From Octopus vulgaris (taxonomy: Eukaryota): a DNA stretch of 64,000 bases. The translations under genes were made by a program, and so were the position numbers. The notes beneath the pieces were generated by a model. The model had not been told where the DNA came from, searched no databases, and saw only the letters and a program-made list of their open reading frames with translations. Below are positions 1 to 64,000 of this stretch, piece by piece; within the stretch, counting starts at the first letter, position 1; every line of letters starts with the position of its first letter. The stretch spans positions 70,060,001-70,124,000 of the forward strand of contig OX597831.1 of the NCBI GenBank assembly GCA_951406725.2. The letters run 5' to 3'.

Positions 1-410
1 TTACATTAATCTTAATTTTATTTGGGCCAGAGTTCTTTCGTCACACTCCTGTGACCGCATCAGGGGTCCTTTGCTTGCTTTCTTCTTTCTTATTTGTGTG
101 TCTCTCCTTACTAACCGTCAACCATTTTGTATTTCTATTGAAATAAGAAAGAAGAAAGCAAAGGACCACTGATGCGGTCACAGGAGTGTGACGAAAGAAC
201 TCCTGGCCGAAATAAGATTAAGTTTAATGTAAAAAATAAATAACACTGAAGCAAAATAACACCAAATATATAGTGCGTGTGTTTTTATTGGTTAAACTGG
301 CAAAATGACCATTCCTAAATACAACAATATCTGTTTCAACACACGATTTCACATAAAAAATCTTGCACAACAAATATATAAACGTTTTCACCATTATTTT
401 GCTTAAAAAG
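1..410. mobile_element. Penelope-like (PLE) pLTR remnant: inverted repeat (arms ~1-94 / ~142-232) with an HHR-like motif in each arm
   Basis: Arms are near reverse complements. The + arm reads GGACCA-CTGATGCG-GTCACA ggag TGTGAC-GAAA-GAAC-TC-CTGGCC. Truncated by the window start. Confidence 0.65.
163..208 (+). ncRNA. Minimal type I hammerhead-like motif (mirror copy on - strand at 24-70)
   Basis: CTGATG core, perfect 6-bp stem II GTCACA/TGTGAC, GAAA, UC cleavage site. A9 is non-canonical. Confidence 0.55.
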
Positions 411-870
411 AAAAATAGTTTGGAATAGATTAATATCTATTCTGTTTACTTCAGGATGGAAGAATATAGTTTGTCATCAGACATATTTAAATTTCATACT
501 TTGTAAATATTAATTTACTTGTGATTTAGTATTCTTCTAATAGAGTAGCAGAGACAGGTGTTAGTCACAGGTAAACTGGTGTCAATCACACTCTGAACAA
601 AAAGTTGGGAAAACTATAAATTTTTTTTTTTTTTTAAGCGCAGAGAAAAGTATTTTTAAAAGAACAGAAAAAATTAGAGTAAATGAATATCATTTTGATA
701 GGATATTCAGACTTTTCTAAAATAGATAATGTTATTGTTGATAATTTCAAATGAAAGAGAAGCAATTTTGCTAGCATTGTGAGTGAAAGGAGATAGTGTT
801 TTGTTACACTTTGTCTGTGTTTGCTGGGTTCAAACTGAAAAGCGAAAAATACACAGAAATACAGAAACTT

Positions 871-1290
871 GTGCAGGAGTGGCTGTGTGGTAAGTAGCTT
901 GCTAACCAACCACATGGTTCCGGGTTCAGTCCCACTGCGTGGCATCTTGGGCAAGTGTCTTCTGCTATAGCCCCGGGCCCACCAATGCCTTGTGAGTGGA
1001 TTTGGTAGACGGAAACTGAAAGAAGCCTGTCATATATATGTATATATATATATGTATGTGTGTGTGTGTGTTTGTGTATCTGTGTTTGTCCCCCTAGCAT
1101 TGCTTGACAACCGATGCTGGTGTGTTTACGTCCCTGTCACTTAGCGGTTCGGCAAAAGAGACCAATAGAATAAGTACTGGGCTTACAAAGAATAAGTCCT
1201 GGGGTCGATTTGCTTGACTAAAGGCGGTGCTCCAGCATGGCCGCAGTCAAATGACTGAAACAAGTAAAAGAGTAAAGAGAGAAAGAGTAA
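871..1290 (+). mobile_element. tRNA-derived SINE, family A, full length
   Basis: Head GCAGGAGTGGCTGTGTGGTAAG..GGTTCAGTCCC, internal (TA)n(TG)n, tail GAAACAAGTAAAAGAG. Near-identical copies at 13351, 19895 and 28265. Confidence 0.9.
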
Positions 1291-1564
1291 ATCCAAAATT
1301 TGAACTTGAAGATTCTGTGTTCTTTTTAGATAAAATAACATCATTAATTTTCACATATATATAACTAGTAACAAGGGAAAAGAAAAAAATTTGAATCCGA
1401 GCAAGACAGACATACTGCCAAAATATTGTTCAGTTCAATAAGCAGAGTCAATCTTTATTCCTCACAAATCAGATTGTACTCCTCTTATTGTGTACTTACT
1501 TTCAGGGAAGAGTTATGCCAATCTTTATAAACTTATTATTATTCACTTAACTGATTTATCAATG

Positions 1565-1965
1565 TCTATGTCACATTTCAGCTCCATCTTGCAGCTCAGA
1601 AATGAAACACTTTCCTCAACAAAAGCTATTCTAAGTATCACAACTATCTGATTACTTCCTAAGAAGTTTGGGATTTGCAGCTTTTGATGCCAGAGTATTG
1701 CTCTCTTTGAGATCGATTAAGTATACCAATCACAATAGGTACCACACGCACTTTTGAGGGTCTATGAATTTTTTAAATTTCCAATCATAAGTCTTGGTAC
1801 TTCCCAACTTTTTCACCTGCTGTCCTAGCAATATTTTGGTCTGCAGGTATAGCTATGTTGATGCAGGTCCATTCTTTGGACTCCTTCAGTCAAAGAGTGA
1901 TATCTGGACGATTATGTTGCAACTTTTTGCCTGGACATATTGATATATCCCATGTGAGACCCACC
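1565..1965 (-). pseudogene. Decayed 3' end of an R4/Dong-type (restriction-like endonuclease) non-LTR retrotransposon
   Basis: Minus-strand translation contains HNRPDI..IAIPADQNI..EKVGKYQDL..VVPIVIG, with stops. Confidence 0.8.
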
Positions 1966-2002
1966 CATCATCATCATCATCATCATCATCATCATTATAA
2001 TT

Positions 2003-2222
2003 AAGGCGGTGGGCTGGCAGAATCGTTAGTATACTGGATGAAATGCTTAGAAGTATTTCATCTGACTTCACGTTCTGAGTTCAAATTCCACCAAGGTCTA
2101 TTTTGCCTGTTATCCTTTCGGAGTTGATAAATTAAGTGCCAGTTGTGTACTGGGGTCAATTTTAATCGACTATCCCCCTCCCCAAAATTTCAGGCCTTGT
2201 GCCTATAGTAGAAAGGATTATA
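2003..2222 (+). mobile_element. SINE family B, diverged
   Basis: AAGGCGGTGGGCTGGCAGAATCGTTAG..GAGTTCAAATTCC..ATCCTTTCGGAGTTGATAAATTAAG. Matches copies at 3998, 21050 and 27592. Confidence 0.85.
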
Positions 2223-2237
2223 ATTATTATTATTATT

Positions 2238-2792
2238 GAGTGGTAGAGCAGTGCATGCCATCAAAGTGACACTGGGGTAAAATATACGAAGCCCAGTATA
2301 CCCATCACGACTACCCGTCAGATAAGGGTACACCAGGCACATGCATCACAACCATATGTGCGCGACATGGTGATCTCATATCAAGATAAACAGCACATGA
2401 CCTTGCAGGTGGGGCCCAGTTAGAATTTTCTTCTGGTCGAGTAGCCCATCCCGCTCAAAAGGTCCCTGAATAAGGATTGTTTAAGGATGTTGAACAAAAC
2501 ACCCATGTTTCCAAAGGTGAATTATCCAAACCTCCAAGAACCCCTTTCAATACACGGTCTTGATGCTCCCCCACTACTTCTGCTCGTGATCAGAGATGCA
2601 CATATCGTCAGCCACTAAGGGACATGCTCAACTGGTTACGGTCAAACAACTGACAAGTAAATCTGTGGTATTGAACAGAATATTTGCTGTAGCCCATCTT
2701 TTTATACCTAGACAAAACAATGTACATGATAACACTTCCAATCAGTTAAGATCAGGAGCCATAAGAGCCACCGTCTGGTACTGCATCAGGGC

Positions 2793-2796
<4 letters not shown>
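2238..2796 (-). mobile_element. ~560-bp non-coding insertion embedded in an (ATT)n/(TAA)n tract, probably a non-autonomous retroelement
   Basis: GC-richer block with (ATT)n on both sides. The minus strand ends ..CCACTC(AAT)n. No credible ORF. Confidence 0.5.
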
Positions 2797-2847
<51 letters not shown>

Positions 2848-2898
2848 GTTGTTATTATCATTATTATTATCATTATTATTATTATTATTATTATTATT
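2794..2898. repeat. (ATT)n microsatellite
   Basis: Direct inspection. Confidence 0.95.
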
Positions 2899-3185
2899 GA
2901 ACATGTGGTAATTTAAGGCAAATCTATCCTGCATTACCTGCTACACCTCCATGTTGCTGGTGTGTGTGTAGCATTGTGTGTTCTTTTTTGTTTTTGTTGG
3001 GAGGAATGCAAACTCTTCCCAGCATTGTATTGTGTCAGCTTGTTTGTTTGGGTTGTGTTATGTTGGCAGGGAGTCGATAGAATTATTACCATGCCAGACA
3101 AAATACTCAGAGGTATTTCTTCTGGCTTATTATATTCTGAGTTCAAATGCTGCTGAGGTTGGCTGCCTTTCATCCTTTTAGGCTT

Positions 3186-3325
3186 CATCATCATCATCAT
3201 CATCGTCGTTTAGCGTCCGTTTTCCATGCTAGCATGGGTTGGACGGTTCTACTGGGGTCTGTGAAGCCAGAAGGCTTCATCAGGCCCAGTCAAATCTGGC
3301 AGTGTTTCTACGGCTGGATGCCCTT
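3186..3325 (-). mobile_element. RTE LINE extreme 3' end with (GAT)n tail, inserted into a decayed family B SINE (~3060-3420)
   Basis: Reverse complement of the 45040-45181 tail (CCCATGCTAGCATGGAAA..GGACG..GATGATG). Confidence 0.8.
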
Positions 3326-3997
3326 CGATAAATTATATACCAGTTGAGGACTGGATTTGCTGTAATTGACTTAACCCCACTCCCTTAAAAATTATTGGCT
3401 TTAATGCCAAAAATTACAACAAAATTTTTTTTCATTGTTGGAGGTAGATTGACAGAATCATTAGAATCTGGGACAAAATGCTTAGCTGTATTTAATGTTC
3501 TGACTTCAGATTTCACAAAGGTCAACTGTGCTTTTCATTCTTTTCACTTTTCACTCAATAAAAGACTAGCCAATTACTTGGGTCATAATAATCAACTTTT
3601 CTTTTCTAACAAAATTTCTGGCCTTGTGCCTTTGATAAAAATCATTATTGATAGGTTAGTGGATAGGCAAACTCTTTGAACAAATGCCTTACATTAATTC
3701 GTCCCAGTTATTTATGTTGTGAGTTCAAATTCTGCTAATGTCACTGTTGCTTTCATCTTTCCAAGAGCATAAAATTAAAGTACCAATTAATTACAGAGGT
3801 CAATTTAATTGACTTAGCCCCTCCACTCATACATTTATTAAAAAAAAACATTATTTTCTTTATTATTAGTATTTGATGAATGTCAGGATCAGTGAAACAT
3901 TGATAAAATATTCTAGCATATTTAACTATGCAATGGTGGTGGTGGTGGTTGTAATGTTGGTATTATTGTGTGATATTATTGGTGGTGGTGGTATTAT

Positions 3998-4230
3998 TCG
4001 GTGAGCGGGCAGAATCGTTAGCACGCTGGGCGAAATGCTTAGTGGTATTTCGTCTGCTGTTACATTATGGGTTCAAATTCCGCCAAGGTCGACTTTGCCT
4101 TTCATCCTTTCGGGGTCGATTAAATAAGTACCAGTTACACACTGGGGTCGATATAATTGACTTAATCCGTTTGTCTGTCCTTGTTTATCCTCTCTGTGTT
4201 TAGCCCCTTGTGGGTAGTAAAGAAATAGGT
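3998..4230 (+). mobile_element. SINE family B
   Basis: High similarity to the copy at 21050-21281. Confidence 0.9.
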
Positions 4231-5693
4231 ATTATTATTGTGTGGAGGCTTCAGTTGTTAGACATTGGTTCGGTTACTGGTAGCAGCAGCAATGGCGGTG
4301 GCGGCAGCAGTGGTGGTAGTGGTGGTGGTAGAGGCAGCACTGGTGATGTTGTAGAACTACTGATGTATCAGGTCAGGATATGAGTGCTTGAAGGAAATAA
4401 AAAAAACACACAAGAAACCTTTGATGATAATGATCAAAAGTGTTCTGGCCACACCAGCTCTAACTTTTATACAAATATCATAAGTATAATAATACAACTA
4501 TTTTAGGATGGGCTGGTAATACTTAATGGAAATTAAGCTGCCCTTCCCACCAAATCAAGCTAACAGTGGCTAAAAAATGCTTCAATTGTTGTTCCTCTTG
4601 TTGTTGTTGTCCAGACCCAGGTCAGCCCTGATCAAGCAGATCTATCATCAAAGATGTTCCACCTTTGCCATCATAATTTTTTGTTTTTTTGTGTTTCTGT
4701 AACTACACTTGTTCAGCATGTCCTTCTTATGTCAAGACAGTAGTGTGTAATTTGAGGGAATTTGGTTGATATACCTAACTGCTTGTAGGCGACTAGCTAT
4801 CATGTTGATGGTGAATATGTTGTGGTGATGTCCTCTGTAATAGTGGTTATAGTGAAAACAGTGATGATGATGATGATGACATGATGGAGGCTTGAAAACG
4901 GCGATGATAATCTGAGCAATTGAAAATGTTCAACAGAGAAAGTTGATAAATTTCTTAATTTGAAAAGGAAAAGTTAAAAACAGAATAAACAGAAAGGAAA
5001 CAAGAAGCATTTTTCTTTCTCTAAATTATTCATAGAATTAGCAAAGGAATACTTTTTCTCATTTCTCTTCAATTTTTGTAAAATTTAATCTGTTTCTTCC
5101 TTTCAGAATTTTGACATTTGTAAGTTTTGGAATTTAGTGATATTCTTTAGATAATAAGGAGTTTATAACTTTGTGATTTGATTTTATTAATTAATCCTTT
5201 GATAAAAAGAAGCAGAAACATTTTCAATGCAAAACAGCAGGAAGAAATTTGACTGGGAAAAAATCATTGATAATAATGACGACTGTTGATGGGGGGGGAG
5301 TAGCAGGAGTGGTGGTGGAAGGAGTTGCAGTGGCAGTGGCAGCAGCAGCAGCAGCAGTGGTGTGAAAATGGGAAAAATGAATGGGGATGATGATGATGAT
5401 GTGAAGATGTTCTTTGTCATGGTAATAGTTAAGGACATGGCAGTACTACTAGTGAAACTAGTGTTAGAGGTAGTATTAATGTGTAGGTGGTGGTGGTCAT
5501 TGTTGTAGTGATGAATATCTTAGGAACTCCATGACCATTGAAAAGAGATTAGAATTCATTAGATCCCTTAGTTTTTCTGTAATGTTGACACATACATCAT
5601 TCCTAATATCTCATTTCAAAATGTTTTTATTTTGTGGTGAAGGTCACTTGGTAATGTAAAGAACAGATTCTTAATGAGGCAATAAAAAGTTTC

Positions 5694-6086
5694 GGATCTT
5701 TTCGGTTTGAACGGCAGTTTTTAACATAATTTCTAGGTAACTAAAAAATTTTAAACTTTGTATACTCGTAGAATGTGTTTATAAAACATCTTTTTCTCTT
5801 GGCTTTATTGAGAAAATTCTGTATTTGTAAGATATTTGTAAGATATTTTCTTCAATTTCTGCAATTTCAACCAATCAATGACCGTCTATTGAGGTGAAAA
5901 CATTCTGTGCCGTATGAATATGTCCCTCATTTAAGAAACAGATTGGGTTTATTTATATTTGTGAAGAAAAAAACATACCCTCCTCCCCCTAACCCTAAGA
6001 CAGATAGAAATGCAATAGATCGATACTAGAGTCACAATTTCATATGACACCGCTAGAAAGAACTGCCGTACAAACCGAAAAGATCC
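5694..6086. mobile_element. MITE with 26-bp TIRs and a perfect 8-bp TSD (Merlin-like)
   Basis: TIRs GGATCTTTTCGGTTTGAACGGCAGTT / AACTGCCGTACAAACCGAAAAGATCC. TSD AAAGTTTC at 5686-5693 and 6087-6094. Confidence 0.9.
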
Positions 6087-7293
6087 AAAGTTTCTTTTAG
6101 TCATTCTTAATTTCTTGAAATTATCTCCCCACTTTTAGGGGTGACTAATAATTATGACTGAGGTTTTTAACCTTTTCTATTCTTTATTCAAAGTAGGAAT
6201 TCAATTGAGACATTTTTTTGCACACACCATTCAGTGTATTCTAACTTAAATTATTCATGGCTTATATGTCTGATCATTTATTTTCTTATAGTATGAAAGA
6301 ATATTAACATTCTGGATGTCAGGATTTTAATAAGACAAATGGAATTATACTTGAGATTTAGAATGTTAGTAGATAGAGGGCAAACTATATTTGGCATTCA
6401 AAGATGTTACTGAATTTTTTACACTTCCAAAAGTTTATGTTCAAGTGAAGAGTCTCTGTTTTGCTTTTCAAAGCAGTCATTTCATTTGTGCAAGCACCAG
6501 GCAAATATTGGTAAAGGTGAAATTTTGTTGGTTATGAAAAGATTTTTATTCTCTCTAAAAAGATGAAATAATGTAATGTAGTTAGCTTACAGCTTCACAT
6601 CTACCACCTTTTATGAGCCAATGAAGTACTCTCTACACAGTGACTCAGACTGCTAAAAATTGTAGACAAATCCCTCCAAGATTATATGCAATAATTTTAA
6701 AACAGGAATGATGCATTAAATGATGTAGCAGCCTGGTAAAAAAATGGCATTAGAATGCTTTCTGATCTGGGCCTAAACAACAACAATAATAACAGCTTTT
6801 CCATCCTTTGATCCTAAAGTAATATTGAAGTATTGGAAATATTGTATTTAGGACTCTAAAATGCTATCAGCTGGAAAAATCCCTTATTTCAGAACCCTAA
6901 AATTTAAGGGGATGATGCATAGAGACCTTGCAGCAAGTCTTAAAAGGGGTGAATTTGAATCCTAAAAGGTTATTGGAAGAGGCATCCTCTATATTTGTTT
7001 TCTTTATTTTTTTACTATTCTGCGACGATCCTGAACATTTACAGGGGTGAAGAGACAATTATACTTTAGATTTAAAATGTTAATTATTTGAGTAAAAATT
7101 GATACAGTTTTGAGAGTCTGAACTTTGTAAAGACATTCTTTGTTGATGCAGCTATACATGCCATTATTGTTATGCTGATGAGGATGGCAATGAGTATTGT
7201 AGTACATTAAGTGATGAACAAGATGGTTGTACATGTTGAAGACTGGATTATTATTTCCTGTTAGATGTGTGCTCTTTGTGCTGTTGTTAAGCT

Positions 7294-7553
7294 CAGTGGT
7301 TCTCAACTAGGATCCATGTGGCCTTTTGGAGTTCACATAAGATTTTATTGTTAAAATTTAGGTGCAAGAAATTGGTTGTACTAATACAACACACAAAATA
7401 TTTTAATAATATTTAAAAAAATACAAATCCTAATAATATTTAATTATAAAAATACAACATCGTTTTTTTTTTTTAGATATTGAAGGGCTAAGAAGGTTCG
7501 TTTGAGTAAAATATCAAAAGGGTCCATAGGTAAGAAAAAGTTGAGAAACACTG
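7294..7553. mobile_element. hAT (Charlie-like) MITE
   Basis: Termini CAGTGGTTCTCAAC / GTTGAGAAACACTG. Homologous copy at 30346-30601. TSD not clean. Confidence 0.8.
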
Positions 7554-8731
7554 GCTTAACCCTACACCAGTTCTGATTGATCTTCGTCAAAGGAATTCCA
7601 ACCAACGTCATTTTTACAAAGCATTGTATATTATTTAATGTATACTCTTTAACTCTTAAACTAGTTTCAACTCAAGGGCTGTGGCAATGCTGGGACTACC
7701 ATTTTAATTTCGAGACAGCAAGTTATAGTCCTAAGGAGATTAAGCTGTCTTCTGTTAGTGCAACAGGTGACAGTGATTGTTAGTTTTAAAGATATTTGAA
7801 ATTTTGTTACTGTTATTTAACAACATTCCAGCCCTTTAATGACAGTTGACTTCTCTTACACATGTTGTATAACACAAATTGATTTGTTGCTTATACTTCA
7901 GTTGAGTGATGCAAAAATTACTGGACTGAAATCTGAGACTTCTAATAATAGTGAACTGGCTGAATAGGAACAAATTCTAGAACAGAACTGGCCTTACTCT
8001 GTGTCTTGCACAACACTTATCCAGGCAGTTCTATTTAACGAGCATGAAGTTGTTGTTTCACAGGCAATGAGGTAACAAATTATTAATTATATACATGAAT
8101 GGCATTTAAATTGCTCAATGTGTGTAATGGGAGCAACGGAATTACTGTATTGATCTGCAATGTTGGCAGATATCATTGCATTATCTACCAGCTGGGATAC
8201 CTGTATTGAATATCAAAGAAATCAGAAAAAGGAAAAACTTGAATCACTGTTGGAATTACTCTGGCCAGCTGTGGAGCAAATTTGCTTTAGCACAAAATCT
8301 TTCAGCTTTTTGGGGTTTTTTTTTCCTGTGGATGCATTGAATATAGTAAACTGCTAGATCTAAAAATCCAAACAACTGTGAAACATTATAAATCTCAATT
8401 TGTGAGACAATATTTGAGTGAAATTTGTGAAAAAATACTGGCCTGCAATTTAACAAATTGATTGAAGAATTCTCAAGCATATCACACTTTGAGTAAAGAA
8501 ACATAATCAGAATTTTAAAACAACTTTTAATGAAAGTAGATAAAAATATCTTTCCAATTTAGGCTGCATGAATGCGCTTATTTGAGGTATGGCTGTGAGG
8601 ATTTAAAAGTTTTATTTACAGCATACAGCACCTAGGGAAAGTAACCTACAATAACCCAGGGATGATCCAAGTTTTGGTTTTGTGAACAGAAACTAGAGGT
8701 CCATTCTAAATACATACACAGGCATATAAAT

Positions 8732-9131
8732 ATACATACATACATACATACATACATACATACATACATACATACATACATACATACATACATGTATGTG
8801 TGTATAGAAATAATTGAGATTCAGTTGAATTAGGTTCTTCAGTTGAAGCACCAAGCCAGTCTGATGATAGCCCTGCATTTAAATTGATGTAATAATTGCA
8901 CTGTTCAATTAATTGGAGCTGCTTGAAACAGTCATACTGCATCACTTCTTGATATTGCATTGCTCATTTTGATTTTATATGTGTGTGTACATATATATAT
9001 ATATGTGTGTGCATGTATGTATGTATGTATGTATGTATGTATGTATGTATGTATGTATGTATGTATGTATGTATGCATGCATGCATGTATGTATGTATGT
9101 ATGCATGCATGTATGTATGTATGTATGTGTG

Positions 9132-9167
<36 letters not shown>

Positions 9168-9168
9168 T
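8732..9168. repeat. (TACA)n at ~8732-8792 and (TATG)n/(TG)n at ~8975-9168
   Basis: Direct inspection. Confidence 0.9.
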
Positions 9169-9171
9169 GTG

Positions 9172-9350
9172 ATCATCATCAGCATTTAACATTGCTTTGA
9201 CAGGAGCTGGCTAGGCAGAAGACTGCACCATATTTCACTGTCTGTTTTGTCATGGTTTCTACAGCTGGATGCCCTTCCTAACACCAGCCACTCTGCAAAG
9301 TAGACTGAGTGCCCATAATGTGGGACCAGCACAGGTGAGATCAGTTTTGG
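9172..9350 (-). mobile_element. Decayed RTE LINE 3' end
   Basis: TTTCTACAGCTGGATGCCCTTCCTAAC is the reverse complement of the RTE 3'UTR motif. Confidence 0.7.
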
Positions 9351-9364
9351 CATAGGTTTTTTTA

Positions 9365-9522
9365 CGCTTCTTTCAGTTTCCATCTACCAAATCCACTTAC
9401 AAGGCTTTGGTAAGCCCAAGGTTAAAGTAGAAGACAGTTACTCAAGCTGCCACACAGTGGGACTGAACCTCGAACAATGTGGTTCAGAAGCAAGCTTCTT
9501 ACTGCACAGCCACACCTGTGCC
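9365..9522 (-). mobile_element. SINE family A, 5' half
   Basis: Reverse complement of the family A head. Confidence 0.85.
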
Positions 9523-9551
<29 letters not shown>

Positions 9552-9553
<2 letters not shown>

Positions 9554-9824
9554 GTGCAGGAGTGGTTGTGTGGCAAGTAGCTTGCCTACCAACCACATGG
9601 TTCCAGGTTCAGTCCCACTGTGTGGCACTTTGGGCAAGTGTCTTCTACTATAGCTTCAGGCTGACCAAACCTTGTGAGTGGATTTGGTAGACAGAAACTG
9701 AAAGAGACCGATAGAATAAGTACTAGGCTTCGAAAGAATAAGTTCTGAGATCAATCTGCTCGACTAAAGGCGGTGCTCCAGCATGGCCACAGTCAAATGA
9801 CTGAAACAAGTAAAAGAGTAAAGA

Positions 9825-9825
<1 letters not shown>
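9552..9825 (+). mobile_element. SINE family A with internal deletion
   Basis: Head and tail present. The central microsatellite region is missing (GAAACTGAAAGAG joined to ACCGATAG). Confidence 0.9.
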
Positions 9826-9865
<40 letters not shown>

Positions 9866-10259
9866 CGCTGCTAAGAAACAAACATTATTTAAAACAGTGA
9901 ATTCTGTTTTAAATGAATACTGATGAGCATGAGAAATTACATAATGTTGACATAATCAACAATATTGTGTTATGCAATAGAATTGTTGCAAAATTTAGAA
10001 CCATTTGTTTCATCTCTTGCTACAATTGCTTCAAGGCATAACAAGCATTCTCCTCTTTGTAGAACTCTAGTAAACAATTGGAATAGTGAATTACAAATCA
10101 ACAGTAAGTGGTTTTCATCACTGCTTTAAAACTGATAATGGATTGCTTCACTGTAAGCTCTGCAGGATTCTGTCAAGCCTATTGGTGATGTACTATAAGT
10201 TTGTATGCCTTGATTCTATATGAATCCTATATAACAACAATATATATATATATATATAT

Positions 10260-11252
10260 TACAAAACACACAAAAGACAAAGACAGGTGTAGTAACAACT
10301 AACAGGTGTATTAGTTTTAAACTTGGGAAGGAGAGAAAGGCTTTTATGTTTTGAGCCTATGCCCTTCAACAGGAAGGAACACAAGAAAATAAGCAGAGAG
10401 AGAATAGAAAAAGCTTTAGCAGCTAGTGGTCAATCGTGGTGGTTAGCTGGACAGAGGTGGTCCTCAACACAACACACAACGCACCACATATCACCACACC
10501 ACAATACAACACAACACACATCACTACACCACATCACACTACCCAGCACACACTAGAAATGACCCCTTCCCCTTCCCCACACCCCACCCCTCACATTCCC
10601 ACACCCACCCTCCCATCCCCCTACACACACTTCCACCCCCACACCCCATCCTTGAAACCTCCACACCCCAACACTGCCACACCACACCACACCACACAAC
10701 ACTACACTACATCATGCCACACCACATGCCACCACACTACCCATCCACATCACAACACAACACACAACCCACATCACCACACGACCACACCACAAATCAC
10801 CACACCACCACAACACACCACAACATACCACACATCACCACCCCACACCGCCACACCACATCGCACCAGCCCGCACACATTAGCACTGACCACTTCCCAG
10901 CACCCACACTATCATCCACACATCTACACATGCACATATCCACACGTGAAAGTCACCAGCCCCTATCCACACACACACACACACTTTTACATACACATGC
11001 ACGCGCACCTTTGTTTTGGGATTACCACTACTTTATTATCTCACCTTCTTCCTAGCTCCTATCTGACCTCTGTCCAGCCAGCCACCATGATTGACCACTA
11101 AAGCTTTTTTATTATCTCCCACTTTATTTTCTCACGCTCCTTTCTGATGAAGAGCATAGGCTTGAAACGAAAAAATCTTTCTCAACTTCCTGAGCATTAA
11201 ACTAATACACCTGTCTTTGTCTTTTGTTTTTTTTGTAAATTCCAAACATATA
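10260..11252. mobile_element. PLE-like element: ~200-bp diverged inverted arms, each with an HHR-like motif, around a CAC/ACA low-complexity spacer
   Basis: 10260-10460 is roughly the reverse complement of 11062-11252. The + arm has CTTT-CTGATGAA-GAGC atag GCTT-GAAA-CG. The - arm motif is at 10341-10377. Related copy at 46053. Confidence 0.7.
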
Positions 11253-11274
11253 GGCTTTTTAAAATACAGGTCTA

Positions 11275-11408
11275 ACTCATTTTTGCCAGCTGAGTAGGCT
11301 GGAGTAATGTGAAATAAAGTGTCTTGCTCAAGGACACAATGCACCACTGGGAGTCGAACTTATGACCTTACAATCATGAGCTGAATACCCTAACCACTGA
11401 GTCACATG
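11275..11408 (-). mobile_element. SINE family C (CORE-like central domain), partial
   Basis: Minus strand TGTCCTTGAGCAAGACACTTTATTTCAC..TCAGCTGGCAAAAATGAG. Copies at 39880 and 58385. Confidence 0.75.
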
Positions 11409-11423
11409 TTTTCACTATATATA

Positions 11424-11454
<31 letters not shown>

Positions 11455-11757
11455 GTAAATATAAATATATATACACACACACACCTACCTGCTTACATAC
11501 ATACATACATACACACACACACGCACACACACATACACACACACACACACATATATATATTCTCTTATTCCTTTCTGTTGAAGAGCATAGGATCAAAACT
11601 TTTATTTCTGTAACTTCTTATCTTTATTTGAATTTTTATCTGAATTATGGCTTGTACTGTAGAGTCCAGTGAAACTAAACATACCTAATTTAAACATATT
11701 TATGGGATTTAAAAATTAAAATATAGTTTATTGTATTAAATGTTGATAAAGTTATAA

Positions 11758-11854
11758 TGGCCTGATGATTGGGCTGGCATCTTGAGAGGGGTTCCAGGGA
11801 AACACAGAGCGGTTTAGGAACCCAAGGATCTACCTCATGAAACATGTGTAGCCA
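11758..11854 (+). ncRNA. Type I hammerhead motif with a long stem II
   Basis: TGGC-CTGATGA-[~70 nt containing GGGTTCC/GGAACCC]-GAAA-CATGTG-TA-GCCA. Canonical core and a 4-bp stem I. Confidence 0.65.
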
Positions 11855-12143
11855 AGGAATAAAACAGTAGGTATAAAAATAAAAAATAAAAAATAAAAAA
11901 TAAAAATAAAAATTCTTTTTATTTGGTGAGAAGTAGGGGTATACTATCTATAAATTAAAATATACATATATATATTAATTGTTATCGCCATATTAATATG
12001 GCATTCTTATAGATATAAGAATAATCGCTGCCATGGTCAGCTCCATGAGGCCACCGCCATCAAGATAGCTATTGATACACAATCTGTATCCATTATAACC
12101 TTCGAACAAGGGAGGTCAGCCGCTTCACACTGCCAGTCCGACA

Positions 12144-12185
12144 GCTACAGACGCGTTTCGGGGTATTGCCCCTTGTCAATGTAGC
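12144..12185 (-). ncRNA. Minimal hammerhead, U3-A8 core variant
   Basis: GCTACA-TTGACAA-GGGG caata CCCC-GAAA-CGCG-TC-TGTAGC: 6-bp stem I, 4-bp stem II, palindromic stem III, GUC site. Confidence 0.85.
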
Positions 12186-12506
12186 GCAGTCAGACCCGCA
12201 GGTGTCGCCACTGACGTCTCTGTTCGAAGGCTTATATTTACCTAGTTTCAGTGGAATACATCCACTTGTTTTCAATAATAGAAATATTAAAATTACTAAG
12301 TCTCTATAAAAGAGATTATGGCAGCGTTTACTGGAAATTAATTGTTATCGCCATATTAATATGGCATTCTTATAGATATAAGAATAATCGCTGCCATGGT
12401 CAGCTCCATCAGGCCAACGCCATCAAGATAGCTATTGATACACGATCTGTATCCATTATAACCTTCGAACAAGGGAGGTCAGCCGCTTCATACTGCCAGT
12501 CCGACA

Positions 12507-12548
12507 GCTTCAGACGCGTTTCGGGGTATTACCCCTTGTCAATGTAGC
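12507..12548 (-). ncRNA. Second tandem copy of the U3-A8 hammerhead
   Basis: GCTACA-TTGACAA-GGGG taata CCCC-GAAA-CGCG-TC-TGAAGC (one stem I mismatch). Confidence 0.8.
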
Positions 12549-12746
12549 GCAGTCAGACCCGCAGGTTATAATGGATACAGATCGTGTATCAATAGCTATC
12601 TTGATCGCGGTGGCCTGATGGAGCTGACCATGGCAGCGATTATTCTTATATCTATAAGAATGCCATATTAATATGGCGATAACAATTAATTTCCAGTAAA
12701 CGCTGCCATAATCTCTTTTATAGAGACTTAGTAATTTTAATATTTC

Positions 12747-12789
<43 letters not shown>

Positions 12790-12790
<1 letters not shown>

Positions 12791-13514
12791 TGTGTAAATT
12801 ATAGGGGTAAAACATTAGTATAATTTATTACCAGTGGTTTGCATGTGTAATAAAAGTCATTAAACAACATATTTTCATATATAAGAGTGTATAAAGATTT
12901 ATACACAGAGAGAAGACCCTTGATAGGACATCTTACATGCTAAAAAGGGCAGTTAATCCCAAACCATGAAGAAAATAATCCTAAAGGCACACTGATTAGA
13001 ATGAAAAAAAATATTATTAGTTAATCCACACCACTATTAATGAGCAAATAAATTAATTTTTCCATCTGTGGTTTATCAGTGGGCTCATTAAGACAATGCA
13101 TAATTATATAGCTTAATATGTATTGAAAAAACACATGTGAACTGCATTTTTATACATTATGGATTTAAATCAAGCACACAAGTGCTGTCACATGGCCAGC
13201 AGCAAATAATAAGTTTAAATTGCATACTATATGGCCTCAGAATTAGGAAAATTTAATTGTGTAAATTATAGGGGTAAAAAATTTAGAATAATTTATTACC
13301 AGTGGTTTGCATGGATAATAAAAGTCATACGACAACACATTTTCATATATAGGCACAGGAGTGGCTGTGTGGTAAGTAGCTTGCTAACCAACCACATGAT
13401 TCCGGGTTCAGTCCTACTGCATGGCATCTTGGGCAAGTGTCTTCTGCTATAGCCCCGGGCCAACCAATGCTTTGTGAGTGGATTTGGTAGACGGAAACTG
13501 AAAAAAGCCTGTCG

Positions 13515-13565
<51 letters not shown>

Positions 13566-13912
13566 TTGTGTGTCTGTCCCCCTAGCATTGCTTGACAACC
13601 GATGCTGGTGTGTTTACGTCCCCGTCACTTAGCGGTTTGGCAAAAGAGACCGATAAGTACTGGGCTTACAAAGAATAAGTCCCGGGGTCAATTTGCCCAA
13701 CTAAAGGCGGTGCTCCAGCATGGCCGCAGGCAAATGACTGAAACAAGTAAAAGAGTAAAAGAGTAAAAGAGTAAGTGTGTATGAAGATTTATACACAGAG
13801 AGAAGACCCTTGACAGTACTTCTTGCATATGTGGTTTGGGTCTAACTGCCCTTTTTAGCATGTAAGAAGTCCTGTCAAAGGTCTTCTCTCTGTGTATAAA
13901 TCTTTCATATAT
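12790..13912. repeat. Diverged tandem duplication (12790-12965 / 13257-13830, second copy split by a SINE) ending in an inverted arm; PLE-like layout
   Basis: TGTGTAAATTATAGGGGTAAAA..TTACCAGTGGTTTGCATG occurs twice. 13832-13912 is the reverse complement of ~12885-12965. Confidence 0.7.
13351..13774 (+). mobile_element. SINE family A, full length
   Basis: Near-identical to 871-1290. Confidence 0.9.
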
Positions 13913-14239
13913 ACACAAACACACATTCATATATCCACAAACACACACACACTCACACACATACACACACACATGTATAACAAAATAGAAATCTGGCAAA
14001 TTTTGGGTATTATTTATACACCATTACACATGCTTCAATTGTGCATGTTGAATGAACATGTAAAAAAAATTTCCGATTAGAAATTCTTAAGATAGTGAAT
14101 CAAATAATATTAATTGATTCTCTATCTCTTCAAGTAATATTTTCGGAATTTTCAACTCTAATATGTCCCTCACATCAATACAGCTATAACTACATACACT
14201 GGATTGTAATACTAGAAGAAGGAAATGTTCTTTTTTTTT

Positions 14240-14538
14240 GTTCCTTCTTGAGGCATGCCTGACTCATAAGGGCCGGTTTCCTGGTTTCGTTGATGTATAG
14301 GTTCCCCACCTGGACGGGACGCCAGTCCATTGCAGGTGAGCTGCAAGATGCAGGAGGAAACAGTGAGAGAAAGTTGTGGCGAAAGAATCAGCAGAATTTC
14401 GCCATTACCTTCTGCCAGAGCCGTGTGGAGCTTAAGTGTTTCGCTCATAAACACACACATCACCCAGTCTGAGATTCGAACTCGCGATCCTTCAACCGCA
14501 AGTCCGCCTGCTCTAGCCACTAGGCCATGTGCCTCCAC
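14240..14538 (-). mobile_element. tRNA-derived SINE, family D variant with a different tail
   Basis: Head GGAGGCACATGGCCTAGTGG..GTTCGAATCTC. Tail shared with 39880-39975. Confidence 0.8.
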
Positions 14539-15727
14539 AATACGAAAATGTGCTTCAAGGGGACACAGCTTGGATATTTTTCATTCCCTATATAATGTCT
14601 GTGTGTGGGTGAGTGTGTGCATGTGTGTGCATGAGAGTGTACTGTGTATGTGAGTGAGTACTTTTACATCTCTTTGTCTTGAGATAGCATATTATAAATG
14701 AGCTTCACTGTCATCTGAGTATTTGTTGGCCATCTTCCATGAAATTATGTCCAGCATTTGCTTTATTTGAATTTTGAAGGATTAGGGAAAAATTACTTTT
14801 CTTGGAAGCAGGTGAGAGTTGGTTACAGAGGGAGCATGCAACTACAGAAGATCTACTGCAATAAATTCTATCTAATCCACTCAAGCCAGAAAAAGTAGAC
14901 ATGAAAACGAAAGTGATAGTAAGACACTGCCACTAAAGACCTGGTGAAATGTAATGGAAATATATTGGAAGATTGTGTGGTTCCATTTATGCATGTTATT
15001 AATGTAAATGTCATTGCCTCTGAGCAGTGCCAAGATGATGACACGTAGGATGGCAGAATTGTTAGCACATCTGGTAAAATGCATAGTGACGTTTCTTCCT
15101 GCTTTTCTGAGTTCAAATCCAACTGAGGTCAACTTTGCCCTTCATCTTTCCTTTATTTTTCACAAGACTTCAGACCTTGTGCCTAGAATTAAAAGGATTA
15201 TTGAAGTATAGTGAATTACAGCAGTCTGTGTTGTCTGAGAAAGAGGATTCTGCAATTTCTTGCTGAACAACCTATACAGATGATTTGTTTGTAGTGATCA
15301 AATGCTTGTGCTGTACTGCGTAGTATTAGTTCTCTCCTTCAAACAAATTGAATTGCATGCACAAGTGCACCACACATCGAGTGTCAAAGTGCTGGTGGAG
15401 CAACATGAAATGAAGCGTTTTTCTCAAGAACAAAATTAACCCACTTGTTCCAGTAGTGAAATCATGAATTAGCAATTATGGGTGCAACACCTTAACCACT
15501 AGGCCTTACCTGTATTGTGAATGCCAAATAATTATATATAAGAAAATATAATTAGTGTTGCTGTAAGATAGCGTTAAAGTGAAAATCTTTAGAGAGACTA
15601 TTTAGAATTCCCAACAGTCCTCAACAATAAGCTCCCTGCTGAGATATTAGAAGTGTATTTTATTTTCCTCAGAACCTACATTTAATATTTTTTCTGTGCT
15701 TAATTGGGTGACATCAGCATTTTTTAC

Positions 15728-16033
<306 letters not shown>

Positions 16034-16894
16034 TGTGTACTCTTACACATGCACATGTATATAAACTCACTCATAATCAGACACATTTATTTGCTATCCA
16101 CATGTCATTTATAAATACACCTGTCTACATGACTATGTGTACATGATGTGTGAGTATGTCTGCGTTTAAACTGTCAGGTATATATATAACACTCCAATTT
16201 CAACAATATCTCATAATTAGGAAGAATTGATGACATTTAGCAAAATCCAAAAAAGCAAATATGGAAATGACAGATTTCTTCCAGAGATTCCATTAGTGAT
16301 GTCTCTTGAAAAAGTTAGAAACCAATAAATGTGTTTTCATTGCTCCAGATGTACTTATTGCAGCCATTACCTCCCTCCCTCCCTCCTCTCTCTCCTTCTT
16401 TCCTCCCTCCCTCCTCTCTCTCATTCTTTCCTCCTTACATTTCTTTCTCTCTTTCTTGTCTCTCATTTCTTCTCTTTCTCTCAACCACTTCAGCAGATAT
16501 TAATATTAAAATATTATAGCTGAATATTACACTATCTTGTTTGTATATATTTCATGTCTATTAATATATTTATTGAAAATAACATTTATCTCATTAGTGT
16601 TCTCAGTTCACAAAAAAAAAAAAAAAGGAAAAATACAATATTAAATTCAAATAAGAATTGAATACAGATTGTTGATATTTGCTTTTTGGCTTCTTTTTTT
16701 TCCTATTATGGTTTATATGTGAAGAAGAAAGGGAATGGTTCATCGTTTGCAGGAATCATTTTGAAGGAGAAGCAATTAAGGAATAAACTTGATTCAATAT
16801 GAAGTTCCCACATGTTTAAAAGTGAATCGCTTTGGCTTTCTCAACTACTCAATTCATCTTACTTGTGTTTCCATATAAATTATCATTTGCATTG

Positions 16895-17165
16895 TCCTCC
16901 TCCTCTGCCTCCTCCTTACCTCCTCCTCTGCCTCCTCCTTACCTCCTCCTCTGCCTCCTCCTTACCTCTTCCTCTGCCTCCTCCTCATCTGCCTCCTCAT
17001 CTGCCTCCCCCTCTGCCTCCTCCTCTACCTCCACCTCTACCTCCTCCTCTGCCTCCTCCTTGTCTCCCCCTCTGCCTCCTCCTCTTCCTTCTCCTCCTCC
17101 TCCTCCTCCTCCTCATCATCATCATCATCCTCATCCTCATCATCATCATCATCACCATCATCATC
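16895..17165. repeat. (CCT)n-derived minisatellite followed by (CAT)n
   Basis: Direct inspection. Confidence 0.9.
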
Positions 17166-18059
17166 TCGTTCATAAGTCAATCTCAAAATTTTCCTGGCTG
17201 ACATCCGTGAGACCAATATTTTCAGACTGGAGTTTACTAATATTTTTTCCCCCCCTGTTTTCTTCTTTCGTATTTTGCTGAGAGACATGCTTTTTCAGTC
17301 TCTGCACAAAAATATGCTTCAGCAAGCAGATATTAACTCTTTACATTACACATACAGACTAACAACAACAGCATATTCTTTACACACATATCTTTATTGC
17401 TTCTTCACTTAATCATTTCACTTTTGTAACTTCAATGCAAGTTAGCATTTTCACAAAATAAGTAATAAAGAAAAGAAGTCAGTCATTTGGTCAGTCATTT
17501 GGTCAGTCATCACAGCTAGTAGCCCTAATTTGTAAGAATTCTATAGTTACAATCTAAAACTTTGTTTCTGGTACTTTTTATCAACGATATTTTAGATCCA
17601 CGAAGATTAAGATGACTGAATTGGTAAACTGTTATTCTGCCTTTGGTCTTTACTCTGTTAAGGTCGAATTTCAAATACTGCTTTTATCATTAAAGGGTGG
17701 ATAAAATTAGGCCTAAAACATGTCTGGAGTTATTTCTGATGATGTTATTGTTATCCCACTCTATAAAAATTAACCAACCACAAATGCATAGAGGTTAAAC
17801 AGATTCCAAAATATAAACTGGCCTCAACCTAATAACATTTAGCAATCCAGATAATAAACTTCCAGCTAGACAGTATCCTCTTGATATCAACATACTGAAT
17901 AAGTTCTAGACCAAAATAACTTGCAGAGTGAATATACCATTTTCGCAATTGAAAGCCTGTGACATGAGTAACATACATAGTATTTTTAACTTGTCAAATA
18001 TTATTTGTATGTGTGTCTTGATAGCAAATCTGTGAAGGAAAACTTCTTATTTTATTCAT

Positions 18060-19850
18060 CATCCTTTAAATTTTAAGAAAATCTTGCAGACTGTTATAGT
18101 CCTAGACTTCAAGATCGTTTGTTGTGTATGAATTAAGGATTTGTGTTCTCTCTCCAATAATACTTTGCTCTAGATGGGTTGATATTTATCCTGTTGCTCC
18201 ATTAACAATAGGTACATAACTAAAAATGTATCTTGGGTGCTGGATTTTCAAACTCTTTATCAATGGTCCATTAATGCCCTCTTTCTCTTGTAGTTTTCTA
18301 ACCACACTGGTGTCTCCAAAGGGCAGCTGATTGCCATAACAAAATACATCCCACACAACAATACCTCTCCAGTTGTGTTTTAACTTGAGGCTTTTTCAGT
18401 TTTCAATTTCCACCAATATTCTTTTGACACATTGGTTTCAGTATTGTTAATTTCCCTGTGTGTGAAGTATGGCCTGTTTACATTTCCATTGATGTTGAAG
18501 TCTCCTGTAACACTGAGCAGCTTTTGAGTTCAAACATCTATAATTGTCACTTGCCTGTTGAGATTGCATCTTCAAGCCATTCATTTTTAGGTTTTTACAG
18601 GAAGGCTCAACTTTTCCAAGCTTTATCATAAAAAATGCAGATTTGGACTCGCCAATTTTCATTTCAGTGTCTGTAGAAAATAGGACAACAAGATCCAATG
18701 GTTATTTTAATGTGGTTCTTATTTGGCCCATATAGTTCCAGGTCATTGTCAAAGAAAAGATAAGACATACTTTTGGAACCATTTCTTTGGCCACTATATT
18801 TTGTGTGCATTTAATATAGTGGATTTAATGAGTGGAAGAAGTGCAGCATTGACAGGCTGTCTCCCTGAAAGACACCTTTTAGGTAGCAAATGCAATCAGA
18901 CTCAATTTATTCCTTATCACTCCTAAGAAGCAAAGTGGTGTACCAAGTCTTGGTCAGGCATTCGGTAGCTGTTACTAGTGGTTGCTAGACTTTGGCTAAC
19001 TGTAAAGCCTTGATAATCCACCCAAGTGATATACTAATTAAAGCCTTCTGGTAGTCCAGCCACAGTTGAATTCCTGCAAAATTTTACTGTTTTTTCCCTG
19101 GATCATTTTGCTATTTAGTAACTGTTATATACAGCCCCACACTGTCTATCCTACAACTTGCTCAGGGGGTACAATGATGCCGCAAGAATAGATTGAGGTA
19201 CCCAGTGTATAATTTGTACATCTTGTTCTAATAGGCTTTCGGGCAATAATTTTTAGCAGGGGTGGTTTGGCTGTTTTGGGGAATAAGGAGAGTAGTTGCT
19301 GTTGATAACTACTGGGTCAGTTCTTGTGTGTCCTTGATACATTCTCCATACAACCAAATGAGATCTTACTCATAAGAGGTAAAATTATTCAGCCAGTAGT
19401 AGCCTGGGGATATCCTGTTCAACACTTTCTGCAGAATTGTTTCCAGTATTTCACCATCTATTTCATATTGCTTTTGCTAGGCATGCGGGTAATAGTTGTG
19501 GTTCAGTTTTTTTAGCCATATGGCTTGTTTCATTTGTTTTCCATACAGATCTCTAGTAGCCTTTAATCTGATCTTTTCTGTGAGTGTTTTTTTTTTTTAC
19601 TGAGAATGAGCGTTTTACATTGAAGTTGTGATAGGCTGACTTGGGTTATCAGGCAAATATTTTAGTGAGCCTTTACCATTTATATGCTATAGATATATAC
19701 ATATCTTTCAGTTTTTCAGCTAGTACAGCTTGGCGTTTACGTTTTTGAATTCTGTACCACCAAATTGCCACCCTATTGAATTTCTGAGGTCTTCATGATG
19801 TTGTGTGAAGTTCTTCTCTGTGCTTCATTTCATAACTACAACAATCTGTG
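18060..19850 (-). pseudogene. Decayed, internally deleted R4/Dong-type non-LTR retrotransposon (RT and endonuclease remnants)
   Basis: Minus-strand peptides WIIKALQLAKV, GVFQGDSLS, DDL-LYGP-like motif, and C-terminal ISCPL..YVPIVNGATG. Many stops and frameshifts. Confidence 0.75.
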
Positions 19851-19894
19851 AGATAATTCTGTGTAGAAAACAAAATTTTATTTCTTAAATTACA

Positions 19895-20305
19895 TACTCT
19901 TTTACTCTTTTACTTGTTTCAGTCATTTCACTGCGGCCATGCCGGAGCACCGCCTTTTAATCGAGCAACTCGACCCCGGGACTTATTCTTTTGTAAGCCC
20001 AGTACTTATTCTATCGGTCTCTCTTGCTGAACCGCTAAGTAACGAGGACATAAACACACCAGCATCGGTTGTCAAGCAATGCTAGGGGACAAACACAGAC
20101 ACACAAACACACACACACACACATATATATATACATATATACGACAGGCTTCTTTCAGTTTCCGTCTACCAAATCCACTCACAAGGCTTTGGTCGGCCCG
20201 AGGCTATAGTAGAAGATACTTGCCCAAAGTGCCACGCAGTGGGACTGAACCCAGAACCATGTGGTTGGTAGACAAGCTACTTACCACACAGCCACACCTG
20301 CACCT
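19895..20305 (-). mobile_element. SINE family A, full length
   Basis: Reverse complement of 871-1290. Confidence 0.9.
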
Positions 20306-20309
20306 ACAT

Positions 20310-21560
20310 GTCTATACTAGTTCAAGTTTTATGCTTGTATCCTGAGTGCATGGCTTCAGCTGTTTGTAGCACATTAGTAATGTAATAGCTGAGATATATA
20401 TCAAAAGGTTTATGGTTTTGTAGATTGTTCTCATACTTCTAGACTGTGGGGGTCTTCAGATATTTGTTTGCTATTTTGTTTACAGCTTCTAATTCTAATT
20501 TACTGGTATTCTTATTTATACTAGTGTTGCATGGCCTGCCATTCAAATTAAGGTTATGGACCTTTTGTTGTTTTGGATAGACAAGAAAACGTATGGATCG
20601 TCATAGATATCAGCCGTCCTTCTGATGTGAATATCTCTTTGAAAATCAAAGAGAAAGAGAATAACTATGGACAACTACTTCAAAACCTCTAAATCCCAGA
20701 CTACAACAGGATCCAATTGTTTTTTTAATGTGGTTCTTATTTGGCCCATATAGTTTCAAGTCATCGACAAAGAAAAGATAAGAGATACTTTTGGAACCAT
20801 TTCTTTGGCCACTATATTTTGTGTGCATTTAATATAGTGGATTTAATGAGTGGAAGAAGTGCAGCATTGACAGGCTGTCTCCCTGAAAGATACCTTTTTG
20901 GTAGCAAATGCAATCAGGTTCAATTTGCAAGTGATCCCCCAGATCACTTGCAAGGTGTCCACAAGTTTTTGGCGCTCTATCTTTACACTATAGGTATAGA
21001 TTTCAGTTAAATTGTTGGTGTGTGGTTTACTGATAGATTTAGCTGACCAAAGGCAGCGAGCTGGCAGACACGTTAGCACGTCAGGCGAAATGCTTAGCGG
21101 TATTTCGGTTGCCGTTACGTTGTGAGTTCAAATTTTGCCGAGGTCGACTTTGCCTTTCATCCTTTCGGGGTCGATAAATTAAGTACCAGTTACGTGCTGG
21201 GGTCGATGTAATCGACTTAATACCTATGTCTGTCCTTGTTTGTCCCCTCTGTGTTTAGCCCCTTGTGGGTAGTAAAGAAATAGATTTAGCTGACCATTCT
21301 GTTTGTCCATCAGTGGAAGCAAGATGAATATCTTCACTAGCTGGCTTTATAGTGTCAGACTGCATTGGATCAGACATTAATGTTACATGTAACGATTTAT
21401 ATCTAATGATAGGTTTTGCATGTTCATTTAAAGGTTTTGAGGAAAAATCTAATTCTGGGGGTTTGGAGTCCCACAAATTCTTTAGCCTTTGCACAGAACT
21501 AAACTTTTGGGGATCTGATTCTATATATGCTTCTTATAAATCTTTAACTTCATAGCTCTA
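20310..21560 (-). pseudogene. Rearranged R4/Dong-type fragments
   Basis: ORF 20646-20828 has the RT motif LFFVDDLKLYGP. 20715-20920 duplicates 18695-18900. N-terminal-like MQRLKNLWDSKPPEL. Embedded + strand piece IVIDISRPSDVNI at 20567-20705. Confidence 0.7.
21050..21281 (+). mobile_element. SINE family B with 17-bp TSD
   Basis: TSD ATAGATTTAGCTGACCA at 21033-21049 and 21280-21296. Confidence 0.95.
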
Positions 21561-21566
21561 TTATAT

Positions 21567-22510
21567 TGTGTAAGCTTGCGAGAAATGAAGCCAGTATGCT
21601 CCGATGGATGTGTAATGTCAGTGTGCATGCTCGACAGAGCGTTAGTACCCTGAGAGAAATGTTGGACCTAAGGAGCATCAGTTGTGGTGTGCAAGAGAGA
21701 CGATTGCGCTGGTATGGTCATGTGGCGAGAATGGATGAAGATAGGTGTGTGAAAAAGTGCCAATCCCTAGCAGTGGAGGGAACCCGTGGAAGAGGTAGAC
21801 CCAGGAAAACTTGGGACGAGGTGGTGAAGCACGACCTTCGAACTTTAGGTCTCACTGAGAAAATGACCAGTGACCGAGACCTTTGGAAATATGCTGTGCG
21901 TGAAAAGACCAGGCAGGACAAGTGATTCCAGCCCACTTATGCATGCCTTTCCTCCCTTGGACACACAAAGACCTGTTGAGGCAAGCGAAGTTGATATTGA
22001 ACCTCATCCGACGACAGGCACCTTGCTTGCGAAGACCTGTTGGGGCAAGTGAAATCGAAATTGGAATCGAAATTGAACCAATCCTATGACTGGCACCCGG
22101 CAGATGCCAGGACCTCTGGACTGGAGATACGTAAAAAGCACTATCCGAATCGTGGACTATGCCAGCGCCGCCTCGACTGGCTTCCGTGTCGGTGGTACAT
22201 AAAAAAGCACCATCCGAATTGTGGCCGAAGCCAGTGCCGCCTCGACTGGCTTCCGTGCAGGTGGCACGTAAAATGCACCAATCCGACCGTGGCTGATGCC
22301 AGCCTCGCCTGGCACCAGTGCAGGTGGCACGTAAAAAGCACCCACTACACTCACGGGGTGGTTGGCGTTAGGAAGGGCATCCAGCTGTAGAAACATTGCC
22401 AGATAAGACCGGAGCCTGGTGCAGCCTTCTGTCTTCCCAGATCCCCGGTCGAACCGTCCAACCCATGCTAGGATGGAGAACGGACGTTAAACGATGATGA
22501 TGATGATGAT
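21567..22510 (+). mobile_element. 5'-truncated RTE LINE (ORF C-terminus, repeated 3'UTR, (GAT)n tail)
   Basis: RRLRWYGHVARM..RGRGRPRKTW. Near-identical to 44268-44620. Confidence 0.92.
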
Positions 22511-23118
22511 TTTTGTCTTGATGTGGTCGAAGTAGACACATACATTTTGCCATGATGATTTTGTCTATTCATTGATATTTGTATTTGTTTTTCAAAATAG
22601 ACGATGATCTTCTTTAAAATTTTCAGCAAAGTTTTGCCAGAATTAAATTTAAAATTGTTCACAGCTTGGGTAATCTTTCCTTTCAGGTTGTTTTTAATTC
22701 TACAATTGTATTTTAACGTACATATTGAGCATTTAAAAATTTTTTTCTGTGAATTACTTTGAAACATTACTTGGCTTATTTCTTTATCTCTGTATAACAT
22801 TACAGTGCCATGTTTACTTAAACATGTTAAAATGTATGTATCATTTATATAGAAATGCTGCAATATACATAATGTTTTAAAAAAAACTAATGTAGAAATA
22901 TTTATTTCTAATCTTACCACATTCTGTAGCACATCTTCTTCAATATTTAGCATGCTGCCTTCTTATAAGTAGTAAATACACACGTCCAATAATCGAACTG
23001 ACCACAACAGTTGTTATATGTATGTGTGTATATATTTGTCTATCTATCTATCTATCTGTCTGTCTATATATATATATATACATATATATATATGTGTATA
23101 TATATATATATATATATA

Positions 23119-23297
23119 CTTTATTTAAAGCAGCAGAAAATTCAACAAAACCTGTTACTCTGAGTTTCCCGTTGCCGTTCATCAGACAGGTTTTGTTGAA
23201 TTTTCTGCTGCTTTAAATAAAGCATATTACTCTACCACTGGTATTTAAGTACTCTTTTTCCCACCTTGTTTCACATTTATGTGTTTACTCCGGTACA
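23119..23297. mobile_element. Short PLE-like insertion in (TA)n: 37-bp perfect hairpin enclosing a hammerhead core
   Basis: 23119-23155 is the reverse complement of 23186-23222. Same family as 30953-31347. Confidence 0.8.
23151..23190 (-). ncRNA. Hammerhead with canonical core
   Basis: CCTGT-CTGATGA-ACG gcaa CGG-GAAA-CTC a GAG-TA-ACAGG. One stem II mismatch; the sister copy at 31062-31099 has CGT. Confidence 0.8.
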
Positions 23298-23308
23298 TAT
23301 ATATATAT

Positions 23309-24265
23309 ATATGAATAAAAAATGGAGTTAACGCAGGTTTAAACAAGTATTTTTACTTTCTACATATGTTTCGAAAATTCCACTGATACTATTCAAAAGA
23401 ATAAATGGTATAAACAATGCAATCTTCTCTTCGGGAAAGTGAAAAAACGAAACTCGTCAATACGACATTTTAGCAAAAAATGATGGATTTGTATAGCGAT
23501 AGACAGAACGCTATTAATATTGTTTAAAAAAACGTTATATGATATAACGTCATAAGTAGCTAACAGAAAGAGTAGGGATATTAATAGTGAATGTTAAATA
23601 TAAAGGAAATTAAAGTTTAAATTATATATAATGATAGAGACTACTTATATGCACTAAATGTATGTTTCTGCCAATGATTACATCTGTATGCTCGTTCTAT
23701 AACCGTGTTTACTAGAGTATTTTTAGAACGAGCATACAGATGTAAGCATTGGCAGAAACATACATTTAGTGCATATAAGTAGTCTCTATCATTATATATA
23801 ATTTAAACTTTAATTTCCTTTATATTTAACATTCACTATTAATATCCCTACTCTTTCTGTTAGCTACTTATGACGTTATATCATATAACGTTTTTTTAAA
23901 CAATATTAATAGCGTTCTGTCTATCGCTATACAAATCCATCATTTTTTGCTAAAATGTCGTATTGACGAGTTTCGTTTTTTCACTTTCCCGAAGAGAAGA
24001 TTGCATTGTTTATACCATTTATTCTTTTGAATAGTATCAGTGGAATTTTCGAAACATATGCAGAAAGTAAAAATACTTGTTTAAACCTGCGTTAACTCCA
24101 TTTTTTATTCATATTATTCAAAATATTCAACGTAAACACGAAGTTTCAACCTTTATAAACAAGGAGTTACAACATCTTTACTTGTGAGATTTTTGCTGCC
24201 CTGGTAACTATTTATTTATTTTTCCGTGTTAATTGTTAACAAGGTAAAAATACACTCATCTATTT
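23309..24265. mobile_element. ~800-bp near-perfect palindrome (arms ~23309-23699 / 23724-24114) plus unique tail, between TA tracts; PLE-like
   Basis: ~390-bp arms, 24-nt loop, only two mismatches seen by eye. Confidence 0.9.
23355..23440 (-). ncRNA. Hammerhead with extended stem II (mirror copy 23983-24068 on + has CA in place of UA)
   Basis: ACTTTC-CCGAAGA-GAAGATTGCATTG..CAGTGGAATTTTC-GAAA-CATATG-TA-GAAAGT. Confidence 0.75.
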
Positions 24266-24329
24266 ATATATATCTATATATATATCTATATATATATCTC
24301 TCTCTCTCTCACTATATATATATATATAT

Positions 24330-24766
24330 ATATATATGAAAAAACAAGTCAAAAATAGAAAATGCTAAGATAATTTTATAGTGAATCTTTCAGTACCGGT
24401 TTCGGTCATTTTGAGACCTTTTCAACTGTAACGATTAAATAATTAAATTTAGAAAAATTAGAAGAAAAGTTTTTTAAAAGAATATTTCTATAGTAGTGTT
24501 CAGATATAAGTGGCATTCTGCCTTTCTCTGACTCCCTTGTTTGCACTGGTGCAAACAAGGGAGTCAGAGAAAGGCAGAATGCCACTTATATCTGAACACT
24601 ACTATAGAAATATTCTTTTAAAAAAACTTTTCTTCTAATTTTTCTAAATTTAATTATTTAATCGTTACAGTTGAAAAGGTCTCAAAATGACCGAAACCGG
24701 TACTGAAAGATTCACTATAAAATTATCTTAGCATTTTCTATTTTTGACATGTTTTTTCATATATAT
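24330..24766. mobile_element. ~435-bp near-perfect palindrome with a 2-nt centre, in a TA tract; PLE-like
   Basis: Centre TTGCAC-TG-GTGCAA at 24541-24554. Arms differ by about one substitution and an A-run length change. Confidence 0.9.
24668..24705 (+). ncRNA. Minimal hammerhead, U3-A8 core variant (mirror copy 24391-24428 on -)
   Basis: CAG-TTGAAAA-GGTC tcaaaat GACC-GAAA-CCGG-TA-CTG. Confidence 0.75.
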
Positions 24767-24792
24767 CAACTCGTGTGTTCCTTTCCACCCTT

Positions 24793-24832
<40 letters not shown>

Positions 24833-24837
<5 letters not shown>

Positions 24838-25037
24838 TAATCCAAACATGAAAACACAAAGAGAAAACACAACAACGCGAGGACGTGGGACAAATATAGT
24901 ATTATTGGACGCTCAGGAAGGAAGGGAAGAAGGAGGGTTTTACGTTTCGAGTGGAGCCCTTTGTCAGAAACATAGGAAAAGGAAAGATCCAGAGAAGGGA
25001 AGACGGAAGAAAAAATCGCCAACGGTACACACACGGT

Positions 25038-25042
<5 letters not shown>
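24833..25042 (-). mobile_element. HHR-bearing PLE-like short element in a microsatellite (motif at 24937-24971)
   Basis: GTTT-CTGACAAA-GGGC tcc ACTC-GAAA-CG-TA-AAAC. Second copy at 45187-45382. Confidence 0.7.
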
Positions 25043-25083
<41 letters not shown>

Positions 25084-25140
25084 CTTATATATATATAGCA
25101 GCGTATGTCCACTTTGGTCTCATATATATATTTATGTATG

Positions 25141-25199
<59 letters not shown>

Positions 25200-25647
25200 G
25201 TGTGTGTGTGTTTTTTCTTCTGTTTTTCCTTATCTAAATTCTTTCTATGAGGAAGGAGCTCGTTTTCTACAAAAGATATAAAGCCCTGTTTTTGGAATTC
25301 AGATAATAAAAACAATGTCACATTTTAAAGTTGAGAAAAGCTTGGCATATTTTTATTATTAATGGATACAGGCATAGTTGTGTGGTAAAAAGTTTGCTAC
25401 CCAACTACATGGTTCCAGGTTCAGTCTCACTACTTGGCACCTTGGACAAGTGTCTTTTATTGTAGTCTCAGGCTAACAAAAGCCTTCTGAGTGGGTTTGG
25501 TGGATGGGAACTGATAGAAACCAGTCATTATGTGTATGTATGAATGATTTGGTTTATGTTTATCATTGAATTGCATAATGGTATTTCTCTAATTTATATA
25601 TATATGACCTGTCATATATGTGTGTATATATATATGCCCATGTACTC

Positions 25648-26935
25648 ATAGCTGAATCATTACCAGAACAAGGGAAGAAGTTTCAGGTATGGAAGCAACG
25701 TTTAGAGTCAAAGGGCCTTAGAGTTAACCTAGCAAAAACCAAAGTCTTATTAATTAGGAATGCAGACAAATCACAAATTTCTTCAGGTAGATGACCCTGA
25801 TCAATCTGTAGAAATGGCATAGGTAGAATCTCCATATGATGTACCCAGTGTAGGCTAAAGACACATAAGAGGTGCAGAGATATTAGAGGAAGGTTAACAG
25901 GGAAAGTAGCTTTTATTTGTGGAAAATGCACAGGTATAATAAACACTGAAAATGTACAGAAAATAGACTCCATCAACTGCCAATGGGGTAAGTTAGTAGA
26001 TATCTAGGTGATAAAGTTAGTGGAGGTGGATGCTCTGGGAGTGTAACTGTGAGAATAAGAATAGACTGGGCAAAGTTCAAAGAGATCCTCCCTCCACTGG
26101 CAACAAAGGTCTCTCCATCAGAGTGAAAGGCAGATTGTATTATGCCTGTATGGAAACAGCTAGGCAATGCACGGCAGTGAAACATGGACTACTGTGACAG
26201 CTGACGACATGCATAGGATTGAAAGAAATGAAGCCAGTATGCTTCACTGGATGTATAAGCATCTTGAGAGAAAAGTTGGGCATAAGAGGCACCAGATGTG
26301 GTGTGCAAGAGAGATGACTGTGCTGGAATGGTCATGTGTAAAAAAGTGCTGATCTCTAACTGTGTAAAGAAGCTGCGTAAAGGAGTGCCGATCTCTAACT
26401 GTGGAGGAAACCTGTGGTAGAGGTAGACCCAGAAAGACGAGATGGTGAAGCATGTTCTTCAAACTTGGAGCCTCACAGAGGCAAAGACTGGTGACCGAGA
26501 CCTTTGGCGATATGTTGTGCTTGAGAAGACCCATCAAGTCAAGTGAAATCATAGTCATGGCTGATGCCAGTGTCACATAACAGGCACCTGTGCCAGTGGA
26601 AAGTAAAGAGCACCTTTTGAGTGTTGGGCTTCATGGGAGCAAAGTCGCCAAGTGGAATGTGAAAAGCATCTTTCAAGTGTTGGGCTTCATGGAGGCAATG
26701 ACAAATAACTGAGACCTTTGACATTATGTCATGCTTGAGAAGAAGACCCATCAAGCCAAGTAAAATTGCAGTTGTGGCAGATACTAGTGTCGCACATAAA
26801 GCATCCATTATACTCTTGGAATGGTTGGCATTAGGAAGAGCATCCAGCTGTAGAAACCACACCAGATGGAGTCTGGTGCAGCCTTCCATCTTGCCAGCCC
26901 TGGTCAAACCGTCCAACCCATTTAATGGATGTTAA

Positions 26936-26965
<30 letters not shown>
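25648..26965 (+). pseudogene. Decayed RTE LINE 3' portion
   Basis: Homologous to 43690-45181 (KGLRVNLAKTKVL, MHGSETW), with stops and a (GAT)n tail. Confidence 0.88.
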
Positions 26966-26967
<2 letters not shown>

Positions 26968-26979
26968 ATATATATACGT

Positions 26980-27225
26980 GTGTGCATGTGTCTTTGTGTC
27001 TGTGTTTGTCCCTCACCACCACTTGACAACAGATGTTGGTGTGTTTATGTTCCTTTAATCTAGCAGTTCAGCAAAAGAGACTTTTAGAATAAGAACCAAA
27101 CTTTACAAAAAATTAATAGTACTGGACTCGACAAGTACTGTACTCAACAAGTTAGACTAAAATTCTTCAAGGCAATGCCCCAGCATGGCCACAGTCTAAT
27201 GACTGAAACAAGTAAAAGATAAGAG
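26980..27225 (+). mobile_element. SINE family A, 3' half, diverged
   Basis: CAGCATGGCCACAGTCTAATGACTGAAACAAGTAAAAG tail. Confidence 0.75.
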
Positions 27226-27239
27226 ATTGCACTTACAGA

Positions 27240-28170
27240 TTGTATTGGTAATGAATTGGTTGATTTTGTTTTTCCAAAATCCAAGCTTACCCAAACTATC
27301 AGTTAGGCATTTACTCGCATAACCAAGGGCACCAATTATTATAGGTATGAATGTTAATTTGTAGTCTGGGATTTAGAGGTTTTGAAGTAGCTGTCCATAG
27401 TTATTCTCTTACTCTTTGATTTTCAAAGAGATATTCACATCAGAAGGACGGCTGATATCTATGACGATCCATACGTTTTCTTGTCGATCCCAAACAACAA
27501 TATCTAGCCTGTTATGCTTATGCTTGACAGATGTTTTCATGGGAATGTTCCACCATTATTCTTTGAGTTAATATTTGTGTATATCTTCAGTAAGGTGGTG
27601 AGCTGGTAGAAATGCTAGAATTGCCGAGCGAGATGCTTAGCGGTATTTTGTCTGCCATTATATTCTGAGTTCAAATTCTGCCGAGGTCGACTTTACCTTT
27701 GATCCTTTCGGGGTCGATAAATTAAGTACCAGTTACGCACTGGGGTCGATGTAATCGACTTAATCCCTTTGTCTGTCCTTGTTTGTCCCCTTTATGTTTA
27801 TCACCTTGTGGGCAATAAAAAATAAGAAAGGGATTCACTATATCTATTCCAGGACAGTCTTTTTTCCAAATGGCATGTATGTTGTTTTTGCAGCAATGTT
27901 GTATTGCATAATGGGGCACTGTGATGACATTTTAGGCAGATGTTAATCACATGTGTGATGTCTTCCTCAAATATATGACATAATCCACATTTTTGGTTGC
28001 ATCTTGGAACTCCAAGAACTTCACTGACTCTTGTTTGTTAGGTATTTAGCAATCTCCTCTTCTTGGATTGCAAATGCATAGCCTTTGAAATGCAATGCAA
28101 TGTAGCTATTATGTATCCATAGTGGCAAAAGTATGCTTCCAGAGTTACCCATCATATGATGGGTAATACT
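27240..28170 (-). pseudogene. Decayed R4/Dong-type 3' region (CCHC knuckle plus endonuclease), interrupted by SINE B at 27592-27828
   Basis: Minus strand GYAFAIQEEEI, KCGLCHIFEEDITHVINIC and IVIDISRPSDVNISLKIKE. Confidence 0.78.
27592..27828 (+). mobile_element. SINE family B
   Basis: Similarity to the copy at 21050. Confidence 0.9.
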
Positions 28171-28264
28171 CTAGGCATTCACTCAAGGTGCCGTGCAATG
28201 AGATGGAACCTGAACCCTGTGGTTGCAAAATAATGACACAGCAATGCTTCTGCCTATTTATTCA

Positions 28265-28675
28265 TTACTCTTTTACTCTTTTACTTGTTTCAGTCATTTG
28301 ACAGCAGCCATGCTGGAGCACCACCTTTAGTCGAGCAAATCGACCCCGGGACTTATTCTTTGTAAGCCCAGTACTTATTCTATTGGTCGCTTTTGCTGAA
28401 CCGCTAAGTGACGGGGATGTAAACACACCAGCATCGGTTGTCAAGCAATGCTAGGCAGACAAACACAGACACACAAACATATACACACACACTTATATAT
28501 ATATACATATATACGACAGGCTTCTTTCAGTTTCCATCTACCAAATCCACTCACAAGGCATTAGTCGGCCTGGGGCTATAGCAGAAGACACTTGCCCAAG
28601 ATGCCACGCAGTGGGTCTGAACCCGGAACCATGTGTTTGGTTAGCAAGCTACTTACCACACAGCGACTCGTGCAT
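28265..28675 (-). mobile_element. SINE family A, full length
   Basis: Reverse complement of 871-1290. Confidence 0.9.
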
Positions 28676-29984
28676 ATTTTTGCGTGTGTCTCAGTAGAAC
28701 AGTAGTTGTAAAGACAATAAATAAATTTTTAAAAATCCTATCATTCTGACAAGTACTACACTATTTAAAAACTAAAATATATAGAAATATATTTCAAATA
28801 AGATTTCGTCATCATTTATCTCCTGGCATTTTAAAAATAAATGTAATTTTGTGCCATGATCAGAAGTAATGAGTGTGCATGCTTCAGCGTATATGTATGT
28901 GTGTGTGAGTGTGTGTGAGTGTGTGTGCATGCATGTGAGCGTTTAAAAACAAATTTTGTAATAAGAAAAATTGCTACCAATGAAAAGATTCCATGGAAGC
29001 AACATTTACATTTGGCCTAAATGTTCGTGCATTCAAGCTTCTTAATTCAATATACACACTTTCTTTCCTGCTGTAGCTATTGGAAAGATTAAGCATATAC
29101 ACAGCAGTGTCATTCTCTATCCTAAAAAAATTTAGATTACTTAAAGAGCTGTGGGGAGTAGTATTTGTCATGTCCTTTTTTTAACTAGAATTTGAAGAGT
29201 AAGAATTTCCTTTGATCCATTCCAGCATGTAAAGATTTGATTATTTTTTTGGTTTGTTTAGTGAAAGCGAATTGTTTTTTATTTGTTTGTTCTTTTTGTT
29301 TTTTGTTTTTTTTCTGTGTAGTTATTGGGTCTAAAATTGACTTCATGATGTGGTTCCTTATTTTATTTAAACCAAGATGTGTGAATTTTCTTAATTTATA
29401 TTTCACACGGTTTGTCACATTCAGTAATTTTATATGTTACTTTTGAAATATGTGTTAAAGATATTTCCATTTTAAACTGATAATATTTCAATTATAATCA
29501 CATGATTGTACACTGAATCAAAAACAGGTAACTATACTCAAGAAATGTTTCCATCGATGCTAGTTAGGATGACTTAACTGCGAGATTTATACAATGCAGA
29601 ATTTAATGTTTATTTTTTAAGTTGATGCTCTTCCTAATCATTCAACATTTCCTTAGTTGGATATGAATATCTAAGCTTCATTGATAAATATCAAAATACT
29701 GAGAATTGAATATTGTTGTTTAGGCACTGGTTTGTTTTGATGGTAGCCTTCCAGCAGTGACTATTGCTCTCATTTTCTGATACAGTTTATGCAAAACTAG
29801 ATTATTGAATGTAATTTCCATATTTTAAGGTGATGTTAAGGAGATTTGGTTATTATTTCTAGCAAATCAAACGATCATATCAACTATTCTAGCTCTGTGA
29901 CTTCAAAATGCAAATCTCAGCTCTAGCCATCAGAAAAAAATAGGATGGTGAGATTGCTCTCAAAGTTGCAAGCAACAACTAACA

Positions 29985-30183
29985 TTGGTTTCAAAATCTA
30001 GCACAAGACTAGCAATTTCAGGATGGGTTAAGTTAATTACATCAACCCCAGTTCTTAACTGACACTTGTTTTATCAACCCTGAAAGAATGAAAGGCATAG
30101 TCAACCTCAGCAAAATTTGAACTCAGAACCCTGCCACAAAGCATTTTGCTCGGCACAGTAACCATTCTGCCCGCTCGCCATCT
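29985..30183 (-). mobile_element. SINE family B, diverged
   Basis: TGAAAGGCATAGTCAACCTCAGCAAAATTTGAACTCAGAAC. Confidence 0.7.
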
Positions 30184-30345
30184 TAAAGCAATAGATTATC
30201 TCAATAATGGAAAATCAAATAGGAATATAATTTCCTTGGTTCAGTTCCAAGATCAGCTGCCAATACACCCTCATCACCTTTTAGCTTTTACTTCTTTCAG
30301 TCATCAGATTATGACCATGCTGGGCACTGCTAGAAGAGTCTTGTC

Positions 30346-30601
30346 CAGAGGTTTTCAATTGGGGTGCATATGACACTTGAGGGTTCATATAAGATTCTGC
30401 TGTTAAAATTTATCTGCAATAAATTAGTTATACTTCTACAATACACAATATATTTTAACTATTTTAAAAATATATTTCCTAATAATATTCAATTACAAAG
30501 ATATATGATTTCTCAAACATTGAATGGCTATGAGGGTTCACCAAAGTAAAATAAGAATCAAAGAGGTTCATAAGTATGAAAAAAATGGTTGAGAACCACT
30601 T
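30346..30601. mobile_element. hAT MITE, same family as 7294-7553
   Basis: CAGAGGTTTTCAA..GGTTGAGAACCACT termini and internal homology. Confidence 0.75.
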
Positions 30602-30952
30602 TAGTCAACCTCAGAACTTCTGTTTTTACAACAACTAGTTTTCAGCCTCTTTAGCCAAAATGCTAAGTTATGGTGGTGTATACAAACCAGTACCAGTTGT
30701 CAAGTACCATGGTAAGGTACAAACTCAGACACACAGACATTTATGTATGTAGACAGTTTCTCTATATCAAGTTCACACACATCACATTGGTCAACCCAGG
30801 GGCTATAGTAGAAGACACTTCTCTAACATGCAATGCAATCAGACTGAACACAAACCACCACATGGCTGAAAAGTAAGCTTCTTAGCCACATGGTTATAAG
30901 AATGACCACATGGTTATAAGGAAAATGCCAAAATTTTGCTATATATATATAT

Positions 30953-31347
30953 ACCAGAGTAAGCACATAAATGTGAAACAAGGTGGAAAAAAGCGTACTC
31001 AAATACCAGAGGTAGAGTAGTATGCTTTATTTAAAAGCAGCAGAAATATAAATAACAAAAGCTGTTACTCAGAGTTTCACGTTCCCATTCATCGGACAGG
31101 TTTTGTTAAAAAGAAAAACAACCTGTCCCCGTCACTTAGCGGTTCGGCAAGAGAGACCGATAGAATAAGTACTGGGCTTACAAAGAATAAGTCCCGGGGT
31201 CGATTTGCTTGACTACAGGCGGTGCTCCAGCATGGCCACAGTCAAATGACTGAAACAAGTAAACGAGAGTAAGCAAGTGTCCAACGAACGGGAATGTGAA
31301 ACTCTGAGTAACAGCTTTTGTTATATTTCTGCAGCTTTTAAATAAAG
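30953..31347. mobile_element. PLE-like inverted pair with HHR motifs (31062-31099 -, 31278-31314 +), interrupted by a SINE A 3' fragment (~31124-31272)
   Basis: CTGT-CCGATGA-ATG ggaa CGT-GAAA-CTCTGAG-TA-ACAG. Homologous to 23119-23297. Confidence 0.8.
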
Positions 31348-31598
31348 TATGGGTGTGTGCGTATAATTATATACATATGTATATGTTTATTTTTACATTT
31401 TCTTTTCAAGTAAGCATAGGTTAGGCAGAGATATAATTAAGGCATTGCTTTATAGTCAGATGCATTTTCTGACATTAATTTATATAGTTTTTTTTCATGT
31501 AAGAGATCTCTTATTACTTATGTGTTTGAAGGTTTAAAGCCAGTACATGATTCATAAACATATATGTTCTTGTTTATGTGCTTGTCCATACTTGTCAA

Positions 31599-31659
<61 letters not shown>

Positions 31660-31878
31660 CAGTGCTTTTCAAACTTTTTGCTGGAGCAGAACCCCAAGGA
31701 AACATTCCACTGGCTCGAGGAACCCCTGTGCAATAATTTAATAGTCTTATGCACACATATCTGCACAGGAAGCCTAAAAATTACTGCCGATTTTAGCAGT
31801 TTTGTAACTTCTTGCGGAACCCCTGGACTGTACTGGCGGAACCCTAATGTTCCGCGGAACCCTGGTTGAAAACCACTG
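31660..31878. mobile_element. hAT MITE, second family
   Basis: Termini CAGTGCTTTTCAA / TTGAAAACCACTG and internal GGAACCC subterminal repeats. Confidence 0.85.
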
Positions 31879-31887
31879 ATATATATC

Positions 31888-31937
<50 letters not shown>

Positions 31938-32251
31938 TATATATGTATATTTATATTTTCAGACACTATTTTTTTATATATCAATATATTATTTATATAA
32001 CCACCTGCATCATATTTCTATGTAACTAAACATTTTTTGTTACTTGCTTTTGATGGAGGTATGTGAGAATTTTTTTTCATTCATTCACTGGTCTTTGAAC
32101 AGATGCACATGTCTGAGATAATGTAGGAAATATGAAATGAAGAATAACCCTCAGAAAGCACGTTTTAGACAAAGTAATATTGAGTGTAGATTTTGCTATC
32201 AGATTGATTTGAATAAGAACCACATGCATACAAAAAAAATGTGTGTGTATG

Positions 32252-32295
<44 letters not shown>

Positions 32296-32315
32296 TATAT
32301 ATATATATACGCATA

Positions 32316-32384
<69 letters not shown>

Positions 32385-32387
<3 letters not shown>

Positions 32388-32570
32388 ACAGTAGCAACGA
32401 ATATGGAGATTAGTACATCTGTATATTTTTTTAGTATTTCTACAGTCAATTACAGCATATTTGATTTAAATTTGTCAGACGCAAATTTAAACCAAATATA
32501 CGGTAATTGGCTGCAGAAATAAAAGAAAATATGTAGACGTACTAATCTCCATATTCGTTGTTACTGTATC
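32385..32570. repeat. Imperfect ~185-bp palindrome abutting a long (TA)n
   Basis: GATACAGTAGCAACGAATATGGAGATTAGTAC..GTACTAATCTCCATATTCGTTGTTACTGTATC, with inner arms also complementary. Confidence 0.85.
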
Positions 32571-32782
32571 GAATATTCACTCAGTTAAATATTCAAAATC
32601 CAGTGAAATAAACTCAAGATTTACCCATGGGATAAATATGCTGGGATTGCTTACCTCAAGTAATTCTAGGTGTTCATTACAACTTGATCCAGTTACCCTT
32701 ATGCTGGAGTATAACTGAGTGCTTGAACAGAACTCACCTGGATATTCTATTCTTAGCTATTCACTATATGTATATATATATA

Positions 32783-33067
32783 GAGAGTGGTTGTATACTG
32801 TCAACCTAATGTGACAGTCCTGTAAGGGAATTACACCACCGCTGTTTAGCCCTAAATATCTCAATGGTGGGTAAGACCCAGAAACATGCATGTCTCTAGA
32901 TGTAGGACTAGCTGTTGGGGGTGTTTGTCTCCCCTTGGTAAATATATAAGGACACAGGAAATGTGTCAAGGCCGACAGGAAGCGTCGATGCTTCCTAGGG
33001 CTAAACAGCGGTGGTGTAATTCCCTTACAGGACTGTCATGTTAAGTTGACAGTACACAACCACTCTA
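32783..33067. mobile_element. Inverted repeat (32783-32854 / 32995-33067) whose spacer holds the 3' half of a hammerhead
   Basis: TGGGT aag ACCCA-GAAA-CATGCATG-TC at 32868-32894. The 5' core is degenerate. Confidence 0.65.
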
Positions 33068-33159
33068 TTGCTCTACCACCGTACATATCTCTATGAGATA
33101 TTTAGAAATTTAATATTTCTGATATATATATATATATATACATGCATACATACAGGTCA

Positions 33160-33450
33160 TCATTAACAGTCAAAGAGCAGCTGAGGAGAGTTGGGTCATT
33201 GAGAAAATAAAACTCAATCTCAAAATGTTCTTTACATTTCCAAACAAACATAAAGATGCTGTTTCCACTGTTGGTCCTCTGGTTGATGTGATCAACACTA
33301 CATGATGATGCAAAATCCATGTGCGAGATACTGCAGAGACAAAACTGCTCTGCCTTCAGTAATGCTAATGTGGTCGATTTGGCCAGTATCAGTGATGTAA
33401 ACCCTCAACTAACTATATCTGACATAACTTTTGGTGCTCCTGATATCATA
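33160..33450 (+). pseudogene. CR1-like LINE ORF2 linker fragment
   Basis: IEKIKLNLKMFF..TVGPLVD..DDAKSMCEILQRQNCSAFS..ISDITF resembles the region between endonuclease and RT. Confidence 0.6.
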
Positions 33451-33665
33451 TGTGTGTGTATATGTTTGTGTGTCTGTGTTTGTCCCCCAACATCGATTGA
33501 CAACTGATGCTGGTGTGTTTACGTACCCTTAACTTAGTGGTTCAGCAAAAGAGACCGATAGAATAAGTACTAGGCTTACAAAGAATAAGCTCTGGGGTCG
33601 ATTTGCTCGACTAAAGGCGGTGCTCCAGCATGGCTGCAGTCAAATGACTGAAACAAGTAAAAGAG
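33450..33665 (+). mobile_element. SINE family A, 3' half
   Basis: Matches 1065-1272. Confidence 0.88.
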
Positions 33666-33919
33666 TGTATATATAACATGTAGGGTCCATTTGTGTGGTA
33701 TCTTGGCAAGTTTGTCATGTGTTGAGTGAAGCCTTGTGAGAAAATGTGGGTTGACAGAAAGATTGTGGGAGGCTGTCAAATAGATTTGTAGCTTTAATTT
33801 TTATGCTCCAAACTTGTGTCAATATGTCACACTGATCATACCTGAAAATTATGCTAACAGCACATGAGCCCATGGAATACTTAACCATTTGTACAGTAAT
33901 TCAGTGTATAGGTCATTCT

Positions 33920-34152
33920 TTTTTTTTTATTGCCCCCAAGGGGCTAAACATGGAGGGGACAAACAAGGACAGACAAAGGGATTAATTCTATTACATCGAC
34001 CCCAGTGCGTAACTGGTACTTAATTTATCGACCCCGAAAGGATGAAAGGCAAAGTCGACCTCGGCGGAATTTGAACTCAGAACATAGCAGCAGATGAAAT
34101 ACCGTTAAGCATTTCGCCCGGCGTGCTCACGATTTTGCCAGCTCACCGCCTT
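33920..34152 (-). mobile_element. SINE family B with 20-bp TSD
   Basis: TSD TTCAGTGTATAGGTCATTCT at 33900-33919 and 34151-34170. Confidence 0.95.
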
Positions 34153-34329
34153 CAGTGTATAGGTCATTCTGTTGATCAAATAAATGAATCCTTTAACATA
34201 GATACCAGCTGAGCTGTATTTTACAGAAAAGCACACAATCAGTCAACTGGTCATTGGTTTTGCTTACCAATTGTTGGAGAGAAATGTGATAGGGAAGATT
34301 GTACATGCAAATAGATATTAATAGCATTT

Positions 34330-34860
34330 ATCTTTTTCTGGTCATTAGAGTGTGGCCATGCTGGGGCACCTCCTTGAAGGAGTTTATGCACACAAACGAA
34401 CCCTGGCACTTATTTTCTTTTGCAAAGCCTGGTGCTTATTCTATCAATCTCTTTTTTGCTGAAGCAATAAGTTACAGGAATGCAAGCAAGCCAGCATTGG
34501 TTGTCAAGTAATGGGCAGAGGAACAACACAAACTCAGTGACACACACACACACACACACACACGAAATTACACACACACACGAACACACACACATGCACA
34601 CACACATGCACATGAACACAAACACGTACACGCTCACACACATGCACACATATGCATGCACACACACACACACACATACACACACTCACACACACATATA
34701 TATGATAGACTTCTTTTAGTTTCTGTCAAATGAATCCAATCACAAGGCTTTGGTTGACCCTGGGCTATAGGGAAACACTTGCCCAAGGTGCCACGCAGAG
34801 GGACTGAACCCAGAACCATATGGTTGGAAAGTAGACTTACAACACAGCCATACCTGTACC
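34330..34860 (-). mobile_element. Older family A-related SINE with expanded internal (CA)n
   Basis: Head at 34700-34860 matches family A. The tail is diverged. Confidence 0.7.
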
Positions 34861-35334
34861 TATACACATTATTATTCTCTCCTTAATCTTCTGTATTTTT
34901 TATACTCCATGCAAAAGTAAATTTATTTGTCAATATATAAATGAATATCTATGCATTTGTACATATGTGTTTGTCTTCTGAATATATTTAATTTATCTGC
35001 ATCATTGCTTCCATATCAGCTCACCTGGGATTCTCTTATAGTCATTCTTTACCCTGTGAACCTAATCATTGATAAAGACTTTGGATTTTATGTTCAAATC
35101 ATTTGAGCACTACTACTTGTTTTCTATACTGAGCCCTGGCACCTATTTTCTTTTATAAAGTATGTGTGTGTGTGTGTGTTTGTACAAAACTGAAAATATC
35201 CCACCAGTCAAAATATGCAAATATAATATACAAAGCATGATAGGTTATAAAAACAGCTGCTAAACAATATATAATATATATACATATACATGAATAATAT
35301 ATATACATATACATTGTTGTTGTTGTTGTTTTCT

Positions 35335-35582
35335 CATTGTTTTAGCCTTCGAATGACGCCATCCCGCTGGCTAAGCGAGCAGGCCAACAGAAGAAAGAGT
35401 GAGAGAAAGAGTGGTGAAAGAGTACAGCAGGGATCACCGCCCCATGCCGGAGCCTCGTGGAGCTTTTTTTTTTAAGGTGTTTTTCCCTCAATAAACACAC
35501 ACAACGCCCGGTCTGGGAATCGAAACCGCGATCCTACGACCGCGAGTTCGCTGCCCTAACCAGTAGGCCATTGCGCCTCCAC
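35335..35582 (-). mobile_element. SINE family D, short-tail form
   Basis: Head GGAGGCGCAATGGCC..GTTTCGATTCCCAGACCGGG. Tail shared with 47109-47320. Confidence 0.88.
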
Positions 35583-35645
35583 ATATACATATACATACCT
35601 ATATAAATGTATATATTTATGTATGTATGTATGTATGTATGTATG

Positions 35646-35692
<47 letters not shown>

Positions 35693-36227
35693 ATGCACAC
35701 TTTCAGACACAAACAAAACATAGCAATAAATATATATGGCTTCAGACTGATATGAATTCAATTCATTCTCTTTAAATTAAGCACATTACGAAATATTGCA
35801 GTACAGGTGACAATCTCATATTATTGAATTAAAACCATTCGCTTTGCAAATATATCTGAAACAGCAAGATATTTCTAAATCACTGAAAATACCACATCAG
35901 TCAAAATGTGCAAACGTCAGATACAAAGCACATAACAATGAAGGGGAAAGCAAAGAAATGATACCTTTTAATATTTCTTTCTCTTTCTAAAAGCAGACTT
36001 CTGTTTACTAATCGACAGAAAATGGTAGTTTTTTCTGAAACGGAGTTGAAGTTTGATTTCAGTTTATGGGAATGAATAAGTATGTGTTTGAGTGTATGTG
36101 TATTTATGAATAAATAAATAGATAAATAAACAAATAATGTTTATGCAAATACACACACACACACACACACATCTGTTCATCACTTTTCTCTTTTTCTTTT
36201 CCTGTTTCACTTTCTGTTCCTCTTTAT

Positions 36228-36229
36228 CC

Positions 36230-36288
<59 letters not shown>

Positions 36289-36317
36289 CATCTATCTTCT
36301 ATCTGTCTATCTATCTG

Positions 36318-36368
<51 letters not shown>

Positions 36369-36385
36369 GTCTGTCTGTCTGTCTC

Positions 36386-36420
<35 letters not shown>

Positions 36421-36560
36421 GTTTGTCTGTCTTTCTATCTATCTGTCTATCTACCTATTTATCTATCTATTCATCTATTTATTTGTTTATCTCTCTGTCT
36501 GTCTATCTATCTACATATATTCACACACGCACACACGCACACACACACACACACACACAT
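36228..36560. repeat. (CTAT)n/(CTGT)n/(CA)n microsatellite
   Basis: Direct inspection. Confidence 0.92.
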
Positions 36561-36714
36561 TTGTAAAGACATGAGCAAAAACGGAAATTACAAGTATCTT
36601 TATTCACAAAGAATATACATCCAGATTATTGTTGACATCAGGTAACTGGATACTGTGATCAGGCTTTAAACAACAAACTGCAAAGTGTATACCGGAATAT
36701 AAAATTGCTACCTT

Positions 36715-37992
36715 AGTAAGTAGGAAGGCGAACACATCCCACGCCCCTTCATGTAGGTGACCCTGCTCGATCTGTAGAAAAGGTGTAGGTAGAAACTCCA
36801 TAGGATGTACCCAGTGTATGCATAAGAAGATTAACTCAAGAAGATTAACTGGTAGATGTTCCTGTGCATCTGCCACACACCACAATAAACATCACAGATG
36901 CTCAGAAAACAGATTCCATCACATGCCAGGGAGAGAAGCTAGAAGTAGTTGATAGCTTCCACTACCTAGGTGATCAAGTCTGTAGTGGGGGTGGATGCTC
37001 AGAGAGTATTACCACTAGAATAAGAATTGCCTGGGCAAAGTTCAGACAGCTTCTACCCCTACTGGTGACAAAGAGCCTCTTGCTCAGAGTGAAAGGTAGA
37101 TTGTACAATGCAAATGTGTGAACTGCCTCACAGCATCGAAACATGGGTCGTGACTGCTGAAGACATGCATAGGTTTGAAAGAAAGGAAGCTAGCATGATA
37201 CGCTGGATGTGTAATGTCAGTGTGCATGCATGACAGAGTGTAAGCACCCTGAGAGAAATGTTGAACAGAAGAGGTATCGGATGTGGCGTGCAAGGGAAGC
37301 ATTTGCATTGGTACAGTCATGTACTATGGATGGATGAGGAGAGCTGTGTGAAGAAGCGCCACTCCCAAACAGTGGAAGGTATCTGGGGTAGAGGGAGACC
37401 CAGGAAGGCATGGGATGAGATGGTGAACTATGACCTTCAAACTTTGGGCCTCACAGTGGCAATGACAAAAGACCAAGACTCCTGGAGATATGCTGTGACT
37501 GAGAAAACCCGGTAAATAAAATGAGATCACAACTGTAACCTACACCAGTATCGTATAACCCATGCCTTTGGATCATAGGGTGACATGACATGCTTGAGGA
37601 GACCTATTGAGTCAAGTACATCAAATCAAAATCAAATCAAATCACAATTCAATGGAAATTGTAGTTGTTGTCCCTGTGCCATTGGCATGTAAAAAGCACC
37701 ATCCGAACGTGGTTGATGCCCGCCCCGTCACCCTGACTGGCTCCTGTGCCAGTAGTATGTAAAAAGCATCATCCAATCATGGTCGATGCCAGTTCCTTCT
37801 TGCTCCTGTACTACGGGTATGTAAAAATTACCCACTGCACTCTCTGAGTAGCTGGCATTAGGAAGGGCATCAAGCTGTAGAAACTCTGCCAGATCAGACT
37901 GGAGCCTGGTGCAGCCTCCTGGCTTCCCAGACCGCAGTCAAACCGTTCAACCCATGCCAGCATGGAAAACGGACGTTAAACAATGATGATGA

Positions 37993-37996
<4 letters not shown>
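36715..37996 (+). pseudogene. Decayed RTE LINE 3' portion
   Basis: GEKLEVVDSFHYLGDQV..RIRIAWAKFRQLLPLL..GRGRPRKAW, with a (GAT)n tail. Confidence 0.9.
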
Positions 37997-38044
<48 letters not shown>

Positions 38045-38990
38045 GTATATACTGTATATTCATATATATATTACTTTTACGAGAATAATATTGATAGAGA
38101 CTTCAAAGATTCAGCCAACTAAGCCATTATTGGATTGTAATGAATTAAGTTAATCTTGCTTTTGTGTAGTTTCTACTGAGATAAATTTTTTTTCTGGGAT
38201 GTGTGTGGTTCAGTTGAAAAGTAATTAGGTTGAAGGGTGAGTTGTGATGAAGAATATTTTATTGATTAAATTCTGGGTTATTTTTGTTCAGAATTCATTC
38301 ATGCATGTATATCTTTGTAAACAATTTGTTTATTTAGGAGTGTCAGCTTCAGATCATAGGGTTGTTTTTTAGTGATTCACAAAAAGAAAGTAGGTTGACA
38401 AAGTTTTGGACCAGCAGATGTGTAATTAGTTTTAGTTGCTTTTGGTTTTATTGGACTTAATCCAGCATTTGAGAACATCACTTGGGATCTTCAGTTGAAA
38501 ATAACATTTTAGCATCTATTTCTAAAATATTCACTACATTAGCTCGTGTGCATTCCTTACTTCAAACATCCAACTCTGTTTAAAAGAAAACTATCATGTA
38601 CAAGAATAAATTTTAAATAAAGATGTATTATTACCGTTATTAATGGTATTAATAAGGTAATGATAAAGTGGCCAGCAAATTCACACCATTACAGGCATAA
38701 TATAAGGCAAATTTAGATTCAGTAGGGTATATAATACCACTTGCTAATGTAGTGAATATTTTAGAAATAGGTATTAAACTGAAGATCCCAGAGTATGTTG
38801 GTCATACAGAGGGTGAAATCAATTAATATAGAAAAATATATTATTTAGTATTCAATGAAAAGGTAAGCCTACTTCTAATATGTTCATTGCATTGCTTGTG
38901 TGTATCTTTATTGTGAGTTTATGGTGGTTTTGGAGCCTTGGCTCTGAATCTTGCAAGTGGTTTTATATACCCTACCGGGTATTATCTCTC

Positions 38991-39023
<33 letters not shown>

Positions 39024-39265
39024 ATATATATATTGCTTGAGAAGACCCAACAAGCCAAGTGAGACCATAGCCCTTGGCCTATGCCAGTGGGTGTAACCAG
39101 CCCATTTATGAATATCCCTCATTCATTGGACAATGAACTTTGCTTGCGAAGACCTATTTCTTATGCTTACAGACAACAAAGTAGTGGAAATGAAGGCAGA
39201 ATTGTGTAAAATAAAAAATGAAATATTTGTTTTTAGATGACATAGTCACAGTAACATTGAAACAA

Positions 39266-39328
<63 letters not shown>

Positions 39329-39879
39329 AAGAGAGAGAAATGTGAAATAGTTTGCTACACAAATACCAGAACAAACAGAATGGAAGAAAATATTTTAAAT
39401 ATTTTTTCCTTCATATTAACAAATTTGACATGGCAAAACAGTTACTGTTTTCTAAATTCACACTATGGATATGATTTATTATAGAAACTGGATCTCATGT
39501 GGTATTTTAAAAAGTAATTCTTATAAAAGAGTCTTATTTTTTTTAAAAACTGAAATTATTGGTTAACATAAATATTTAGTCACTGACATCAGTGAAATCC
39601 TAGAATACTTTTGCTTTCAGAAAATTATACAATTTATAATTGCTTCTCCATGTTTGCATGGTTTGGATGAATGTGTTGTTTGAGATATTGTTTTACAGCC
39701 AGATAACCTCCTTGATACTAATTCTTTTCTGGTTTTTGACTAAGGGATCTTTTACTCAATACCACTTCTAAGACATGAAGTGCCTGGATGATTTTTTGAT
39801 CATAGAAAATGACAATAACAATATACATCCTACTGTCACACTAACAATTACAAATAAACAAATAAAAAAATAAATGCAC

Positions 39880-40121
39880 CCTTTTAAAGCCTAGCCAGGC
39901 TCATGGGCCCGGTTACCCGGCTTCTATAGCGTATGTGTTCCCCAGCTGGACAGGATGCCAGTCCATTGCAGCGTTACTCATTTTTGCCAGCTGAGTGAAC
40001 TGGAGCAATGTGAAATAAAGTGTTTTGCTCAAGAACACAATGAGTCACCCGGTCCAGGAATCGAAACCACGACCTTATGATCATGAGTTCAGCACCCTAA
40101 CCACTAAGCCACGTGCCTCCA
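39880..40121 (-). mobile_element. SINE family C, full length
   Basis: tRNA-like head GGAGGCACGTGGCTTAGTGG..GTTTCGATTCC, CORE-like middle, and tail shared with 14240. Confidence 0.85.
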
Positions 40122-41055
40122 CACAAATAAACAAACATGCATATAAATATGCACATACATCCCAACACACACGCACACAGACACACACACACACACATGT
40201 CTTCTTTCAGTTTCAATCAACCAAATACACTCACAAGGCTATAACTTACCAGGGTCTATAGTAGAAAACACTTACTCAAGGTGCTGTACTATGGAACTGA
40301 ACCCAAAACCATGTGGTTAAGAAGCAAATTTCTTAACTATACAGCCAAGCAATACTAAAATTTCATATATTCGAAGAATTTCAACATTTGTCATGAATAA
40401 TTCAAATGCAATCCTGAAAAATACCTGAAATAAAAAATCATTTCTTTCTGTGTTATGTTTTTAATATTGCAGAAAAGAGATGGTACACCCTATCAACCAT
40501 ACATTTCCCACTCGACACAAATAAAAAGTCGATTGGTTGCAGATTTACTTTTAATTATTCAGTCTTGTTATAACTGATTATCCCACATGAAAAAAAAATA
40601 CTGTTCACACCACTTAATATTCTGATAAATTATTCACTTGCTATCAGCATTTATGAAAATGTCTGCTAAAAGGAAAGCAAGATTTCAAATCTGTAGAGAA
40701 TTCTGTAACTATTTGAATGTCTTTTATTATGTGTTATCACCTCCTGTTTATAGACATTTTATTCAGTCAATGAAGGAATTTAGTGAGGCTTTTTGGATAC
40801 TTTTACAATTATATAATATAATTTCAAGTATAATCTATATATTTATGGTTATGTGGTTAGAACTTTAATACATAACAACAAGGTTCCTGATTCAATCCCA
40901 CTGCACAGCACTTTGGGCTTTTTACTATACTCTTATATTGGCAAATAACTTGTGAGTGGATATTGGTAGAAAGAAACTGTACACACACATAGATAGACCC
41001 ACATATGTTAACAAACTGGGTCATATTAGAACTTCAGTCATGGCTATAAAAATAC

Positions 41056-41289
41056 CTATTTCTTTATTACCCACAAGGGGCCAAACACAGAGGGGACAAA
41101 CAAGGACAGACATAGGTATTAAGTCGATTACATCGACCCCAGTGCGTAACTGGTACTTAATTTATCGACCCCGGATGGATGAAAGGCAAAGTCGACCTCG
41201 GTGGAATTCGAACTCACAACGTAACGCAGACAAAATACCGCTAAGCATTTCGCCCGGTGTGCTAACATTTCTGCCAGCTCGCCGCCTTT
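41056..41289 (-). mobile_element. SINE family B with 14-bp TSD
   Basis: TSD CTATAAAAATACCT at 41044-41057 and 41290-41303. Confidence 0.93.
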
Positions 41290-42060
41290 CTATAAAAATA
41301 CCTTATTACTTCAGTTGAAACACATGTATTTGAGGACAATGTTTTTTTTTTAAGCCTAATCTTTTCATCCAAAGCATCCTTTTAAGCATTAATAAAACAC
41401 AATCAATAAACATGATATCATATACTAAAATGCAATAAAAAATCCACACTTCATTTTGAAGATATTTCTTCTCAGATATAAAAGCTAACAGACATTGAAA
41501 TAAAATATTGATGGTATTATTACATATTAGGTTACATAAATAATCTGTAAAACAAGGGATCAATTAAATTTGTAAAAGAAACAAGTAAATTAAACATTTT
41601 GAAATATAATAAGTTAACAAATGAAAATTAGTAGAGATTCTTACCTGAGCTTTGCAGACCATTCCCTTAAAATGAAAGATAGCAAAGTGATAGGAGAGGA
41701 GAAAATTATTGGCATCAGTATTAACAGTAGGATTCTTGAGAGAGAAATACATGGATAAGCTCTAGGAATATTCTCAAGCTACTTGTAAAGCAACTTAGCT
41801 TTTTTGCAAATAAATATCTCATTCACTGGTTTCCAATTTGACTGTTTCTCTTTGAGCCAGAATAATATACTATTTTCCACCTCATCAAAATGTGAGCAAC
41901 TTCTACAATAGAAGACAGTAAGCCAAGATGGACAACCCTTTTTCAAGAAGCAGGCAGCATCAGGCATCGCATGTCACATAACCAGCCCATTTGAAATGTA
42001 CTTTTGAATCATCAGGTGACACACCATAGTTGAGGAGACTTATTGGATGTATCATCAACG

Positions 42061-42362
42061 TCATCATCATCATCATTTAACGTCCACTTTCCATGCTAGC
42101 ATGGGTTGGACGATTTGACTGAGGTCTGGTGATCCAGACTCCAATCTGATCTGGCAGAGTTTCTACAGCTGGATGCCCTTCCTAATGCCAACCACTCCGA
42201 GAGTGTAGTGGGTGCTTTTACGTGCCACTGGCACAAGGGCCAGTTTGGTGGTACTGGCAACGGCCATGCCCAAATGGTGCTTTTTACATGCTACCTGCAC
42301 TGGAGGCAGTCCAGCGGCACTGGTGACGACCTCGCTCGAATGTTTCACATGCCACCAGCACA
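42061..42362 (-). mobile_element. RTE LINE 3'UTR and tail
   Basis: Reverse complement of the RTE 3' end with (GAT)n. Confidence 0.85.
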
Positions 42363-42412
<50 letters not shown>

Positions 42413-42669
42413 CTGTCTATATATATATGTGCATATGAGCACGAATACAAAAATTCTTTTTTTGTCGAAGTATTATCTTCCTAGTTACAACAGCAGTGGC
42501 TCATTACATCATTTTCTCAAAACTAGAATTTTCATGTTCATATCTGAATTTTTCGCGTTTCAACTTTTCTCTGTTTTTTACTCATTCCCAAAGTTGACGG
42601 ACATTTAGCAATATGTAAAACCAAATCTCTTGTGAGACTGCTTATCTTTAAATTTTTCTACCTATTTTT

Positions 42670-42711
42670 GTACATGAAGAGACCTAGAATGGGTCGAAAC
42701 ATGTGTCATAC
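42670..42711 (+). ncRNA. Hammerhead-like motif, slightly decayed
   Basis: GTAC-ATGAAGA-GACCT agaat GGGTC-GAAA-CATGTG-TC-ATAC. C3 is replaced by A. Confidence 0.65.
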
Positions 42712-42863
42712 TAAATAAAATCTTTTTTTTCCATCTATTTTATTAATACTGTTACCTCAACCATCACTATGAAGTTCCTACAATCTACGGATAATAACAG
42801 GTAATCGTAACTGTGGTGGTGCTTTACTCATCATCCACTTATACACTTTGTATAATTTCTCTA

Positions 42864-42898
<35 letters not shown>

Positions 42899-43291
42899 AC
42901 AATTTAAAGGAAAATTCCAGGGGAATAATTACAAGGTAGCTAAATGTTGCTTAAGTGTGTCTGGATTTAAATCCAGGATAGTAAGTCGTGTTTTCTAGAA
43001 AATAGGAAAATTGAACAAGGAGACAAACTCTCGGGATGTTAAACCATTTATATCTTGAATTCTTCTACATATGTGTCGACGAAAGCACTTCAAAATGCCC
43101 GACAGGATAAAGTATGGTCAGCAATGCATCAATCTCATATCCTGTATGGATATTTTATACTGTCTCTGAAGTTCTGTCAGCGTTTCTGCATTTCAAAATA
43201 AATTATTATCTTATTTGTATCTCAAAATTCACATTTCAGCACTTCTAAGGCCAGCATTGGTTTGTTTACTTTTATCGTAATATATATATAC

Positions 43292-43322
<31 letters not shown>

Positions 43323-43331
43323 CATATATAT

Positions 43332-44620
43332 ATATTCCTGGTAAGGCAGCTGCAGGAGAAATACCTAGCCAAGGATAAGCCCCTGTACCTGGCTTTCGTT
43401 GACATGGAGAAAGCCTTTGATAGGGTCCCCCGATCCCTCATCTGATGGTCAATGAGGAAACTAGGGATAGATGAATGGCTGGTGAGGGCTGTGCAAGCCA
43501 TGTACAGAGATGCCGTAAGTAAGGTTAGAGTTGGCAACATGTACACAGAAGAATTCAAAGTAGAGGTTGGGGTCCACCAGGGTTCAGTACTCAGCCCCCT
43601 CCTATTTATCATAGTCCTCCAGGCAATAACGGAGGAATTCAAGACAGGTTGCCCCTGGGAGCTCCTCTATGCTGACGACCTCGCTCTAATCGCTGAGTCA
43701 CTATCAGAACTGGAGGAGAAGTTCCAGGTGTGGAAGGAGGGTTTAGAATCGAGGGGCCTTAGAGTCAACCTAGCTAAAACCAAAGTACTAATAAGTAGAA
43801 AGGTAGAAAACCCACAAATATCCTCAGGAAGATGGCCCTGCTCGATCTGTAGAAAAGGTGTAGGTAGAAACTCTATAAGATGTACCCAGTGTAAGCTATG
43901 GACACATAAGAGGTGCAGCAATGTCAAAGGTAGGCTAACTGGGAAGATAGTTTTTGTATGTGGCAGGTGCTCTGGAGCATTGACCTCCGAAAATCTGCAG
44001 AAAACAACTTCTGTCACTTTCCGGGGGAAAAACTAGAAGTAGTTGATAGCTTCCGCTATCTAGGTGACCAAGTCAGTAGTGGGGGTGGGTGCGCTGAAAG
44101 TGTAACTGCTAGAATAAGAATAGCCTGGGCAAAGTTTAGGGAGCTCTTACCTCTGCTGGTGACTAAAGGCCTCTCGCTCAGAGTAAAAGGCAGACTGTAT
44201 GATGCATGTGTACGAACAGCTATGCTACATGGCAGTGAAACATGGGCCGTGACTGCTGAGGACATGCGTAAGCTCGTGAGGAACGAAGCCAGTATGCTCC
44301 ATTGGATGTGTAATGTCAGTGTACTTACTCGACAGAGCGTTAGTACCTTGAGAGAAATGTTGTACCTAAGAAGCATCAGTTGTTGTGTGCAAGAGAGACG
44401 ATTGCGCTGGTATGGTCATGTGGCGAGAATGGATGAAGATAGGTGTGTGAGAAAGTGCCAATCCCTAGCAGTTGAGGGAACCCGTGGAAGAGGTAGACCC
44501 AGGAAAACCTGGGACGAGGTGGTGAAGCACGACCTTCGGACGTTAGGTCTCACCATGGAAATGACTAGAGACCGAGACCTATGGAAGTATGCTGTGCGTG
44601 AGAAGACCCGGCAAGACTAG
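43332..44620 (+). pseudogene. RTE reverse transcriptase ORF (disrupted)
   Basis: ORFs 43452-44036 and 43958-44620 join across a frameshift. Confidence 0.93.
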
Positions 44621-45181
44621 TGAAGCCATAATCCGTGGCCCCTACCTGGGACGTAGTCAGTCCACCTGTGCATACCTTCCTTCTTGTGACACTTGTGAAG
44701 ACCTGTTGAGGCAAGTGAGAATCGAATCGTATCGAATCAAATCGAACCAAATCAAAATAGATGAATATCAATGGAATTTGTATCCTTGTGGTACCAGTGC
44801 CGGTGGCACATAAGAAAACCATCCGAACGTGACCGTAGCCAGTACCGCAATGACTGGCCTCCGTGCTGAGGGCACGTAACAAACACCATCCGAGCGTGGC
44901 CGTCCGCCAGCCTCGTCTGGCACCTGTGTCGGTGACACATAAGAAAACACCATCCGAGCGTGGCCGTCTGCCAGCCTCGTCTGGCACCTGTGTCGGTGGC
45001 ACATAAAATCACCCACTACACTCTCGGAGTGGTTGGCGTTAGGAAGGGCATCCAGCTGTAGAAACACTGCCACATCTGACTGGCCTGGTGCAGCCTTCGG
45101 GCTTCCCAGACCCCAGTTGAACCGTCCAACCCATGCTAGCATGGAAAGCGGACGTTAAACGATGATGATGATGATGATGAT
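43332..45181 (+). mobile_element. Young 5'-truncated RTE-clade LINE: RT domain, Cys-rich insert, C-terminus, repeated 3'UTR and (GAT)n tail
   Basis: FVDMEKAFDRVPR, GVHQGSVLSPLLF, YADD, YLG, RLRWYGHV, RGRPRKTW. One stop (~43443) and one frameshift (~44025). Confidence 0.96.
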
Positions 45182-45186
45182 ATAGT

Positions 45187-45382
45187 TAGTTAATCCAAAC
45201 AAGAAAGCACAAAAAAACACAACGCAAGGACATGGAACAAATATAGTATTATTGGACGCTCAGGAAAGAAGGAGGGTTTAATGTTTCGAGCGGAGCGCTT
45301 CGTCAGAAACATAGGAGAAGGAAAGATCCAGAGAAGGGAAGACAGAGGAAAAAAATCGCCAACGGTACACATACGGTCACAT
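45187..45382 (-). mobile_element. HHR-bearing short element, copy of 24833-25042 (motif at 45276-45310)
   Basis: GTTT-CTGACGAA-GCGC tcc GCTC-GAAA-CA-TT-AAAC. Confidence 0.7.
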
Positions 45383-45692
45383 ATATACCATCATTTATCC
45401 TGTTGGACATTTTTGAGTGCATCTTTCAAAACATATGAAACAGAATTCATGATATAAATGATTTAACGACACCCTGAGTGTTCATCTCCTTGTTCAATTT
45501 TCCTATATAAGTGAATATATATATATATATATGGATATTTCATCTGGTATGGATATTTTATACTGTCTCTGCTGTTCTATCAGCGTTTGTGCATTTGAAA
45601 ATAAATTATTATCATATTTGTATCTCACAATACACATTTCAGTAATTCTAAAGCAAACATTGGTTTGTTTACATTCATCATAATATATATAT

Positions 45693-45895
45693 ATATCAAA
45701 GTATCAATAGAGACAAAAATCCCCATAAATTCAACCATGTCATAGAATATTATATTTAATACTTACTAGAACATAGTATACAACCTCATGAAACACATGT
45801 AGTCGACAACTTTGAACATGAATAGTATTAAATATAATATTCTATGACATGGTGGAATTTATGGGGGTTTTTGTCTTTAATTATACTTTGATATA
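45693..45895. repeat. Imperfect palindrome in a TA tract; the spacer holds CCTCAT-GAAA-CACATG-TA, like the 3' half of the 11758 hammerhead
   Basis: Arms ~45693-45762 and ~45823-45895. Confidence 0.7.
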
Positions 45896-45984
45896 TATGT
45901 ATTTATTTATTGAGAATATCCACAGCTGATATCCACAGCTTTGTGCGCTGTGTTAGGTTGTGTGCGCTTTTAAAAAAGAAAAAA

Positions 45985-46176
45985 GGCAGTCACCATGATA
46001 GATCGGTAGCCACCACACACATTTGTTTTCTCTTCTTGTTTCTCTCTTTGTTTCTTTCTGTGGAAGAGCGTAGGCTCGAAATATAAAAGACTTTTTCACT
46101 TCCTGAGCGTTATACTAATACATCTGTTTGTTTTCTACACCACCTGTCTTCGTCTTTTGTTTTTTTCCGTGAATTA
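45985..46176 (+). mobile_element. HHR-bearing element of the 10260-11252 family (motif at 46053-46090)
   Basis: TCTTT-CTGTGGAA-GAGC gtag GCTC-GAAA-TA-TA-AAAGA, followed by the shared CTTCCTGAGC..CTAATACA..CACCTGTCTT. Confidence 0.65.
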
Positions 46177-46935
46177 TATATATACATATATATATATCAT
46201 ATACATTCGATCCTTTTTCCAAGAAATCTAATGCTCATAGCTTAGTTTTTCCTTGGGCCTGGCCAGATCGGAGCAATCTCAAGATTAATCAGCCGAAATT
46301 GCGAGGATGATCCGGTTCTTGACTGAAGATTGACCCGTCCGTTTTTTGTATCGTCTATTTGAATGTTTTGCGTTCTTGTACCATTTTGTATTTTTATATA
46401 TATTTTTTATACATATGTATATATATATATATATATCATTAGAAGCAAAATCTGTCTGAGCATGCAGTTGAGAGTGAATAGTTGCTACTGATAATGCACA
46501 AATATGCAGACATCATGTGATCTAGCAATTCCACTGTCACTACTGGCATTTTCGTCTGCTACTGATGCTTCTGTGCATTTTAGCCTCATACATCTATATG
46601 AGATGCTTTCTCAAGACAAATGCTGAAGTATTGTGGCTTTCTTCTAGTATATCCCTGTTAAGCAAGACATACAGGTTGTTATTCTACTTATATACTTCTC
46701 CTATAGAAATGTAATAAGTGATATTTAGTTTCAAAATTTTTACCATTTTCTTCTTGTAAGATAAAAGTAGAAACATGTCCGAGCACATAATTAAAAGTTA
46801 TAATCAGCGCTGTTGAAGAAGCATTTTGTCTATTGTTTATCATTTGAATATTGCAATTAGCAGAGTTAGTGTGGAATTAAATCTCTGATTTTAAAATAGC
46901 TGACAGGCTGATTACTTACTCTTGGCGTATGGCAG

Positions 46936-47488
46936 GATAAACTTGTTTTATTTTCAATATAAGTATATATCGTAAACTAAGCACAACTGAATTAGATTTA
47001 CACTGAAGGATTTATATATTGATGGCACCGGTTGGTATCAACATATTTGTTTTTAATTAAATTAGATATTTCACAGAAGACTCATTCTAACCATCTACAA
47101 ACACTGTAGAATCGCGGTTTCGATTCCCAGACCGGGCGTTGTGAGTGTTTATTGAGTGAAAACACTTAAAGCTCCATGAGGCTCCGGCAGGGGGTGGTGG
47201 CAATCCCTGCTGTACTCTTTCACCACAGCTTTCTCTCTTTCTTCTGTTGGTCTGCTCGCTTAGCCAGCGGGGTGGAGTCATTTGAAGGCTAAAACAATGC
47301 AAAGCGCATTGTGACCAGTGATAAACTTGTTTTATTTTCAATATAAGTATATATCGTAAACTAAGCACGACTGAACTAAATTTACACTGAAAGATTTATA
47401 TATTGATGGCACTGGTTGGTATCAATATATTAGTTTTTAATTAAATTAAATATTTCACAGAAGACTCATTTTAACCATGTACAAACAC
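46936..47488 (+). repeat. 169-bp direct repeat (46936-47104, 47320-47488) flanking a truncated family D SINE (47109-47320)
   Basis: Colinear repeats with scattered substitutions. Confidence 0.9.
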
Positions 47489-48740
47489 ATATATTTCTTA
47501 ATGTGTCAAAATTTCTTTCACACTACTGCAACCTAATCAACCAACAAGGTTGTACAACTGCAATCTTGTTAGTACGTAGGCAGCAACCGTGCAACAAAAA
47601 TTTTCACTCACCAAGAAATAAATGTAAAGTGAATTTAACAGTTTTAATGTGATTTTTAAATAGCTGAAATTATTCTTCCAAGATTTACTTGATTCAGTTT
47701 TAACAAATCATTTTAGTTCAAATCACTGTTGCTCAATATATAGATTTCCAATTAAATGCTGTTTTAGTTACTCTAATTTTGATAATCCATATTCTATGTT
47801 ATAATATAAAATAATTCAAAATGTTTTGCACCCTTTCTGGATTTTAAACTTTTTTAAAAAATACTAACATTATTTACAAATTGCTAAAACATTCTTATTA
47901 TTTGCAGTATGTTATTCATCTAAGTAAGCTGAGGTGATGACCTTGTAAATACTTTTGTGCTTTTATATGAAACACCTAATATATATCAGAAGTATTGGGC
48001 TTGAAAAAGCAGTGAATCAACAGAGTTGTCAGAATAAACAATACAAAGTGATGTATCTCGCATTTACTAGATATATATCTGAGTTTTTACACTTTCAGCT
48101 CACATCTTGTCACATTTGACTTGTGCTTTCATCTCTTCAGAGTTGATAAAAACATTAAACCAGGGCAGTAGATTGCTGAAATATCAGATGGAATGTTACA
48201 TGGTATTTTTCTGAACATTTTGCATTGCCATGGTGACTTTTGACAGCACCACTGGTGCCAAGCCATGCCAGTTATGGCTTTTCTATAGACTACATTAGCA
48301 GCAAGTGAGGAGAAAATTACCACAGTTCCCTTTTGCGAGGAGAGGGACAACTCTCTCCCAACAACGGAAAGTTCAAGTCTTCCATAGAATCTTTGCCCGA
48401 GTCAGCACCTTGGAAAACAAAATTTTCTAGGTGCAAATATTTAGATCATCTTTAGCAGACCACAAATGCCGTTAACTCAATTTATAGAAAAATTTGTTTT
48501 CAAAGCAAACAAAATACTAAAATGCTTAACGAAATACTTAACAGTATTTCATCTGTCTTCATGTTCTGAGTTGAAATGCTATCAGGGTCATCTTTACTTT
48601 TCATCCTCTTGGAATTAACAAAATAAGTACCAGTTGCACAATGGGGTTGATATAATCGAATATACCCCTCCCCCAAATGTCAGGCCTTGTGGCTATAGTA
48701 GAAAGGATTATTATCCATCACACACACACACACACACACA

Positions 48741-48777
<37 letters not shown>

Positions 48778-49916
48778 CACCTTCTCACCCAAATCAACAA
48801 ATTCTTTTTCTCCCAAAAATGCTCCTATTTTCTTCTCCCAATTATCCTCGTTTTTCTTCTGTCATCACATGCTATGTGACTGCAGTGCTAGCATATGCCA
48901 CTTTTGACAAGAAAATCTAGCTTTTTTGGATGTGATTCTAAAATGTTGTAGCAGTTCTAGGAACTCCAAGAGAAATGATTTTACCTTAATGATAGTTTGT
49001 ATAGTAAACTCTTAAAGTTCTTCATAAAGACAAACTACCATTCAAATATATTTGTCATGTATTTCCAACTGTAATTGAAGTAAAATTACAAGTTGATATT
49101 TCAGCTGGCTTACAGATTAAAGGCCTAATGGAATATGACAAGAATATCGTGTATGAAGTTAAATAATGGAAAATAAGCATTTAAACCTGCTATTCAAAAC
49201 ATTTTTGGAAGGTGTGATAGCTCCAGATTGCAAGCAGCTGAATGAAAAAAATGTCTGATATTTTTCATTATTTTATACACTTGCTTCCCAACCACATGGT
49301 TCCAGGTTCAGTCCCAGTGTGCAGCACCTTGATTATGTGTCTTCTACTATAGCCTCAGGCTGACCGAAGCTTTTTGAGTAGATTTTATCCGACATTAAAT
49401 ATAAATTTAAGTGTTTACTTCCGGACTCTCTCACTCTGTGAGAACCTCAGTTCAAATTGCACGTGTCTTGAATGGGCTGGAGTATTTCTATTTTGGATGT
49501 ATTTGGGGTACTTAGTTGTGCTCATGACTTAGTATTTTGCTTCTTCCTTGGGTATGAGTAAGTATTTCATTTATTTCTTTGCCACATGTATCACTGACGA
49601 AGGGAGGGTTCTTATGAACTAACCCTGAAATCGGTCCAATATGGTAATAATGGAATTTTTTAGAAATTTCTGTCGGCTTTTTTTTCGAGTAGCGTGTGTA
49701 TTGTGAAAAATTATATGGTAATGGACAATATGTCCAATTTTTCGGCATATTTGGAATTAGAAATTTTTTCGTTTGCCCTTATTTATAAGTTGTTTATAAT
49801 TTTAACCGTTAAAGGTATTTTTTAATATGCTGGCCATTGATAAAATTTTTTTCTTTCAAAAAATTTTATCCTACATTAAATATATATATATGTATGTATA
49901 AATCTATAAACATATA

Positions 49917-50018
<102 letters not shown>

Positions 50019-50122
50019 AATATATAAATATATATAAATATATATATACATATACATATATATATACATATATATACACACACACAAAATTTAGAGGACT
50101 GACCATATATATATACATACAG

Positions 50123-50154
<32 letters not shown>

Positions 50155-51335
50155 AAATCTCTCTATATATGTATGTATATGTAAATATATGTGTGAAATT
50201 TGACTGATGATGACTGCTGCTGTCATCATGTGATTGTTTTTAAAGAGACATAGAGAAAAATAGGGTCTGCTAAGAAATAAAGGTGAGGGAGAAATTATAT
50301 ACATGTGTATGTATGCATATATATATTATAAACATAATCACCACCCAACAAAATAAAAACAAGCCACCCAGCACTTGTTGTACATCATCATCATCATCGT
50401 TCTTTAATGTCCTCTTTTGCTATTGGTATTTCTTCAACAAACTGAACAACCACCTATAATGTACCTGTTCAGTAAAATCATCTGTAAATAAGCAATATTT
50501 CTCTCCACTTCACTTCATTTCTCTACCTCTCTTTTCCTCTCTTCCCGCCTTCTTCTTCTCCCAAGCTTACATAGTTTTCATATTTTCAGAGTAGGTAATT
50601 GAAATGATTGGCTTGTCAGTTCTTTACTTCAGTGGCTGGCTTTAGAGATTATGCATTCTCATTGCTGAGTAGACGATTGGTTTAAAATAAAATTTTCTTA
50701 TAAAATAATCAATTGCTACTTGCCTTTTCATTTCCATTAAATTGTGTTGCTTATTCTTATTACATGTTTGCTTGCTAATTTCTCTCTATTGTGATTATTG
50801 CAAACTGAATCATTATGTGTGTTTGCAAAACAGTAATATGTCTGATCATAAAAAGCTTTTGCTATGCAGAAAGGTGATTGCCATTGCTGCTATACAGCTG
50901 TTCTAATATTTATGTAAACATAAAGATTCCAGACAAATTCAAAGCATACAAAAGAAAAACGTAAAATTGCATTAAAAAAAAAACAACTTTTTTTTTTAAT
51001 GCCTTTTTAATTTGGAATGAGTTTTTTTCTACCCATTACTTAACATATTTTTTACATTTTCTTTAGCAAAGTGTTTTCATCTTAATGACAATAAATATAT
51101 TTTTGCAAATTACGAGGCCATTCACAGTTAAATAAATAGCTTCTTTGAGAGGATATTTGATTAAAGATCTATAGATCACTGGTTCAATTATGATACATTG
51201 TTGTTCATTTTTCTTATTATAGTTACTGAAATCTGTAGTTTCACCTATTTACCTTGGGAAGGTGACACCTATCTTTCCAGTCACATACATAACAGTGCGT
51301 AAACACTATTATAATAAGATGTACTATGTACATGT

Positions 51336-51718
51336 GGAGGCGCAATGGCCCAGTGGTTAGGGCAGCGGACTCGCGGTCATAGGATCGCGGTTTCAATTCG
51401 CAGACCGGGCGTTGTGAGTGTTTATTGAGCGAAAACACCTAAAGCTCCACGAGGCTCCAGCAGGGGATGGCGGTGATCCCTGCTGTACTCTTTCACCACA
51501 ACTTTCTCTCACTCTTACTTCCTGTTTCTGTTGTACCTGTATTTCAAAGGGCCGGCCTTGTCACTCTCTGTATCACACTGAATATCCCTGAGAACTACGT
51601 TAAGGGTACACGTGTCTGTGGAGTGCTCAGCCACTTACATGTTAATTTCACGAGCAGGCTGTTCTGTTGATTCGGATCAACCGGAACCCTCGTCGTCGTA
51701 ACCGACGGAGTGCTTCCA
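51336..51718 (+). mobile_element. SINE family D, full length, 11-bp TSD
   Basis: A/B-box-like head. TSD ACTATGTACAT at 51323-51333 and 51727-51737. Confidence 0.93.
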
Positions 51719-51854
51719 AAAACAAAACTATGTACATAGACGTGTAATCAGCAGTGAAGGTGGGTAATAGGAAAACGATTCCATTAAAGTACAAACATGT
51801 TAAAAATATTCAGAGTAACTCTCTGTTGTTAACAAATGATTCCCTTTTCAGATT

Positions 51855-52270
51855 GATGGACAAAAAGTATGTGAGATGTATGTATGTTCAAACTGTGATG
51901 CTGTATGGTGACAAGACATGGACACTCTAGGAAGAAATTAAGCATGCATTATCTGTTAGACGTTTAGTGTTAGTGCACATGAATGAGAGAGCAGAAAGGA
52001 GCTGAGGGTACCACTGAGAGTAATCTTATAAGGTGTCAGATACAATATATGAATGTGAAAACTGCACTGGTACAAACACATAATGCATATGAAAGTATAA
52101 ACAAGTGCAAGCCCCTCAAAGTGGTTAGGGGCCCCTGAAAGAGGGAGATCGAGGAAGACATGCAACAAAGTGGTGATGACTAATTTCAAGATGCTGAGCT
52201 CCACAAAGCAGAAGTCAAATGTTTGTGTCGATTGGCAATATGCAATGCTGATGCTAAAGAAGATCTGTTC
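51855..52270 (+). pseudogene. Heavily decayed RTE C-terminal fragment
   Basis: VQTVMLYGDKTW and RGRSRKTCNKVV resemble the RTE C-terminus. Confidence 0.6.
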
Positions 52271-53554
52271 ATCCATCCATGAATAGTAAAACAAATGCTA
52301 CAATGATATTAATGGTATAAGCTTGATATAACAAAATGGTGTGTTGATGGTTGCTTGGATGTATAAGGCATCCCCATTTGGGTCTCTCTGCAACACATCA
52401 TTCTTAAACTCCAATCTGCTGCCCCAACAGTTTTGACACCCACAAATCCCTCTAAAATACTCTTCACTCTCACTCATTTCTTAATCACTCATTCTCCCTT
52501 TTCTTTCTTTCCCATTCAGTACACCATGCAGTCTGTGTTACTAGAGACTGCATTGGACTTTTCCATATGCCATTTCTCCTACCATCATCTTTATTACTCA
52601 ATCTATCTCTTTTAGTAACATACCTATGTATGAAGGACAGCATTGAATCTGTTTATATCTTTAACACCTTTCAATAATTCTTTCTGTACTACCAGTTATC
52701 ACTTCCTCTTCCTCGGACCACTTGTTTTTCACATCCATCTCTCCAATACCATTGTCCGTTTCTTCAACCATCAGTCCCTCAATCTTTCTCTGACCAACAA
52801 ATATACAAGGCCATATGCCTTCACTGAGACTTAACTATAATGAACTCATAATCATAACTGTTTCACCTTTCTCTTGAAATACATTGTACTTCCCTGCCAA
52901 GACCAAGAATTCACCTCCTACACATCTGGACATTTCTTTGAAGGATGCAACAACATAAGCAATCAGAGGATCACAACTGCTCCTCCCTATACTGAAACTT
53001 CTGTGCAATCATCAGTGAGAAAACAATAGAAATAGTAATATATTTCATCTCCACAGATGATTGTGATGCTCTGACCCCAACAAAAAAAGATCTGCTATCT
53101 GATCGGGGTCCCAAGATGTCTGAAGTTTGACCTGCACTGAATAAAAGAAAAAAAAACAACAAATCAAATGATATAGAGTATCATTCCTCCTTTTGCAATT
53201 TCATAGAAATGAAGGTACACACATATATATGTACATACATATAAATGTATTACTAGATAGCTGTTGACTCTGGTGAGTTCATCCCACTTTTTACAATTTA
53301 TTTTACATCCCAAATGGCGTCCAAAAATTGTTTTCCACTTGAAACAGTGTTGTAAGTTTAGTCCCTATTGGCCTGACCATGCATCTTTCATACTGGTTTA
53401 CATGTATACATGTGGAGATTCTCTGCTTATCAGATCACTCACATCACAATTGTATATACACACACACACACACAAACACACACACAAACACATTGGAAAG
53501 GCCTATACCCATCAATGGTATGTGATTTTGGCTTGGTATCAATATTATATCACT

Positions 53555-54168
<614 letters not shown>

Positions 54169-54760
54169 CACATTATTTGCTATATCCTTTTCTTATATTA
54201 ATTTTCCATGATGAAATATTTACATTTATATTCATTCAGTTACGTTTGGTGGAAAATAGGTTTTGTTCAATGCAGCACTCTCTACAACATTTGATTCAAC
54301 TCAGTAGGAAGTGTTTAGAAATACAATTTTTAGTGCTAGCCAGCTCTCACTATTAATGATTATTATCAATTGAATAAATTTCAATATATTCACCCAGCTT
54401 CAGTCATAATTGTACTTTGTAGTTTTTGTTTAACTTTTATTTATTTATGAATATAATTTTAAAAATATATCTAACTTTTATAGCATATAAAGGAATATAT
54501 AATGTGTCATTTTGCACCTTATTTTTCAGTCTTTATACAGATCGTTATTATCACATTTCTAATGCAGGCATGATACTACAAATTTATGGGGGAAGGAAAA
54601 ATTGATTCTATCAAGTTCGGTACATGACTGGTATTATCTTATCATTGTCAAAAAGATGAAAGCAATATTTGAACTAAGTATGTAAAGGAACATGACCAAA
54701 TACTGCAATGTATTTTGCCAGCACAGTCCAATATGCAAAGGATTTTACTGATGTCTGTGT

Positions 54761-55815
54761 TACAAGAGTGGGCTGAAAAGTTCATAGGCTGACTATGAAC
54801 AAGTGATGCCAGAACTGTGAAATCTTGCATGCATAAATTTCAGCTCTTCTTATTAATAACTGCATTGTTTCTTTCCAGGTAAACTGACATCTGACTGTGC
54901 AAAGAAGACATCAGTAGTAACTACTAGTGTCTTCTCTTGAAAATGGACAAAATTTAGCATCAATGTTTTCCTAGGTGATGGCAGTTGCAGGACATCAAGA
55001 GAAGGCTAGCCACTGGATTTGGTTAAAAAGAGACGATGAGCGATGGCTAGAAGTATATTGAGTTCTTCATAACCAGCTGATCTAGCAAGCGGGGCCTCAT
55101 ATCAGTGAGGGGGGCCGGTGCACATTGATGCCGTCGAGAGGTAGGCCCCAAAGCAGCGCACGTTCTCTCCTAATGACCCCATACACTTGCTAGCTTCCGG
55201 TATACGGAACTTTTAACTGGTAGCACTTGCATGTGCAAGTTGTTTGCAAGACATCAAGTACTTGCCAAAAAAGGGCTTAGCACCTAAGGACATTCATGCT
55301 GACATGGTTACTACATTAGGGGATGACACTCCAGGTTTACCAACAGTGAAAAGGGAGCAGCTGAATTTAGGAAGAGAAGAGAGAGTCTTGAATATGACCC
55401 ACGGTCTTGATGTCCTGCAACTGCCATCACCTAGGAAAACATTGATCATGTTCACCACATGGTGATGGATGACTAGTGATTGAATATAGATCAAATAGCC
55501 AATGCTTTTGCATGTCCTGCGAGAGAGTTGAGAATATTCTGCACAATGAACTTGGCATGATGAAAGTTTCTTCTTTTAGGTTCTACATCTTTTGACATCT
55601 GCTGTAAAGTAAACCAGGCTGATCACATCAAGGGAAAATCTGACACTATTTGAAGCAGATCCAGCTGGTTTCTTTGAATATTTCTTAAGCCAGAATGAGC
55701 ATTGGATTCATCACTTTGAGTCAGAGATAAAAAGACAATCCATGCAGTGGAAACACCCATCGTCACATACCCCAATGCAGGCCAAGGTCTTTTCATCTGC
55801 AGAGAAGGTGATGGT
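54761..55815 (+). mobile_element. Decayed mariner transposon, 5' portion, interrupted by an insertion
   Basis: TA plus TIR-like CAAGAGTGGGCTGAAAAGTTC. Peptides IHADMVTTLGDD, ENILHNELGMMKVS, WIHHFESEIKRQSMQWKH. Confidence 0.88.
55001..55245 (+). mobile_element. 3' end of a HERO-like non-LTR element inserted in the mariner
   Basis: EKASHWIWLKRDDERWLEVY* resembles the HERO-type C-terminal motif, followed by a GC-richer structured UTR. Confidence 0.55.
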
Positions 55816-56824
55816 AGAAGTGGTGAAAACTGATTTCAAGAGCTGAAGCCCACAAAGTAGGTGACAAAGAACTGCAACAAGTGGCAAAATAGAGGGCTTT
55901 TGTGGTGGGGTTGATAATAGTTTAATGCTAGTGGTAATGGTGTTAGTGGTGGAGAAGGAAGTGGTTATGGTGTTGGTCATGAAAATATTTTCAAGAACTA
56001 TGACTGATCAAGCAGATTAGAATTCTTTATGTTCCATGATGATAATGATGATGATGAGGAGGAGGAGGAGGAGGATGATGATGATGATGACGACAACAAT
56101 GATGACAACAGCAACAGTGATAGCAATGATGTAATATTGCATTTACTTTAAAAGTTCACAATGATGTATACATCAGTGTTTCTGCTGGAGTAAATATGGA
56201 CTGTATAATATTACTTAGGTTACTGTTTTAACTTGACTATGATATTGAATTATAACTTTGTCTGAAAAGCCACTTATTTGTAACGGAAGGATGGTGCTTG
56301 CTTGAATCAAACTGAGGCTTTACTGGTACTTAACACAGAACAAAACAGATTTTTCTGTAATATTAGTACTATTTAAAATAATTGTTCCAAATATTTTCTA
56401 GCATTCAATATGGATGGATGGATGGTCTAATAGAAAAGGTGTCTGACTGATAACAGTAGCTGAATGTCTACAAGGAATTTCACGCACAACTTCATTAATG
56501 CCAGCTGAAATTGAGTTAAACAATAAAAATGGTAATGTTTTTAGTCTAAGCTGTTTCCCAGAATATTTGTTTTTAAATAAAACATTTTTAAAAAATCATA
56601 ACATTATTGAATACTATCCCCATCTCCCAAAAAGCCATAAAAATATAAAGCAAAATAAATATTTACAGATGAGTTAAAATAATTCAAAATGAAAACAAAA
56701 ATATAAAGTTTACTTTGCTGTCTAAAGAGGATAGATTTGTTTTCGTTTGCAGTTGATGTTAGATTCCATTGCAACTCCAAGTTTCTCACTTTGGTGCATT
56801 CATTGAAATATTCTTTAAATATGT

Positions 56825-57208
56825 GGAAGCACTCCGTCGGTTACGATGACGAGGGTTCCGGTTGATCCGAATCAACGGAACAGCCTGCTCGTGAAATTAA
56901 CGTGCAAGTGGCTGAGCACTCCACAGACACGTGTACCCTTAACGTAGTTCTCGGGGATATTCAGTGTGACACAGAGAGTGACAAGGCCGGCCCTTTGAAA
57001 TACAGGTACAACAGAAACAGGAAGTAAGAGTGAGAGAAAGTTGTGGTGAAAGAGTACAGCAGGGATCACCACCATCCCTGCCGGAGCCTCGTGGAGCTTT
57101 TAGGTGTTTTCGCTCAATAAACACTCACAACACCCGGTCTGGGAATCGAAACTGCGATCCTATGACCGTGAGTCCGCTGCCCTAACCACTGGGCCATTGC
57201 GCCTCCAC
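56825..57208 (-). mobile_element. SINE family D, full length, 11-bp TSD
   Basis: Reverse complement of 51336-51718. TSD TCTTTAAATAT at 56812-56822 and 57209-57219. Confidence 0.93.
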
Positions 57209-58384
57209 TCTTTAAATATACCTTGGCATTTGTTTCATTGACTAGGAGAGCAAGACTGTTCTGGAATGTCTGAATGTGATTTAGCTTCAATTAGAAAGTA
57301 AAACCATTCTTGTCTATGTGTGTTACTAACAGATAAGCAAAAGTTTTATTCTATAAAGAAATACAGAACCAATATGTTACTTTTAGTGCCACACCTCTAA
57401 TTCCACTAAGCAAGATTGAAAATTTGCTTGTAATGTGTAAAAGAAATAAACACAGACTTAATATATATGGAAGCTAAGAAAAATCTTTGTTTTAATTTGT
57501 AGAAATGTGTTTGGTGATTACAATAGATTAGCTCTCAAATCACAGTTAATTACAGTGCTACCATAGCTCCTTGATGAAATCCATCGTCAAAATGTTATTG
57601 CATTTAATTATTTTGTTTGACAGTGCTATTTTCTTTTTAAGCATTAATCTGGATGTGGCATCAGTTTTCAACATAGCTATTATAACATCTGTAGTTTTCT
57701 AATGAGAAAACCATTAGCGTTGTGCTTGGTTATATTGTTTGGTATTTGTTTCTGTATTTACAAATCAAACTGCTCATGAATAATGAATGAGTAGAACATT
57801 CATATTGTGCTGCAACGATTTGATAGAAAGATAGCTAGGTAGATACATGCATAAATATTTCCAAGCAAAAAAATAGATAGTTTGACAAACAGGTAGATAG
57901 ATATACAGAGGAAGAAACAGACAGACTGACATATAGATAGACAAATGGACAAATAGATACATGAATAATGACATTTACAGAAAGACAATTGCTTAAAAGC
58001 AGAAAAGGTTGGACATACTATTGTTAAAGCACAACAGATTGGTATTCAATATTTATCAAAGATTCACAACAGAAAAAGTTGACTACAGAAGCAAAAGAAA
58101 CAACAGATTTAGCTAGCAATACAGATGATAGATGGATAGATAGCTGGGCAGATGGAGTGGCAGATGATTGGATGGATGCATGCATATATAAATACATACA
58201 TGCTAACATGCAAACAGATATATGTGAATACTTAGAAACAAATACATAGAAAAGTAGAAAAATAAATTGATTGACAGTAATAGCATTTTCCCCAGTTTTG
58301 AGACCAAAAAAAAGATTAATTAATTATTTCCCAGGTATTCAGTTATCTTTACAAATGTTTCCTCTGTTAAGACTGGCAGTCTGT

Positions 58385-58652
58385 CAGTTATTACGATCAA
58401 GGTTCCAGTTGATCCAATCAACAAAACAGCCTGCTTGGGAAAGTGGCTGAACCCTCCACAGACACAGAATCTTTACGTAGTCTTCAGAGAGACTGAGTTT
58501 GACACAGAATGTACTACTCATTTTTGCCAGCTGAGTAGACTGGAGAAATGTGAAATAAAGAGTCTTGCTCAAGGACACAATGCACTGCCAGGAATCAAAT
58601 GCATGGCCTTCCAATCATGAGCTGAACACCATAATCCCTAAACCACATACCT
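58385..58652 (-). mobile_element. SINE with family C middle and family D tail
   Basis: 58515-58585 matches the family C domain. 58385-58510 matches the tail at 56840-56975. Confidence 0.75.
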
Positions 58653-58741
58653 TCATTAGTAATACTGTAATTACACATTCTCTCTCATTTCTGTTTCTGA
58701 TTCACTGATCTCTTCTACCAACAACTCCATACAATTTTTCA

Positions 58742-58814
<73 letters not shown>

Positions 58815-59019
58815 CAAACTGCTCATGAATAATTATATATATAATTATTTGAGGGAATAATATATACCTAATATATACATTTTTATTATTATTTTGCAAT
58901 TTACTTACTCATCGGTATATTATTGTTATTTTACTTTTAATATTTCTATTATATGTAATTTTCTAGATGGTGTGATTTAGTTGCTCATTTTGAATTGATA
59001 AAAAAGATGTTTTTTTCTA

Positions 59020-59059
<40 letters not shown>

Positions 59060-59195
59060 GAACAAGTGTTTCTTATTATTTCAGATTCTCTTGACTCCAA
59101 TATAATAATTTGGCAATATTATTTTGATGCTTCTATAATTCAAAATACTTCAGGTCACTACTTCATAGTCACCACTTTAAACATTACAGTTTGTA

Positions 59196-59410
59196 AGGTG
59201 GGGAGCTGGCAGAATCATTAGCACACAGAGCAAAATGCTTCGCAGCATTTCATCCATCTTTACATTCTGAGTTCAAACTCCACCAAGGTTGAGTTTGTCT
59301 TTCATTGTTTTGGGGTTGATAAAATAAGTACCAGTGGGACTCTGGTGTCAATGTACTCAACTTACCCCTCCCCCGAGATTACTGGCCTAGTGCCAAACTT
59401 TGAAGCCAAT
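59196..59410 (+). mobile_element. SINE family B, diverged
   Basis: AAGGTGGGGAGCTGGCAGAATCATTAGC..GATAAAATAAGTACCAG. Confidence 0.8.
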
Positions 59411-61494
59411 ATACTGCATCTTACTTTGTATCTTATTTAAGTCTCTATACTTCATGGCTATGTCTTATATTATTCCTTAGCCATGTTGTTTTCTGTACAT
59501 CAGAACTTCTGTTCTCTTCACAAAACTGGTTATTGCATCCCAATCTCAATCCTTCAACACTGGCCCGTTCCACCACAGTTGGATCACTATAGGACTTGGG
59601 ATAAAAATGGGTGAGAAACATTGGTCTAAAGCTTCTCAACCATTTTTCTGCTCCCAGATATTTGTCTTTTAGTGTTATTTAGAAGTTGACTTTTATGGTG
59701 GTATCTTTCAGTATCCTCTGCCTACTTCAACTTAAAACTTCTCTCCTTGACTTCATTACTTTCTCTTATGTCTTGCTATCTCTCACATATAAAAACCATT
59801 TTCAACAACAAGGTTAATTCTTTTGTCGACAGCACCTTTTCTTTCTTTTCTTTATGTTGTGAAGCAAGAACATTTCTCCTCTCATTTCTACAAATTCACG
59901 ATAGTCCAATAATAACCAATTTTCCCACTAGTTTCCTGAAAATTTATTTTGCAAATGCTGAATTAATTTGCATTGTTACAGTTCTAGAAACTATTTAACT
60001 TCTTGATTGAAGACTCTGTACAATTTATTAGCAAATTAAAATACTTAAAGAAAACCTAATTAAATTGCAAAGAAACACTAATTAAATTGTGACCTTTATG
60101 GTTACTTGGAAGAAGTTTTTCATAATAATTAAAAGGTAAACATTTACGTTTTCCTTCTTTTACAGTCAGAAAGCAAAATAAGTGCTAATGTTTTACAACT
60201 GCTATTAATTTCTTCTTATTAGAACTCGTAGTAATATCAGACAGCTTTCTGATAATGAAGGTTATATCATCCACTGTTACATACATACAATTCACAATCT
60301 CTATTAATTTCTTCTCAGTAATTGTATGTTACTGCAGTGGCTGCATGTGAATGATCTTGTATCTTATAAATCAAACAATCAAATTAGTCCAGTTTATTAC
60401 TTTTTATTTGGTGTTATTTAGAAATGTCACTGTACACCATATATGTTTTGTTCTTTTTTTATTTTAAAGCAGACTAACAATATTCAAATTGCTTCTTTGT
60501 GGTGGAAATGTAATATACCAAGTTAAACATATTACAGTATTTATTTTTCTATTTCCTTCTAAGTTCAAATTTTACTGGTATCATTTCTGTTTTTTTTTAT
60601 ACGCTTAGGATTGATAAAATAATTTGTTATGATGATGATGATGATGATAATATGCAACATACAAAAGTTTGATGAGTATAAGTGCCATGAGGTCTGTATT
60701 GTCTAACAGTTCAGTACCTGCTTCTTGCCTGAGAGACAATCACCAGTTTCCATAGATTCTCAATTTTATCCTATTCTGCTTCATTAAAATTTTTTTTTTG
60801 TTTTTACAATTTTTTTCCTGGGAAAATTGATCTTGCAGTTTTGTAAAATGCCAAATTCTTATGTTACAAAGTTCAGATCTTTTGAGTTAAAAGTTTTACT
60901 TCATTATTAACATGTACCTAAAAATTTTTTCTAAAGGTAGTCAATTGGTAGTCACTATGGTAACAAATAGCATGCATCACAATATTTTTTTCTGGCTCTC
61001 TGAGTTAAAATCCATAGGGTCTATTTTGCCTCTCATCTTTTCATGGTTGAAAAAAAGTACAAGTCCTGAGCTGGGGGAGTTTGCACTACCTCTGCATGAT
61101 ATATACTAACTATTCAGACTTATTGTACGATGACTATAGTTTCGATCTTTACATCATCCTCATCATAATCATTTTAATGCCACTCTATCAGAAGAAATTA
61201 ATTTGGGCAAATCTTTTGTGGTTTGATTCTTTTCCTGTTGTCAAACCCCATCTGTTTCCAAGCAAGGTAATATTTTTTTCTTGCTGGATAAGTTTCATGA
61301 TAGACTAGAAATAAGTGTTACTACTTATGTGATGGTGAGGCACACCTTGTGATAGATGTAAAACTATCACAAAATGTTAAGATAAGGTAACACAAATACA
61401 TGCACACACAGAGACATATATACATATGTGTGTGTGTGTGTGTTTGGGACAGGCGTTTTCAATTTCTGCCAGCCAGATTCACTCACCAAGCTCT

Positions 61495-62608
61495 AAGTGT
61501 TCTGCATGACTATCATTCCAGAAACATACCTAACCATTGATCAAATGATGGTGCCATTCAAGGACCACTATAGGTCTAAAATTTATATGCCAAAGAAGCC
61601 TGTTAAGTGGAAGCATAAGGTATGGTGTCACGTAGGAATATCAGGATACATTTACAATTTTGAAGTCTTCTGCGGGGAAAAGGACCACTTGAAAATTTGG
61701 TGTCAGTATGAGATGGAGAGAGTAAAACTGTGGTGCTATGTCTTACAAAGGATCTTGAAAAGGATAAGCTTAAGATTTTTTTTTGGTAACTTCTTTGCAA
61801 GCCCTGAAGTCATGATTCAGCTTAGACATCAAGGAATATTTGCTGTTGGCATACTCAGAACTGATAGGTCAAAAGATTGCCCTGTACCTACAAAATCTGC
61901 AATGAGTTGGTTGAATGTGAAAATCACAAGATGAAAGTTCCCCATCCTGCAAGTGTTGAAATCTGCACTTTCTACATGATAGATGAAGTTGATATGCTCC
62001 TCTCATTTAACTGAACCAAGAAGCATACCAGGAAATGATATCAGAGTATTGTTTTTCATATGATTTTGTTAGCTGTTGTCGGTCTACCACCAACTCAGAG
62101 GTCCCAGTCCTTTGAGTGATTTTGACACTGATATTTGCAGAAGCCTGCTCCAGAGAGAAAACAATATTGACAGTGAAGATGCAAATAATATTCTTGCCAA
62201 GAAAGTACAATAAGTGAAAGCATCAGTAGTTCCAGAATTGGTTCCTTTTAACAATAAAACCCACCACTAACTGGTGTAAGATGGATGGTTAAAGCTGTCA
62301 AACAAAATTTATTTATTCCATGTATCAGGTGTATCTGTGTGTGGCAAAAGGTAGAGAAACCTTTTCCTGAAATTTTCATGGAACTGCTTTGTGCTTGTGT
62401 ATTTCATTTTAGCAATCACGTAACATACATTTGCTCTTAGAAAGGAAAGTTTCTTTCGACTTTTTTTTTATTTTTGTTCCTCATGTAAATTTAAATGTAC
62501 AAAAATTAATATCCTATTTTCATGATTGCAAACAAAACCCAGTACTGACTTTTTGTTAGTTTTGATCTAAATTGCAACCTATATAGGTCACAGGTCTTAT
62601 AGGGTTAA
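61495..62608 (+). mobile_element. piggyBac transposon remnant (transposase core fragment and right terminus)
   Basis: LTIDQMMVPFK..YMPKKPVKW..GYIYNFEVF..FFGNFFAS..GILR. The terminus AGGG is followed by TTAA at 62605-62608. Confidence 0.88.
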
Positions 62609-62941
62609 AACACATAGAAGCATTTGATTTTTTATATTCTGACATGAAAGGAAGTTATAAAACCAGTTATAAACATTTAATGTTTGTTTACTTTGTATTT
62701 TGAGGTGTCTCATATACATGAACACACATGAACATGCATACATACACACATTTGTAAATACATGCATGTGTGTATGTACACGTATGTGTGTGTGCATGTG
62801 TGAGTGTGTGTGATGTTTTTAGGTACATATTTTTACATTAGACCCACCCTTCAAACATAATGGCTTGTATCAATGTTGAGGAATTATTATTTGTGTCATT
62901 TCACAAAAGAAAAAGAAAACTGATACACCTCAATATATATA

Positions 62942-64000
62942 AAGGGGTTGGACAAAATAATGGAAACACCCAACATCATAATTTTGAAATATCTATAAAA
63001 CCATCAATACCATGTTTATTTTTATGTTTTTTTTTATTTATTATTAGTATTGCTTAATATGTTTTGCTAAAATTGCTGTTTCTTTTCACATATCATCAGA
63101 AAAAGGTAATTAAAATTCATGAAAAGGACAGATCTATCAAACTTTCAAAGAGGTGAACTTGATGGTGCTCGTATGGCAGGTGCTAGCATAATGAAAACAG
63201 CTGAAATGTTTGGTGTATCAAGAAGTACTGTCTTGAAAGTAATGACAGCCTTTGAGAAAGAAGGAAAAACGTCCTCGTCAAAACATAACTCCAGAAGAAA
63301 ACCGAAACTTTCAGATAGGGACCGTCAGATTCTTATGCAAATTGTTAGAAAGGATCACAAAAGTACTGCAGAGCTTAATGACCACCTCAAGAACCCAGTT
63401 TACAAAAAAACTGTTCACTGGGAGCTGCACAAAGCCAGATTTCATGGGAGGGCTGCAATAAAAAAAACCACTACTTTCAAAAACAAAAGTTGCAAAGCAT
63501 TTGGAGTGGAATAAAAACCTACAGAATTGGTCCCTAGAGCAGTGGAAGAATGTTATTTTCTCAGACGAGTCATCCTTTACCTTACTTCTGACCACCAGCT
63601 GAGTATTCGTGTGGAGACAGTCAAAAGAAGCATTTGACTCAGACTGCCTTCTTCCAACTGTCAAACATGGGGGAGCATCTGTGATGATCTGGTGGGCTAT
63701 ATCTTGGAAATCTGCCAGCCCTATGGTTTCCCTTCATGGCAGAATTAATAGTCAAGACTATTTAAGCATTTTATCTGATCAAATTCATCCTATGGTTGCG
63801 GAACTGTTTCCAGAAGGAAACACAATCTTTCAGGATGATAATGCACCAATTCACACAGCTAAAAATGTTGCTGAATGGCAAGAGGAACATTTGTGTGAAG
63901 TTGAACATCTTATCTGGCCACCACAGTCCCCAGATCTCAATATTATTGAACATTTATGGTGCATTTTAGAAAAGCAAGTAAGGAGTTGATATCCCCCATC
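62942..64000 (+). mobile_element. Tc1-family transposon with disrupted transposase (63119 to ~63989)
   Basis: TIR-like AGGGGTTGGACAAAATAATGGAAACACC after TA. HTH region, VIFSDES, TVKHGGASVMIW, FQDDNAPIH, WPPQSPDLNIIEHLW. Frameshift and stops present. Confidence 0.95.

Follow-up and report, generated by a model that had tools for sequence, protein, structure and literature searches.

Head-to-head hammerhead-motif palindromes in TA tracts of Octopus vulgaris and their possible origin by two-ended priming

Introduction

Penelope-like elements (PLEs) are already known to insert at (TA)n, to carry a tail on one side and to have hammerheads paired on opposite strands. In the Pen families of Adineta vaga, which are EN+ PLEs with inverted-pLTR insertions (PMC3846280; overview in PMC8557442), a partial tandem is accompanied by an inverted, 5′-truncated copy in head-to-head polarity, the junction carries an overlap or palindrome, a tail of 30-40 nt is found at one end only, and the targets are AT-rich or (TA)n. 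Head-to-head is reported as the most frequent PLE arrangement, and it was explained in 2013 by antisense self-priming (PMC3846280); endonuclease resolution of the tail was proposed in 2021 in a paper that names the formation of the inverted copy as unresolved (PMC8557442). The polarity of inverted PLE copies is thus published and not new, and the layout itself is ordinary for PLEs; the question of interest is how the inverted copy forms.

Other systems bear on this question. Minimal hammerhead (HHR) motifs in Schistosoma mansoni occur in pairs on opposite strands, 100-700 bp apart, and are of type I with a bulged base before stem II, a palindromic stem III and a U3-A8 variant (PMC4209133); the passage of that paper on these pairs gives no polarity, arm anatomy or mechanism. 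For Poseidon of the lizard Anolis carolinensis, the main text of PMC11167929 reports that the PLE protein cleaves and extends both strands of an AT-rich target in vitro from two internal RNA start sites, which bound the tail; a dimer is predicted, and inverted products are absent from the main-text discussion. Non-LTR retrozymes, proposed to be PLE pLTR derivatives, are non-coding tandem units with type I HHRs, defined by at least two consecutive units that all contain a complete and active type I HHR (bioRxiv 10.64898/2026.07.22.740005).

Results

Within a window of 64 kb from contig OX597831.1 of Octopus vulgaris, we aligned 19 inverted regions and kept 11 as TA-anchored palindromes (Table 1). 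The eight dropped regions were three SINE pairs, one microsatellite, a 19-bp hairpin (14090), 37-bp arms at 5686/6058, 42-bp arms at 54959/55405 and an old candidate at 38474-38799 with an HHR score of 18.0. Inverted repeats are present at all eight palindrome sites listed in a first-pass annotation of this DNA. The arms of the 11 palindromes make up 4.7% of the window (99%-identical arms, 2.5%), and arm-to-arm identity ranges from 99% down to about 82%. The arms had been described as often unequal in length, which holds when tails and centers are counted, but the paired arms themselves are near equal. Centers are mostly short (2, 7, 18, 30, 31, 45, 60 and 92 nt).

Table 1. Positions and anatomy of the TA-anchored palindromes in the 64-kb window. 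HHR-like motifs are predicted.
Locus	Positions	Orientation	Arms and center	HHR-like motifs	Outer ends and remarks
P1	1-232	head-to-head	arms 1-95 / 141-232; 9 differences/96 columns	30-63 (-), 169-202 (+)	left end clipped by window edge
P2	10259-11252	left (-), right (+)	family A pair; C/A-rich 607-nt spacer
P3 left	11974-12566	-	partial tandem, 363-nt unit x 1.63	12150-12179, 12239-12275, 12513-12542 (U3-A8 type core)
P3 right	12560-12752	+	inverted arm, 3 differences/193		adjoins (TA)n 12750-12787
P11 left	12790-13828	-	partial tandem, unit about 467 nt before SINE; 12791-12883 recurs at 13258-13351	13049-13079	SINE 13352-13771 interrupts tandem
P11 right	13829-13909	+	short inverted arm
P4 left	23114-23197	-	family B	core 23156-23185	short outer end at (TA)n
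P4 right	23186-23295	+	starts in 12-nt HHR stem I overlap 23186-23197		73-nt tail 23223-23295
P5	23309-24114		394-nt arms, 3 differences; 18-nt center	weak (- left, + right)	youngest long palindrome; right extension of about 150 nt before next TA tract
P6	24330-24766		218-nt arms, 2 differences; 2-nt center	24394-24425 (-), 24671-24702 (+)	about 25 nt extension, then (TA)n 24792
P7	30953-31350	left (-), right (+)	family B; center with SINE fragment 31125-31272	31066-31095 (left), 31281-31310 (right)	tail left, short end right
P8	32379-32576	unorientable	14 differences/96 columns	no call	older; TA-anchored
P9	32784-33066	unorientable	71-nt arms; 141-nt spacer		56-nt right extension to TA
P10	45693-45895	unorientable	60-nt spacer	3′-half motif in spacer, 45790-45801 (+)	TA both sides

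Every palindrome that could be oriented is head-to-head (8/8; six firm and two, P2 and P5, weak), and the window holds no tail-to-tail palindrome. The two-sided p value is 0.031 for the six firm cases, 0.008 with the weak ones included and 0.06 for the five two-HHR palindromes of the first-pass annotation alone. In all five, that annotation had placed the left motif on the minus and the right on the plus strand, which is firm at P1, P6 and P7 and a weak call at P2 and P5. It had held three further sites to be compatible with this polarity: 12275-12752 indeed is, whereas 32784-33066 and 45693-45895 belong with P8 to the three of 11 that cannot be oriented, P9 and P10 because the HHR is at most partial and lies in the spacer, with no sign of which arm owns that spacer. 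Additional head-to-head cases are 23114-23295 (P4) and 12790-13909 (P11). By comparison, inverted neighbors of a common SINE within about 1.5 kb show both orientations, head-to-head at 9366/9557 and tail-to-tail at 26966/28265 and 33451/34341.

The motif-based HHR calls were made with a strand-blind scorer, for which the reversed window served as control (best control score 21.1). Predicted minimal type I hammerhead motifs above this level occur at P1, P3, P4, P6, P7 and P11 and in solo copies at 42674 and 49594. Left and right scores are 22.5 (-) and 21.9 (+) at P1, 22.8 (-) and 22.8 (+) at P6, and 22.7 (-) and 20.6 (+) at P7. The motif in the P3 spacer (-, 23.6) is assigned to the left arm by its tandem copy. 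Weaker motifs are found at P2 (right, + 18.5 with an intact core; left, - 15.2) and P5 (best 18.8; - left, + right). The orientation of P5 leans partly on a 12-nt HHR 3′-half motif, defined post hoc, that is common to the solo HHR at 42674; a sixth match of this motif, at 41317, has no stem II and was treated as chance. The P2 arms share 126/154 aligned bases, with 34 gap columns, and the right arm is similarly close to a solo copy (121/154), so P2 could be either an old single event or two separate insertions. A partial HHR-like motif in the P9 spacer scores under the control level.

Rfam gave no matches in the window at the gathering score, and at E up to 10 no hammerhead family was among the best 150 of 219 matches, where only hairpin and microsatellite look-alikes appeared. 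Upon folding of monomers against shuffles, three of 10 stood out, all with long stems (P4 on both strands, z -5.4; P11, z -4.7); the remainder were near the shuffles or no better, and folding was not counted as support. Dimerization is expected to be necessary for minimal HHRs. Motif scans returned no loci for the family A HHR in metagenome and viral contigs, or for the SINE in viral, metagenome and prokaryote genome contigs.

Of the 10 palindromes lying wholly inside the window, nine have an arm or array end no more than 5 nt from a (TA)3+ tract, a proximity shared by 7.4% of random positions; in the tenth, the tail extends to TA. Any target-site duplication would be masked by the TA tracts at the ends. 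Outer extensions at P1, P5, P6, P8 and P9 are without a second copy in the window. The outward RNA 3′ ends, PLE-type origin and TA targets proposed in the first-pass annotation are supported, and its remark that 5′-inverted pLTR copies are known for Penelope agrees with the published record (PMC3846280). We conclude that the palindromes are likely 5′-truncated, non-autonomous PLE insertions, in which inverted pairs of hammerhead-motif repeats lie in TA tracts with the motifs outward. They share the Pen traits listed above and the spacing, opposite strands and motif details of the S. mansoni pairs; compared to Pen, they carry no coding region and both arms are short. By eye, no PLE protein gene was recognized among the 91 window frames of at least 90 aa, and Pfam on five frames identified RVT_1 and PHD-like, two DDE, and HTH domains and no GIY-YIG; absence of a PLE reverse transcriptase and GIY-YIG would be expected for truncated or non-autonomous copies.

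Two other assignments fit less well. The Naiad clade has an N-terminal endonuclease, (TA)n targets and no canonical HHR (PMC8557442), whereas HHR-like motifs are present in 8/11 palindromes, which speaks against this clade for P1-P7 and P11. Within the window, a MITE or terminal-inverted-repeat DNA transposon is disfavored by the differing centers of the family B loci, the one-sided tails and family A solo copies that stand without an inverted partner.

The two family B palindromes, P4 and P7, have the same short outer end to the base, the next element base being absent in both, and the same long end. These recurring endpoints are 73 nt apart, and the short one sits at an ATAT stretch. The one-sided tail of P4 matches 30952-31024, on the left of P7, on the opposite strand; this one verified tail is longer than the 30-40 nt of Pen. 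Arms are closer within a locus (37/37 at P4, 65/70 at P7) than between loci (84-89%), indicating that each arm pair has one source; the centers of P4 and P7 differ.

To score arms as nested or staggered, we asked which arm owns the center and which owns the tail: fold-back predicts nested arms, and two primings allow staggered ones. P4 is staggered, with the center on its left arm and the tail on its right; the core between the stems reads minus, the tail reads plus, and the arms are joined via 12 nt of hammerhead stem I. A strand folding on itself cannot copy an absent tail, which argues against simple fold-back. However, the 30-nt core of P4 is flanked by 42-bp inverted arms, so that a nested fold-back product whose loop inverted afterwards would be indistinguishable. 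P4 is the one unambiguous case and P7 is partly informative; center ownership is not assignable for P1, P5, P7, P8, P9 and P10.

The short arms of the tandem loci P3 and P11 lie wholly inside the left array, so fold-back fits both as well. In unit coordinates, the P3 right arm extends about 60 nt past the 3′ end of the left array; it is closer to the inner unit that fold-back would have copied (2/190 positions differ, junction mismatch excluded) than the two units are to each other (6/230), a small apparent difference. The inner end of the P11 right arm lies 28 nt beyond that of the adjacent left unit, and its outward extent is about 100 nt less than that of the left side. Such arm-versus-unit comparisons of diagnostic bases failed to decide the mechanism. 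Of 20000 random junctions, 1.9% have an overlap at least as long as the 4 nt at the center of P3 (12563-12566), and 0.0%, to four decimals, one as long as the 12 nt at the center of P4. We set central microhomology aside as a discriminator because both cDNAs share one sequence, and fold-back and two-cDNA annealing therefore leave the same overlap.

Discussion

We give roughly even odds to an origin in which reverse transcription started from each strand of a cut TA tract, the two resulting cDNAs then annealing in the center. By default from known PLE biology, the opening of the tract would be a cut by the element-encoded endonuclease rather than a break. A PLE protein encoded elsewhere would mobilize the repeats in trans, and each target end would start at one of two sites, leaving one arm with the tail; the truncated cDNAs, being of the same sequence, could pair where that sequence is naturally self-complementary, for instance at HHR stem I, and host repair would fill in. 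Two-ended priming had been proposed in the first-pass annotation from polarity, which is non-specific, since fold-back and antisense self-priming (PMC3846280) predict the same polarity; what favors it is the stagger of P4 and the endpoints shared with P7. The two family B endpoints fit the two start sites and both-strand extension in the main-text Poseidon data (PMC11167929), although Poseidon is an autonomous lizard element studied through a tested protein, and its start sites are closer together.

More tentatively, and at somewhat less than even odds, we hypothesize that short staggered palindromes are fossils of a dimeric PLE protein that primed both ends of a double-strand cut on separate RNA copies and from different start sites. 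In L1 twin priming, both target strands likewise prime and the cDNAs join by microhomology; the inversion arises there because the second primer is extended on another, internal stretch of the same RNA. Both palindrome arms, in contrast, carry the same 3′ region, so that two RNA copies or two tandem units would be needed. If the hypothesis is true, hammerhead stem I would be a built-in cDNA annealing site, head-to-head joins between different families (at 45186-45506 and perhaps at 42895-43275) would derive from two RNAs, and the PLE inverted repeat and one-sided tail would be explained together, replacing the antisense self-priming model.

A less likely but still plausible alternative is one-ended target priming followed by fold-back, in which the truncated cDNA self-pairs at a short inverted repeat, copies outward as the sense strand and joins the other target end at AT-rich microhomology, P4 then reflecting a later loop flip or a lost left tail. 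Head-to-head polarity and near-identical arms (about 99% at P3, P5 and P6) are predicted, the mostly short centers, down to that of P6, are as local hairpins would give, at P3 and P11 the long arm contains all of the short one, and the ATAT at the recurring short end could guide where the copy ends. Yet the stagger of P4 demands a second event, the short end is base-identical in P4 and P7 with the next element base missing in both, and at P11 the fold-back would have to loop over about 390 nt to reach the outer unit.

We consider it improbable that two separate insertions at one TA hot spot, or read-through that copied a palindromic source whole, with arm-to-arm gene conversion afterwards, produced these loci. 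TA tracts are hit repeatedly (P4, P5, P6 and a family A-like solo copy are chained at 23065-25060), the P2 arms resemble a solo copy almost as closely as they resemble each other, TA lies between the head-to-head SINEs of the pair at 9369-9705, and two different families meet head-to-head at 45380/45386. However, the families of P3, P5 and P6 each occur at a single locus in the window, their arms are 99% identical and no TA separates the arms, and the differing centers of P4 and P7 mean that neither was copied whole from the other.

Slightly less probable still is antisense-RNA self-priming, with a hairpin intermediate formed before integration and then inserted. It is the published account of head-to-head polarity and junction palindromes (PMC3846280), and the junctions at P6 and P4 are self-complementary, but it too predicts nested arms, unlike P4, and leaves unexplained the fixed TA ends of solo and palindromic copies; the later in vitro work shows, in its main text, cut DNA acting as the primer at internal sites of the RNA (PMC11167929). 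An assembly or library artifact (fold-back chimeras) is highly improbable even though assemblies are known to go wrong at palindromes and TA tracts (PMC8557442) and P1 begins at the window's first base, given graded arm differences (2/218 to 14/96), SINE pieces inside P7 and P11, arms whose limits coincide with element ends instead of lying in host DNA, and nine centers without any common 10-mer.

From genome sequence alone, the nested-versus-staggered score tells two-ended priming apart from every model of single-strand fold-back, and with 11 palindromes per 64 kb the genome seems rich in usable cases, making the question directly testable. If transcribed, young palindromes would give long perfect RNA hairpins; Octopus bimaculoides is reported to have an exceptionally high share of loci forming such hairpins (PMC5625713). 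If so, palindromes could supply part of the octopus's unusually high load of near-perfect double-stranded RNA.

The tandem units in the window (363, about 467 and 481 nt) are comparable to non-LTR retrozymes, but the arrays are shorter than two units and have an inverted arm, and their HHRs are predicted; the P3 left array has 1.63 units, with the same predicted HHR motif twice. The 481-nt spacing is that of a 19-nt direct repeat at 49385/49866, a partial tandem of pLTR type as at P3 and P11.

Palindromes at TA tracts

Self-BLAST of the window, masked for microsatellites, returned 25 inverted matches no more than 2.5 kb apart. Nineteen regions were aligned; 8 were dropped, being SINE pairs, microsatellite sequence or short inverted repeats that lacked a convincing hammerhead-like motif (HHR, a motif-based call), and 11 TA-associated palindromes were kept (P1-P11). 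The repeats look like those found in octopus genomes. The eight places named in the first-pass annotation all carry inverted repeats and are among these 11, and P4, P8 and P11 are additional. An end lies within 5 nt of a TA tract in 9 of the 10 palindromes with both ends in view, compared with 7.4% of random positions, the end coordinates being our own choice. Twelve solo candidates have a TA tract within 275 nt downstream in 8 cases and upstream in 8; because TA is equally frequent on both sides, orientation cannot be checked independently from the solos. Two insertion chains show that single microsatellites are targeted repeatedly.

Palindromes and neighbouring features (window coordinates)
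Feature	Position	Arm differences	Observation
P1	1-232
P2	10259-11252	28 in 154, gaps additional	550-nt C/A-rich low-complexity spacer at 10459-11005
P3	11974-12752	3 in 193	Left part (11974-12566): 363-nt unit with two different HHR-like motifs on one strand (12150-12179, 12239-12275); right arm stops just short of the core of the second
P4	23114-23295
P5	23309-24114	3 in 394
P6	24330-24766	2 in 218
P7	30953-31350
P8	32379-32576	14 in 96
P9	32784-33066
P10	45693-45895
P11	12790-13909
Insertion chain	23065-25190		P4, P5, P6 and one solo on TA tracts
Insertion chain	32259-33140		P8 and P9 on TA tracts
SINE pair	9369-9705		Two common-SINE copies, 82% alike, head-to-head around a TA tract; 340-nt imperfect hairpin
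HHR variant	11761-11850		Perfect core and 3′ half ~70 nt apart; long stem II variant outside the scorer's range
Family A-like solos	24836, 45186		5′ side ends at the same point as P2's, beside CA or TA repeats
Old inverted repeat	38474-38975		Perfect HHR core word faces outward in both arms; another inverted repeat of 23 nt (38722/38953); may be a twelfth head-to-head case
Solo HHR element	49385-49884		Score 24.0; 19-nt direct repeat 481 nt apart, as might come from tandem or circular RNA
Inverted repeats	54959-55446		42 bp, identical, 404 nt between, away from TA anchors; by eye, looks like part of a DNA-transposon remnant
Two-family join	45186-45506		Family A-like on −, family C on +
Family C copies	42895-43290, 45387-45693		Inverted, 79%
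RVT_1 fragment	43446-44617		Retroelement with PHD-like finger
DDE_Tnp_1_7 fragment	61497-61931		Transposase
Tc1-like HTH + DDE_3 fragment	63110-63986		Transposase

Hammerhead polarity

Rfam gave no match at gathering score and no hammerhead family among the 150 matches listed, of 219, at E up to 10. We report a strand-blind scorer for minimal type I hammerheads, with the reversed window as control (top score 21.1). Motifs above this control lie in both arms of P1 and P6 and in the left arm of P7, whose right-arm motif scores 20.6. P3, P4 and P11 have one above-control motif each, with arm ownership shown by a second copy. In these six firm cases, every motif is on − at the left or + at the right. 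P2 and P5 agree with this head-to-head layout (3′ ends outward), at chance-level scores. The orientation of P2 was taken from copies of family A (the P2 arms and solos), and that of P5 from a 12-nt HHR 3′-half motif common to P5 and a strong solo at 42674; this motif has 6 matches against 0.16 expected, having been defined from these sites and with one match chance-like. HHR scores assign no orientation to P8, P9 or P10.

The constant head-to-head polarity claimed in the first-pass annotation is mostly right, at 6/6 firm cases (p = 0.031) and 8/8 with weak calls (p = 0.008), where P4 and P7 form one family and 3 of 11 are unoriented; the part concerning P9 and P10 is not confirmed. Inverted neighbours of the common SINE, our control, occur in both orientations.

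Head-to-head layout is a trait of Penelope-like elements (PLEs) already in print. It is stated to be their commonest inverted arrangement, with junction palindromes and overlaps and a tail on one inverted pLTR, the terminal repeat of PLEs (PMC3846280). Partial tandems with an adjoining inverted 5′-truncated copy, one-ended 30-40 bp tails and (TA)n targets are described in PMC8557442, which names the formation of such structures as unsettled. Minimal hammerheads occur in pairs on opposite strands, 100-700 bp apart (PMC4209133), and the U3-A8 cores of P3 and P6 are a variant reported there for PLE hammerheads.

Arm geometry and mechanism

Polarity and central overlap cannot discriminate between models, because a pair of cDNAs identical in sequence and a single self-folded cDNA leave equal marks. 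The discriminating feature is arm geometry: fold-back of a single strand makes the second arm a subset of the first, so that centre and tail fall on one arm, and with two primings the arms may be staggered. Since family B exists at two loci, P4 and P7, it can serve as a test. In P4, the left arm, whose end is short, carries the HHR core that lies between the stems and is read on −; the right arm carries the 73-nt tail, read on +, and the arms overlap by the 12 nt of stem I. P7 has its tail on the left and its short end on the right, with both endpoints identical to those of P4; its centre is unlike that of P4 and holds 9 unique bases assignable to neither arm. Judged on sequence, this geometry is the expected outcome of two primings at two start sites. 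The two endpoints match the in vitro behaviour of a PLE protein that, on AT-rich DNA, cuts both strands and extends them from two internal RNA sites bounding the tail (PMC11167929). The staggered-arm test, and one locus (P4) passing it, are the new contribution here.

The right arm of P3 runs ~60 nt past the left array's own end (junction overlap 4 nt; 1.9% by chance), and that of P11 passes the adjacent unit by 28 nt on the inner side (at the junction, ~3 bases are shared and 4 are extra, read by eye). Fold-back onto a tandem unit would account for either arm equally well.

Two-ended priming at a TA break, which the first-pass annotation drew from polarity, is not implied by polarity alone; the staggered arms of P4 make it plausible, and we give it about an even chance of having made the head-to-head palindromes. 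The literature covered held no statement of two-ended priming for PLE inverted repeats, which is weak evidence of absence given thin coverage of subscription papers and older PLE reviews.

Fold-back of a single cDNA strand is possible, at a clearly lower probability. A nested event could have been followed by a flip of the P4 core, which is flanked by inverted arms of 42 bp; the ATAT stretch at the short end could guide either process, and centres are mostly short, as hairpins would give; the placement of P4's centre and tail on different arms counts against it. Separate insertions or copying of whole palindromes would be improbable in general, with a higher weight for P2 alone. Self-priming on an antisense template, the origin proposed in PMC3846280, seems marginally less probable still. 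An assembly or library artefact is very unlikely, since arm differences are graded, P7 and P11 are each broken by SINE pieces, and the nine centres compared share no 10-mer.

Element class and neighbouring elements

The palindrome pieces are very probably truncated or non-autonomous PLE derivatives, as suggested by the hammerhead motif, the partial tandems, the inverted copy, a tail on one side and the TA targets; the defining PLE protein was not found in the 64-kb window among 91 reading frames of at least 90 aa inspected by eye, 5 of them also scanned with Pfam. The presence of HHRs argues against the Naiad clade.

The head-to-head join of two unlike HHR-like families, with only a few AT bases between them, is either a two-RNA single event or two successive insertions. 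Beside the inverted family C copies, a 147-nt neighbouring segment forms a direct repeat (89%), and a 1.8-kb RT-bearing element lies between the copies; the arrangement may derive from an old palindrome or else from a long duplication of the target.
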